Assembly (NCBI GenBank): GCA_009914755.4
Contig: CP068257.2
Coordinates: 6,592,001 to 6,656,000 of the forward strand
Source of the DNA: the human T2T-CHM13v2.0 reference genome, Homo sapiens
Direction: 5' to 3'
Length of the DNA: 64,000 nucleotides
Shown: one piece after another, positions 1 to 64,000 of the stretch
How positions within the stretch are numbered: position 1 is the first letter of the stretch
Layout of the letters: each line of letters begins with the position of its first letter
The notes under the pieces: generated by a model
Seen by the model: the letters and a program-made list of their open reading frames with translations, nothing else
The model's database searches: none
Told to the model about the DNA's origin: nothing
Made by a program: the position numbers and the translations under genes

Positions 1-616
1 AGATACACAAGGAAGCTCTTACCAAAGTCATGGAGAGCAGGCAACATGTGGCAGAAGGGAATACAGAGGTGCAGAGGCTGATGATGTCAGAATCACAGGA
101 ACAGGATTTCTTTGGCTACTTTGGCTGAAATTCACCACTTCCATCCAATTCCAGTGAGAGACATGGACTCACAGATGCAGCATTTCTTGCAACAAGAGAT
201 ACTACTTTTTCAAAAAGTCACTGAGGAATTGATAGTGTTGAATGACTCAATACTCAATCGTGGACTGTTTCCAGTTCAAGGATACTTTCTACAGCAGAAT
301 AATAACACTAGCAAAGAGCTAGTACAAGGATGGTTTTGTGCTCAACTGAAATCCAGCTGAATACAGAATTGTATAGGAAACAGTTAATATGGTGATAGAA
401 TAGAAACAGTAGCAAATGTGAACTAAATCATGCTATGAATGCCTAAACTACTGCTGTAACTTTTGGAAAAATGATAATACCACTTTATTGCTTTTTGAAG
501 AATGAATATCTTAGTGTATATGCTCTAGACCTCAAACCCTATAAAGATTCTCAAAGAAGTTGGCTGGATAAAGCCTACTGTGGATGTCTTTATATTCAAA
601 GATTGATGATGCAATT
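1..616 (+). mobile_element. ERVL-MaLR internal region (3' portion, THE1/MST-int-like), directly upstream of its 3' LTR; paralogous to 28398-29014
   Basis: Continuous with the LTR at 617-965. About 88-90% identical to 28398-29014 by eye alignment. Short decayed ORFs (112..360). Confidence 0.55.
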
Positions 617-965
617 TGAATATGTGTCTCCTCCGAATCTCATGTTGAATTATATTTCCTAATGTGGAAGGTGGATCCTGGCATAACGTAATTGAATTAT
701 GAAGGCAAATTTCTCATGAATGGTTCAGCACCATCCCCTTGTACCGTCCTCACAATAATGAGTGACTTCTCATGAGGTCTGGTCACTGAAAACTCTATGT
801 CACCTCCCTACTCTCCGTGTTTTCCCCTTGCCATGTGAGACAACTAATTCTTTCTTTGCCTTCCATGATTATTGAAAGATATCTGAGGCCTCCTAGAAGC
901 AGAAGCACTGTGCTTAGAACCATGAGACAATTAAACCTATTTTTCAAAATAAATCATACAGAAAA
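617..965 (+). mobile_element. MaLR LTR (THE1/MST-like, ~350 bp)
   Basis: Matches the THE1-type LTR architecture: start ...caaatctcatgttgaattat..., mid ...catgaggtctggtc..., end ...catgagacaattaaacc...acagaaaat. Confidence 0.7.
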
Positions 966-1450
966 TGGCAAATGAGGACTGGAACACTGCTATAAAGATA
1001 CCTGGAAATGTGGAAGCAGCTTTGGAACCCGGTAATGGACGGAGGTTGGAAGAGTTTGGAAGGCTCAAAAGAAGACAGATAGATGAGAAAACTTTTGGAC
1101 CATCTTAGATTCTGGCTCAATTGTTGTGACAAAAATCCTGACAGAAACATGGACAATGAAGACCAGACTGAGGAGGTCTCAGAGAGAAATAAGCTTTCTG
1201 GAAAATGTCTTTATTTTGGATATGGAAAGCTTACACAATGCCTGTACCATCATTGTACCTTAGAAGCAGTGAACTTGCTTTTTTCAGAGACTCATAGGCA
1301 AAAGAGACTGCAGCCTTGACCCAGATGAGATTTGGACTTTGTAACTTTGAGTTAATCCTGAAATGAGTTAAGACTTTGGGAGACTGCTGGCAAGGCATGA
1401 TTGTATTTTGATGTGAGAAGGACATGAGATTCATGGGGTCAGGGACAGAA
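966..1450 (+). mobile_element. MaLR-type internal-sequence fragment (tail of the internal region of the array family)
   Basis: Same sequence as the internal tails at 4809-5152, 8074-8417 and 14573-14882 (...cttacacaatgcctgtaccatcattgtacc...gagaaggacatgagat...cagggacag). Confidence 0.55.
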
Positions 1451-1840
1451 TAATACGGTTTTTCTCTATGTCCCAACCAAAATTCATATGGAATTATATT
1501 TTGTAATGTTAGAGGCGGGGCCTAGGTGGAAAAAGATTTAGTCATAAAATGGTGCAGGTAGATACTTCACGAATGATAAAGGACCATCACCTTGATGCTA
1601 TCCTCCTGATAGTGAGTGACTTCTCATGAGATCTGGTTGTTTAACAGGCTGTGGAACCTCTTTCCTCACTCTGTCTTCCTCCTACTCCTGCTTTAGGAGA
1701 CATCTCATTGTCCCTTGGCTTTCTGATATAACGAGGAGTCTTCCTGATTCCTCCCAGAAACAGAAGACACAATGATTCCTTCACAGCTTGCAGAAACATG
1801 AGTCAATTACATGTCTTTTATTTACAATAATACAGAAAAT
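1451..1840 (+). mobile_element. MaLR LTR (diverged THE1/MST/MLT1-like, complete ~390 bp)
   Basis: aataatacggtttttctctatgtccc...ggcctaggtgg...gatagtgagtgacttctcatgagatctggttg...catgagtcaattac...acagaaaat is colinear with the THE1 LTR consensus. Confidence 0.7.
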
Positions 1841-2084
1841 TAGAACTGCAGAGAGGAGCTGTGAAGTGTCTTCAAGGCCTTTTTCCCTTTGTCTTGGCTA
1901 TTAGCACAGGGCTTCTTTATATGCAAATTTCTGAAATCTTCTTGAATGTTTCCCCTTAAATGGGATTTTTGTTATTGCTACCTAGCCAACCTGCTATACA
2001 GATAGCTAAAAAAGTAGAAGCAGGCTCAATAGTGGGTAGCAAACAAAGATTGGAAGGGCTTGGAGGGATTAGAGTACTAGAGGG

Positions 2085-2793
2085 AGTGGGAGGGAGTGAT
2101 TTAATCATGGATGGGTGGGGGTGTATGTGGAAGGGAAAAAGGGGTGGGTAGGGTGGGAGGGAGTAGACTGGCTGTATGGTGGTGGGAAGGTGGTGGGTAG
2201 TAGGAAGGGGGAGTAGCCTGCTGCAGAGGCAGAGCCTCATGGAAAATGCCTACTGGGGAAGTGCACCTGTGGCTTTGCAGGTCTGAGCCCCCATGGCTGC
2301 TCTCATAGATTGGACTAGTGTTGAGTGCCTGTAGCTTTTCCACACGGAGGGTGCAAGCTGTTGGTGGGTCTATGTATCTGGGGTCTGGAGGGTGGTAGCA
2401 TGGGGGCTCCAAGTCCATATTTTCCTTCTGCACTGCCCTAGTAGAGGTTTCCCAAGAACTCTTCGTCTGCAGGAGGCTACTGCATGGAAACAGTAGGAGG
2501 TGGGTGTGGGAGGCAGATCCTTCACCAATGGTTAGGCAACGTCTTCTTGATGCTGTCCTCATGATAGTGTGTTCTCATGAGATCTGGTTATATAACGGGG
2601 TGGCAACTCTTTCCTCTCGCAGTCTTGCTTCTACTCCTGCCATTTGAAATATCTCATTGCCCCTTGGCCTTCTGGTATGATTGGGAGGCTTCCTGATCTG
2701 ATCCTCCCAGAAGCAGAAGCCACTAAGCTTCCTTTACAGCCTGCTGTATAGTGAGCCAATTAAACCTCTTTTCTTTATGATCATACAGAAAAT
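2085..2793 (+). mobile_element. MaLR LTR (5' truncated) with a ~400 bp insert (G-rich segment plus inverted internal segment 2221-2480)
   Basis: LTR core motifs flank the insert. The insert is the reverse complement of the internal sequence at ~3869-4095. Confidence 0.65.
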
Positions 2794-4506
2794 CAGTGCT
2801 ATGAAGTGGAGCCATGAAATGCCTTCAAGGCCCTTTCCCCTTTGTCTTGGCAACCAGCACTCAGCTTCTTTTCATGCAAATATCTGAAGCCTTCGTGAAT
2901 TTTCCCCCGAAAATGGACTTTTCTGTTTTACCACATTGCCAGGCTCTGATAAAGATAGCTGACAATGTAGAACCAGGTTCAGAAGTGAGTAAAAGACAGA
3001 GGTCAGAAGAATTGGGAAAGCTTAGAAGACAGCAAGATGAGGAAAATATTGGACCACTATAGAGAATTGTTAAATACTTGTGATTAGAAGGCTGACAAAA
3101 GTTTAAACACTGAAGTCCAGACTTAAAAGGTCTCAGATGAAAATGAGGAATTTCCTATTAATAGAAGCCAAGATTACATTTGATTGGCCTTAGCAAAGAA
3201 GCTGGCTGCACGGGGACCCTGCCCTGGAGATCTGTGAAACTAGGAACTTAGGGGTGATGATTTAGGATGTATTTGGTGAAATGAACATCTAGGCAGCATA
3301 ACACAAGAGGTGACCTGTCCGCATTGAACAGCCTGTGTTCTTAAGGGTGACCTAAGAAATGACTTCAAGTTGGAACTTCAAGTGGAGATCTAAAGTTTGG
3401 AAAATTTGGAGCCTGGCCAAGTGGTCAAAAAGAAAAGCCGATTTTGAGGGGGAAATTTCAAGAAGGCTTAGGGTATTTGCATAAAAAGGAACCCAGTGCA
3501 AATAGCCAAGACAGTTTGAAACCGGCCTTGAAGGTATTTTAGAGAAGTCTGCAGCAGCCCTTGCTGTCACAGGCCCCTTGGCCTAGGAGAGAAGAATGGT
3601 TTCCTACGCCAGTCCCATGGCCCTGCTGCTGTGTTCAACCGCAGGACACTGCTGCCTGCATCTGTGCAGCTCCAGCACCAGCCATGGCTGAAAGACATAC
3701 AGGTACAGCTCGGGTCATTGCTTCAGAGGTGGCTCAAAGTCTTGAAGGTTTCCATATAGTGTTAAGCCAGTAGGTGCACAGAGAAAGAGACTAGAGGCTT
3801 GGGAGCTCCCGTCTAGACTCCAGAAGATGTACAGAAAATCCTGGATGTTCAGGAAGAAGCTTTTCCAAGAGGCAGAGCCTTATGGGGAACCTCTACTAGG
3901 GGAGCAAAGAAGGGACATATAAGGTTGAAGCCCCCACACAGGGAGGCATCACTCTCTAAACCCCAGATTCATAGACCCACAAACAGCTTGCACCCCTGGT
4001 GTGGAAAAGCTATGGGCACTCAACAACAGCCCTGTCCATGAGAGACAGCCACTGAGGCTGAACGCTGTAAAACCACAGGGGCAGATCTGCCCAAGGCCTT
4101 GGGAGCTCAGCCCTCACAGCCCTGTGCCATGGATATGGGACAAGGATTCAAAAATGATGATTTTGGAGCTGTAGCATTGAGTGACTGGCCTGCTGGGTTT
4201 TGGACATTTATGTATCCTATGAGTCCCTTCTGGGTTTTGTGCTTCTTTCTAGGAATTATTTTTTTCTGTTGGCTGGGAATGCTTACCCATTGCCTGTACA
4301 ATCCTTGTACCTTGGAAGTAGTAAATTTTCTTTATAATTCAGTGACTTATGGGCATAAGGGACTGTAAACTTGTCTCAGATAAGACTCTGGGCTTTGGGC
4401 CTTTGAGTAAATGCTGGAATGAGTTAAGATTTGAGAGACTCTAGGGAAGGCATCATTGCATTTTGCAATGTGAGAAAGACATGAACTTTGGGGGACCAGG
4501 GACAGA
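2794..4506 (+). mobile_element. MaLR internal region (full ~1.7 kb), unit A
   Basis: Begins right after the LTR end (..acagaaaat|cagtgctatgaagtggagccatgaaatgcc) and ends at the next LTR start (..cagggacag|aataatatgttttggctc). Confidence 0.65.
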
Positions 4507-5152
4507 ATAATATGTTTTGGCTCTCTCTCTCTACCAAAGCTCATGTGGAATATTAATGGGAAATGTTAAAAGTGGGGGCTGGTGGAAGGTGATTTCATCA
4601 TGGTGAAGAGTGGAGGTTGGATGGTTGGGGGGCGGGGAGGGTTGGAGGGATTGGGGGGCGAGGAGGGTTGGAGGGGATTGGGGGTTGGGAGGGTTGGAGG
4701 GGATTGTGGTGGGGTTGGGGATGAAAGGCAGGGGTGGGGGTTGATCCTTCACAAATGGTTAAACACCATCTCCTTAATGCTGTCCTTCTGATAGTGAGTT
4801 CTCTTCATGATTTTGGAGCTGTGAGATTGAATGAACACTGACCTACTGTATTTTGGATGTCCACTGGGCCTGTGGTCCCATTAGTGTTATTTTTCTTGGA
4901 AATTTCTTTCCTTTGGATTGAGAAAGCTTACCCAGTACCTGTACCATCATTGTACCTTGAAAGAAACAAACACCCTTTTAACTTCAGGGAATCATAGGCA
5001 GAAGAAACTGTAGCGTTGTCTCAGATGAGACTTTGAACTTTTTACATTTGAGTTAATGCAGGAAGGAGTTAAGGCTTTTGGAAACTTTTGAAAAGGTATG
5101 AATGTATTTTATTCTGTGAGAAGGATATGAGATTTGGGGGGTCAAGGTCAGC
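4507..5152 (+). mobile_element. Half-LTR (4507-4808, with a G-rich 19-20 bp tandem motif at 4611-4745) fused to an internal tail segment (4809-5152)
   Basis: The LTR breaks at gatagtgagttctc and joins the internal tail gattttggagctgtgagattgaatg...; the same junction is present in every unit. Confidence 0.65.
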
Positions 5153-5935
5153 ATAATATGATTTGGCTGTGTGCCCCTGGAAAAACTCATGTGGAATTGT
5201 AATGCCAAATGTTGGAAGCAGGACCAGGTGGGAGATTATTTAATCATGGATGGGAGGGGTAGGGGTGGAAAAAAATGGGGTGGGTAGGGTGGGGAAGAGT
5301 AGGCTGGCTGTAGGGTGGTGGGAGGGTGGTGGGTAGTAGGAAGGGGGAGTAGACTGCTGCAGAGGCAGAGGCTCATGGAAACCTCTACCAGGGCAGTGTG
5401 CCTGTGGCTTTGCAGGCTTTAGCTCCCATGGCTTCTCTCATGGGCTGGGCTGGTGTTGAGTGCCTATCACTTTTCCATACTGAGGGTGTGAACTGTTGGT
5501 AGGTCTATGAATCTGGGGTCTAGAGGATGGTGGCCTCCTGCATAGTCACTCAAAGCCCTTATTTTCCTTCCGCACTGCCATAGTACAGGATTCCCAAGAG
5601 CCTCTGCCTCTGCAGCAGGCTTCTGTCTGGAACACTAGGAGGTGGAGCTGTGTTGGGGGGCGGATCCTTCACCAATGGTTAAGCACCATCTTCTTGATGC
5701 TGACCTAGTGATAGTGAGTCCTCATGAGATCTGGTTATATAACGGTGTGGCACTTCTTTCCTCTCTCAGCCTTGCTCTTACTCCTGCCGTATGAAACATT
5801 TCATTGCTGTTTTCCTACTGGTATGATTGGGAGGCTTCCTGAGTCCTCCCAGAAGCAGAAGCCACTATGCTTTCTTTACAGCCTGCAGAACCATGAGCCA
5901 ATTAAACCCCTTTTCATTATGATCATACAGAAAAT
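5153..5935 (+). mobile_element. MaLR LTR with insert (inverted internal segment ~5356-5625), unit B
   Basis: ataatatgatttggctgtgtgcccc...catgagccaattaaacc...acagaaaat. Confidence 0.7.
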
Positions 5936-7610
5936 AAAGTACTGTGAAGTGGAGCTATGAAATATCTGCAATGACATTTCCCCATCGTCTTGGCTATTAG
6001 CACTGGACTTCTTTTTAATGCAAATATCTGAAGCCTTTTGAAGTTTCCCCCTGAAAATGGACTTCTTTTTCTTCTACATTGCCAGGCTGCAATAAAGATA
6101 GCTGAAAATGTAAAGCAGGTTCAGAAGTGGGTAACAGCCAGAGGTTGGAGAGTTTGGAGAGCTTGAAAGAAGACAGGAAGATGAAAGAAATTTTGGACCA
6201 TAGTAGGCACTTGTTGAATAGTTGTGATTAAAAGGCTGGCAGAAGGATGGACAGTGAAGGCCAGGCTTACAAGGTCTCAGATGAAAATGAGGAAATTACT
6301 GGGAACAGGAGCCAAGGTTACTTTTGTTTTGCTATAGCAAAGAACATGGCTGCAGGGCGACCTTGCCCTCGAGATCTGTGAAACTTTGAACTTGAGGGTG
6401 ATGATTTAGTACATATCTGGTGGAATGAACTTCTAGGCAGCATAGCACAAGGGGGATCCTGTCTGCATCAAACAGCCTGTGCTGTTGTGTGACCGAGGTT
6501 ATGTGTGACCGAGGAAATGACCTCAAGTTGGAACTTATATTTAAAAATGACAAGCAGAGCTCAAAAGTTTGGAACATTTGCAGCCTGGCCAAGTGGTCAA
6601 AAAGAAAAGCTGATTTTCAGGGGGAAAATTCATGAAGGCTCCAGAAATTTGCATAAAATGGAGGCCAGTGCTAATAGCCAAGACAATGGGGGAAAAAGCC
6701 TTGGAGGCATTTCAGAGATGTTTACAGCAGCATTTACTGTCACAGACCCTGGGGCCTCGGAGAGAATGGTTTCCGGGGCCAGCCCCATGGCCCTGCTGCT
6801 GTGTGCAGCCTCAGGACACTGCTGCCTGCATCCCAGCAGCCCAGCTCCTGCTCCGACCTTGGCTGAAAGATACACAGCTACAGATTGCATCACTGCTTCA
6901 GAGGGTACAAGCTATAAGGCTTCATGGCTTCCACATAGTGTTAAGCCAGCGAGTCCATAGAGCACTAGCCCAGAGGCTTCGGAGCCCTCATATAGATTTT
7001 GGAAGATGTACGAAAATGCTTGGGTGTCCAGACAGAAGGCTGCCAAAAAGCAGAGCCTCTTGGGAAACCTCTACTAGGGCAGTGCAGAAGGAAAATATGG
7101 GGTTGGAGCCCCCACACCGGAGGCCACCATCATGCAGACCCCAGACTCATAGACCCACCAAGAGTTTTGTACCCTCTGTGGGTGAAAACTACAGGCACTC
7201 AACACCAGCACAGCCCATGAGGGCAGCTGTGGGGACTGAAAACTGCAAAGCCACAGGTGCAGACCTGCCCAAGGCCTTGGGAGCCCAGCCCTCATGCCCT
7301 TGTGCCCTGGATGTGGGGCAAGGATTAAAAAAGGATGACTTTGGAGCTGTAGGTTTTAATAACTGGCCTGCTGGGTTTTGGATTTTCATGGGATCTGTAA
7401 GTCCCATTTGTGTTTCATTGCTTCTCTGGCAAAAATCTTCCTTTAGGATGGGAATTCTTACTCAATGCCTGGACAATCATACCTTGGAAGTAGTTAACTT
7501 GCTTTGTATTTCAGAGGCTCAGGAGCAGAACGGACAGCATCTTTGTCTCAGATGAGACTTTGGGCTTCAGACATTTAAGTAAATGCTGGAATGAGTTAAG
7601 ACGTTGGGGG
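5936..7610 (+). mobile_element. MaLR internal region, unit B. Holds the longest ORF in the window (6632..7555, 307 aa, no recognisable domain)
   Basis: Colinear with 2794-4506. The ORF is low-complexity and lies in a repeat. Confidence 0.6.
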
Positions 7611-7738
7611 TTTTAGCCAAGACGATGGGGAAAAGTCATTAAAGGCGTTTCATAGCTTCACTTCACAGTACTAATTTTCTGTATGATCATAACAAAAAGG
7701 GGTTTAATTGGCTCATCGTTCTGCAGGCTGTAAAAAAA
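7611..7738 (-). repeat. Small inverted fragment: reverse complement of the LTR-end/internal-start junction
   Basis: The reverse complement of tttcatagcttcacttcacagtactaattttctgtatgatcataa...ggtttaattggctcatcgttctgcaggctgtaaa matches the junction at ~5890-5990. Confidence 0.55.
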
Positions 7739-7825
7739 AAGCATAGTGGCTTGGGGAATGGTAAGTAAGGCATCACTGTATTTTGCAAAGTGAGAAGGAC
7801 ATGAGATTTGGGGAGGCAGGGACAG

Positions 7826-8417
7826 AAGAATAAGATTCGGCTGTGTGTCCCTATGGAAACTCATGTGGAATTGTAATCAGAAATGTTAAAATTGGGGCCA
7901 GGTGGAAGGTGATTTAATCATGGAGGGCACTGGGTGTTGGAAGGTGGAGATTGGGGAGGATGGGTGGATTATGCTGGGGGTGAGGGGTGAAAAGTGGGGG
8001 TGGGGGGATGATCCCTCACAAGTAGTTAAACACCATCTCCTTAATCCTTTCCTCATGATGGTGAGTTCTCGTGACGGTTTTGGAGCTGTGTGATTGAATG
8101 GATACTGACCTCCTGGGTTTTGGACTTGCGTTGGCCCTGTGATCACATTTGTGTTATTTTCCTGGCAAACTTCTACCCTTTGGATTGAGAAAACTTACCC
8201 AATGCCTGTACCATCATTGTACCTTGAAAGAAAAGAACTCACTTTTAAATTCAGGGACTTATAGGCAAAAGGGACTGTAGCCTTTTCTCAGGTGAGACGT
8301 GGAACTTTTTACATTCGAGTTAATGCTGAAATGACTTAAGACTTTTGGCAACTTTTGAAAAGGCATGATTGTATTTTACTCTGTGAGAAGGATATGATAT
8401 TTGGGGGATCAGGGTCA
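7826..8417 (+). mobile_element. Half-LTR (7826-8073, G-rich motif) plus internal tail (8074-8417)
   Basis: Same junction as at 4808/4809. Confidence 0.6.
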
Positions 8418-9185
8418 GAATAGTATGATTTAGCTGCGTGTCCCTACCTAAACTCACATGTAATTGTAATCCTGAATGTTGCAGGTGGGGCCTGGTGGGA
8501 AGTGACTTATTCATGGATGGGAGAGGGGTGGAGTTGGAAGTAAAAACAGGTGGGTAAGGTGGGGAGACGTAGGCTGGCTGTAGGGTGGTGTGTAGCAGGA
8601 GGGGAGTAGCCTGCCACAGAGGCAGAGGCTCATGGAAAACCTCTACTAAGGCAGTGCACCTGTGGCTTTGCAGGGTTTAGCACCTGCAGCTGCCCTCATG
8701 GGCTGGGCTGCTGTTGAGTGCCTGAAGCTTTTCCATACTGGGGGTGTGAGCTGTTGGTAGGTCCATGACTCTTGGGCTGTAGGATGGTGGCGTGGGGGCT
8801 CCAAGCCCATATTTTCCTTTTGCACTGCCCTAGTAGAGGTTTTCCAGGCGGATCTGTCTCTGTCTCAGGCTTTTGCTTGGAAACAGTGGGTAGTGGATAT
8901 GGGGTGGTGGGCGGATCCTTCACCAACAGTTAAGCACCATCTTGATGCTGACCTTCTGATAGTGAGCTCTCATGAGATCTAGTTGTATAACTGGATATTG
9001 CACTTCTTTCCTCTCTCTGTCTTGCTTCTACTCCTGCCATATGAAACATTTCATTGCTGCTTGGCCTTCTGGTATAATTGGGAGGCTTCCTGAGTCCCCC
9101 TACAAGCAGAAACCACTATGCTTTCTTTACAGCGTGAAGAACTGTGAGTCAATTAGACCTCTTTTCTTTATGTAGATACAGAAAA
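8418..9185 (+). mobile_element. MaLR LTR with insert (inverted internal segment ~8617-8875), unit C
   Basis: LTR motifs; ends ..gtgagtcaattagacc...acagaaaat. Confidence 0.7.
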
Positions 9186-10915
9186 TTAATGCTGTGAAGT
9201 GAAGTTATGAAATGACTTCTAGGTGTTTCCCCCATTCTCTTGGCTATTAGCGCTGAGCTTCTTTCAATGCAAATATTGGAGGCCATCTTGATGTTTCCCC
9301 TGATAATGGACTTTCCTTCTTTTACCACATTACCAGGCTGCAGCAAAGATAGCTGACAGTGTAGACGCAGGTTCCAAATTGGGTAGTGGCCAGAGGTTAG
9401 AGAGTTTGGAGAGCTTGGAAGAAGACAGGAAGATGAGGGAAATTTTGCACCATTGCAGAGACTTATTAAATAGTTGTGAGTAAAAGGCTGACAGAAGGAT
9501 GGACAGTGAAGACCAGCCTTGTAAGGTCTCAGATGAAAATGAGGAACTTACTGGGAAAAGGAGCCAAGGTTTTTTTGTTTTGACTTAGCAAAATAATTGG
9601 CTACACAGTGACCCTTCCCGGGAGATCTGTGAAACTGAACTCGAGGGTGATAATTTAGGGTGTATTTGGTGGAATGAACTTCTAAGCAGCAAAGTTCAAG
9701 AGTTGTACTGCCTACATCGAACAGCCTGTGCTCCTATGTGTGATGAAAGAAATGACCATAAGTTGGAACTTATATTTAAATGAGAAACATAGCTTCAACA
9801 TTTGGAAAATTTGTAATCTGGACAAGTGGTCAAAAAGAAAAGCTGATTTTCAGGGGGAAAATCAAGAAGGTTTAGGATATTTGCATAAAAAGGAGCCCAA
9901 TGCTAATAATTCAAGACAATGGGAAAAAGGCCTTGAAGGCATTTCAGAGACCTTTGTAGCAGTCCTTGCTGTCACTGGCCCTGGGGTTTAGGAGAAAAGA
10001 ATAGTTTCCTGGCTCAGCCCCATGGCTCCACTGCTGAGTGCAGCCTCAGGACACTACTGCCTGCATCCCTGCAGCTCCTTTTACAGCTTCAGCCATGGAT
10101 GAAAGATGTACAGGTACAGCTTGCAACACTGCTTCAGAGGATGCAAGCTCCAAGCCTTGGTGGCTTCTACATAGTGTTAAGCCAGCAGGTGCATAAAGCA
10201 CAGGACTAGAAGCTTCAGAGCCTTCGTCTGGACTCCAGAGAATATATCAGAAAGCCTGAGTGTCTAGCCAGAAGCTTTTCCAAGAGGCAGAGCCTCATGG
10301 TAAACCTCTACTCAGGTAGTAAACAAGGAAAGTATAGGGTTGGAGACCCCATAGAGGGAGGCACCATTTTCCAGACCTCGGTTTCATAGACCCACCAGCT
10401 GCTTGCACCCTTAGTGTTGAAAAGCTACAGGTATTCAACGCCAGCCTAGCCAATGAAGTCAGCTGTAGGGGGAAGAGTCTGCAATGCCACATGTGCAGAG
10501 CTGCCCAAGGCCTTGGGATCCCAGCCATCGCACCACCCTGTGCTCTGGATGTGGACATAGATTCCAAAAAGATGATTTGGAGCTGTATGATGGAATGACT
10601 GGCCTGCTGTGTTTTTGACTTGCAGGTGGTTTTTAAGTCTCATCTGTGTTTTGTGCTTCTTTCTGGCAAGTTTCTTCTTTTTGGCTTGGAATGCTTACCC
10701 AATGCCTGTACAATCATTGTACCTTGGAAGTGGTTAACTTGCTTTGTATTTCAGAGGCTCAGGGCAGAAGGTATGGCAGCCTTGTCTCAGAAGAGACTTT
10801 GGGCTTTAGACATTTGAGTAAACGCTGGGATGAGTTAAGATTTGGGGGACTCTAGGGAAGGCATCATTGCGTTTTGCAATGTGAGAAAGACATGAACTTT
10901 GGGGGACCAGGGACA
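9186..10915 (+). mobile_element. MaLR internal region, unit C
   Basis: Colinear with the other internal copies. Confidence 0.6.
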
Positions 10916-11815
10916 GAATAATATGTTTTGGCTCTGTGTCTCTACCAAAACTCATATGGAATTTTAATGGGAAATGTTAAAGGTGGGGGCTGGTGGAAGG
11001 TGATTTAATCATGATGGAGAGTGGAGGTGGGATGGTTGGGGGGGTGGGGAGGGTGGGGGTGATTAGGGGGTGGGGAGGGTTGGGGTGATTGTGGTGGGGT
11101 TGGGGGTGAAAGGCAGGGGCGGGGGGTGCATCCTTCACAAATGGACATTTGAGTAAATGCTGGAATGAGTTCAGACACTGGGGGACTGTAGAGGATGCAT
11201 CATTGTATTTTGCAGTATGAGAAGGATGTGAGATTGGGGAGCCAAAGGGAGAATAAAATGATTTGGCTCTATGTCCCTACCAAAACTCATGTTGAATTGT
11301 AATGGGGAATGTTAAACGTGGGGCTTGGTAGAAGATGATTTAATCATGGTAGAGAATGGGGGTTGGAAGGGGGATGTAGGAGAACGGAGGTTCATGGTGT
11401 GAGTGAAGGTGAAACATGGTGACGGGTGACAGATCCTTCACAAATGGTTAAATACTATCTCCTTAATGCAGTCTGTGTGATAGTGAGTTCTCATGATAAA
11501 TGAATGCTGTCCTGCTGGGTTTTGGAGTCGGATTGGGCCTGTGTCCCATTTGTGTTATTTTTCTGGGAAAATCTTCCCTTTGGTTTGAGAAAGCTTACCC
11601 AGTGCCTGTGCCATCGTTTTAACTTGAAAGAAAAGAATTGCATTTTACATTCAGGGACTTATAGGCAGAAGGGATTGGTCTTGTTCTGGATGAGACTTGA
11701 ACTTACTACATTTGAGTTACTGCTGGAATGAGTTAAGACTTTTTGAAACTTTTGAAAAGGCATGTTTGTATTTTTCTGTGTGAGAAAGACTTGAGATGTG
11801 GGGGTGTCAGGGTCA
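10916..11815 (+). mobile_element. Half-LTR (10916-11144), then a local duplication of internal tail plus half-LTR (11145-11493), then internal tail (11494-11815)
   Basis: At ~11144 the sequence jumps back to ...gacatttgagtaaatgctggaatgag..., repeating ~10806-11140. Confidence 0.55.
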
Positions 11816-12613
11816 GGATAATATGGTTCGGCTGTGTTTCTCTACAAAAACTCATGGGGAACAGCATTCCTGACTGTTGTAGGTGGGACCTGGTGGGAGG
11901 TGATTTAATCACAAACAGGAGGTTGGTAGGGGTGAAAGGGAAAATAAATGGGTAGGGTGGGGAGGAGTAGGCTGGCAGTAGGGTGGTGAGAGGGTGGTGG
12001 GCAGTAGGAAGGGGGAGTAGCCTGCTGCAGAGGCAGATCCTCATGGAAAACCTCTACCAGGGCTGTGCACCTGTGGTTTGCAGGGTGTAGCCGCCGTGGC
12101 TGCCCTCATAGGCTGGGCTGGTGTTGAGTGCCTGTAGCTTTTCCATACTGAGATTGCAAGCTGTTGGTGGGTCTATGAATCTGGGGTCTGAGGATGGTAA
12201 CCTCATGCGTGGGGCCTCCAAGCCCATCTATTTTTTCTGCTCTGCCCTAGTAGAGGTTTTCCTAGTGGCTCTGCCTCTGCCTCAGGCTTCTGCCTGGAAA
12301 CAGTGAGGGGTGTGGGTGGTAGGGGGCAGATCTTTCACCAATGGTTAAGCAATATCTTGATACTGACCTTGTGATAGTGAGTTCTCAGGAAATCTGGTTG
12401 TATAACAGGGTTATACAACGTGTGGCACCTTTTTCCTCTCTCTGTTTTTTTTTCTACTTCTGCCATATAAAACATCCCATTGCTGCTTGGTCTTCTGGTA
12501 TGATTGGGAGGCTTCCTGAATCTTCCCAGAAGCAGAAGCCTCTATGATTTATTTAGAGCTTGCAGAAACATCAGCCAGTTTAACCTCTTTTCTTTCTGAT
12601 TATACAAAAAAAT
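11816..12613 (+). mobile_element. MaLR LTR with insert (inverted internal segment ~12027-12290), unit D
   Basis: LTR motifs; ends ..atcagccagtttaacc... Confidence 0.65.
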
Positions 12614-14325
12614 AATGCTATAAAGTGGAACTATGAAATGCCTTCAAGACCTTTTTCCTAGTCTCTTGGCAATCAGCACTCAGCTTCTTTTCAGGCAAAT
12701 ATTTGAAGCCTGCATTAATTTTTTCCTGAAATGGACTTTTCTTCTTTTACCACATTGCCAGGCTATGACAAACGTAGCTGAAAATGTAGAAGCAGGTTGA
12801 GAAGTGTGTAATGGCCAGAGGTTGGAGAGTTTGGAGGTCTTGGAAGAAGACAGGAAGATGAGGAAAACTTTGGTCCAGTGTAGAGACTTGTTAAATAGTT
12901 ATAATTAAAAAAGTGACAGAAGGATGGACAGTGATCACCAGGCTTAGAAGGTCTCACATGAAAATGAGGAGCTTGCTGGGAACAGGAACCAAGGTCACTT
13001 TTGTTTTTTCCTTAGCAAAGAACATTGCTGCATGATGCCCCTAATGTGGAGACCTGTGAAAATTTGAACATCAAGGTGATAATTAAGAGTGTATTTGGTG
13101 GAATGAAATTTTAGGCAGCAAAGCTTAAGAGGTGTCCTGTCTGTGTCGAACAGCCTGTGGTCCTATATGTGACCAAATAAATGACCTCAAGGTGAAACTT
13201 ATATTTAAATGAGAAGGAGAGCTTAAAAGTTTGGAAAATTTGCAGACTGGCCTAGTGGTCAAAAAGAAAAGCTGATTATCAGTGGGAAAGTTCAAAAAGG
13301 CTTCAGAAATGTGCATAAAAAGGAATTCAGTGCTAATAGCCAATACAATGTTAAAAAGGCCTTGAAGGCATTTCAGAGACTTTTGCAGCAGCCCTTGCTA
13401 TCACAGGCCCTGAGGCCTGGGATAAAAGAATGGTTTCCTTCTCCAGCCCAATGGCCCCGCTGCTATGTCCATCCTCAGGACACTGCTGACTGCATTCCTG
13501 AAGCTCCAGCTCCAGCCATGGCTGAAAGATGCACAGGTACAGCTTGGGTCACTGCTTCAGAGGGTGCAAGCTGCAAGCCTTGGTGGCTTCCACATAGTGT
13601 TAAGCCAGCAGGTGCACAGAGCACAAAACTAGAGGCTGGGGATCCTTTGTCTGGACTCCAGAGTATGTATGGAAAAACCTGGGTGTCCAGGTCGAAACTT
13701 TTCCAAGAGGCAGAGCCTCCTTTACTAGGTCAGTAGAGAAGGAACATATAAGGTTGGAACCCCATACAGGGAGGCACCATTCTGCCAACTCCAGATTCAT
13801 AGACTCACTAGCAGCTTGCACCCTGATTGTGGAAAAGCTATAGGTACTCAACACCAGCCCAGCCCATGAGGGCAACTGTGGAGGTTAGACCCCGCAAAAG
13901 TCACAGGTGCAGACCTGCCCAAGACCTTGGGAGCCCAGGCCTCATACCCTTGTGCTCTGGATGTGGGATCTGGATTCAAAAAAAATGATTTGGAGGTGTA
14001 GGATTCAATGACTGGCCTGTTGGGTTTTTGACTTGTATGGGGTCTGTAAGTCCCAAATATATTTTGTGCTTCTTTCTGGCAAATTTGTTCCTTTTGGCTG
14101 GGAATACTTATCCAATGCATGTAAAATCATTGTACTTTGGAAGTACTTGCTTGGTATTTCAGAGGCTCAGGGGTAGAACATATGGCAGCCTTGTCTCAGA
14201 AGAGACTTTGGGCTTTGGACACTTCAGTAAATGCTGGAATGAGTTAAGAGATTGGGAAACTGTAGAGAAGGCATCATTGTACTTTGCAGTGTGAGAACAA
14301 CATGAAATATGGGGACCAGGGTCAG
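12614..14325 (+). mobile_element. MaLR internal region, unit D
   Basis: Colinear with the other internal copies. Confidence 0.6.
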
Positions 14326-14882
14326 AATAATATGATTTGGCTCTGCATCCCTAACAAACTCATGTGGAATTGTAATGGGGAATGTTGAAGGTGGGGCCTG
14401 GTGGGAGGTGATTTAATCATTGAGAAGCATGGGGGTTGGAGGTAAGGGTGTGGAGAGAATGGGGGAGATTATTTTGTGGGTGGGAGTGAAAGATGAGGGT
14501 GGGGGTCAGATCCTTCACAAATGGTTAAGCACACTCTCCTTAATGCTGTTCACATGACAGTGAGTTCTCTTGATGATTTTGGAGCTGTGAGATTGAGTGA
14601 ATACTGTCCTGCTGGGTTTTGGACTTGCATTTGTGTTATTTTTCTGGGCAACTTCTTCCCTTTGGATTGAGAAACCTTACCCAATACCTGTTCTACCTTG
14701 AAGGAAAAGAAATCCCTTTTAAATTCAGGGACTCATTGGCAGAAGGGACTGTAACCTTGTCTCAGATGAGATTTTGAAATTTTTACATTCGGAATGAGTT
14801 AAGACTTTTGGAAACTTTTGAAAAGGCATGATTGTGTTTTGCTCTGTGAGAAGGACATGAGGTTCTGGGGAATCAGGGTCAG
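14326..14882 (+). mobile_element. Half-LTR (14326-14572) plus internal tail (14573-14882)
   Basis: Same junction as in units A-C. Confidence 0.6.
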
Positions 14883-15527
14883 AATAATATGAGTTGGCTG
14901 TGTGTCCCTATAAAACTCACGTGTCATCCTTAATGTTGGAGGTGGGCCAGGTGGGAGGTGACTTAATCTTGGATGGGAGGGGGTTGGGGTGGAAGGAAAA
15001 GGAGGGATAGTGTGGGGAGGAGTAGGTTGTCAGTAGGGTGGTGGGAAGGTGAGAGTAACCTGCTGCAGAGGCAGAGGCTCATGGGAAACCTCTACTAGGA
15101 GAGTGCACCTGTGGCTTTGCAGGGTGTAGCCCCCATGGCTGATCTCATGGGCTGGGTTGGTGTTGAGTGCCTGTAGCTTTTCCATACTGAGTGTGTGAGC
15201 TGTTGGTGGGCTTATTAATCTGGAGTCTGGAGGATCGTGGCCTCTTGTGTGGGGGCTCAAAGCCTATATTTTCCTTCTCTGCTGCCATAGTGGAAGTTTC
15301 ATAAGAGGTTCTGCCTCTGCAGGAGGCTTCTGCCTGGAAGCAGTGGACAGTGGTGTGGTTGGAGAATCCTTCACCATTGGTTAGTCTTCTTGATGCTGAT
15401 CTCCTGATAGTGAGTTCTCATGTGATCTGGTTGTCTAACAGGATGTCACACCTCTTTCCCCTCTCTGTCTTGCTCCTACTCCTGCCATATGAAACATCTC
15501 ATTGCCTCTTGGTCTTCTGATATGGTT
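14883..15527 (+). mobile_element. Terminal MaLR LTR with insert (inverted internal segment ~15064-15320), truncated at the 3' end, joined to the minisatellite
   Basis: The LTR stops at ...cttggtcttctgatatgg|ttaggaggggcctgatcagtg; the same junction is found in the paralogue at ~30154. Confidence 0.65.
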
Positions 15528-16310
15528 AGGAGGGGCCTGATCAGTGTGGGCCTGCTCAGTGGACCTAGTCAGTTGCGACTTGTCAGTGAGGCCTATTTAG
15601 TGGGGGGTGGTCAGCAGGGGTCTGCTTAGAGCGGGTCTCATTAGAGGGATCTAGTAGTGCATGTCTTGGTGAGTGGGTTGATAGTGGTAGACAAATGTTT
15701 GGTGTCTGGTCAGTGCCAATCTGGGCTGTGGGACTTGTTCAGTGGAGACCTTGGGACCGAGTCAGCAGAGACGCTTGTCAGTGGGGCCCTGGTCAGGGCA
15801 GGCTGGTCCGTGGAACTTAATCAGTGGGGGCCTGGTCAGAGAGGACTTGATCATTGGTGGCTTTTGTAGCACTGGTCTACGGGGTGACCTGGTCAGCGGG
15901 GATCTGAGCAGTGTGTGCCTGTTCAGTGGGGCGTAGTCATTAGGGTCCCAGTCAGGGGCATCTTGTCACCTCAGTCCTGGTTAGCAGGGGCCTGGTCACT
16001 GGCTGCCTATTCCCTGCAGGCCTGGTCAGTGGGGCTTCGTCTGTGGGACCAGACAATGAGGTCATGATCGGTGGAACCTGATCAGTGAGGCCTTGTCAGT
16101 AAGGACCTCGTCAGTGAGGCCTTGCCAGTGAGGCCTTGCCAGTGAGGCCTTGTCAGTAAGGTCTTCGTCAGTGGAGTCCTGGTCATTGTGGGCCTGGCAG
16201 CGGGAATCTAGTTAGTGAGGCCTGGTGATGGGGCTCTAATCAGTGAGGGTGTGGTCAGGGAGGAAGTGATATGCTGGATCTGGTCACCAGGGACCTGGTC
16301 AGTGGGGGCT
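15528..16310. repeat. Minisatellite, ~15-bp unit (consensus near GGCCTGGTCAGTGRG), ~50 copies
   Basis: Visible periodicity, e.g. gaggccttgccagtg gaggccttgccagtg gaggccttgtcagta. The paralogous array is at 30155-31065. Confidence 0.8.
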
Positions 16311-16509
16311 GCTGAGTACTGCTGGGAGATGTCAGGGGAAATGCATGTTATTGAGGAGCCTGTGGACAGCTGGGGTGGCCCAGTGGTGTTCAATGGCCCA
16401 GTCAAAAGTGGACAAAGCAGGTGTTTGGATGGACCTGGGAGATCTTGCTCAGAGATTCTGACAGGACAAAGGTAAAGGAAAGGCCAGAGTGGTCGGAGAG
16501 ATAGTCACA

Positions 16510-16790
16510 GTCTATGGTCTGCACAGGATGGACGAGGCCAGGGAACAGGCAGGGTGGGCAGCTTGGTTTCAGGGAGAGGCAGGTGCATGCTGGGAGGTCA
16601 GACCCTATGAGGGTTGTGGGGGCGTCAGGTGGTGTGGGCTCCAGGTGCACCCTCAGCGCACTGGGCAGGTCTTGGCCCAGGCTCCCTGGACCTTGGCCGG
16701 GTGATGTGGTCACTTGCTGGGAGACTGTTGTCAGGTGCTGGCCACCCACCCTGGGTAGCACTGTCCCATCTCAGGACTGGACTTCCTCAG
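16510..16790 (+). repeat. Inverted repeat, left arm (~280 bp)
   Basis: Its reverse complement matches 17216-17496 at roughly 85-90%. The ORF track shows mirrored peptides (16489..16704 + and 17302..17523 -). Confidence 0.8.
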
Positions 16791-17215
16791 ATACTGTAGA
16801 GGGCACAGCCTCCAGCCCAGGAGGGGCAGCCCCTTGGTGCAGCCTGAGCTCTCCATGGGTCTGGAGCATCCCCTGCCAGCCCTGCACTCCCTCTTCTCCC
16901 AGGTCCCACTTTTCCAGGGTCAGCCAGTGGGGAGACCCCTTCCTCACTTCCCTATGTGTCTCCTGGGCTGAAACTTGCAGTGCACTGGGACAGGGATGAG
17001 GCTTCCCTAAGGCCCATTTAGGGAGAGAACTGGCTCCCAGCCTGGCACAGGTCCTCAGCTCTGCCTTGGTTGCCTTAGAATGAGATGTATCAGTACCTTT
17101 ACCTGAAGGTAAAGGTAGGAGACTGTCCCTGCTGTTGGGAGGCTGGTCTAGGGATGGAGGACTTCACAGGTCCTCCCAGTCTGTCAGGCCTGGGCAGCAC
17201 TGTCCTGTTTTAGGA

Positions 17216-17496
17216 CTCAGAAAGTCCAGTTCTGGGATGGGACGGTGCTGCCCAGGGAGGGTGGCCAGGGTCTGACAACAGTCCCCCAGGGAGTGACCAC
17301 ATCACCCAGCCGGGGTCCAGGGAGCCTGGCCTGAGACCTGCCTGGTGCACTGAGGGTGCACCTGGAGCCCACTCCACCTGATGCCCCCACAGCCCTCACA
17401 GGTCCTGACCTCCCAGCATGCACCTGCCTCTCCCTGAATTCCAGCTGTCCACCCTGCCTGTTCCCTCACTTCCTCCATCCTGTCCAGCAGGATGGG
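17216..17496 (-). repeat. Inverted repeat, right arm; spacer ~425 bp
   Basis: See left arm. Confidence 0.8.
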
Positions 17497-18399
17497 ATGG
17501 GCAGGGGGACAGCCTGTGTGCACATTTCATGGCAAGCAGGAGTGACACACCATCCCTGGGAGGCGCCTTGGTTCCTCCAAAACCCGGCCCCAGAACTCTG
17601 TCCTTGGGGTGGTTTTACCAAACCCCAAACCCAGAACTGTGGTTGTGTCTCAGGGGTCAGCACCCGCTAGTTCTACAATGTCGCCAAGGACTTTGATTGT
17701 ACAATGTTCTTCTTTTCAATAGTCATTCCAAATATTGTGAGATGCATTGTTTCAGGAAGCCCCTTGCCCTCCTAAAAGCCACCCTACTTCTCTCTAAGGA
17801 GAATGGCCCAGTCCTCTCCCGAGTTCACACATGGTAGGCGATAGCATTGCTTTTGTGTAAATTATGTAATGCAAAATTTTTTTAAATATTTGCCTTAATA
17901 CTTTCAAATTTTGTTTTATTTTGAATGACTAGCCTTCATGGCCCCACTTTTTTGTACCCCAACTTGGAATGTATGAAGGGTTTTGGTCTCCCTGAGAGTG
18001 GCTCAAGGCAGCCAGGGCTTACCTGTACTCTGACTTGAGAAAAGTTGGATGAAAGTGTTCACCTTAAAAAAAATTGAATGACGAAGCATTAACAAAAACA
18101 GTATTTCAGTACAGTGGACAGCTTAGCATTTTGACAATTGGGAATAAAATGCTCATTTCTGAACTGTACAATGTAAGACACAAAAACAAAACACTGGAAA
18201 TGGAAATTCAATTATGTCATTATAGACTGGCTACTGCTCTACATGACTGTGACCAAAGTCAGATAGTTGAAAGAGATTTCTTTCCAGAGAACAAGACATG
18301 AACAGGTTTATTTACAGAAAACAATGAATTCTCACATATCTAACCTAAAATATAGCAGATTCTTTCCGAACAAGTCTAATGTAGACAGTAAAATTAACA

Positions 18400-21300
18400 G
18401 GCTAAAAATTAAGCTCCATCAAACAAGATGAACTCTGAGAGAATAGATGGGGCAGGCCGCCATCTTTCCTGTTCAGGCAACTTAGTCATTCCAGCCTGAG
18501 GGCTTTGGAGAGTATAAACCGACAAGGGGCAGAAGAGATCCCACAGCACAGCTAGCTGCTTTACCAAATCATGGTCAGAATGCTTCTGTAAGCAGGCCCC
18601 CGACCCTGTTGCACATCACTGTACAGGACCTCCCAAATGGGGCCTCCAGCTACCGCCACCAGCATTCCTTGGCCAATAGAAATTTGAAGTGTTCACGGGA
18701 CAGAGCTCCCAGAGAGAGGGGCAGGCCACCACCTTTGCTGTTTGGGTGACTAGCCGTTCTGGTTTGCGGGATTTGGAAAGCCCAAGGTGACAAGGGGTGG
18801 AAGAGGAACCTCAGCGCAGTACGGCCACACTACAAAAACGTGGCCAGACTCTTGTTTAAGTCAGTCCCTGACCACATTTCTAATCAGCAGGTGAAGCCTT
18901 TCAACCAGGGTCTCCAGCTGCCTTCACTGCTGTTCTCTGGCCGACAGAGGTTTCAGGCCTCCCTGAGTCAGAGCTCCCAGGGGGAGGACCAGACTGTTGT
19001 ATTTGCTGTTGGGGCAACTCAGCCATTTCAGCATTAGGGCTTCAGAGTGTCTGAGGCAACCAGGAGTGGAAGTGAACACCCGGCATAGCACAGCTGCTCT
19101 AGAAAAACGTGCCCAGACTTTTTTTTAAGTCAGTGCCTGTTTTTGTTCCTCCTGACTAGATAAGACTTCTCAACTTGTCTCCAGTCACATCTTATAGGTG
19201 TGTTCATACTGGCAACAAGTTCGTACCTCAGTGGCACAGAGCTCCCAGAGGAAGGGGCAGGCTATCATCTTCCCTGGAAAATACAAGGCAATTAGGGACT
19301 GGAGGGGACCCCCAGCATACCACAGCAGCCTGACAGAAAAGTGGCCAGACAGTCTACTTGATGGGCAGGTCCTACTGACCTGGGTCTCCAGCCAGTTCAC
19401 CATCAGAGCTATCCAGCCAGTAGCAACTCAGCAATTCCCTGGACAGAGCTTCCAGGAGCAAACGAAATTCTCCCTGCCATTGCCTCTGCAGTGAAACTGC
19501 CCTTTCTACCCTCAGAATATCAAGGGAGCAAAGACCCTAAGTGCCATATTGACACCTCCAATAAGCTGCGGTTGACCCAATGAACAAGCCAGTCCATCTC
19601 CCACGGGTACCACACACCCCCCACTGCTCATCACCAGAGAGGGAACACTGGCTTGGCCTCACAAAACAGACCCTCCATCCTGGGCTGATTACGCTAAGTG
19701 ATTGCTAACTCACATCTCTATGGGATGGAGCACCCAGGAGACAAGCAGAGTGGTGGAGCAGCAAGTCAGGTGATGTGGAGCCCAGAGGGCAGGGACAGCT
19801 ATCTCTCTAGGCTCCACGTGCCCTTGTGAGATACTTTATCCCAGCACTTTAGGAATGCTAAGTTCAGATCAGCCCCATCTCATGTTCAAGATTGCCCAGC
19901 AGAGATCAGGTCCCAGAGTTCCCCTCTTCAAAAAGGGGACTTGCTTAAAACAGAAGCCTGGCCATGTTTGTGTAAAGCAGCTATGCTGTGCCGGGGGTTC
20001 ACTTTTGAGAGAGTTGTCCTCTGAGACCTGATCTCTGCTGGGCAGTCTTGCACATGAGATGGGGCTGGTCTGATATCAGCACTCCTTAGTCTGCTTGCCT
20101 CTCCCAGGACCCCAGCCTGGCCACACCTGCAAACAGGGCACTCTCGGATGCCCACAGCATAGCTTCCGTGCTAGTGGACTGTACCTGATCAGTGGAGAGC
20201 TGCAGCAAGGTGGCCCCAACAGCCACGCACCAGCCTGCACATTACCTCTCCATACTGCAGCCCTTTATATGGAAACTTCCTACATCACTTTGCTGTGTGT
20301 GTTTCCACATGTGGGTTTTGCTGTACTTGCCCTGACAGCACAGGGGAGTGCAGGACACACCCCAACCCACACCAACTGCCATTGAAGACAGAGCCTTGGT
20401 GGGCACAGAACCAAGAACCCCACCCCTGCCAGCACCTAACCCTTGAGCTAATGCTGTGCAGAGAAAAAGGGACCTTCTTATACCCTGAGTGACCACGGTT
20501 GCTTTGAGGGGCACAGAGAAGGCACCATGGCCTGCACTGGCCAGCAGCCCACCCTGAACCAACACTACCTCCAGTGCAACACACACACAGCAGGGGACCC
20601 CTGACCCACACCCCAGCTGTCTTGCCTCCACCACTGGGTGAACGCCCGCAGGGAGGCAGGGAATTTTGCATCCACTAGCATTCTGCCACAGTTGACACAC
20701 TTTGGTCCCCTCAGTGCAGTGGACTCCAAACCTCCAAGAGCCAGAGAACAAAGTTGGGGCCCAAGACAAGTTCCCCAGAGTTAAAGCACACAGTCCAGGA
20801 ATTGGGAGCTGCACATTGGCCCCCCTAAAATCCTCCAAAAACAAAGCCAGTTGGTTGAATCCACCTTATCCCACAATGAAACCCTCAAGATCATCAAATA
20901 CAATAAAAGAAAAATACCCTGTCCGAAGGTCAGCAACCTCAAAGATGGAAAGTGGATAAGCCCATAAAGATGAGAAAGAATCTGTGCGAGAACACTGAAA
21001 ACTCAAAAAGTCAGCATGCCTTCTTTCCTCCAAATGACTGTATCAACTCTCCAGCAAGTGTTCAGAACTGGGCTGAGGCTGAGATGTCTGGAATGATACA
21101 AGCAGGGTTCAGGATATGCGTAGGAACAAAGTTCACTGAGTGAAAGAAGTATGTTGTCATGCAATACAAGTGAGCTAAAAATCATTGTAAAACATTGTAG
21201 GAGCTAACAGACAAAATAGCAAGTATAAAGAAGACATAACCGACCTAATAGAGCTGAAAAGCACACTACAAGAATTTTCATAATGTAGTCACATAGTGAT

Positions 21301-22565
21301 TATGTGTGATTGCATTATGAAAATTATTGTAGTGTGTGTGGGCACCCGAGATTTCCCTGTAAGCAGGTGTGGCCAGGCTGGGGTCCTGGGAGAGGCAAGC
21401 AGACTAAGGAGGGCTGAGGTCACACCAGCTCCATCTCATGTGCAAGACCACCCAGCAGAATAGACCAAGCAGAGGAAAGAATCCCAGAGCTTGAAAACTG
21501 GCTTTCTGAAATAAAACAGGCAGACAAGAATGGGGGAAAAAAGAAGGAAAATGAATGAACAAAACATCCAAGAAATATGAGATTATATAAACAACCAAAT
21601 CTATGACTGATTAGTGTACGTGAAAGAGATGAGGAGAATGGAACCAACTTGGAAAACATACTTCAGAATATCATTCATGAGAATATCCCCAACCTATCCA
21701 GACAGGCCAACATTCCAACTCAGGAAATCCAGAGAACCTCAGTAAGATAAGCCACGAGAAGATCATCCCCAAGACATATAATCATCAGATTCTCCAAGGT
21801 CAAAATGAAAGAAACAATGTTAAAGGCAGCCAGGGAGAAAGGCAACGTCACCTGCAAAAGGAATTCCATCAGACTTAGCAGACTTCTCAGCTGAAACCCT
21901 ACAAGCCAGAAAAGATATTCAACTTCTTAAAGAAAAGAAATTTCACGTAGTATGGCAGAGACAGATATACCATATAATAACATGGTGTTATTATAAATGG
22001 TTAAAAGAAAAAGAAATTTCAACCCAGAATTTCATGTCCAGCAAAATTAAGCATCATAAGTGAAGGAGAAACAAGATCCTTTTCAGACAAGCAAATGCTG
22101 AGAGAATTCATTATCACCAGATCTACCTTACAAGAGCTCCTGAATTAAGCACTAAATATGGAAAGAAAAGACCATCACCAGCCACTACAAAAATGCACCG
22201 AAGTACACAGACTAGTAATGCTAAAAACCAACCACATACACAAGTCTGCAAAATAACTAGCTGACAGCATGACGACAGGATCTAATCCACACATACCATT
22301 ACTAACCTTAAATGGAAATGGGCTAAATGCTCCGATTGAAAGACACAGGGGGGCAAGCTGGATAAAGAACCAAGACCCATTTGAGTATGCCGTCTCCAAG
22401 AAACCCATCTCACATTCAGTATCATACATAGGCTCAAAATGAAGGAATGGTGAAAAATCTTTCAAGCCAATGGAAAACAGAAGAAATCAGGTGTTACACT
22501 CCCAGTTTCGACAAAACGTATATACCAATAAAGATAAAAAAAGACAGAGAAGGACATTACAAAGG
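18400..22565 (+). mobile_element. 5' portion of an older primate L1 (L1PB/older-L1PA-like): long repetitive 5'UTR, ORF1 (~20970-22150, decayed) and the first ~300 bp of ORF2, then truncated
   Basis: ORF1 N-terminus MRKNLCENTENSKSQHAFFPPNDCINSPASVQNWAEAEM resembles older L1 ORF1. ORF2 start ...LTLNGNGLNAPIERHR... Internal repeats in the 5'UTR. Confidence 0.6.
20970..22150 (+). pseudogene. L1 ORF1 remnant (frameshifts/stops; contains a ~95 bp inverted 5'UTR fragment at 21355-21450)
   Basis: Translation matches L1 ORF1p in pieces (…NIPTQEIQRTSVR…, …KMKETMLKAAREKG…). Confidence 0.55.
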
Positions 22566-23212
22566 TGGTCCTGACCTTTGATAAATCTCGTTATTGATTG
22601 ATACCAACCTGGGCTATCTTTATTGCCCAAACCAACAGGATAATTTGCTGAGGTTGTGGAGCTTCTCCCCTGCAAAGAGTCCCTGATCTCCCAAAATCTG
22701 GTTGAGATCTAAGTTTGATTTTTCTGTACAACTCCTTTTCTGAAGTTTTACTCATTTCCAACAAGGAAGGCAAGTTTTCCTGCTTCTGTGGTGATGGAGA
22801 GCAGGCACCTCCTTTCCTGAGTTTCAGCTTGCCTCTGACAGGGAAGGTGAGTGTAAGTTGTTTCCAGCTTCTAAGATGGCAGAGAACGATCCCCAGCCTG
22901 AGCCTTGTTTCCAGGTAAGTAGGTGAATTAGAGTTTTGTCTTAAAATTTTTCCTTAATGACTAAAATTTAAGATTACTCACCAGCTGCTTTTAATTTCTG
23001 CTTTTAGTTTCTCCTTACCATTAGAACACTCAGTAATCATATGAATTGTGCATTTGTTGTTTTGCTTAACTCTTTTTGTTTGTTTATGCTTGGGGCTTTA
23101 TTGTTGTTGTTTCACTTTTCTCCCGTCTCTTCCTGACTTGGTCAAATCCAAAGGAATTTTCCAAATTGTGGGCAGCAAGGCCTCTGAATTGGCTAAAACT
23201 CCTATGGCTGCA

Positions 23213-23250
23213 AACAAACAAACAAACAAATAAACAACAACAAAAAACAT
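23213..23250. repeat. (CAAA)n microsatellite
   Basis: caaacaaacaaacaaacaaataaacaacaacaaaaaac. Confidence 0.8.
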
Positions 23251-23557
23251 TCCAGTTAGCAGAAATTATTTTTTAAAACTTTTTTTTTTACATAAGTGGT
23301 CTCATCTACATAACAAGGCCACCCTTTTGCTAGCCAAGGCTAAACTGAAGGAGTAGTGGTGGTGACCCAATGTGAAGATTCTGCCCTGTTCACTACAGAA
23401 ACCTGAGTTTGGTTCCTAAGTCTAGTTCTTTCTGTTTGATATTTGTGTTACTTTTAAAGCGTCAGCAGTTTGTCCCAGCTATGATGTGGTAATAAAAGAT
23501 TCAAAAGGATTTTCTTTACAAGTTCTATGATTAAAAGCTTAATTAAAAGCAAATTTC

Positions 23558-25185
23558 TTTTTTTTTAGTTATACTTTAAGTTCTGGGGTACTTGTGCAGA
23601 ACATGCAGGTTTGTTACATAGGTATACACATGCCATGGTGGCTTGCTGCATCCATCAACCCATGATCTACATTAGTTATTTCTCCTAATGCCATCCCTCT
23701 CCTAGCCCCCCACCCTGACAGACCCTGGTGTGTGATGTTCCCCTTCCTGTGTCCATGTGTTCCCATTGTTCAACTCCCAGTTATGAGTGAGAACATGTGG
23801 TGTTTGGTTTTCTGTTCTTCTGTTAGTTAGCTGAAAATGATGGTTTCCAGCTTCATTCATGTCCCAGCAAATGACGTGAATTCATCCCTTTTTATGGCTG
23901 CATGGTATTTCGTGGTGTATATATGCCACATTTTCTTTATCCAGTCTATCATTGGTGGGCATTTGGGTTGGTTTCAAGTCGTTGCTGTTGTGAACAGTGC
24001 CGCAATAAACAGACAGGTGCATGTGTCTTTATATTAGAATGATTTATAATTTTGGGGGTATATACCCAGTAATGGGATTGCTGGGTCAAATGATATTTCT
24101 GATTGTACATCCTTGAGGAATTGTCACACTGTCTTCCACAACGGTTGAAGTAATTTATATTCCCACCAACTGTGTAAAAGCTTTCCTATTTCTCCACATC
24201 CTCTCTAGCATCTGTTCTTTCCTGATTTTTTAACGATGACCATTCTAAGTGGTGTGAGATTGTATCTCATTGTGGTTTTGATTTCCATTTCTCTAATGAC
24301 CAGTGATGACGCGCTTTGCTTCACATGTTCGTTGGCTGTATAAATGTCTTCTTTGGTAAGTGTCTGTTCGTACCCTTTGCTCCCTTTTTGATGTTTTTTT
24401 TTTTTTTCTTGTAAATTTGTTCTTTGTAGATTCTGCATATTAGCCCTTTGTCAGATGGATAGATTGCAACAATGTTCTCCCATTCTGTGGTTTGCCTGTT
24501 CACTCTGATAATAGTTTCTTTTGCGCTGTAGATACTCTTAAGTTTAGTTAGATCCCATTTGTAAATTTTGGTTTTTGTAGCCATTGCTTTTGGTGTTCTA
24601 GTGATGAAGACTCTGCCCATGGCTATGTCCTGAATGGTATTGCCTAACACAAGGACATTTCTGTGCCTGAGTGCTATACCACCCAAAGTAATTTATAGAC
24701 TCATTGCTGTCCCCATCAAGCTACCATTACTTTCTTCACAGAATTAGAAAAACTACTTTAAATTTCATATGGAACCAAAAAAGTGCCCACATAGCCAAGA
24801 AAATCCTAAGCAAAAACAGCAAAGCTAGAGGCATCACAGTACCTGACTTCAAATTATTCTACAAGGCTACAGTAACCAAAACAGCATGGGGCTGGTACCA
24901 AATCAGATCTATAGACCAATGGAACAGAACAGAGGCCTCAGAAATGACACCACACATCTAAAAGCATCTGATCTTTGACAAACCTGACAAAAACAAGCAA
25001 TGGGAAAGGATACCCTATTTAATAAATAGTGTTGGGAAAACTGGCTAGCCAAATGCAGAAAACTGAAACTGGGCCACACTCATACACCTTAAACAAAAAT
25101 TAAGTAAGATGGATGAAAGAGTTAGAAGTAAGACCTAAAACCATAAAAAATCTAGAAGAATACCTAGGCCACCAACCTCAGGGGA
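23558..25185 (-). mobile_element. Minus-strand L1PA/L1PB insertion with a 5' inversion (twin-priming structure): poly-T plus reverse complement of the L1 3' end (23558-24660), then forward ORF2 segment (24690-25185)
   Basis: 23567... agttatactttaagttctggggtac...ggtttgttacataggtatacacatgccatg is the reverse complement of the L1 3' terminus. 24690-25185 encodes the ORF2 region ...[78 protein letters not shown]. The two segments are adjacent in L1 coordinates. Confidence 0.7.
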
Positions 25186-27836
25186 AATGACCTGTAGTGA
25201 AATGCATGGTACAAACATGCATTCCCTGCTTCCTTGAGTGGGCAACGTTGATGGCTAGTCCAACCACTTCAGGCACACCCTTGCAAACACGGCTGGTTGC
25301 TTTTTGAGCCAGCTTGGCCTTGCCCGGCATACACAAGCCTCAATGCAACAACTGTGCTAAAAATGGAGCCACACAGAGGAAATGAGCAGCAAGCTCAGAA
25401 GCAGGGTGTGCACTGCCTTTGGGGCTCCAGTCCATGCCTCAGGGCTTGTATGGGACTGCAGGATTCTTGGTTGCCAAGAGGTAGACCATAGACCAGCCGA
25501 GGAGGACTTTATGTTCAAGGGCAGAAAGCAGCCAGGTTTACCACCCAGGGGACTCGGCCTTCTGTGGCCCCGGTCAGACTTAGAATTTGGCTCAAAGCAG
25601 GACCAGCTCACTCGGAGTAGTGTGTCAGTAGCTGGGGCCTGTACATGCTAGGCAAGGCTAAGCTGGCTCAAAGAGCAACCAGCTACCACTGCAAGGGTGC
25701 TTCTGGAGGAGGTGGAGCAGCCAGCAACCTCAGCTACACAAGGAAGCAGGGATGGCCAGGTTCTCACAGCATGAGTGGCCACCGCCTGATGGCTGATCAA
25801 GCAGAGGCCTGAGGAAAAGCAGATGGCAGTTGGGCCCTACCTCTAGGGTAGAAGAACTGATGTACTCTGACCGGTAGTGAGTGAGGTTGGTGGTGGGTCC
25901 ACCGGCTCCTGGCACACCCTTGCAGAGGAGGCTGTTTGCTCTTTAAGGCAGCTTGGCCTTGCCTGGCATGCACAGGCCCCAGGTACTGACACGCTGCTCC
26001 CAGTGAACTTGTTCTGCCTTGGACGAAATTCTAAGTGGCTTGGAGTTTGCCCAGCATGCACAAGCCTCAGTGTAATAACTGTGCAACAAACGGAGCCACA
26101 TAGACGAAACAAGCAGCAGGCTCAGAAGCAGGGTGTGCCCTGCCTTTGGGGCTCCAGTCAATGCCTCAGGGTTCCTATGGCACTGCGGATTTCTTGGTTG
26201 CCTAGCTGCAGACCACAGGCTGTCTTGAAGAGGACTTTATGTTCAAGTGCAGAAAGTAGTCAGGATTACCATCCAGGGGACTCTGCCTTCTGTGGTCCTC
26301 TCCAGACTTAGAATTTGGCCCAAGGCAGGACAAGCTGACTCGGAGAAGAGTGTCAGTACCTGGGGCCTATGCATGCCAGGCAAGGCCAAGCTGGCTCAGA
26401 GCAACCAACCACCTCTGCAAGGCTGTGCCTGTAGCAGGCAGACAAGCCAGCAACCTCACCCACTCAAGGAAGCCCGGATGGCGAGGTTCCAACAGCATGA
26501 GTAGCTGCCACCTGATGCCTGATGGAGCAGAGGCCTGAGGAAAAGCAGGTGGCATATTTAACTCTTTCATCAATCTTAAGTTAATTTTTGTATAAAGCAG
26601 ATGGCACTAGTCCATGCCTCATGGCTCATTATGGCACTGCGGGCCACAGAAGGGCAAGTACCCAGGGTGGTAATCTTGCCTGCTTTCTGCACTTGAACAT
26701 AAAGTGCTCCTCAAGATGGCCTGTGGTCTGCCTCTTGGCCCCACCTTTAGGGTAGAAGAACTGATGTACCACGTCTGGCAGTGAGTGAGATTGGCGGCTG
26801 GTCCATCTGCTCCTGGCACATCCTTGCAGAGGTGGCTGCTTGCTCTTTGAGCCAGCTTGGCCTTGCCTGGCATGCACAAGCCTCACTGCAACAAGTGTGC
26901 TACAAATGGAGCCATATAGAGGAAATGATCAGCAGGCTCAGGAATGGGGCGTGCACTGCCTTTGTGGCTCCAGTCCATGCCTCAGGGCTCGTATGGCACT
27001 GTAAGCTTCTTGGTCGCCAAGAGGCAGAACACAGGCTGTCTTGAGGAGGACTTTATGTTCAAGTGCAGAAAGCAGCCAAGATTAGCACCCAGGGGACTGG
27101 GCCTTCTGTGGCCCTGGTCAGACTTAGAATTTGACCCAAGGCAGGACAAGCTGACTCGGAGCAGAGTGTCAGTACCTGGGGCCTATGCATGCCAGGCAAA
27201 GCCAAGCTGGCTCAGAGCAACTAGCCACATCTGCAAGGCTGTGCCTGTAGTAGGCGGACAAGCCAGCAACCTCAGCTACTCAAGGAAGGAGGGATGGCCA
27301 GGTTCCCACAGCCTGAGTGGTTGCCGCCTGATGACTGACAGAGCAGAGGCCTGAGGAAAAGCATATGGCACTGGGGCCCTACCTCTAGGGTAGAATAACT
27401 GATGTAACCTGACCAGCAGTGAGTGAGGTTGGTGGCCGGTCCACCGGCTCCTGGCACAAACTTGCAGAGGTGGCTGATTGCTTTTTGAGCCAGCTTGGCC
27501 TTGCCCAGCATGCACAAGTCTGTGCAACAACTGTGACACAAATGGAGCCACACAGAGAAAATGAGCAGCAGGCTCAGGAGCAGGGTGTGTGCTTCCTCGG
27601 TGTCTCCAGTCCATGCCTGAGGATTCATATGGCACTGCGGGCTTCTTGGTTGCAAAGAGGTAGACCACAGGCCATCTTCAGGAGGTCTTTATGTGGAAGT
27701 GCAGAAAGCAGCCAGGATTACCACCCGTGGGACTCGGCCTGACAGAATTTGGTCCAAAGCAGGACAGGCTCACTCAGAGCAACATGTCGGTACCTGGAGC
27801 CTGTGCATGCTAGGCAAGGCCAAGCTGGCTCAAAGA
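25185..27836. repeat. Tandem array of a ~636-bp unit (about 4.2 copies) of unknown family, with one partly inverted unit (~26600-26740)
   Basis: ...ggctcctggcacacccttgcagagg.ggctg.ttgct.tttgagccagcttggccttgcc.ggcatgcacaagcctca... recurs at ~25264, 25900, 26810 and 27450. ORF-track peptides recur on both strands (LGLAWHAQA, STWGLCMPGKAKLAQ). Confidence 0.7.
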
Positions 27837-29014
27837 GCACCCAGAGCATCCATTCTGGTGGATGAGCCAACCACATGGCCAGCTTCTGGGTGTGGGCACA
27901 GTGCCACATCTTCCATCACTTTCTGATATATCCCACCACCACTGAAGAGACAGCCTGGAGAGAGTGCAAGAGGAAGGCTGAGAAGGATGAGATAGTGAGT
28001 GCTGGCTTCTTTCTGACCCTCAGCACACCCCCAGGTGGTGACCATCAACCTTTAGGGGTGGGAGAGCAAGACTGATGGCTTCAAATGGTTCCCCAAGAAG
28101 ATGGACACAGGCCACTCAGTTCAACCTCACAGCCAATGAGTTGACAAGCAAGCAGATGACAGTGACAGGCTTTTAGAAAGAGCATCAGAAGGTGGCCAGT
28201 TTTTCTTCAGCCTCAGCCAGGCCTTGGAACTTGACTAGGCCATCCACTTCACCAGAGATGCCTTCAAGAACATCAGTAAGCTCCTTGCCAGTCAGTCCAG
28301 GAAGGACCTGGACCCAGCCATGGACCTGTTAGTGCTGTCTCAGGGACACAAGACAAACATCCTGGACATCATCCACATACACAAGGAAGCTCTTACCAAA
28401 GTCACGGAGAACAGACAACATGTGGCAGAAGGGAAGACAGAGGTGCAGAGGCTGATGGCGTCATTATCACAGGAACAGGATTTCTTTGGCCACTTTGGCT
28501 GAAATTCACCACTTCCATCCAATTCACTCAAGTGAGAGACTTGAAATCACAGATGGAGCATTTCTTGCAACAAGAGATACTATTTTTTCAAAAAGTCACC
28601 TAAAATTTGATAGTGTTGAATGACTAGCTATTCGAGTGTGGACTTTTTCCTGTTCACGGGTACTTTCTACAGCAGAATGATAACAGTATCAAACAGCTGG
28701 TGCCAGCTATCGGTGGTAGTACAAGGATGACTTTGTGCTCAACTGAAACCCAGCTGAATATAGAATTGTGTAGGAAAGTGTTAATATGGTGATAGAATAG
28801 AAACAGTAACAAATGAACTAAATCATACTATGAATGCCTACACTACCATTATAACTTTTTGAAGAATGATAATACCACTTACTTTATTGCCTTTTGAAGT
28901 AGGAATATTTTAGTGGATATCCTATAGACCTGAAACCCTATAAAGAATCCCAAAGAAGCTGGCTGGATAAAGCCTGCTATGGATGTCTTTATACTCAAAG
29001 ACTGATGAGGCAAT
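27837..29014 (+). mobile_element. ERVL-MaLR internal region (3' portion); 28398-29014 is the paralogue of 1-616
   Basis: Continuous with the LTR at 29015-29379. ORF 28320..28502 shares a peptide with 112..360 (VTE.RQHVAEG.TEVQRLM.S.SQEQDFFG.FG). Confidence 0.55.
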
Positions 29015-29379
29015 TCGAATATGTATCCCCACCAAATCTCATGTTGAGTTATGCTTCCTAATGTTGGAGGTGGATCCTGGTATAAGGTGACTGAATCATG
29101 AAGGCAAATTTCTCATGAGTGGTTCAGCACCATCCCCTTGGTACTGTCCTCACAATCATGAGTGACTTCTCGTGAGATCTGGCCACTGAAAACTCTATAT
29201 CACTCTGTACTCTCCGTGATTTCCTCTTGCCATGTGAGACAATTCACTCTTTCATTACCTTGCACAATGATTGAAAGATTTCTGAGCCCCCCCAGAAGCA
29301 GAAGCACTAAGCTTCCTGTCCACTCTGCAGAACCATGAGCCAATTAAACCTCTTTTTCAAAATAAATCTTACCAAAAAT
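29015..29379 (+). mobile_element. MaLR LTR (THE1/MST-like), paralogue of 617-965
   Basis: ...gaatatgtatccccaccaaatctcatgttgagttatgc...catgagccaattaaacc... Confidence 0.7.
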
Positions 29380-29872
29380 GGCAAATGAGGACTGGAGCAT
29401 TGCTATAAAGATACCTGAAAATGTGGAAGCAACTTCGGAACTGGGTAATGGGTAGAGGTTGGAAGAGTTTGGAGGGCTCCAAAGAAGACAGACAGATGAG
29501 AACATTTTTGGATCATCTTAGAGACTGGTTAAATGGCTGTGACAAGAATGCTGACAAAAACATGGACAGTGAAGGCCAGGCTGAGGGGGCCTCAGATAAA
29601 AATAAGAAGCTTTCTGGAAAATGTCTCTCTTTTGGATATGGAAAGCTTACACAATGCCTGTACCATCATTGTACCTTAGACGCAGTGAACTTGCTTTTTA
29701 TTTCAGAGACTTGTAGGCAAAAGAGAATGTAGCCTTGACCCAGATGAGACTTTGCGCTTTGTAACTTTGAGTTAATGCTGAAATGAGTTAAGACTTTGGG
29801 AGACTGCTGGCAAGGCATGACTGTATCTTGCAATGTGAGAAGGACATGAGATTTGTGGGGTCAGGGACAGAA
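29380..29872 (+). mobile_element. MaLR-type internal tail fragment, paralogue of 966-1450
   Basis: About 90% identical by eye to 966-1450 (ORF 29421..29732 versus ORF 1083..1319). Confidence 0.55.
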
Positions 29873-30154
29873 TAATACGGTTTTTCTCTATGCCCCTTCC
29901 AAAACTCCTGTGAAAGTACACTCCCTAATGTTAGAGTCGGGGCCTAGGTGGAAAAAGCTTTAATCATAAAGGTGTGGGAGTGGATCCTTCACAAATGGCA
30001 AAGCACCAAGCCCTTAATGCCATCCTCCTGATAGTGAGTGAGTTCTCATGAGATCTAGTAGTTTAAAAGGCTGTGGAACCTCTTTCCTCTCTCTGTCTTG
30101 TTCCAACTTCTGCCATATGAAACATGTCATTGCCCCTTGGATTTCCGGTGTGGT
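29873..30154 (+). mobile_element. MaLR LTR truncated at the same point as the array-terminal LTR (junction to minisatellite)
   Basis: ...ccatatgaaacatgtcattgccccttggatttccggtgtgg|ttaggaggggcctgatcagtg. Confidence 0.65.
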
Positions 30155-31065
30155 TAGGAGGGGCCTGATCAGTGTGGGCCTGGTCAGTGGACCTAGGTCA
30201 GTGAGGACTATTTAGTGGGATCGTGGTCAACAGGGGTCTGCTTAGAGAGGGTCTCATTAGTGGGGTCTAGTAGTGGGGGTTTTGGTGAGTGGGGACCTAT
30301 TGGCTGCCAGTTGTTTGGTGTCTGGTCAGTGCAAACCTGGGCTGTGGGGCTTGATCAGTGGAGACCTGGTCAGCTGGGGCTTAGTGCTGACCTGGTCAGC
30401 ATGGGCTGGGGCACTGGTGACCAGGTCAAGGGGTGCTATTCAGTGGAGGACTGGGCACATGAGACTTAGTCAGCAGACCCTGGTGGGCGTGTCCTCATCA
30501 GTGAGGCCCTTGTCAGTGGGGCCCTGGTCAGGGCAGCCTTGTCGGTGGGACCTAATCTGTATTGTCCTGGTCAGAGAGGACTTGGTCAGTGGTGACTTTT
30601 GTAGCACCGGTCTACAGGGTGACCTGGTCAGCGGGGATCTCAGCATTTGGTGCCGGTTCAGTGAGGTCTACTCACTAGGGTCCCAGTCAGGGGCATCTGG
30701 TGACATAAGGCCTCGTTATTAGGGGCCTGATCAGTGGCAACCTGTTCCCTGGAGGCCTGGTCAGTGGGGCCTCATCTTTGGGGCCAGGGAATGAGGTCAT
30801 GATCAGTGGAACCTGATCAGTGAGGCCTTGTCAATAATGACCTAGTCAGTGAGGACTTGTCAGTAAGGACATAGTCCGTGAGGCCTTGTCAGTGAGTCCT
30901 TGTCAGTAAGGTCCTGGTCAGTGGAGTCCTTGTCATTGTGTGCCCGGCAGTGGGGGCCTTGTTAGTGGGGCCTGGTCATGAGGGTCTAATCAGTGAGGGT
31001 GTCATCAGGGAGGACCTGATGTGTGGGGTCTGGTCAGCAGGGACCTGGTCAATGTGGGCTGCTGA
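30155..31065. repeat. 15-bp minisatellite, paralogue of 15528-16310
   Basis: Same motif family and same flanks. Confidence 0.8.
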
Positions 31066-31224
31066 GCACTGCTTGGATAAGCCAGGTGCAATGTGCATTA
31101 TTGAAGGCCCTGTGGACAGCTGGGATAGCCCAGTGATGCCCAAGGGCCTAGTCAGAAGTGGACAAAGCACTTATTTGGATGGACCTGGGAGATCCTGCTC
31201 AGAGATTCTGACAGGACAAAGGTA

Positions 31225-31404
31225 AAGGAAGGGCCAGAGTGGCTGGAGAGATGGTCACAGTCTATGGGCTGCACAGGATGGAGGAGGCCAGGGAACAGGC
31301 AGGGTGGGCAGTTGGGGTTCAGGGAGAGGCAGGTGCATGCTGGGAGGTCAGACCCTGTGAGGGCTTTGGGGGCGTCAGGTTGGGTAGGCTCCAGGCACTC
31401 TTGC
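31225..31404 (+). repeat. Paralogue of the inverted-repeat left arm (16510-16690), truncated
   Basis: gtctatgggctgcacaggatggaggaggccagggaacaggcagggtgggcag... as at 16510. Confidence 0.7.
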
Positions 31405-32812
31405 TCACATAGGATTCCAGAACACTGCTACAAGGCTCTGAGTGTTTGTCCCTCACATAGGATTCCAGAACACTGCTGCCATTGTCTGAATGTTTGTCCC
31501 CGACATAGGATTCCAGAAGCCTGCTGCTGGGGTCTGAATGTTTGTCCCCCATCTAGGATTCCAGAACACTGCTGCGAGGGTCTGAATGTATGTCCCTCAC
31601 ATATGATTCTAGAATATTGATGCTAGGGTCTGTATGTTTGCCCCTAACATATGATTTCAAAACACTGCTCCTGGATTCTGAATGTTTGTCCTTCACATAG
31701 GAATACAGAACACTGCTGCTGGAGTCTGAATGTTTGTCACTCACATAGAATTCCAGAACACTGCTGCGAGGATCTGAATGTTTGACCCTCACATGGGATT
31801 CCAGAACACTGCTGCGAGGGTCTAAATGTCTGTCTCTCACATAGGTTCCCAGCACAATGTTACGAGGTTCTGAATGTTTGTCCCTAACATAGGATTTCAG
31901 AGCACTCCTGCTGTGCTCTGAATGCTTCTCCCTCACATAGGATTCCAGAACACTGCTATGAGGGTCTGAATGTTTATACCTCTTATAGGATTCCAGAACA
32001 CTCCTGCTGTGGTCTGAATGTTTGTCCCTCACATAGGATTCCAGAACATTCATGCTGGGGTCTCAATGTTTCCCTTAACATAGGATTTCAGAACACTGCT
32101 CTTGGGGTCTGAATGTTTGTCCCTCACATAGGATTACAGAACACTGCTGCTGGAGTCTGAATGTTTGTCAGTCACATAGAATTCCAGAACACTGCTACAA
32201 GGGTGTGAATATTTTTCCCTCACCTAGTATTCCAGAACACTGTTGCAAGGGTCTGCATGTTGGTCCATCATATAGGATTCCAGAACACTGCTGCTGTGGT
32301 CTGAATGTTTGTCCCTCACATAGAATTCCGGAACACTGCTACAAGGGTCTGAATGTTTGTCCTTCACATACCATTCCAGAACACTGCTGCCGTGGTCTGA
32401 ATGTATGTCCCTCACATAGGATTCCAGAACACTGCTACTAGGTTCTGAATGTTTTTCCCACACCTAGGATTCCAGAACACTTCTGCTGGTGTCTGAATGG
32501 TTGTCCCTCACATATGATTCCAGGACACTGCTATGAGAGTCTTAATGTTTGTCCTTCACATAGAATTCCAGAACACTGCTCCCGTGGTCTGAATGTTTGT
32601 CCCTCACATAGCATTCCAGAACACTGCTACAAGGGTTTGAAAGTTTGTCCCTCACATAGGATTCCACAACACTACTGCTGGGGTCTGAATGTTTGGCCCT
32701 CACATAGGATTCTAGAACACTCCAGCTGGCTTCTGAGTGTTTGTCCCTCACATAGGATTCCTGAACACTGCTGCTGTCGCTATAGTCGTTGTGAGTGTCT
32801 GAATGTTTGACC
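31405..32812. repeat. Minisatellite, 48-bp unit (consensus near cacataggattccagaacactgctgc.agggtctgaatgtttgtccct), ~29 copies
   Basis: Direct reading. ORFs on both strands show a 16-aa periodic peptide (HRIPEHCC.GLNVCPS and SVLESYVRDKHSDP..). Confidence 0.85.
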
Positions 32813-33119
32813 TTCAACAAACACCAAATATCCTGGCCCTTTAGTCTTGGACTTTCCAGCCTCCAGATCTGTGAACAATAATCTCTGTTGTTTATGAATT
32901 ACTCAGTCTGAAGTATTTTGTTATAGTAGCCTAAAGAGACTAAGAGAGCATCACCTGCCCTGTCACCTCATCACCGCATTACTGAAGCTATACTAACAGC
33001 AGTCACTTTACGTGGGTGCTTCATGCATGAGAATAAAGGGAAAAAATTGCAAGGCATACTAAAATCCAAAAAAAGAAAAAAATATAATTTGTGTCAAAAG
33101 AGCAAGCTTCAGAAGCAGA

Positions 33120-34870
33120 CAAAGATATGACTTTGGAATTTTTTTTAAACCTCTGGAGAATATGCTAAGGGCCTAATGAATGAAGTAGACAGTATTCAAG
33201 TGTAGATGGGTAATGTTATCAGAAAGACAAACATCGTAAGAACTTTCAACATAATGTAGTGATGAAAAACGTGGTAAATAACTGAAGAATACCTCTGATG
33301 GCTTATTAGTAGACTGGACTCAGCTCAGTAAAAATCTCTGAGCTTGAGGATTTATCATCAGAAACTTCAAAAACTAAAGAAAAGAAACACTGAAAAGAAC
33401 AGAAGATGATATTCAAGACTGTGGGACAACTACAAAAAGTGAAACAGAGTAATGAGAATACCAGGAGGAGAAGAAATAGAGGAAAGTTCTGTAACAACCA
33501 TGTCTGAGAACTTCCAGTATTAATGTCAGACACCAAACCAAAGATCCAGGAAGCTCCGAGAACACCAGGCAGAATAAATGCCAACAACCTACACTTGGAC
33601 ATATAATTTTCAAACTCTATGAAATAAAAGATAAAGGAAAACTCTGAAAGAAACCAGAGGTGGGGCAGAAAACACCTTACCTACAGAGACACAAAGATAA
33701 GAACTGCATTCAACATTGCAGAAACTGTGAAAGCAAGAAGACAGTGAAATGAAAAATTCAAAATGTTGACAGAAAAAAACCCACCAACCTAAGTTTCTGT
33801 ACCCACTGAAACCACCCTTCAAAAGTGAAGGAGAATTAAGGCCTTCCTCAGAAAAATAAAAATTCAAGAAACTTGTTGCCAGGAGACCTGTCTTGCAAGA
33901 AATGTTAAATGAAATTCTTTAGGGAAACAAAAGATATGTAACTGAAACCTGGATCAACATTTTTTTAAAAAGAGCATTAAAGAAAGAATTGTGGTACAAT
34001 AAAAACCTATGTATTTATTCTTAATTGATCTGACCAAGAAGTTCATAGACAATAACAAATACACACAGATAGATTATGTATGCTTATACACAATTGAAAT
34101 GAGTAACATTAATACAAGGAATGGAATGGAAGGATTGGAGGGAGGCATTGTGGTACAATAAAAACATGTATTTATTCATAATTGATCTGACCAATAAGTT
34201 TGTAGATAATAATAAATACACACAGATAGATTATGTATGCTTATACACAAGTGAAATAAGGAAAAATAATACAAGGAATGGAATGGAAGGATGGGAGGGA
34301 GGAATCAGGTGTTTTCTTTGTTAAGCAGGTAGTCACCCATGAAGTGGGATAGTGTTATCTGAAAGTGGACTTGAATTGGTTGTAAATGTATATTGAGGAA
34401 TTAGGTGTGTTCTTTGTTAAGCAGGTAGTCTTATTTGTGGGATAGTGGGATAGTGTTATTTGAAAGTGGACTTGAATTTGTTGTAAATGTTACTGAGGAA
34501 TTAGGTGTTTTGTTTGTTAAGCAGGTAGTCTTATTTGTGGGATAGTTGGATAGTGTTATTTGAAAGTGGACTTGCATTGGTTGTAAATGTATATTGCAAA
34601 TTCTGTGGCAACTAGTTAAAAAAGGTTTTAAAAAGAGAAGTACGTGCTAAGAAAGACAGGGAAAATGTAGTCATCTAAAATCATCAATGAAAACTGCAAA
34701 AGGGAGAAAAAGAGTGGTAGACAAAAGAATGGAGACTGAGGAGAATGAATAGAAAACAGTAACAAATATAGTAGATATTAATCCAATGATATCAATAATC
34801 ACTTTGAATGTTAATGGTATGAATGTACCAATTCAAAGGTAGAGATTGTCACAGTCTGTCAAAAGACAGA
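33120..34870 (+). mobile_element. Ancient L1 (L1M/L1P-type) fragment: ORF1 middle and C-terminus, inter-ORF, first ~180 bp of ORF2
   Basis: Translation matches the L1 ORF1 C-terminus (...ETMQARREWSEIFKVLKEKN.QPRILYPAKLSFKSEGEIK.F-like). The ORF2 start ...inpmisiitlnvngmnvpiqr matches the L1 endonuclease N-terminus. Confidence 0.55.
33991..34600. repeat. Local tandem duplications: ~158-bp unit x2 (33991-34305) then ~100-bp unit x3 (34301-34600)
   Basis: gtggtacaataaaaac.tatgtatttattc.taattgatctgaccaa.aagtt... is repeated. aggtgt.ttctttgttaagcaggtagtc...gaaagtggacttgaat.ggttgtaaatgt occurs three times. Confidence 0.75.
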
Positions 34871-35534
34871 CACATCTTGTTTCACTGCACTTTGCTTTAT
34901 TGTGTTTTGTGACCATGTGTTTTACATATTGAAGGTTTGTGGCCACCCTGCAATAAGCAGGTCTGACTGGCACCATTGTTCCTACAGCACGTGCTCACTT
35001 CACGTCTCTGTGTCACATTTCGGTCATTCTCACAGTATTTTAAGATTCTTATTATTGAATCTGTTGTGGTGATCTGTAATCAGTGATCTTTAATGCTACT
35101 GTTGTCATTGTTTTGGGAACCACAAATCACACCAGGATAAGACAGCAAACAATTGACATATGCGTTTGTTCTGACTGCCCAACCAACGGGCCATTTCTCT
35201 TTCTCTTTTTCTCAGGCTTCTTTTTATTAATATTAAAATGTGGCCAATTAATAACCCTACAATAGCCTCTATATGTTCATGAAAGAAGAGTTGCATGTCT
35301 GTCACTTTAAACCAAAAGGAAGAAATAATTAAGCTTAGTGAGGAAGGCATGCTGTAAGCAAGACAGGCCAGTAGCTAGACCTCATGCAACAAACACTTAG
35401 CCAAGTTGTGAATGCAAACGAAGTGTTCTGGAAAGAAATTTAAAGTACTGCTCCAGTGAACACATGAATGATAAAAAGCTAAACAATCTTGCTGCTGTTA
35501 TGAAGAAAGTTTAATTGGTCTAGATAGAAGATGA

Positions 35535-35886
<352 letters not shown>

Positions 35887-36745
35887 CTCTCTTCAATTCT
35901 ATGAAGACTTAGAGTGGTGAGGCAGCTGCAGAAGGAAAGTCTGAAGCTAGAAGAGCTTGTTTCTTGATGTTTAAGGAAAAAAGTCATCTCCATAACATAA
36001 AAGCGCAAGATAAAGCAGCAAGTACTGATGGAAAAGCTGCAGAAAGCTATCTAGAAGATAACTGATTAAGATGGCTACACTAAATAGATTTGCAATGGAG
36101 ACAAAACAGCCTTCTACTAGAAGGAGATGCCATCTAGGATGTTCCCAGCTAGAGAGGAGTTGATGCCTGGCTTTAAGGCTTCAAAGGACATGCTGACTCT
36201 TTTGTTAAGGGCTAATGCAGTTGGTGATGTTAACTTGAAACCAATGATGATTTATTATTCTGAAAATCCAAGGGCCCTGAAGAATTATGATAAAACACAG
36301 CTCTGTCTGTACTCTACAAATGGGAACAAAGCCTGGATGACAGACTATCGTTTTACAAATACGGTTTACTGAATATCTTAAGCCCACTGTTGACACCTAC
36401 TGCTCAAGAAATAAGATTCCTTTCAAAGTATTACCGCTCACTGACAATGCCCCTGGTACTCAAGGGCTTTTACAGAGATGTATAAAGAGCTGAATATTGT
36501 TTTCATGCCTACTAAACCAACATTCATTCTGGTGCCCTTGGATCAAAGAATAATTTCAACTTTCAAGTCTTATCACTTAAAAAATATATTTCATAAAGCT
36601 ATAGCTTCTCTAGAAAGTGATTCCTTTGATGGATCTGGGCAAAATAATTGAAAACCTACTGGAAAGGATTCACCATTTTAGATGCCATTGAGAACATTCA
36701 TGATTTTAAAAATAAGACCAAAATAGCAACATTAGGAGAAGTTGG

Positions 36746-37026
<281 letters not shown>

Positions 37027-37626
37027 GAGAGAGAGAGAGAGAGAGAAGTTGGGAAGATTATTCCAACCGTCACAGATGACACAGGGGTTCACCACTTCTG
37101 TGGAGGAGGTAACTGCAGATATGGTGGAAATAACAAGAGCACTAGAATCAGAGACAGAGCCTGAAGATCTGGCGAGACTGCAGAAGCCTCTGGAGAAAAC
37201 GTGAGTGGATGAGTTGCTTCCACGGATGAGCAAAGAATGTGGTTTCTTGAGATGAAATCTACTCGTGGTGAAGACAGTGTCAACAATGTTGAGATGACAA
37301 CAGATTTAGAATAAATTTAGTTGGTACAGCAGAAGGAGGGCTTGACAGAATTGAACCCAATGATTTACAATAATACATAAACTTACTTGGTACAGCTGTA
37401 CGAAGGCTTGACAGGATTGAATCCAATTTTGAAAGTTCTACTGTGGGTAAAAAGCTATCAAACAACATCGTATGCTACAGATAATTCTTTTGTGAAAGGG
37501 AGAGTCAATTGACACAGCAAACTTCAATGGTGTCTTATTTTAAGAAATTGCCACAGCCACCCCAACGCTCAGCAACCACCACCTTACATTAAGGCAAGAC
37601 CCTCCATCAGCAAGAAGACTGAAACT

Positions 37627-37905
37627 TGGCCAGGTGCAGTGGCTCACACCTGTCATCCCAACACCTTGGGAGGCCAAGGTGGGTAGATTGCTTGAGCCCA
37701 GGAAGTCAAGGCAACATGGCAAAACCCCAACTCTACAAAAAAAGAAAATACAAAAATTAGCTGGACACGGTGGCATGCATCTGTAGTTTCATCTAGTCAG
37801 GAGTCTGAGGTGGGGGTTTGATTGAGCATGAGGTTGAGGCTGCAATTACTCCAGCCTGAGCCACAGAGTAAAACCCTGTCACGCACACAAAAAAAGATTG
37901 CAGCT
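37627..37905 (+). mobile_element. Alu (sense), inserted in Tigger1
   Basis: ggccaggtgcagtggctcacacctgtcatcccaaca... Confidence 0.85.
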
Positions 37906-38141
37906 TTCTGAAGGCTCAGATGACTGTTAGCACTTGTTAACAATAAAGTATTTGTAAATTAAAGTGTGCATACTTTGTAGACATATGCTATTGCACACTT
38001 TATACAGCACAGTATAAACATACTTTTACATGCACTGGAAAACCAAAAGAAATTGTATAACTCACTTTATTGCAGTGGTCTGGAACCAAACCCACATATA
38101 TCTCTGATGCATGGCCGTCCTGTATTGTACACTTAAAATAA

Positions 38142-38473
<332 letters not shown>

Positions 38474-38597
38474 CATTTTTTAAAAAGGGTGAGAATGAGA
38501 AATATATGGGGAGTGATGGTCAAGTTTACGGCATTATTTGTTGTGATGAGTCCTGGGGCGAATACTTATCTCTAAACTCATTAAGATGTATATATTC

Positions 38598-39560
<963 letters not shown>

Positions 39561-39709
39561 ATTTTTAAATATATATAATTAAAAATTAATAAAAAACAGG
39601 TATTTGCAAGTTTCCGTTTTCTTATATGCTTATTATTCTTTAACTTTACATCAGGTTGCTGTGTCAATACACTTAGGAGATCATAGTTTCTAAATTGAAA
39701 TACAAATAA

Positions 39710-40041
<332 letters not shown>

Positions 40042-40159
40042 TGGAATTTTTTTCTAAAATTTACATTTCTGAGTTAAGAATGCTTAAAATATTATAAAAA
40101 CAGAAGCACAATTCATTATGTGTTTCATTAATTACCTCTATTAAAAACAACACAATTAT

Positions 40160-41452
40160 ATTTCAATAGGACAAAAAAATGTTTAAGCAAATGAAAACAA
40201 AACCATGACATACCCAAACTCAGGAGGAGGCAACAAAGGCAGTGCTAAAGGGAAGCTTACAGCTGCAGATGCTTAAATTAAAAAGAAGAAAGATCTCAAC
40301 CCCGGTAAAGGGAAGCTTACAGCTGCAGATGCTTAAATTAAAAAGAAGAAAGATCTCAAAGCCATGCTAAAGGGAAGCTTATAGTTGCAGGTGCTTAAAT
40401 TAAAAAGAAGAAAGATCTCAAACCAATAACCTAACATTACACCTAAAGGGAAAAAAAAAAAAAAACTAATGACAAACCAAGCAAAAGGAAGAAAGTAACA
40501 GATTAGAATAGAGATAAGCAGAATAAGATCAGAAAAAAAGGAAAAAAAAAACCACTGAGTTAGTTTTTTTAAAGATCAATAAAAATTTTAAAACTCACAG
40601 CTATATTAAGAAAAAAAGAGAAATCTCAAATACTAAAATCATAAATAAAAGAGGTGACAGTACAACAGATTCCACAGAAATGAAAAAGATTACAAGAGAC
40701 TAATGTGAGCAACCATATGCCACAAAACTGGGCAACCTAGAATAAATTTATAAATTCCTAGAAACACAAACCACCATACTGCATCATGGAGAAATAAAAA
40801 ATCCAAAGAGACCTGTAACTAGTAAGAAGATTCAACCAGTAATCAAAAACCCCCCAAAAAAGAAAATTCCAGGTCCAGATAACTTCACTGGAGAATTTTA
40901 CCAAACATTTCAAGAAGAATTAATGCCAGTCCTTTGCAAAATATTCCAAAAATGTACAAAAACCAGAAGGGGACATTCTAATCCATTCTATCAGGTCAAC
41001 ATTTATCTGGTTCCAGAGCCAGATGAACAACTTTTGTAATAAAAACACTCAAAGAATTAGTAATATATGGAAACTCCTCAGTAAATAAAGATTATACATG
41101 AAAAGCTCACAGCTAACATCATACTGAATGGTGAAAAACTAAAATCTTTTCCTCTAGGATCAGGAATAAGATAGCAACATCTCTTCCTGCCACTTCTATT
41201 CACCACAGTACTGGAATTTCTACTCAGAATAATTAGGCAAGAGAAAGTAATAAAAAGCATGCAAATTGGAAAGGAAAAAGTACAAAATTTTGTTCACAGA
41301 CAACATGATGTAATGTGTAAAAATCCTGAAATTCCACAAAATACTGGTAGAATAATGAAATTCAACAAAGTTTCAGGATACAGTAACACACACAAGTCAG
41401 TTGCATTTCTATAAACTAACAATGAACAATCTGCAAATAAAATTTTAAAAAG
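40160..41452 (+). mobile_element. Ancient L1 (L1M-type) ORF2 fragment (reverse-transcriptase region, decayed; contains a 63-bp x3 local tandem duplication at 40243-40432)
   Basis: Motifs such as ...ccaggtccagataacttcactggagaattttaccaaacatttcaagaagaattaatgccagtcct..., ...tcacagctaacatcatactgaatggtgaaaaactaaaatcttttcctctaggatcaggaataag... and ...gttgcatttctataaactaacaatgaacaatctg... follow the L1 ORF2 order. Confidence 0.6.
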
Positions 41453-42975
<1,523 letters not shown>

Positions 42976-42976
42976 C

Positions 42977-43195
42977 CAGTTGAGTGTCCCTTATTTGAAA
43001 TGCTTGGGATGTGTTTCAGATTTTGTAATATTTGGATTATTCTTACTGGTTGAGGATCTCAAATTCAAACACCTGAGTCTGAGATGCTCCAATAAGCATT
43101 TCCTTTGCTTGTCATGTTGGCACTCAAAAAGTTTCAGACTTTGGAGCATTTGGGATTTCAGATTTTTGGATCAGAGACATTCAACCTATAGTTGC
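42977..43195. mobile_element. Short palindromic non-autonomous DNA transposon (MITE-like, ~215 bp) inserted in the L1
   Basis: Begins ccagttgagtgtcccttatttgaaatgcttggg and ends ...ggagcatttgggatttcagatttttggatcagagacattcaacc, nearly its own reverse complement. I recognise the type but am unsure of the family name. Confidence 0.5.
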
Positions 43196-44284
43196 TCATC
43201 ATGTATCTCATAAGAAGTGAACATTCAGAATACGTAAAGAACTCCTACAGAGAGACTACCAGAAGCAGAGAGGAGCAAACACATTTTCACACTAGGGAAC
43301 CTCCTATCTCTCCTGGATTCCAATTAGGGCAGAGTAAGTGCTAGTTCTCTGCCAACCCAGGATTAGGTCCTGCAGCTGCAGTGAAAATAATCACAGAAGA
43401 AAACTAAGAAATAAAAAATGGAGAAAGTGAGACATCAAACTAGAATTACTAGAAACCCCCAGGAAGAAGGAAAAAAAATCCAAGAAAACAGAAAAACAAT
43501 CAAACCAGTTAATTAAACCTTGGTGTGACCAGAAGATCAGGGTTTCCTAAAGGAGTGGAAATTTATTGACTTGAAGAGGATTTATTGATTACTGATTTGA
43601 AGAGGAAGAAAACCATGAATGGTCTAAAGCAAAAGCCTAGTGTCTGAAGAAGTCAGTAGGGTGAAAACAAGAGCTGGCCAGAATGTCCACAGATGGTGAC
43701 AAGTTTGCAAAGCCTTTACTGGACTACTTGTGAAGCTAACTAGAGGCCAAGGAGCCAACACTGACCCTGTCCTTACAGAGAGACCCTACACAGGATTCCC
43801 AGATATACATGGAAGGACAACATCTTATCAGGTCCTCTCTGTGCAGATGTGGTTATCATTCCAAATAATGAGCTCCAGCCCCAAGACTGTTCCATCCTCA
43901 ATTGCTTTGAGTGGGCAATGTAGGCTCTCCACAGACGAGCTACATGTAGGTTCTTTGGGTACCCAGATGGGAGCCGTGAAACATAAACCCTCCATGGTCA
44001 GGTCAGTATCTGTTTCCTGCCTTTTTCCCAGCAATCTCCAGGCCTCAGCAGCAGTGGTCTACCTCTGCTGATTCTCATTCAGAATCTAAACTTAGAAACA
44101 ATTAGAACCTAGACCCCAATTCTACCTGAAAGTAACAGAATAACATAATCTATACCCTGCAGCATGACTGTTTGCCCAACGTAATGAGGATGAACTGAGA
44201 GATAATGAATGATCATGACCCTGGCCCAAGTAACAAGAAGGAACTGTGAGATAAATGAATGATCATGACCAAAAAACCCCACTA

Positions 44285-45388
<1,104 letters not shown>

Positions 45389-45496
45389 ATAAAAAAATTT
45401 CAAAAAGCCAAAAGATTAATCAAACTGGAATATTTAGAAACATTTAACCCAAAAGAAGATAGGAAAGAATATATAGAAGATCAAAAGACAGAAGAA

Positions 45497-45790
45497 GGCC
45501 AGGCATGGTGGCTCATGCCTGTAATCTGAACACTTTGGGAGGCCAAGGTGGGTAGATTGCTTGAGCTCAGGAGTTCAAGACCAGCCTGTGCAACATGGCA
45601 AAACCCTATCTCTACAAAAAATATAAAAATTAGCCAGGTGTGTTTCCATGCACCTGTAGTCCCAGCTACTCAGGGGGCTCAAGTGAGGATTGGTTGGGCC
45701 TGGGAGGCAGAGGTTGCAGTGAGCCAAGATTGCACCATTGCACTACAGTCTGGGTGACAGAGCAAGACCCTGTCTTAAAAAAAATAAACA
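45497..45790 (+). mobile_element. Alu (sense)
   Basis: ggccaggcatggtggctcatgcctgtaatctgaacactttgggaggccaaggtgggtagattgcttgag... Confidence 0.9.
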
Positions 45791-45799
45791 AACAAATAG

Positions 45800-46620
45800 A
45801 AAATAACTAGAAAAATGACAGACCTAAATCCAACCTTAGCAATGATTAGTTACAATGTAACTGGACAAATACTCTACTTAAGACAGAGACTGCCAGACCT
45901 GAGAGGAAGGCAAGACCCAACAATATGGCATCCACAGAGACACAATTTAAACACAAAGACACAAAGTATGAGAAAAATATGCTATGCAGACACTAAACAT
46001 AAAAATATGCTATCCAGACACTAATCATAAAAAGCTTCAACAGAGATGTTAACACTAGATGAAAGAGGCTTCAGAACAAAATATATCACCAGAAATAAAC
46101 AGGGTAATTTAATAAAAATAAAAGAATCAGAGAGGATGATGTTACAATTATAAATTGTGCCTCAAAGTGCACACAAACTACACACACACACACAGAGCCT
46201 CAAAGTATGTGAATCAAAAACAACAGAACAAAAGCAGGAAATTGACAATCCAAAATTATAGCTAGTGAATTAATACTGCTCTCTCAGTAACTGATGGAAC
46301 AACCAGATGAAAATATAGGAAAATACGGATCTAAATGACAAAATCCTGACCCAAATGGTACTTGGCAGTGCCAAGATAGACTGTATGTCAATCGATTGAG
46401 AAAAGGTTCAAGCCTGAAATAGTATACAAAGTATGTTGTCTGAACACTTGAAATTAAATTAGAAACCAACAACAAATTGATATCCAGAAAAGCCTCAAAT
46501 GTCTAAAAACCAAGTAATAAACTTTGAAATACCCTGTGAGTCAAAGAAGTATTCACAAGGGGAACTGGAATGTATTTGGAATAAACTTGTAATAAAAATC
46601 TCATTTCTGGTAGACTAAAG
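45800..46620 (+). mobile_element. Ancient L1 (L1M-type) ORF2 5' region (endonuclease domain remnant)
   Basis: ORF 45815..46024 MTDLNPTLAMISYNVTGQILYLRQRLPDLRGRQDPTIW... resembles the ORF2 N-terminus (MTGSNSHITILTLNVNGLN...RLA.WI). Downstream motifs follow. Confidence 0.5.
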
Positions 46621-47868
46621 GTGACAAATTCTTTCCTGCCTCTCTCTCTGTGAGAACCAATTCCCCTTAAACCTTGACCAGACTAGTGACTTATTTAGCC
46701 AACAGAAGGTGACAAAGGTGGTATTTGGGGACTTCAGAAGCCAGGCTGAGAAAACAGAACACTTATCCAGGAGAAAGCCAGTCACTAGGCAGGAAATCCC
46801 ACTCCCCTGAGACCTCATGATGGAAACCACAAGGCCAGTCCATGACTAGCTACACGCATTGACATACCCCACTGAGCCTGCAGCAACACCAACTCCCAAC
46901 AACTAGTGAGCCTTCAGCAACATCCACTCCCAACCACTAGTGAGCCACCCTGCACACCACCCCACTGTGCTTTCACACAATCCAACTTGGCTGCAACTGT
47001 GTGTGATGAGCTGGCCACCAAGACTCTCTAAGCCAAAAAACAAGTAATAATGAGTTGTTTTACTTCAGAATAGATAACTGGAACAGAATATGGCAGCTGG
47101 AAATGAGCTGCTCTGGTAATCAGAAGCTACAATATGTGACACGACTGTGAGGCTGACCTGTAACTGGGCCTCAAGGAGACCATTCATGCAACCAGGAAGG
47201 GCATTAAGACTCTTGGTCAGAGCCTGAAGGACGGTGAGAAAATATCATTGGAAACTGGAGAAAAGGCCTGAGAGTTACGTGCTGAGGGACTGTGGGAAAA
47301 CTACGGCCACAACATGGAAACTGAAAGGACACTGCACCATCTCAGGGATCTGCCTAAGGAGACATCTGGGAAGAACATGGAAAGTGCTACCAGCCTCCCC
47401 TAACTGTCACTGAATAAATATGACAGGAGAGGGACATGATCTAAAGAAGAAGGTTCAGTTTTCAAACAGAATTTAGAGAAAATATAAAGAAATAATTTCT
47501 TATCTCAAAAGGCCAAAGTAAAAAAAAAGAAAAGAAAAGAAAAGGAAAAAAAATGAAAAAGAAGCCATTGAATACCCTATTGACCCTAAGAAAAAGGCAG
47601 GGAAAGTTGGTCAACGGCAACCCAGGCACCGAAGGAAAAAGAACATGGAGAATGACAAAAGCCCGGAGGGAGGAGTAAAAGGACACAAACACCATTCTCA
47701 GGGACCGGGACTGGGTGCCGTTCTCAGGGACCAGGACTGGGCACTAATCACAGAACTGTAACAGGCCCCCCATGGGAATGACCAACTCTTAGACTAGGCC
47801 TGCAGGGCAGCACTTCCCTCTTGCCTCCCACCAAAGCTTCTAAAGGGAAATGTCGACTGTTTTCACAG

Positions 47869-48273
47869 CAGTCCCCTCACTGTGGCTGAGTTTGTGGGCT
47901 CAGATGATAGCTCACAACAACCTGATTCAGTCCCCACTGTGGCTGTGTGTGGGGGGTCAGTGACAGGCCACCACAACTTGATTCTGTCCCCACTGTGGCT
48001 GTGTGTGGGGGGTCAGATGACAGGCCACCACAACTTGATTCAGTCCCCACTGTGGCTGTGTGTGGGGGGCAGATGACAGGCCACCAAAACCTGATTCAGT
48101 CCCCACTGTGGCTGTGTGTGGGGGGTCAGATGACAGGCCACCACAACTTGATTCATTCCCCACTGTGGCTGTGTGTGGGGGGGCAGATGACAGGCCACCA
48201 CAACCTGATTCAGTCCTCACTGCGGCTGAGTGTGTGTGGGTGCAGGTGACAGGCCACCACAACCTGATTCAGG
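47869..48273. repeat. Tandem repeat, ~60-bp unit, ~6.7 copies
   Basis: cagatgacaggccaccacaacttgattcagtccccactgtggctgtgtgtggggggt is repeated. ORFs 47947..48249 (+) and 47957..48262 (-) are periodic. Confidence 0.85.
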
Positions 48274-48289
48274 ATTCAGTTGGGCTACT

Positions 48290-48830
48290 AGCCAGTGCCA
48301 TAAGGAAAACCATTCTGGGGCTCTTGAGAGGGGCAAAGCATAATTTGCATGTGGGAGAAACGTTAATAGTTTGTGGCCAGAAGACACGCTGTGGTTTATT
48401 AAAGACTGCTGCAGGCTCCTACTGTGATTCTCATCAAGAGGTGGAATCTAATCACCTTCCCCCCTTGAATCATGGCTGGTCTCAGTGATGAGTATGACTG
48501 GACAGTGTGGCAGGAGAGATGCTCTGGGACTTCTGAGGGGCGATCATGAGAGGCCTTACAGCTTCTGCCTGGGCCTCTTGGACACACACCCTGGGAGAAG
48601 CCAGACAAACCTGACTACCTGACGCTGCCAGACTGGGAGGAAGTCCGTGCTGGCCACGAAGAGAGGGCTTGGTGCCTGCTCCATGTCCCCAGCCACTAGA
48701 GTCCTTCCAGATGAGACCAGGGACATCATGAAGCAACCAACCAACACCGCCCTGTCCAGTGTCTTGACCCAGAAAATTGTGACATGTAAAAAGAATAAAT
48801 TCCTGGTTTAAGCCAGTAAGGTTACGGGTA
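48290..48830 (+). mobile_element. MaLR LTR of an older subfamily (MLT1/MST-like)
   Basis: ...cttgaatcatggctggtctcagtgatgagtatgactgg...gaggggcgatcatgagaggccttacagcttctgcctgggcctc...ccagactgggaggaagtccgtgctggccacg...aataaattcctggtttaagccagtaaggttacggg... follows MaLR LTR architecture. Confidence 0.55.
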
Positions 48831-49581
48831 CATTGTTACATCTCAGATAATTAAAACCTTGAAAAACTCATGAGAGATCACAAGTAGAACCTTGATCTGA
48901 AACATGGCATGTGGCGATTTATATTGAGTATTAGGTTAAAAATGCAAGAATGGAGCATAGTTAATATTTTACATTAAAGCTAAAACCATAATTGCCTACT
49001 TAAAATTTTCAGTTAATTAGGTTGTCACTTTTTGTTCTTAACCAAGTAATCAACTAGTTTTAGTCCATAAACAGTTAGAACTGATGCACACATCCGTTTC
49101 TCCTTATTCATTTTAAACAGCTATCTGAAATAGGAAGTGTAATATAATCTTTAAAGAATCTGAAAACATGACAGAAATGTTTAAACTATAAACATATATT
49201 ATGTATGTTAGCATATTGTATACATTGCATATTAACATAAGCTAGAATCATTGACATAAATTTATATAAACAAAAGGTGTAAAATATGACAATGTTCTTC
49301 TTGATTTTTGTCTTTGCATATTTCTTTATTGGCATTTGTCAAATGTGACCCACTAACTCCTGAATGCTTTCTCTCTCCCCATTGATTCCTAAGGATGTCA
49401 CCACAGTGTTGGCCAGATGCACAGGTCACAGGGGACTGAATCTCATCACCCCACAAACATACCATTCAGGTTTTGCCAAGAATGACACTGTAAATGTAAC
49501 AAAGCTTCCGTGCTTGTTAGTGAACACCAACTCAGCTCCTCTCCTGTATTCAGAAATCAGGACGAGATGAAAACAACAAGC

Positions 49582-49890
49582 AGGCCAGGCACGGTGGCTC
49601 ACGCCTGTAATCCCAGCACTTTGGGAGGACGAAGCATGTGGATCACCTGAGGTCGGGAGTTCGAGACCACGCTGATCAAAACAGAGAAACCCCATCTCTA
49701 CTAAACATACAAAATTAGCCGGGCATGGTGGCAAATGCCTGTAATACCAGCTACTCAGGAGCTGAGACAGGAGAATTGCTTGAACCCAGGAGGTGGAGGC
49801 TGCAGTGAGCCGAGATCACACCACTGCGCTCTAGCCTGGAAAACAAGAGTGAAACTCTGTCTCAAAAGAAAAAAAATTAAAAATAAAAGA
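49582..49890 (+). mobile_element. Alu (sense)
   Basis: ggccaggcacggtggctcacgcctgtaatcccagcactttgggaggacgaagcatgtggatcacctgaggtcggg... Confidence 0.9.
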
Positions 49891-50749
49891 ACAAGGAAAC
49901 AAAAGTAACAAGGCTTGACACCAGATGAGCCTGAATCTAAGCAAGAAAAGCCCAGAAGAAATCCCATTTTGGGTCACTGGCTGCATGGTAGTAATACCAT
50001 ACACATAAGGGAAGAGAGGAGGATGTGGCTTTCACTTTGAATTTTTTGAGCTTAAGGTAACTTTTGCGTAGCTACAAAGAAGCATTCAACAGAGAGTTAA
50101 ACCTATGATGGAAAGACTGAAGGGGTCCAAGCTGTAGAGAAACAGGACTGCAAACCACAAAGGGCTGAATCAGTCAAGGAGAACTGCAGGGCGGGATGAA
50201 CAGGAACTAATGGAACATTTGGATAAGCTGTTGAGAAGAAAGGAGAATTCAGAGAAAAAGAACTGTCAGTGAGGTCATAATAGGAACTGTTACAGTGAAC
50301 TAAATATGGCCTGGGAAGGACTCTGTACTTCTAGATTTGAGTCCCTGTGGACAAACTGCAACCTAACTTAATAGGTAGGAAGACTGAAAACCTAACTTAG
50401 GAGTATGCACCTGTAACCATAACTGAGTCCTGGCCAATCCCAACAGCCAAACTTCTGCCACTCACACACTGCTGAGTGTTCAGCTGTGTTCAGATAAGGC
50501 AAATGCTGAGCACTGGAACCAGTCCAGTTGTTTCTGGACCTCACTGCTGAGAACGGTAAGGGACCCAGTTGCTTCTGGACCTCACTCCTCACTTCAGATT
50601 TCTGTACATCATGTTCCCTTTATTGTCTATAAATCTTCCACCATGTAGCTGTGCTGGAGTCTCACCAAATCTGCTGTGATTCTGGGGACTGCCTGATTCG
50701 TGAATCATTCATTTCTCAATTAAGTTCCTTTAAATTTAATTAAGCTGAA

Positions 50750-51640
50750 GATTTTCTTTTAATAGATGGTGTCAGAAGTGGGATCTGTGGGAGCAGGACT
50801 GCTAGGGCCTCCGGAGCTATAGTGTGGTGAGCAGCGTTGCTAGGGCTTCTAATGACCCCCAGGAGTGCTGAGGTACAAGAAAGGCACCTGCAAGGACTGC
50901 TCTGTGATGGCAGCAGTGGTCCACGTGGAGCAGTTGCTACGGAGACACTGGCTGAGGTGGGGAGGAGTGGCTGGGGCTGTGCGCTCCTCGAAGCTGGTGG
51001 GAGCCAGGAACGGGTGGGAGCCCCACCCCTTCTAAATTGGCAGGCAGGAGCCCCGCCCTCCCTGGCACAGATGCAGCCATCCAGCCATGACTGCAAACCC
51101 GGGCATCTTTGCACTCTCAGAGGCCCAGCAAGCCCCCCTGTCCCCGCAGGCTCAGTCGTGCCTGGTCCCACCACCTGGCATCTTTCCACTCCCAGAGCCC
51201 ACTCCAACTTCGGATCCAAGTTGAGGCTGAACCCAGGCACAGTCGCAACCCGGCCCGGTTTGTGCAAGCTCAGGGCAGTGCTGACATGCCAGCCCCCTGC
51301 CACCTCGGCCCCCTCCAGACTTTGGGCAGTGACGAGCACAAGAGGGAGGTTGAGGTGGGGCTAAGAGTGGCTCAGCACTGGTCTGAAGGCACTCCTCAGC
51401 TCGAACAGCCTCGACAATGTGGGCACAGCTAACCACAGTGCGTCTCTCTCAGCTGCTGAGAGCTGAACAGACGTTGGGATGACCTGCCTGCAGAAAGGAG
51501 TTACCCACTGCAGTTCTCCTCTGAGCTGTACTGTTGCTCAATAAAGCACCTCTTCACCTTGCTCACCTTCTACTTGCCCACATACCTCATTCTTCCTGGA
51601 CTCAGGTCAAGAACTCGGGACCTGCAAACTAGCAGGGCTG
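50750..51640 (+). mobile_element. Probable HERV9 LTR (LTR12-family) solo LTR or 5' LTR, GC-rich, with CCAAT and GC-box motifs and a poly(A) signal at its 3' end
   Basis: The 3' end ...ctgtactgttgctcaataaagcacctcttcaccttgctcaccttctacttgcccacatacctcattcttcctggactcaggtcaagaactcgggacctgcaaactagcagggctgaaagag... closely matches my recollection of the LTR12 3' terminus. Upstream there is ...ccttctaaattggcaggcaggagccccgccctccc... Confidence 0.5.
51250..51330 (+). promoter_or_regulatory. Candidate LTR12 promoter core
   Basis: LTR12 elements are known NF-Y/Sp1-driven cryptic promoters. Placement within this LTR is approximate; the CCAAT box ccttctaaattgg (reverse CCAAT) plus GC box ccccgccc lie at ~51030-51060. 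Confidence 0.25.
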
Positions 51641-53107
51641 AAAGAGATGTAACATAAACAGGGCTGAAACGCCCCCCTTGCTTGCCAAATTGCAGGCAAG
51701 AAGAAGAGAAGAGAGAAGGAGACAAGAGCTGTGGCCCTTCAGGAAGTCCAGACCTAGGAGCTCCCCAATCCAGGGCTGTGATGCCTTCTTTGGGGCTCTG
51801 CAGTTCCTGCATCTCCAAGTTTCTGGGCGCCACTGCATTCCCTGATACACACAGTGGAAGCTGTTTGCAGTCGGTCTGGTCCAGCTGCAGCCTCACAGGG
51901 AGCTGGCACCTGTGCCGGTACCTGGAGCTGCCCACCTCACTGCAGCTGGCATGCTTGGCTGTGTGCAGTGGCCAGATCCCATGCTTGCTTGCTCACACAC
52001 CCTTCACTGCTCTGTACCCAGTTCACCCTTGGCAGGTGTGGGATCCACACCACTAGCATGAGCCGAGTGGACGGAACGAACCCAGTGGGCCCGAGCAAAA
52101 CACAGGTAAAGGCACCACCAGCCAGAGGTTTCAGGCAGAAAAGTGACGTCTCAGGATTCTGTAACACTTGTGCCCTTTGACCTCTCAGAGCAGCTGGGGA
52201 TCATGGTAAATTCTCTCTCGGATTTCAGAGCTCCATGGATTTGTGTTTTGAGCTCTGAGTTTCTTTGAGCAAATTTCTGTTCCAAACTGCTATCCAGCCA
52301 TGACTGACTGGATGTTTTAGAAGTTATGACAGAAACGGGACCGGGTCCAGGATCAGATTTGATACAGTAGTTAACTGGCTTGAATCCAGTTCCAGTTAGA
52401 GACCTCCTACATCTGAATGGGTCAGAAGGAAAGAGGTAGTAAATGATAATTTTGGAGGGTTGTAAAATTTGGCTTTTGAAAATTCACAGGGATTTTTGTG
52501 TTCTACCCCTTTGTTTCATTTTCCTCGCACACTTAGGTAGGAAAAAAAAATCATTGGCTAAGTCAATCAAGGGAACCTGGGAGTAAAGCCAATATATTAG
52601 GTAAAAATAGGATCCTTAATTTCTGGAAAACTTAGTTCCTTCTGGCTAATTCATTAGGCCTGGGAAGCAGCAAAGTCTTACAGAAATGGCAAAATCTTAC
52701 TAAAGATAACTTACAGTGGAACATTCCAAATAAATAATGCCCTGAAGTGCATTTAAAAATGAGGGTTCCCAAATTAGTCTCATCTAGGGATGCATATTAA
52801 TATGCAGAAGCTTCTAAAAAGATTTAGAGGTGGCACGGCCTATCTGGGAGCAAGTTTGGGTCTTACCAGTTTGACACTGGGTGCTAAGCAAAGTGGCTCG
52901 TATCTATGTTTTGTCACATGTATTTTGCTCTGAGCAGAATGAAAAATGTTAATTTGGTTACTCCAAGCAACCCCTTGGGCAGCATGTTGCAAAGCTGAGT
53001 GGATTCTTCCTGTGGCTCCATGATTTCCATTGTGATGCAGCTTGGCCCCAGAGCTATAATATGGAGAGGAGGGTGACAGAGCAAGAGGTTATCTTTAAAA
53101 AAAAATG

Positions 53108-53400
53108 GCCAGGGGCAGTGGCTCACGCCTGTAATCCCAACACTTGGGGAGGCCGAGGCAGGTGGATCACCTGAGGTCAGGAGTTCAGGGCCAGCCTGAC
53201 CAAAAAGGAAAAACCCCGTCTCTACTAAAAACACAAAATTAGCTGGGCATGGTGGGGCATGCCTCTAATCCCAGCTACTCAGGAGGCTAGGGCGGGAGAA
53301 TTGCTTGAACCTGGGAGGCAGGGGGTTGCAGTAAACAGAGATCGCATCATTGCACTCCAGCCTGGGCAACAAGAGGGAAAATCCACCTCCAAAAAAGAAA
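53108..53400 (+). mobile_element. Alu (sense)
   Basis: ggccaggggcagtggctcacgcctgtaatcccaacacttggggaggccgaggcaggtggatcacctgaggtcagg... Confidence 0.9.
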
Positions 53401-53496
53401 AGAATAATAGATTGGCCTATAAGGTTTTATGAAAAAGTGGGTGACATTTGGCTTTCTCTCTTTAAAGAAGATTTTCAGAAAATATTAAAAAATAAT

Positions 53497-54536
53497 GGGA
53501 GGAGGAGCCAAGATGGCCGAATAGGAACAGCTCGAGTCTACAGCTCCCAGCATGAATGACGCAGAAGACCGGTGATTTCTGCATTTCCATTTGAGGTACT
53601 GGGTTCATCTCACTAGGGAGTGCCAGACAGTGGGCACAGGACAGTGGGTGAAGTGCACTGTGCACTAGCTGAAGCAGGGCGAGTCATTGCCTCACTCAGG
53701 AAGTGCAAGGGGTCAGGGAGTTAGCTCCCTTTCCTGGTCAAGGAAAGGGGTGACAGACGGCACCTGGAAAATCGGGTCACTCCCACCCTAACACTGTGCT
53801 TTTCTGACGGGCTTAGGAAACGGCACACCAGGAGATTATAGCTGGCACCTGGCTCGGAGGGTCCTACGCACACGGAGTCTCGCTGATTGCTAACACAGCA
53901 GTATGAGATCAAACTGCAAGGCAGCAGCAAGGCTGGGGAGGGGCACCGGCTATTGCCCAGGCTCTCTTAGGTAAACAAAGCAGCCAGGAAGCTCGAACTG
54001 AGTGGAGCCCACCACAGCTCAAGGAGGCCGTCCTGCCTCTGCAGGCTCCACCTCTGGGGGCAGGGCACAGACAAACAAAAAGACAGCAGTAACCTCTGCA
54101 GACTTAAATGTCCCTGTCTGACAGCTTTGAGGAGAGCAGTGGTTCTCCCAGCACGCAGCTGGAGATCTGAGAATGGGCAGACTGCCTCCTCAAGTGGGTC
54201 CCTGACCCCTGACCCCCAAGAAGCCTAACGGGGAGGCGCCCCCCAGTAGGGGCAGAATGACACCTCACACGACCAGGTACTCCTCTGAGACAAAACTTCC
54301 AGAGGAACGATAAGACAGCAGCATTCGCGGATCACGAAAATCCACGGTTTTGCAGACACCACTGCTGATAGCCAGGCAAACAGGGTCTGGAATGGGCCTC
54401 TAGCAAACTCCAACAGACCTGAAGCTGAGGGTCATGTCTGTTAGAAGGAAAACTAACAAACAGAAAGGACATCCACACCAAAAACCCATCTGTACATAAC
54501 CATCATCAAAGACCAAAAGTAGATAAAACCACAAAG
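53497..54536 (+). promoter_or_regulatory. L1 5'UTR (internal sense promoter and antisense promoter region of the L1PA element)
   Basis: Established knowledge of L1 5'UTR function; the sequence is colinear with the L1PA 5'UTR. Confidence 0.5.
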
Positions 54537-55553
54537 ATGGGGAAAAAACAGAGCAGAAAAACTGGAAACTCTAAAAAGCAGAGCACCTCTCCTCCGCCAA
54601 AGGAACGCTGTTCCTCACCAGCAATGGAACAAAGCTGGACAGAGAATGACTTTGACGAGTTGAGAGAAGAGGGCTTCAGACGATCAAACTACTCTGAGCT
54701 ACAGGAGGAAATTCAAACCAAAGGCAAAGAAGTTGAAAACTTTGAAAAAACTTTAGACGAATGTATAACTAGAATAACCAATATAGAGAAGTGCTTAAAG
54801 GAGCTAATGGAGCTGAAAGCCAAGGCTCGAGAACTATGTGAAGAATGCAGAAGCCTCAGGAGATGATGAGATCAACTGGAAGAAAGTGTATCAGTGATGA
54901 AAGATGAAATGAATGAAATAAAACAAGAAGGGAAGTTTAGAAAAAAAAGAATAAGAAGAAATGAACAAAGCCTCCAAGAAATATGGGACTATGTGAAAAG
55001 ACCAAATCTGCATCTGATTGGTGTACCTGAAAGTGACGGGGAGAATGGAACCAAGTTGGAAAACACTCTGCAGGATATTATCCTGGAGAACTTCCCCAAT
55101 CCAGCAAAGCCAGCCAACATTCAGATTCAGGAAATACAGAGAACGCCACAAAGATACTCCTCGAGAACAGCAACTCCAAGACACATAATTGTGAGATTCA
55201 CCAAAGTTGAAATGAAGGAAAAAATGTTAAGGGCAACCAGAGAGAAAGGTCAGGTTACCCATAAAGGGAAGCCCATCAGAATAACTGCTGATCTCTCGGC
55301 AGAAACTCTACAAGCAAGAAGAGAGTGGGGGCCAATATTCAACATTGTTACAGAAAATAATTTTCAACCCAGAATTTCATATCCAGCCACACTAAGCTTC
55401 ATAAGTGAAAGAGAAATAAAATACTTTACAGACAAGCAAATGCTGAGCGATTTTGTCACCACCAGGCCTGTCCTAAAAGAGCTCCTGAAGGAAGCACTAA
55501 ACAAGGAAAGGCACAATCGGTACCAGCCACTGCAAAAACATGCCAAATTGTAA
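54537..55553 (+). pseudogene. L1 ORF1 (ORF1p), disrupted
   Basis: In-frame stop at ~54867 (agatgatga where the consensus has agccgatgcga) and a frame change (ORF pieces 54537..54866 and 54894..55553). Confidence 0.85.
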
Positions 55554-55616
55554 AGAACATCAAGACTAGGAAGAAACTGCGTCAATTAACGAGCAAAATA
55601 ACCAGCTAACATCATA

Positions 55617-59398
<3,782 letters not shown>

Positions 59399-60055
59399 AT
59401 GTTCTCATTCATAGATGGGAATTGAACAATGAGAACACATGGACAAAGGAAGGGGAACATCACACTCTGGGGACTGTTGTGGGGTGGGGGGAGGGGGAGA
59501 GGGATATCATTAGGAGATATACCTAATGCTAAATGACGAGTTAATGGGTGCAGCACACCAGACTGGCACATGTATACATATGTAACTAACTGGCACATTG
59601 TGCACATAAACCCTAAAACTTAAAGTATAATAATAATAATAATAATAATAATAAAATAAAATTAAAAAATGAAAAATTTGTTTGCCTTGTAAATAAACTA
59701 CCAAAAAAAAAAGGAAAAACAAGAGGCAGATTATTTGTGGAGATAAGTCTTCCCCCTATCAATGAGTAAAGATTTTTGCCCTTTAAAAATTTTTTAAGTC
59801 ATGATTTTAGGTAAATGAATGACTTACGTTGACGTGGAATTCTATTTCATAACATCAAGTGTTTAAACCTTTAATATATTTAATAGGCTTCCCAAAATCA
59901 AATTGCAACTTCAAAATTTTATGTTCTGACCTCTAACTTTGGGATACTACAGAGGCCCCTGAAGCACCCAAAAGAGAGGTAAACAGGACTATTTAACATG
60001 TTAAGTCACATGGCTAGCACTGTCAAAATAAAAAATAATGTTGAACCTTCTTTAG

Positions 60056-60410
<355 letters not shown>

Positions 60411-60720
60411 CCTAATTATGGTTATTAAGTTATTGTAGACCACAGAAATAACCAAATTTCCTTGTCAATTGTCTTTATCTATAACTATTTAAAGTCATTT
60501 CCACAGTTAATTGCTTAATGGTGATGCAGTTTCTAAAAACTTCACAAGCATGCAAAATTCTAGAATATGGTGTCTCTTAGAAGATTCATGAAAGAATGAA
60601 AAGGATCCTGAAAAACTCTCGTGAACACAGATTTTTAATAACTTTAATATCATGGGTAAAAATTCCCCATAAGTTCCCCGATACCCCAAGAATTGGACAG
60701 GTTAAGAATTCTCAAAAGTT

Positions 60721-61021
<301 letters not shown>

Positions 61022-62319
61022 TTAATAAATAGACCAACTGGTTTATAAAACTGCTAACCTAAGTAAAACAAAAATTGTATACCAAGGAAATATTTTGCCA
61101 CATTTGCATGCTAAATCACCAATATTGAAATTGTTTAGGTATATAATTTAAATAAACTCCATGGTCTAAGTCAAATCACCTATAACTACTCATCAGTTAC
61201 CAGTGCCATGCACGTAATTTGGAGAAACAGCTGGTATTCAAGAGGATGTAAGTCTAATGTTAATTAAGCCTAGACTTATGAAGAACCAGGATGGCCACCT
61301 TATCCTTCTTAAGTCCTTAAACTTTTGTTATTAAAAGTTCTGCATTCCATAACTCATCATGGAAAGAGAAAATGATCCAAATTAAATATATTGGTGTGGT
61401 GATTTCTAAACTGCTAAAATAGTTTATAACCAATGTTTGGTTTGTCAAACCTATATTTCTAGGAAAACAATCAAAACTTCAGGTACATTTGGTTACCTGA
61501 TGGGCCATTTAAACATTTTATAAAGGGATTTGATTCAGTTGTCATTTTCAGTGCATGTTTTCTGATTGTATAAAAGCTCTTCCATGCGAGAGAGTTGATG
61601 TTAAAACAGTAGATTATTACCCTGAAGTGTATTTTCACCAGGTCAAGAAAGCCTTTTATGGTTCACTGAGGACAGTCAACCCCTTCAAAATCTGGAATCT
61701 GATGACTGGATCTTCTGAGAACATCAGAGAAGGACTGCCCTTGCCATCCACATGACAGCAAAACTTTAAAACCTTAAACTTTGGGTTCATAGTCTCACAA
61801 CTCAGAAGGGTCCTACCACACTTGGAACCATATACCCATTGGAACCCTTAAGGTAAAGCTAACAAGCACAGTTCCCCCCAGAAGAAGATGGCATCCTTAA
61901 TGTGAAAAGCTTTTCCCAAGATCACAGATCAAGACTTCTCTACTATCATGAGACACTTATCTTAAGTATCTGTGCAGCTGCTAACACTTACAGCATGTGG
62001 AGAAAACATGGGGTATTATAAAAATTTGGTTGTAGGGAATTAACAAAAAAAAACACTTAGTTAAGGAAGTAAACTCTTTATCTAATTCATTCTTTAATCT
62101 ATTTGGTTTTAGGTGGTTTGATTTATGGGGACCCTGAGTTAGGAGCATATACCAAATTCTTGGTGTTATCCCAACAGTCATAAGAGTCTCCCTGGTGCAC
62201 TGTACTTACTCAAATGTTTTAAGTGTTTGCATGCAGGCATCTCTAAAATATCAAATGGTATCTCTTCAACTGGAATGACAAGAGATTAAAAAAAAAGTGC
62301 AACCATAAGGACACCGTAA

Positions 62320-63480
62320 CCTATGAGTGACATGCTAAACCGGAAACCCAAAACAATGAGGGTGACATGCTAAACCAGAAACCCAAAACAATGGGAGTGA
62401 TGTAGTAAAACTGGAACCCAAAACAATGGGAGTGACTTGCTAAAACTGGAACCCAAAACAATGGGAGTGACCTGCGAAACCAGAAACCCAAAACAATGGG
62501 AGTGACGTGCAAAACCAGAAACCCAAAACAATGAGAGTGATATACTAAAACTGGAACCCAAAACAATGGGAGTGATGTGCTAAAACCGGAAATGAAAACA
62601 ATGGGAGTGATGTGCTAAAACCGGAACCCAAAACAATGGGAGTGACATGCTAAACCAGAAACCCAAAACTATGGGAGCATCCTGCTAACCCAGAAACCGA
62701 AAACAATGGGAGTGACCTGCTAAACCAGAAACCCAAAACAATGGGAGTGACGTGCTAAAACTGGAACCCAAAACAATGGGAGTGACGTGCTAAAACTGGA
62801 ACCCAAAACAATGGGAGTGACGTGCTAAAACTGGAACCCAAAACAATGGGAGCATCCTGCTAAACCAGAAACTGAAAACAATGGGAGTGACCTGCTAAAC
62901 CAGAAACCCAAAACAATGGGAGTGACGTGCTAAAACCAGAAACCCGAAACAATGGGAGTGACGTGCTAAACCAGAACCCAAAACAATGGGAGGGACTTGC
63001 TAAACCAGAACCCAAAACAATGGGAGTGACGTGCTAAAACTGGAACCCAAAACAATGGGAGTGACCTGCGAAACCAGAAACCCAAAACAATGGGAGTGAC
63101 GTGCAAAACCAGAAACCCAAAACAATGAGAGTGATATACTAAAACTGGAACCCAAAACAATGGGAGTGATGTGCTAAAACCGGAAATGAAAACAATGGGA
63201 GTGATGTGCTAAAACCGGAACCCAAAACAATGGGAGTGACCTGCTAAACCAGAAACCCAAAACAATGGGAGCATCCTGCTAAACCAGAAACTGAAAACAA
63301 TGGGAGTGACCTGCTAAACCAGAAACACAAAACAATGGGAGTGATGTGCTAAAACCAGAAACCCGAAACAATGGGAGTGACGTGCTAAAACTGGAACCCA
63401 AAACAATGGGAGTGATGTGCTAAACCAGGAACCCAAAACAATGGGAATGACGTGCTAAACCCGGAACCCAAAACAATGGT
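62320..63480. repeat. Minisatellite, 35-36-bp unit (consensus near agtgacgtgctaaaactggaacccaaaacaatggg), ~32 copies, with a ~625 bp higher-order period (two copies)
   Basis: Direct reading. The variant-unit sequence of 62430-63050 repeats at 63050-63300+. ORFs 62321..62566 (-) and 62966..63160 (-) share peptides. Confidence 0.85.
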
Positions 63481-63545
63481 AACTAAGAGTGATGCTAAGG
63501 CCCTACATTTTGGTCACACTCTCAACTAAGTGAGAACTTGACTGA

Positions 63546-63846
<301 letters not shown>

Positions 63847-64000
63847 AAAAGGAGGAATTTTTTAAGCAAAATTATGGGAGGTCAGTGTTTTGAACAAAAC
63901 TCATGCAATAGGTCCCAACAGACCAAACCAAACCAAAATGGAGTCACTCATGCTAAATGTAACATAATCAAACTAAGACTTAAAGGAAACACATAAATCC

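What the first reader, a model, noticed from the sequence alone, without database searches (positions are those of the whole stretch)
1..31404. Old intrachromosomal duplication: 1-1850 plus 15528-16790 has a paralogue at 28398-31404; one copy holds the expanded MaLR array and the other is collapsed
Both copies run MaLR internal, THE1-like LTR, short internal tail, LTR truncated at the identical base, 15-bp minisatellite, inverted-repeat arm. They are ~88-90% identical, suggesting several tens of millions of years of divergence. Copy 1 has ~13.4 kb of additional tandem MaLR units inserted between the second LTR and the minisatellite junction. Copy 2 has a single LTR there. So the array expanded (or collapsed) by unequal exchange between LTRs after the duplication. 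Copy 2 also lost the distal inverted-repeat arm to a 48-bp minisatellite.
Basis: seen in the sequence. Interest (0 to 1): 0.6.

Follow-up and report, generated by a model that had tools for sequence, protein, structure and literature searches.

The report
Old duplicate of known MaLR array
Two old copies (about 12-13% diverged) of a primate repeat block sit 28 kb apart; one keeps a 13.8-kb tandem array of a family described in 2008 and the other lost it by recombination between flanking LTRs, which is ordinary genome decay and not a new kind of element.

Summary
Window 3-1677 plus 15461-16654 is colinear with 28377-31396. Aligned bases are 87.6% identical (K2P 0.13-0.16), or 81-85% if gaps are counted. 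The two copies share an internally deleted MaLR, an LTR cut at the same base, a 14/15-bp minisatellite and part of an inverted-repeat arm, so this is true paralogy.

The interpretation needs four corrections:
- The extra DNA in copy 1 belongs to a published family, the ~3.5-kb "LTR arrays" of Warburton et al. 2008. Both of their PCR primers occur once per unit.
- The array is older than the duplication. Units differ by K2P 0.22-0.245, and two tamarin loci already carry an array. Copy 2 therefore collapsed; copy 1 did not expand. Its single LTR is a chimera, with the exchange at about 30089.
- The first segment is the tail of an SNX18-like pseudogene, not MaLR internal sequence. The duplicated block runs off the left edge of the window.
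- Copy 2 ends in the middle of the proximal arm. Loss "to" the 48-bp minisatellite is unproven, and a simple tandem duplication is excluded.

Whether copy 2 arose locally or was transposed in from a paralogous locus is open. This is ordinary and of low interest.

The parts
1..250 (+). Copy 1: 3' end of an SNX18-like (SNX9-family BAR domain) pseudogene, cut by the window edge
   Evidence: Pfam PF10456 BAR_3_WASP_bdg, E=9.4e-10, 38.7 bits against a cut-off of 24.9, residues 32-77 of frame 1 = nt 94-231. Homologous to 28377-28642.
612..962 (+). Copy 1: MaLR-type LTR upstream of the deleted internal region (approximate ends)
   Evidence: Read directly. Its copy-2 counterpart 29026-29182 aligns to LTR 1471-1636 at 68%.
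975..1431 (+). Copy 1: internally deleted MaLR internal region (probe positions 12-220 joined to 1361-1561)
   Evidence: The same deletion is in copy 2 at 29388-29873.
1440..1850 (+). Copy 1 left LTR ('c1L'), uninterrupted; the exchange point with copy 2 is at about 1677
1678..15460 (+). 13,783 bp present in copy 1 and absent from copy 2
   Evidence: Breakpoint taken from informative sites in the three-way LTR alignment.
2086..15533 (+). MaLR 'LTR array': units start at 2086, 5227, 8498 and 11893, plus a partial fifth from about 15100. Period 3.04-3.41 kb. Each unit holds one full MaLR internal region, an extra internal tail, split LTRs with G-rich inserts, and inverted internal fragments.
   Evidence: Self-BLAST, probe map, unit K2P 0.22-0.245. 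Warburton primers occur once per unit at 2209/5345/8602/12013/15051 (+) and 3690/6865/10101/13524 (-).
15355..15528 (+). Copy 1 terminal LTR ('c1R'), truncated at the same base as in copy 2
15528..16300 (+). Copy 1: degenerate 14/15-bp minisatellite (core TCAGTGAGGCCTTG, clearest at 16082-16185)
16519..16790 (+). Proximal inverted-repeat arm; homology with copy 2 stops at about 16654
17216..17487 (-). Distal inverted-repeat arm (86% complementary to the proximal arm); no counterpart after copy 2
25223..27844 (+). Array of about 640-820-bp units with ~100-nt internal inverted repeats. It lies just upstream of the copy-2 pseudogene and is part of the same duplicated block in other loci.
   Evidence: The same sequence precedes the SNX18-like fragment in tamarin L001 and L002 and in contig L003.
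27865..28624 (+). Copy 2: SNX18-like BAR-domain pseudogene with stops and frameshifts. The coding match is clear from 28065; DNA homology to other loci starts at about 27850-27897.
   Evidence: Translations, SNX33 4AKV E=4.8e-11, best named hit 'Sorting nexin-18 [Saguinus oedipus]', coordinates.
28377..30089 (+). Copy 2, left part, colinear with 3-1677
   Evidence: K2P 0.129.
29985..30155 (+). Copy 2 single recombinant LTR: c1L-like up to 30088 and c1R-like from 30090, truncated at 30155
   Evidence: Informative sites read RLRLLLLLLLLLLLLL|RRRRRRRLLRRRR. The best single breakpoint explains 25 of 29 sites; permutation p = 3e-4.
30090..31396 (+). Copy 2, right part, colinear with 15461-16654 (minisatellite 30155 to about 31010, arm fragment 31268-31395)
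   Evidence: K2P 0.156.
31404..32775 (+). 48-bp minisatellite (28.6 copies, 79% matches) that replaces the continuation of copy 2
   Evidence: The unit is found nowhere else in the window.
32811..32945 (+). MSTA-like LTR 3' fragment abutting the minisatellite

Best explanation
The window holds two ancient direct copies of one composite block. The block runs: repeat of ~0.7-kb units, SNX18-like pseudogene, internally deleted MaLR, tandem MaLR 'LTR array', truncated LTR, 14/15-bp minisatellite, short unique stretch. The block, with its array of ~3.3-kb units, already existed when the two copies separated, at about the time of the split between New World and Old World primates. Copy 1 (window start to about 16654) kept 4.2 array units. 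Copy 2 (at least 27865 to 31396) later lost 13.8 kb through unequal homologous exchange between the LTR left of the array and the truncated LTR at its right end, the same process that makes solo LTRs. That exchange left one chimeric LTR. The array itself is a member of the megasatellite family that Warburton et al. (2008) called 'LTR arrays', which lies in pericentromeric segmental duplications on many human chromosomes. Nothing here suggests a function; this is mutational history. Shown: the paralogy, the shared junctions, the chimeric LTR, the relative ages and the family membership. Inferred: that the loss was a recombinational deletion within copy 2, and the absolute dates.
For: Paralogy and shared junctions. 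The same MaLR internal deletion is in both copies. The chimeric LTR has a single switch point, p = 3e-4. Array units K2P 0.22-0.245, all about equally distant, against copy 1 vs copy 2 at 0.129 (left) and 0.156 (right). Tamarin locus L001 aligns in one HSP across window 1012-3734, that is through the exchange point into unit 1. It is equidistant from the two copies (K2P 0.181 and 0.182, against 0.133 between the copies), and one search shows a near trichotomy. A second and older tamarin paralogue, L002, also has a MaLR array directly after its SNX18-like fragment. Family membership: the description in PMC2588610 and its primers GGGAGTAGCCTGCTGCAGAGG and CTGTACCTGTGCATCTTTC, found once per unit with 0-3 mismatches and none expected by chance. 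Left extension: contigs L003 and L004 of the copy-1 type carry the pseudogene and the upstream repeat before the equivalent of window position 1.
Against: LTRs that are now only about 75% identical are poor substrates for homologous recombination, so the exchange may have used microhomology, or the chimera may reflect gene conversion. The chimera pattern alone is symmetrical: it fits an insertion into copy 1 by exchange with another array-bearing locus equally well, and only the ages and the outgroups decide the direction. Whether tamarin L001 is an orthologue is unproven in a multi-copy family, and L001 holds only about half an array unit before unrelated sequence begins. The species and chromosome of the window are unknown.
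Confidence: 0.8

Rival explanations
1. One reading: the ancestral block had one LTR, as copy 2 has now, and the array expanded in copy 1 by repeated unequal exchange after the duplication.
For: Copy 2 has a single LTR exactly where the array sits. Unequal exchange can also add units.
Against: The units are about 1.7 times more diverged from each other than the copies are, so they formed earlier. The two LTRs that flank the array differ far more than the copies do, and copy 2 is a mosaic of both. Tamarin L001 and L002 already carry array sequence. The same array family exists at many other loci.
Confidence: 0.04
2. Copy 2 was not made locally. It is a member of an older sub-type of the same block that was brought next to copy 1 by duplicative transposition of the pericentromeric kind, either already collapsed or collapsing afterwards.
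For: The block is multi-locus. Contigs L003 and L004 are closer to copy 1 (K2P 0.012-0.053) and L005 and L006 are closer to copy 2 (0.024-0.069) than the two copies are to each other (0.133). Warburton et al. report that these arrays lie in interrelated segmental duplications. A simple tandem duplication is excluded, because it is the upstream copy that keeps the original right-hand continuation.
Against: The copies lie in direct orientation only about 8.6 kb apart (copy 1 ends near 16654; the upstream repeat of copy 2 starts at 25223), which is what local duplication usually gives. Relatives of both types could simply be later copies of one large block that carries both. No locus was seen that carries a copy-2 type alone.
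Confidence: 0.15
3. There was no duplication: the similarity comes from independent insertions of related MaLR elements.
For: About a third of the aligned length (roughly 1.2 of 2.9 kb) is MaLR-derived.
Against: Homology runs through non-MaLR DNA: the SNX18-like pseudogene, the minisatellite, unique sequence and the inverted-repeat arm. It also runs across three idiosyncratic junctions, namely the internal deletion, the LTR truncation and the LTR/minisatellite join. Identity between the copies (88%) far exceeds identity to any other MaLR in the window (at most 78%).
Confidence: 0.01

Closest known systems
'LTR arrays' megasatellite family (Warburton et al. 2008, BMC Genomics 9:533, PMC2588610)
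   Same: Tandem monomers of about 3.5 kb made only of MaLR LTR and internal fragments in both orientations. Both published conserved-region primers are present once per unit, about 1.5-1.7 kb apart. The array has four units and is 13.4 kb long, like the 14.4-14.8-kb four-unit arrays listed at 1q12 and 4p11. Paralogous copies exist elsewhere.
   Different: There is no higher-order repeat and no LTR6A insertion, which are features of the chromosome 13/18/21 arrays. The units here are only about 80% alike. The chromosomal location of the window is unknown. The paper does not describe a collapsed paralogue next to an array, although it mentions small arrays of fewer than two units.
Solo-LTR formation / collapse of tandem LTR-retrotransposon arrays by unequal homologous recombination
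   Same: Direct LTR repeats flank the lost DNA. A single recombinant LTR remains, with one switch point, and the flanks are untouched.
   Different: The two parental LTRs were not the two ends of one provirus. They were the first LTR and the last, truncated LTR of a rearranged multi-unit array, and they were already well diverged at the time of the exchange.
SNX18P pseudogene family of primate genomes
   Same: A disrupted reading frame matches the C-terminal BAR (WASP-binding) domain of the SNX9/18/33 family. The best named database relative is an SNX18 fragment annotated in tamarin. The family is multi-copy.
   Different: Assignment to a particular SNX18P gene, and whether the fragment is processed or a genomic fragment, were not tested. 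That SNX18P genes are pericentromeric is my recollection, not a tool result.
Segmental duplications as catalogued in genome browsers (at least 1 kb and at least 90% identity)
   Same: A large low-copy duplicated block with colinear structure.
   Different: Self-chain alignments would show it.

Membership tests
LTR arrays (Warburton 2008) | Tandem array of monomers of about 3.5 kb | tested here: met
   Units start at 2086, 5227, 8498 and 11893. Primer-site spacings are 3136, 3257, 3411 and 3038 bp. The array holds 4.1-4.2 units.
LTR arrays (Warburton 2008) | Monomer built entirely of MaLR LTR and internal fragments in both orientations | tested here: met
   The MaLR internal probe matches once per unit over positions 23-1583 on the + strand. 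Each unit also has extra + strand tails (1255-1568) and - strand fragments (909-1180, 460-598), and LTR pieces lie between them.
LTR arrays (Warburton 2008) | Published primers to the conserved regions (2B GGGAGTAGCCTGCTGCAGAGG; 1A CTGTACCTGTGCATCTTTC) present in each monomer | tested here: met
   Primer 2B has 5 + strand sites with 0-2 mismatches and primer 1A has 4 - strand sites with 0-3 mismatches. They occur once per unit, with 0.00-0.04 expected by chance.
LTR arrays (Warburton 2008) | Embedded in pericentromeric, interrelated segmental duplications | not testable with these tools
   No primate genome map was available. Indirect support: paralogous contigs at 1-12% divergence.
LTR arrays, chromosome 13/18/21 subtype | Six-monomer higher-order repeat marked by an LTR6A insertion | tested here: not met
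   All unit pairs are about equally diverged (K2P 0.22-0.245) and there are no near-identical higher-order copies.
Recombinational collapse (solo-LTR type deletion) | The remaining LTR is a chimera of the two flanking LTRs with a single switch point | tested here: met
   14 of 16 informative sites are left-type and then 11 of 13 are right-type; permutation p = 3e-4.
Recombinational collapse (solo-LTR type deletion) | The deleted state is derived (the array is older than the split of the copies) | tested here: met
   Unit K2P 0.22-0.245 against copy K2P 0.13-0.16. Tamarin loci carry array sequence.
Simple tandem duplication | The upstream copy ends at a novel junction and the downstream copy continues into the original flank | tested here: not met
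   Copy 1 (upstream) continues seamlessly through the inverted-repeat arm, as shown by its match to the distal arm. Copy 2 breaks off at 31396 into unrelated minisatellite.
Browser-defined segmental duplication | At least 90% identity over at least 1 kb | tested here: not met
   87.6% in aligned bases and 78-85% with gaps.
SNX18-derived pseudogene | Significant match to the SNX9/18/33 BAR domain, with a disrupted frame | tested here: met
   PF10456 at 38.7 bits, above the 24.9 cut-off. SNX33 4AKV E=4.8e-11. Stops and frameshifts are visible.
SNX18-derived pseudogene | Closer to SNX18 than to SNX33 or SNX9 | tested here: inconclusive
   The only named hit is 'Sorting nexin-18 [Saguinus oedipus]', which is itself the fragment in L001. 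No authentic full-length SNX18 was retrieved for comparison.

The most novel reading that the evidence does not exclude
This locus could be the ancestral source site, or a faithful copy of it, of the whole SNX18-pseudogene/LTR-array block. It would then preserve side by side the two oldest sub-types, one array-bearing and one collapsed, that later seeded the pericentromeric arrays on many chromosomes. With complete primate assemblies it would allow the origin of the largest human megasatellite family to be reconstructed step by step, including the transition from 2.1-kb units (tamarin L002) to 3.3-kb units.
Probability: 0.08. Interest if true: 0.3.

Novelty: already known. Interest (0 to 1): 0.12.

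Why it matters
It matters little beyond annotation. The array family, its spread by duplication and the reshaping of its arrays by unequal crossing-over were described in 2008. LTR-LTR collapse is textbook. The case is a clean example of how to tell 'collapsed' from 'expanded': compare unit divergence with copy divergence, look for a chimeric LTR, and use an outgroup locus. It also links the LTR arrays physically to an SNX18-like pseudogene and an upstream repeat in one block that is shared between tamarin and the primate of this window. That link could help in tracing the history of pericentromeric duplications.

Tried and rejected
The internal-region probe worked well.
2. Tandem-duplication model with a 28.4-kb period: rejected, because the upstream copy keeps the original continuation.
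3. Homology beyond the 48-bp minisatellite to sequence after 16654: none apart from L1 fragments. The 48-bp unit occurs nowhere else in the window.
4. CpG-island scan: none found.
5. Exact-sequence look-ups of 12 window ORFs, meant to identify the species or extend the window: all absent from the collection. The species and locus stay unknown.
6. A literature search for SNX18P returned only gene-list mentions. The OwlRep/HSAT6 paper concerns a different MSTA cluster.
7. Pfam on the long MaLR ORF and on GC-rich ORFs at 16.5 and 20.2 kb: no families.
8. Contigs L005 and L006 were fetched as possible orthologues of copy 2. They are mosaic paralogues, about 90% identical overall but K2P 0.024-0.069 to copy 2 in the last 330 nt. 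They help define two sub-types but do not date the collapse.


Full report
**What the window is.** It is primate-type DNA. CpG observed/expected is 0.17, there are no CpG islands, and there are about 20 Alu copies, all beyond 35.5 kb. They serve only as probes and are flagged as such. The species and chromosome could not be established, because exact look-ups of 12 window ORFs found nothing.

**Check of the observation.**
- Self-BLAST finds 3-1723 ~ 28377-30145 (85.2%), 15401-15751 ~ 30025-30367 (82%) and 15768-16645 ~ 30503-31395 (84.8%). All are direct and colinear.
- In a global alignment the stitched copy 1 and copy 2 share 87.6% of about 2,835 aligned bases (K2P 0.136), with 25-27 gap events.
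- Three idiosyncratic junctions are shared. The first is a MaLR internal region deleted from probe position about 220 to 1361 (975-1431 and 29388-29873). The second is an LTR truncated at the same base and joined to the same sequence, GGTTAGGAGG|GGCCTGATCAGTG, while five other LTR copies read through. The third is a degenerate 14/15-bp minisatellite.
- This is true paralogy, not independent insertion of similar elements.
Copy 2 aligns from 28377 and ends at 31396, and position 1 is merely the window edge.

**What the extra DNA in copy 1 is.**
- Positions 2086-15533 hold 4.1-4.2 tandem units of 3.04-3.41 kb.
- Each unit holds one complete MaLR internal region, a second internal tail, LTR halves split by G-rich inserts, and two inverted internal fragments. 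A rearranged composite was therefore amplified, not a simple LTR-internal unit.
- A literature search led to Warburton et al. 2008 (PMC2588610). They describe "LTR arrays": monomers of about 3.5 kb made entirely of MaLR LTRs and MSTA-int in both orientations. They count 25 arrays on nine or more human chromosomes, mostly pericentromeric and embedded in segmental duplications. The list includes four-unit arrays of 14.4-14.8 kb at 1q12 and 4p11.
- Their two conserved-region primers occur once per unit in this window. GGGAGTAGCCTGCTGCAGAGG is at 2209, 5345, 8602, 12013 and 15051, and CTGTACCTGTGCATCTTTC is at 3690, 6865, 10101 and 13524. Mismatches are 0-3 and essentially none are expected by chance.
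- That is a direct membership test and it is met. The six-monomer higher-order repeat with LTR6A, which is specific to chromosomes 13, 18 and 21, is absent here.

**Expanded or collapsed.** Three lines agree that copy 2 collapsed.
1. Array units differ from one another by K2P 0.22-0.245 and are all about equally distant. The two copies differ by 0.129 on the left and 0.156 on the right. The array was therefore built well before the copies separated.
2. Copy 2's single LTR is a chimera. Of 29 informative sites, 14 of the first 16 match the LTR left of the array (c1L), and from 30090 onward 11 of 13 match the truncated LTR at its right end (c1R). The permutation p-value is 3e-4. Indels agree with this pattern. 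The exchange point is at about 1677/15461, and the DNA missing from copy 2 is 13,783 bp.
3. A search with the translated pseudogene (see the next section) retrieved two cotton-top tamarin loci.
   - L001 aligns in one HSP to window 1012-3734, that is through the exchange point and into array unit 1.
   - L001 is equally distant from both copies: K2P 0.181 and 0.182, against 0.133 between the copies. One search shows a near trichotomy.
   - L002, a more distant paralogue, has an array of ~2.1-kb MaLR units directly after its pseudogene.

Under any rooting the array is ancestral and copy 2 lost it, most simply by unequal homologous exchange between the flanking LTRs, as in solo-LTR formation. 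The chimera alone would also fit an insertion; the ages and the outgroups decide the direction.

**What the first segment is.**
- Positions 1 to about 600 have no match to the MaLR internal probe or to the array units.
- Frame 1 of 1-357 matches Pfam PF10456, the WASP-binding BAR domain of the SNX9/18/33 family (E=9.4e-10, above the curated cut-off).
- In copy 2 the same reading frame, broken by stops and frameshifts, continues upstream to at least 28065. It matches SNX33 (4AKV) at E=4.8e-11.
- The only named database relative is a tamarin fragment annotated as sorting nexin-18. Gene symbols of the form SNX18P exist in the literature.
- Contigs L003 and L004 are of the copy-1 type (K2P 0.044-0.053 to copy 1, 0.11-0.125 to copy 2); L003 comes from a human bile metagenome. 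L003 carries the pseudogene and a unit of the 25.2-27.8-kb repeat before the equivalent of window position 1; L004 carries the pseudogene. The same order is seen in both tamarin loci.
- The duplicated block therefore includes the upstream repeat and the pseudogene, and copy 1 runs off the left edge of the window.

**The right end.**
- The proximal arm of the inverted repeat groups with the copy-2 fragment against the distal arm (15, 5 and 7 informative sites). The inverted repeat therefore predates the direct duplication.
- Copy 2's homology stops at 31396, halfway along the proximal arm. It is followed by a 48-bp minisatellite and an MSTA-like LTR remnant, and then by nothing related to the DNA after 16654.
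- This may be a later loss or simply the duplication breakpoint.
- A simple tandem duplication is excluded, because it is the upstream copy that keeps the original continuation.

**Local or not.** In the 330 nt shared by all available relatives, two clades appear: copy 1 with L003 and L004 (K2P 0.012-0.028), and copy 2 with L005 and L006 (0.024-0.069). The clades are 0.08-0.13 apart, and tamarin L001 sits near the split. Both sub-types therefore have later copies elsewhere. This fits a large block carrying both being re-duplicated, but it equally allows copy 2 to have arrived by transposition. I give a local origin the edge because of the direct orientation and the 8.6-kb spacing, but this is an inference.

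**Dating (inference).** K2P of 0.13-0.16 between the copies, with commonly used primate neutral rates of 1-2.2e-9 per site per year, gives roughly 30-70 million years. The near trichotomy with the tamarin locus points to about the time of the platyrrhine-catarrhine split. At 87.6% identity the pair falls below the 90% threshold of segmental-duplication tracks.

**Verdict.** The element belongs to a published family and the mechanism is textbook. Interest is low.

Noticed in passing
window 1-250 and 27865-28624: Remnants of an SNX18-like (SNX9-family BAR domain) pseudogene head both copies of the duplicated block. In tamarin L001 the next gene upstream carries CCDC144C/DUF3496 domains.
   Followed up: yes
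window 25223-27844: About 3.5-4 tandem units of 640-820 bp (80-86% alike). Each contains ~100-nt inverted sub-repeats about 270-290 nt apart. One unit of the same sequence precedes the SNX18-like fragment in tamarin L001 and L002 and in contig L003. Its origin is unknown.
   Followed up: partly
This is a sharp change in repeat landscape at about 35.5 kb.
   Followed up: no
window 31404-32775 and 32811-32945: A 48-bp minisatellite (28.6 copies) abuts a deleted MSTA-like LTR. The 3' part of the unit (GTCTGAATGTTTGTCC) resembles the 5' start of that LTR as I recall it, so the minisatellite may have grown from an internal/LTR junction of another MaLR.
   Followed up: partly
window 4611-4706, 11026-11105, 11952-12008 and the whole array 2001-16000: G-rich 26-bp repeats lie inside the split LTRs of the array units. 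The + strand has a strong GC skew (0.10-0.30) along the whole array, so the sequence is potentially prone to forming G-quadruplexes.
   Followed up: no
L002 11743-18365 (tamarin CM063177.1, about 18.39 Mb): An older paralogue has an array of ~2.1-kb MaLR units (73-75% alike) after its SNX18-like fragment. It lacks the ~1-kb segment (extra internal tail plus inverted fragment) of the 3.3-kb units, so it may be a more primitive form of the array.
   Followed up: partly
L005 1-601 (metagenome contig) against window 28052-28671: Mosaic divergence: the last 295 nt are K2P 0.024 from copy 2, while the first 300 nt are about 11% different and closer to the copy-1 type. This suggests gene conversion between paralogues.
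   Followed up: no
L001 10497/10503 against window 245-1012 and 28642-29425: The tamarin locus lacks about 770 bp that both window copies have (pseudogene downstream sequence plus the first MaLR LTR). This is either an insertion before the duplication or a deletion in tamarin.
   Followed up: no
window 62325-63479, 47869-48272, 33988-34596: Further tandem repeats: a 35-bp minisatellite (33 copies), a 57-bp repeat (7 copies), and 157-bp and 100-bp repeats (2-3 copies).
   Followed up: no
window 54394-59640, 21507-25169: An L1 with long ORF1/ORF2 remnants lies at 54.4-59.6 kb. L1 fragments, partly inverted, lie in the spacer between the two copies.
   Followed up: no

What the first reader, a model, noticed from the sequence alone, without database searches (positions are those of the whole stretch)
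2085..15527. Tandem higher-order array of ERVL-MaLR proviral units instead of a single LTR-internal-LTR element
MaLR elements normally occur as solo LTRs or single LTR-internal-LTR copies. Here a ~3.3 kb composite unit (full LTR with insert, ~1.7 kb internal, half-LTR with a G-rich motif, ~340 bp internal tail) is repeated about 4 times head-to-tail. It is preceded by two ordinary LTR/internal segments and ends in a truncated LTR. Unit-to-unit identity ranges from ~80% (internal body) to ~93% (internal tail plus half-LTR), which implies an old array with local homogenisation (unequal exchange or gene conversion). This is a macrosatellite-like locus built from retroelement parts, and I do not recognise it as a described structure.
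Basis: seen in the sequence. Interest (0 to 1): 0.6.

Follow-up and report, generated by a model that had tools for sequence, protein, structure and literature searches.

The report
Known MaLR "LTR array" megasatellite copy
The region is a real, ancient head-to-tail array of about 4.2 scrambled MaLR retroelement units of about 3.3 kb, but it belongs to the "LTR array" megasatellite family already described in the human genome in 2008, so it is a correct observation of a known structure.

Summary
Window 2086-15533 contains four full units and one partial unit of 3.04-3.42 kb, arranged head to tail. All unit pairs are 78-81% identical. One 241-bp patch, between units U1 and U3, reaches 93.4%. 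It also carries inverted internal fragments and a foldback inside the long terminal repeat (LTR).

The structure is not new. Warburton et al. 2008 (PMC2588610) described "LTR arrays", a megasatellite of ~3.5 kb MaLR-only monomers (MSTA/THE1 LTR pieces plus MSTA-int in both orientations). They reported 25 arrays in pericentromeric segmental duplications, several of them ~14.7 kb with 4 units. Their two primer sites occur once per unit here, with 0-3 mismatches, in the correct orientation and ~1.5-1.9 kb apart. Chance expectation is 0-0.07.

Forty-six contigs from metagenome assemblies (several labelled human skin metagenome, taken here as human contamination) carry copies that match individual window monomers at 86-98.5%. 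Monomer types therefore predate the dispersal of the family.

One added detail is new here. Window 28377-31395 is a paralogue of the array's two flanks joined through a single hybrid LTR. It is most likely a copy whose array was deleted by LTR-LTR recombination.

I found no evidence of function. Novelty: already known. Interest: low.

The parts
604..960 (+). MaLR LTR at the left end of the conserved block that carries the array
   Evidence: Read directly: it begins TGATGATGC... and ends ...AAATCATACAG. It is only 65% identical to the LTR at 1457-1845. It is conserved in paralogue P.
987..1431 (+). Internally deleted MaLR internal region (about int 24-221 joined to int 1356-1556)
   Evidence: The same deletion is present at 29388-29866.
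1457..1845 (+). Uninterrupted LTR at the left boundary. It has no G-rich insert and no foldback
   Evidence: Sequence and alignment. Its first ~270 bp are paralogous to the left part of the P LTR.
1846..2066 (+). Truncated proto-unit: an inverted internal fragment (rc int ~487-581) followed by the start of the internal region
   Evidence: Region 1556-2066 aligns to the LTR 3' part plus the following 220 bp of every unit at 70-76%, which is lower than the unit-to-unit identity.
2086..5226 (+). Unit U1 (3141 bp)
   Evidence: Primer 2B site at 2209 (0 mismatches) and primer 2A site at 3690 (3 mismatches). Internal region 2955-4501.
5227..8497 (+). Unit U2 (3271 bp). It carries a U2-specific inverted insert at 7608-7750
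   Evidence: Primer sites at 5345 and 6865. Internal region 6086-7610.
8498..11892 (+). Unit U3 (3395 bp). It carries an extra copy of internal tail plus LTR 5' part at 11142-11440
   Evidence: Primer sites at 8602 and 10101. Internal region 9337-10912.
11893..14950 (+). Unit U4 (3058 bp)
   Evidence: Primer sites at 12013 and 13524, both with 0 mismatches. Internal region 12762-14313.
14951..15533 (+). Partial unit U5: G-rich segment, foldback and LTR 3' part, truncated at ...GGTTAGGAGG|GGCCTGATCAGTG
   Evidence: Primer 2B site at 15051. The same truncation point is seen in P and in contig L003.
5250..5345 (+). G-rich segment inside the full LTR (example from U2). The equivalent segments in the half-LTRs form a 26-bp minisatellite
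   Evidence: Tandem Repeats Finder rows 4625-4706, 11026-11105 and 11952-12008. Seven G-quadruplex motifs lie on the + strand of the array, against ~1 expected.
5348..5631 (+). Foldback inserted in the full LTR (example from U2): int ~918-963 forward, then int ~1172-904 reversed
   Evidence: Inverted arms of 23-57 nt with 162-224 nt between them are present in all five units. The DNA fold has a z-score of -4.6.
5973..6092 (-). Inverted internal fragment (int ~460-585) immediately after the LTR, replacing the first ~22 nt of the internal region (example from U2)
   Evidence: One search shows it in every unit and at 1880-1969. Its inverted partner is 6601-6694.
7815..8075 (+). Half-LTR (LTR ~1-105, G-rich segment, LTR ~110-170) joined directly to internal tail int ~1250 (example from U2)
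   Evidence: The junction ...GATAGTGAGTTCTC-TGATGATTTTGGAGCTGTG... lies at the same position in U1, U2 and U4. U3 has it with a 20-bp deletion.
4402..4642 (+). Patch at 93.4% identity with U3 10813-11054, taken as an old conversion or exchange tract
   Evidence: The corresponding patches in contigs taken as human are 91-96% identical to both window patches.
15534..16310 (+). Degenerate 14/29-bp minisatellite (TCAGTGAGGCCTTG) forming the right flank of the array
   Evidence: It is paralogous to 30150-30990 in P.
28377..31395 (+). Paralogue P: the left block and the right flank of the array joined through one hybrid LTR (about 29870-30150), with no array
   Evidence: 3-1723 matches 28377-30145 and 15401-16645 matches 30025-31395.

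Best explanation
Window 2086-15533, together with its conserved left block 604-2066, is one copy of the primate 'LTR array' megasatellite of Warburton et al. 2008. It is a decayed tandem array whose ~3.3 kb monomer is made only of rearranged MaLR (MSTA/THE1-type) LTR and internal sequence.

The most likely history has seven steps.

(1) Two related MaLR LTR-internal modules came to lie in tandem. The second internal region was then deleted from LTR position ~170 to internal position ~1250. This left the 'half-LTR plus internal tail'.

(2) Strand-switch (foldback) rearrangements placed an inverted internal fragment just after the LTR, and a hairpin-like internal fragment inside the LTR. The hairpin sits next to a G-rich tract that expanded into a minisatellite.

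(3) The finished composite was amplified head to tail, presumably by unequal exchange between its own direct repeats. This gave several monomers.

(4) Amplification and homogenisation then stopped at this locus. The monomers drifted apart to ~20% divergence, apart from one ~240-bp conversion tract between U1 and U3.

(5) The whole block (left element, array, minisatellite flank) was copied to many loci by segmental duplication.

(6) Individual copies later gained or lost monomers.

(7) The paralogue at 28377-31395 lost its whole array by recombination between the left boundary LTR and the terminal LTR.

Nothing found here indicates a sequence-specific function. The array is best read as neutral repeat DNA that matters mainly as a substrate for rearrangement.

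What is shown: the anatomy, the single origin of the units, family membership, the order of events and the multi-locus distribution. What is inferred: the molecular mechanisms (unequal exchange, foldback by template switching) and the absolute dates.
For: Family membership. Warburton et al. describe ~3.5 kb MaLR-only monomers with LTR and MSTA-int fragments in both orientations. They list 25 arrays in pericentromeric duplications, including 14.4-14.8 kb arrays of 4 units. Their primer 2B matches the + strand at 2209, 5345, 8602, 12013 and 15051 with 0-2 mismatches. Primer 2A matches at 3690, 6865, 10101 and 13524 with 0-3 mismatches. Chance expectation is 0.00 and 0.07 respectively. The sites alternate ~1.5-1.9 kb apart, close to the 'two ~1.7 kb fragments' of their methods.

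Single origin of the units. All units share the same non-canonical junctions: the half-LTR to internal-tail junction, the foldback and the inverted fragment after the LTR.

The inner duplication is older than the amplification. The two kinds of internal tail form separate clades, each with 100% bootstrap support.

Order of events. Monomer K2P distances are 0.22-0.26, against 0.12-0.15 for the array flanks versus paralogue P. Metagenome contigs taken as human match window monomers type by type at 86-98.5%.

Both junctions of the block are shared with contigs taken as human. L010, L020 and L001 cover the left junction. L004, L043, L034 and L003 cover the right junction.

Collapse of P. The LTR in P resembles the left boundary LTR in its first part and the terminal LTR after about 30040-30080. 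It has the same truncation point as the terminal LTR. The right flank of P groups with L003, a copy that still carries the array-type terminal LTR (K2P 0.110, 100% bootstrap), and not with the flank of the window's own array (0.154).

No sign of coding. ORFs of at least 110 aa occur only in U1 (minus strand), U2 and U4, and none recurs at the equivalent place in all units. The four tested have no Pfam match.
Against: RepeatMasker and Dfam could not be run.

The memory MSTA LTR consensus did not hit the array at all, and the memory THE1B LTR hit only weakly.

No related contig is 99% or more identical across a whole monomer. The best figures are 99.2% over 1050 bp of the right flank (L004) and 98.5% over 480 bp. 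The exact locus and species are therefore not pinned down.

The contigs are low-coverage metagenome assemblies of multi-copy DNA and may be chimeric. This weakens conclusions drawn from single contigs such as L003, L018 and L046.

The collapse of P depends on parsimony and a rough molecular clock. Import of an array into a P-like locus by LTR homology is not excluded.

Absence of function is an argument from silence.
Confidence: 0.9

Rival explanations
1. This is an undescribed, locus-specific macrosatellite that is still being homogenised and is probably copy-number variable.
For: The tandem 3.3 kb period is real. One 241-bp patch reaches 93.4% identity. Related copies in contigs taken as human show different monomer adjacency (L046) and an inversion (L018). 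Warburton et al. report presence/absence variation of arrays on acrocentric chromosomes.
Against: The family was published in 2008, and its primers match every unit. All unit pairs are equally ~20% diverged, with no gradient by adjacency. The single high-identity patch is shared with copies in contigs taken as human, so it is old. Warburton et al. saw no variation in the presence of arrays on non-acrocentric chromosomes.
Confidence: 0.05
2. The pattern comes from independent or nested insertions of several MaLR elements into one spot, not from duplication of a composite unit.
For: MaLR elements are very abundant. The inter-unit identity of ~80% is similar to that between unrelated old MaLR copies. 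The two LTRs upstream differ strongly, at 65% identity.
Against: Every unit has the same illegitimate junctions at the same nucleotide positions. It also has the same order and orientation of seven segments. The two tail types each form 100%-supported clades across units. Independent insertions cannot reproduce this.
Confidence: 0.01
3. The paralogue at 28377-31395 is the ancestral, pre-array state. The array entered the left copy later by recombination with an array elsewhere.
For: P has a continuous LTR between the same flanks. LTR homology could mediate such an import. The family sits in duplication-rich DNA.
Against: Monomer divergence (K2P 0.22-0.26) exceeds the divergence between the flanks and P (0.12-0.15). 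The same left and right junctions occur in other array-bearing copies. The right flank of P is sister to an array-bearing copy, L003, with 100% bootstrap support. The array-bearing state is therefore the more parsimonious ancestor.
Confidence: 0.2
4. The array is functional. One possibility is that read-through transcripts fold on the ~95-235 nt inverted internal segments and the LTR foldback, giving double-stranded RNA and small RNAs against MSTA/THE1 elements. Another is that the G-rich LTR tracts act as G-quadruplex or recombination elements.
For: Each unit contains two long-range inverted pairs, for example 5401-5607 with 7050-7257 and 5977-6070 with 6601-6694. Each also contains a foldback, conserved in all five units, with a fold z-score of -4.6. 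G-quadruplex motifs number 7 against ~1 expected. Matches to the 13-mer CCNCCNTNNCCNC, which I recall from memory as the human PRDM9 hotspot motif, number 4 against 0.9 expected.
Against: The arms are only 77-88% complementary and have decayed like the rest of the unit. There are no expression or small-RNA data. No segment is conserved above the background apart from the one conversion patch. The 13-mer excess is within the range of simulations, which reached 5. The DUX4 site typical of MaLR LTR promoters is absent from the array.
Confidence: 0.05
5. The array is an assembly artefact: a collapsed or expanded repeat.
For: Pericentromeric duplications are prone to misassembly.
Against: The units differ by ~20% and each has private indels, such as the 7608-7750 insert and the extra copy at 11142-11440. 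They cannot be assembler-made copies. Independent contigs taken as human reproduce the U1-U2, U2-U3 and U3-U4 adjacencies (L007, L027).
Confidence: 0.01

Closest known systems
'LTR arrays', the MaLR megasatellite family of Warburton et al. 2008 (BMC Genomics 9:533, PMC2588610)
   Same: Monomers of ~3.5 kb made entirely of MaLR LTR and internal fragments in both orientations, arranged in head-to-tail arrays. The published list includes arrays of 4 units and 14.4-14.8 kb. The arrays are embedded in interrelated segmental duplications. The published primer pair occurs once per unit here.
   Different: The window shows no six-monomer higher-order repeat and no LTR6A insertion. Those features mark the large 13q11, 18p11 and 21q11 arrays. 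The window holds only 4.2 monomers, each of a different type. The paper does not describe the foldback anatomy, the left boundary proto-unit or a collapsed copy such as 28377-31395.
Alpha-satellite higher-order repeats (established knowledge)
   Same: Diverged monomer types (~20% apart) whose identities are conserved between arrays at different loci. Unequal exchange changes monomer number.
   Different: The monomer is 3.3 kb of retroelement debris, not 171 bp. There is no repetition of a multi-monomer block within this window. There is no centromere role.
Solo-LTR formation and tandem LTR-internal-LTR-internal-LTR arrays made by LTR-LTR recombination (established knowledge of LTR retroelements)
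   Same: Direct LTR repeats act as substrates for both expansion and deletion. Paralogue P has a hybrid LTR exactly where the array sits in the other copy.
   Different: The repeating unit is not a clean LTR plus internal module of ~2 kb. It is a rearranged dimer with inverted inserts. The deletion removed a 13.7 kb array rather than one internal region.
G-rich minisatellites born inside MaLR LTRs (mouse Ms6-hm and Hm-2, listed in the table of PMC9659126)
   Same: A G-rich tract within a MaLR LTR expanded into a minisatellite.
   Different: The species and LTR subfamily differ. Here the minisatellite is a sub-feature of a much larger repeat unit and has only ~2-3 copies.
'Composite elements' of the T2T-CHM13 repeat annotation (Hoyt et al., bioRxiv 10.1101/2021.07.12.451456)
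   Same: The definition fits: a repeating unit of three or more repeat-derived pieces, found as a tandem array.
   Different: The main text as held has no occurrence of the words MaLR, THE1 or MST. Whether this family is among the 19 listed composites could not be checked.
Classical macrosatellites such as D4Z4 and DXZ4 (established knowledge; DXZ4 is also mentioned)
   Same: Unit size of about 3 kb in tandem arrangement.
   Different: Those arrays have highly similar units, large copy-number polymorphism and, for D4Z4, a gene in each unit. Here the units are ~80% identical and carry no conserved ORF.

Membership tests
Warburton 'LTR array' MaLR megasatellite | Head-to-tail tandem array with a monomer of about 3.5 kb | tested here: met
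   Units measure 3141, 3271, 3395 and 3058 bp, plus a 583-bp partial unit. Primer-site spacing is 3038-3423 bp.
Warburton 'LTR array' MaLR megasatellite | Monomer made only of MaLR LTR fragments and MSTA-type internal sequence, present in both orientations | tested here: met
LTR halves were read directly. Inverted pairs are confirmed independently of any reference. Caveat: there was no RepeatMasker run, so the MSTA versus THE1 labels were not verified.
Warburton 'LTR array' MaLR megasatellite | Published conserved primer sites (2B GGGAGTAGCCTGCTGCAGAGG and 2A GAAAGATGCACAGGTACAG) present once per monomer, on the same strand, splitting the unit into two fragments of about 1.7 kb | tested here: met
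   There are 5 + strand sites for 2B with 0-2 mismatches, and 4 + strand sites for 2A with 0-3 mismatches. Chance expectation is 0.00 and 0.07. The sites are 1.48-1.91 kb apart.
Warburton 'LTR array' MaLR megasatellite | Many copies elsewhere in the genome, embedded in related pericentromeric segmental duplications | tested here: inconclusive
   Forty-six contigs from metagenome assemblies carry related monomers and the same left and right junctions, at 82-99% identity. Several are labelled human skin metagenome, and they are taken here as human contamination. The window also holds a second copy of the flanks and a mir-3118 hairpin, a family reported to have expanded by segmental duplication. 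Chromosomal position could not be determined with these tools.
Large-array subtype of the LTR arrays (13q11, 18p11, 21q11) | Higher-order repeat of six monomers, one of them carrying a full-length LTR6A | tested here: not met
   Only 4.2 monomers are present and all are mutually ~80% identical, so no monomer type recurs. No unit carries a foreign insertion of LTR size: unit lengths are 3.06-3.40 kb. The window therefore matches the small-array class (4 units, 14.4-14.8 kb) of Table 3.
Canonical single MaLR provirus (LTR-internal-LTR) | Two LTRs that were identical at insertion, so similarly diverged now, bounding one internal region and flanked by a target-site duplication | tested here: not met
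   LTR 604-960 versus LTR 1457-1845 shows 65% identity, K2P 0.49. The terminal LTR is truncated at 15533, so no target-site duplication can be sought. Four internal regions lie between the outer LTRs.
Classical polymorphic macrosatellite (D4Z4/DXZ4 type) | Near-identical units maintained by ongoing homogenisation | tested here: not met
   All pairs are 78-81% identical. Only one 241-bp patch reaches 93.4%.

The most novel reading that the evidence does not exclude
Each monomer keeps a conserved foldback in its LTR and two long inverted pairs of MaLR internal sequence. Read-through transcripts of the dispersed LTR arrays could therefore fold into long imperfect double-stranded RNA and serve as a genomic source of small RNAs directed against MSTA/THE1 elements in the germline or early embryo. 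On that reading the family would be a retained 'trap' rather than junk. A lesser novel point is better supported by the evidence: a whole megasatellite array can be excised by LTR-LTR recombination, leaving a hybrid solo-type LTR (28377-31395).
Probability: 0.05. Interest if true: 0.55.

Novelty: already known. Interest (0 to 1): 0.15.

Why it matters
The finding shows that the first-stage reader can recover a complex repeat architecture by eye, but the architecture itself is a published human megasatellite family. The residual value is descriptive.

- It gives a nucleotide-level anatomy of the monomer: the foldback inside the LTR, the inverted internal fragment replacing the start of the internal region, and the half-LTR to tail junction.
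- It gives a relative order of events: inner duplication, then amplification, then dispersal.
- It gives an example of a collapsed array copy.

These arrays are long direct and inverted repeats inside pericentromeric duplications. They are therefore plausible substrates for non-allelic recombination, and they are a nuisance for read mapping. Neither point is new.

Tried and rejected
(1) Exact-protein look-ups of four window ORFs (6632-7555, 50740-51339, 55617-56330, 16514-16999) in public assemblies, to find the locus or species. None was on record.

(2) An exact scan of bacterial and archaeal genome contigs for primer 2B gave 0 hits.

(3) A memory-typed MSTA LTR consensus gave no hit in the array, only one at 32845-32931. 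Memory THE1B LTR gave short, weak hits only. Subfamily labels therefore could not be verified.

(4) The DUX4 binding motif TAAYBBAATCA, known from MaLR LTR promoters, is absent from the array. Its single window hit lies in the mir-3118 hairpin. The link was dropped.

(5) A Pfam scan of four array ORFs found nothing.

(6) The 13-mer CCNCCNTNNCCNC, which I recall from memory as the human PRDM9 hotspot motif, occurs 4 times against 0.9 expected. Simulations reach 5, so I did not treat this as meaningful.

(7) I looked for a two-monomer periodicity (U1 like U3, U2 like U4) that would indicate a higher-order block. Pairwise identities show none.

(8) The OwlRep/HSAT6-MSTA paper (PMC5765563) concerns a different repeat and is not relevant. 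Two other MSTA-int papers are likewise irrelevant to arrays.

(9) The T2T repeat paper's main text has no occurrence of MaLR, THE1 or MST.

Full report
1. WHAT THE WINDOW IS

The window is primate DNA. Alu copies fill 35.6-64 kb, and L1 3' ends are present.

2. CHECKING THE OBSERVATION

Self-comparison of 1-20000 shows long direct diagonals confined to 2086-15533. The offsets are ~3.1-3.4, 6.4-6.7 and 9.8 kb, and the alignments run 2.4-3.8 kb at 75-79% identity.

A multiple alignment fixes the units:
- U1 2086-5226
- U2 5227-8497
- U3 8498-11892
- U4 11893-14950
- partial U5 14951-15533

Every pair of units is 78-81% identical, whether adjacent or not (K2P 0.22-0.26). A scan for locally elevated identity finds one significant tract. 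U1 4402-4642 versus U3 10813-11054 is 93.4% identical over 241 sites. The best 200-bp windows of the other pairs reach only 87.5-89.5%.

3. ANATOMY OF THE UNIT

It is a lead, not a database result.

Four colinear internal regions of ~1.55 kb appear, at 2955-4501, 6086-7610, 9337-10912 and 12762-14313. Together with direct reading, each unit has this order:

1. LTR positions ~1-105.
2. A G-rich tract. Seven G-quadruplex motifs lie on the + strand of the array against ~1 expected.
3. A foldback made of internal positions ~918-963 forward, followed by ~1172-904 reversed.
4. LTR positions ~110 to the end.
5. A reversed internal fragment (~460-585) that replaces the first ~22 nt of the internal region.
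6. Internal region ~23-1571.
7. A second, half LTR: positions ~1-105, a G-rich 26-bp minisatellite, then ~110-170.
8. A direct join to internal tail ~1250-1571.
9. The next unit's LTR.

The foldback arms (23-57 nt, 77-88% complementary, 162-224 nt apart) are present in all five units. The segment folds much better than shuffles, with z = -4.6. The long-range inverted pairs are confirmed without any reference, for example 5401-5607 with 7050-7257 and 5977-6070 with 6601-6694. The half-LTR to tail junction is at the same nucleotide in U1, U2 and U4, and in U3 with a 20-bp deletion.

These shared illegitimate junctions exclude independent insertions. They show that a single composite was duplicated.

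The two tail types (before the half-LTR and before the full LTR) form separate clades with 100% bootstrap support. The inner duplication therefore predates the amplification.

Private changes exist in two units. U2 has an inverted insert at 7608-7750. U3 has an extra copy of tail plus LTR 5' part at 11142-11440.

ORFs of 110 aa or more occur only in U1 (minus strand), U2 and U4, and none recurs at the equivalent place in all units. The four tested have no Pfam match.

4. IT IS A KNOWN FAMILY

A full-text search found Warburton et al. 2008, 'Analysis of the largest tandemly repeated DNA families in the human genome' (PMC2588610). They describe 'LTR arrays'. This is a megasatellite consisting entirely of MaLR retrotransposons. 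Its ~3.5 kb monomers contain fragments of MSTA and THE1 LTRs and MSTA-int in both orientations. They report 25 arrays on 9 chromosomes, plus more seen by FISH, embedded in interrelated segmental duplications. Table 3 lists three 1q12 arrays of 14.4-14.7 kb with 4 units and a 4p11 array of 14.8 kb with 4 units.

Their methods give primers designed on conserved parts of the monomer. I used these as a direct membership test.

- Primer 2B (GGGAGTAGCCTGCTGCAGAGG) matches the + strand at 2209, 5345, 8602, 12013 and 15051 with 0, 1, 2, 0 and 2 mismatches. No matches are expected by chance. Two further 3-mismatch hits on the - strand are the opposite foldback arms.
- Primer 2A (GAAAGATGCACAGGTACAG) matches at 3690, 6865, 10101 and 13524 with 3, 2, 1 and 0 mismatches. 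Chance expectation is 0.07.

The sites alternate 1.48-1.91 kb apart, which fits the published 'two ~1.7 kb fragments'. Primer 2B sits on the junction between the G-rich tract and the foldback. That junction is specific to this family.

The window's array is therefore a member of the family. From the upstream LTR at 604 to 15533 the block spans ~14.9 kb, close to the small-array class. The six-monomer higher-order repeat with LTR6A that marks the large arrays on chromosomes 13, 18 and 21 is absent here.

5. RELATED COPIES ELSEWHERE

An exact scan for primer 2B in metagenome contigs returned 46 contigs. Several are labelled human skin metagenome, and I take them as human contamination.

They align to the window monomer by monomer at 82-97% over kilobases. 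In a 480-bp tree each window monomer has its own partners among these contigs:
- U1 96-97%
- U2 97.5-98.5%
- U4 ~96%
- U5 95.6%
- U3 87-88%. The U3 primer site has two mismatches in the window, so its true counterparts were probably not sampled.

Some contigs are only 81-87% identical to their best-matching window monomer (L012, L035, L016, L018). This suggests further monomer types. Monomer types thus predate dispersal.

Long contigs reproduce the window's U1-U2, U2-U3 and U3-U4 adjacencies (L007, L027). Others show a different junction (L046) or an inversion (L018). Contigs also span the left junction (L010, L020, L001) and the right junction (L004, L043, L034, L003). The whole block was therefore copied as a unit.

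The U1/U3 high-identity patch is 91-96% identical to the corresponding patches in these contigs, so the event is old.

The best match is L004, at 99.2% over 1050 bp of the right flank. No contig is 99% or more identical through a monomer. The window is human or a close relative, or a paralogue that was not sampled. Its exact locus is undetermined. These contigs are low-coverage assemblies of multi-copy DNA and may be chimeric.

6. A COLLAPSED COPY IN THE SAME WINDOW

Whole-window self-comparison shows two matches:
- 3-1723 matches 28377-30145.
- 15401-16645 matches 30025-31395.

In K2P terms these are 0.12-0.15 apart.

This paralogue, P, has one LTR (~29870-30150). The other copy has, in the same place, the boundary LTR (1457-1845), 13.7 kb of array, and the truncated terminal LTR.

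The LTR in P resembles the boundary LTR in its first part and the terminal LTR from about 30040-30080. It shares the exact truncation point...GGTTAGGAGG|GGCCTGATCAGTG..., with the terminal LTR and with contig L003.

Monomer divergence exceeds the divergence between the flanks and P. In a tree of right flanks, P groups with L003, which still carries the array-type terminal LTR (K2P 0.110, 100% bootstrap). It does not group with the window's own array flank (0.154).

The parsimonious reading is that P descends from an array-bearing copy and lost the array by recombination between the two outer LTRs. This is the array-scale equivalent of solo-LTR formation. The alternative, that P is ancestral and the array was imported, keeps perhaps 20%.

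7. HISTORY AND MECHANISM

The relative order follows from distances:
- Tail type 1 versus tail type 2: ~70-75% identity.
- Monomers versus each other: ~80%.
- Array flanks versus P: ~86-89%.
- Most paralogues in the contigs: 87-99%.

At an assumed 2.2e-9 substitutions per site per year, the monomer split would be roughly 50 million years old and the split from P roughly 30 million years old. These dates are an inference with wide error.

The boundary proto-unit (1556-2066) has the inverted fragment after the LTR, but no G-rich tract and no foldback in its LTR. It is only 70-76% identical to the units. It looks like an older, edge copy.

The proposed mechanisms are unequal exchange for amplification and loss, and template switching for the inverted pieces. 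The G-rich tracts may favour fork stalling. All of these are inferred from structure and were not demonstrated.

8. FUNCTION

I found no evidence of function:
- No ORF is conserved across all units.
- No DUX4 site lies in the array.
- No segment is conserved above background except the conversion patch.
- The excess of the 13-mer CCNCCNTNNCCNC, recalled from memory as the PRDM9 hotspot motif, is not significant.

The inverted segments could in principle give double-stranded RNA. That remains speculation.

9. VERDICT

The structural interpretation is largely right. The claim of novelty is wrong, because this is a copy of the MaLR 'LTR array' megasatellite published in 2008. Interest is low. The small additions made here are the nucleotide-level monomer anatomy, the order of events, and the collapsed paralogue at 28377-31395.

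Noticed in passing
window 28377-31395: A paralogue of both flanks of the array, joined through one hybrid, truncated LTR with no monomers. Its right flank is sister to an array-bearing contig taken as human (L003). It looks like an array deleted by LTR-LTR recombination.
   Followed up: yes
window 21262-21336 (- strand): An Rfam mir-3118 precursor hit at 90.7 bits, against a gathering score of 89. It lies 5.7 kb from the array. The arm reads TGTGACTACATTATGAAAATTCT, which differs by one base from the human mature sequence as I remember it. The family is reported to have expanded by segmental duplication (PMC3059204).
   Followed up: partly
window 15534-16310 and 30150-30990: A degenerate 14/29-bp minisatellite (TCAGTGAGGCCTTG) directly abuts the truncated LTR in both the array copy and the collapsed copy. 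It is probably responsible for the loss of the LTR 3' end.
   Followed up: partly
window 31404-32775: A 48-bp minisatellite with 28.6 copies at 79% match, giving long repetitive ORFs on both strands. It starts where the homology between the two flank copies ends.
   Followed up: no
window 25247-27844: A tandem repeat with a unit of about 730-810 bp, 3-4 copies, 78-86% identical. It lies in a GC-rich stretch between the two flank copies.
   Followed up: no
window 16519-16790 and 17216-17487: An inverted repeat of 272 bp at 86% identity, just beyond the right flank of the array. Contig L036 joins these regions differently.
   Followed up: no
window 7608-7750: A U2-specific insert that is the reverse complement of the LTR end plus the following sequence (5871-5996), about 88-94% complementary. 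Contig L007 aligns continuously across it.
   Followed up: partly
window 11142-11440: A U3-specific extra copy of the internal tail end, LTR 5' part and G-rich tract. Contigs L007 and L004 appear to have one copy where the window has two.
   Followed up: partly
loci L046 (1-4583) and L018 (1-5251): Contigs of the same family, taken as human, with a different monomer junction (window 4225 joined to a 10697-like position) and with an inverted segment. These point to structural differences between paralogous arrays, or to assembly chimeras.
   Followed up: partly
window 2133-2161, 4627-4693, 5277-5333, 11029-11085: G-quadruplex motifs cluster in the G-rich LTR tracts, with 7 on the + strand against ~1 expected. 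The reverse complement of the 13-mer CCNCCNTNNCCNC (recalled from memory as the PRDM9 hotspot motif) occurs at 2144, 5280, 8550 and 11044, a weak excess.
   Followed up: partly
window 62325-63479 and 47869-48272: Two further minisatellites: 35 bp with 33 copies, and 57 bp with 7 copies.
   Followed up: no
window 54894-59636: A long L1 element on the + strand with broken ORF1 and ORF2 pieces of 145-237 aa. Its 3' end is 90.6% identical to a remembered young-L1 3' end.
   Followed up: no
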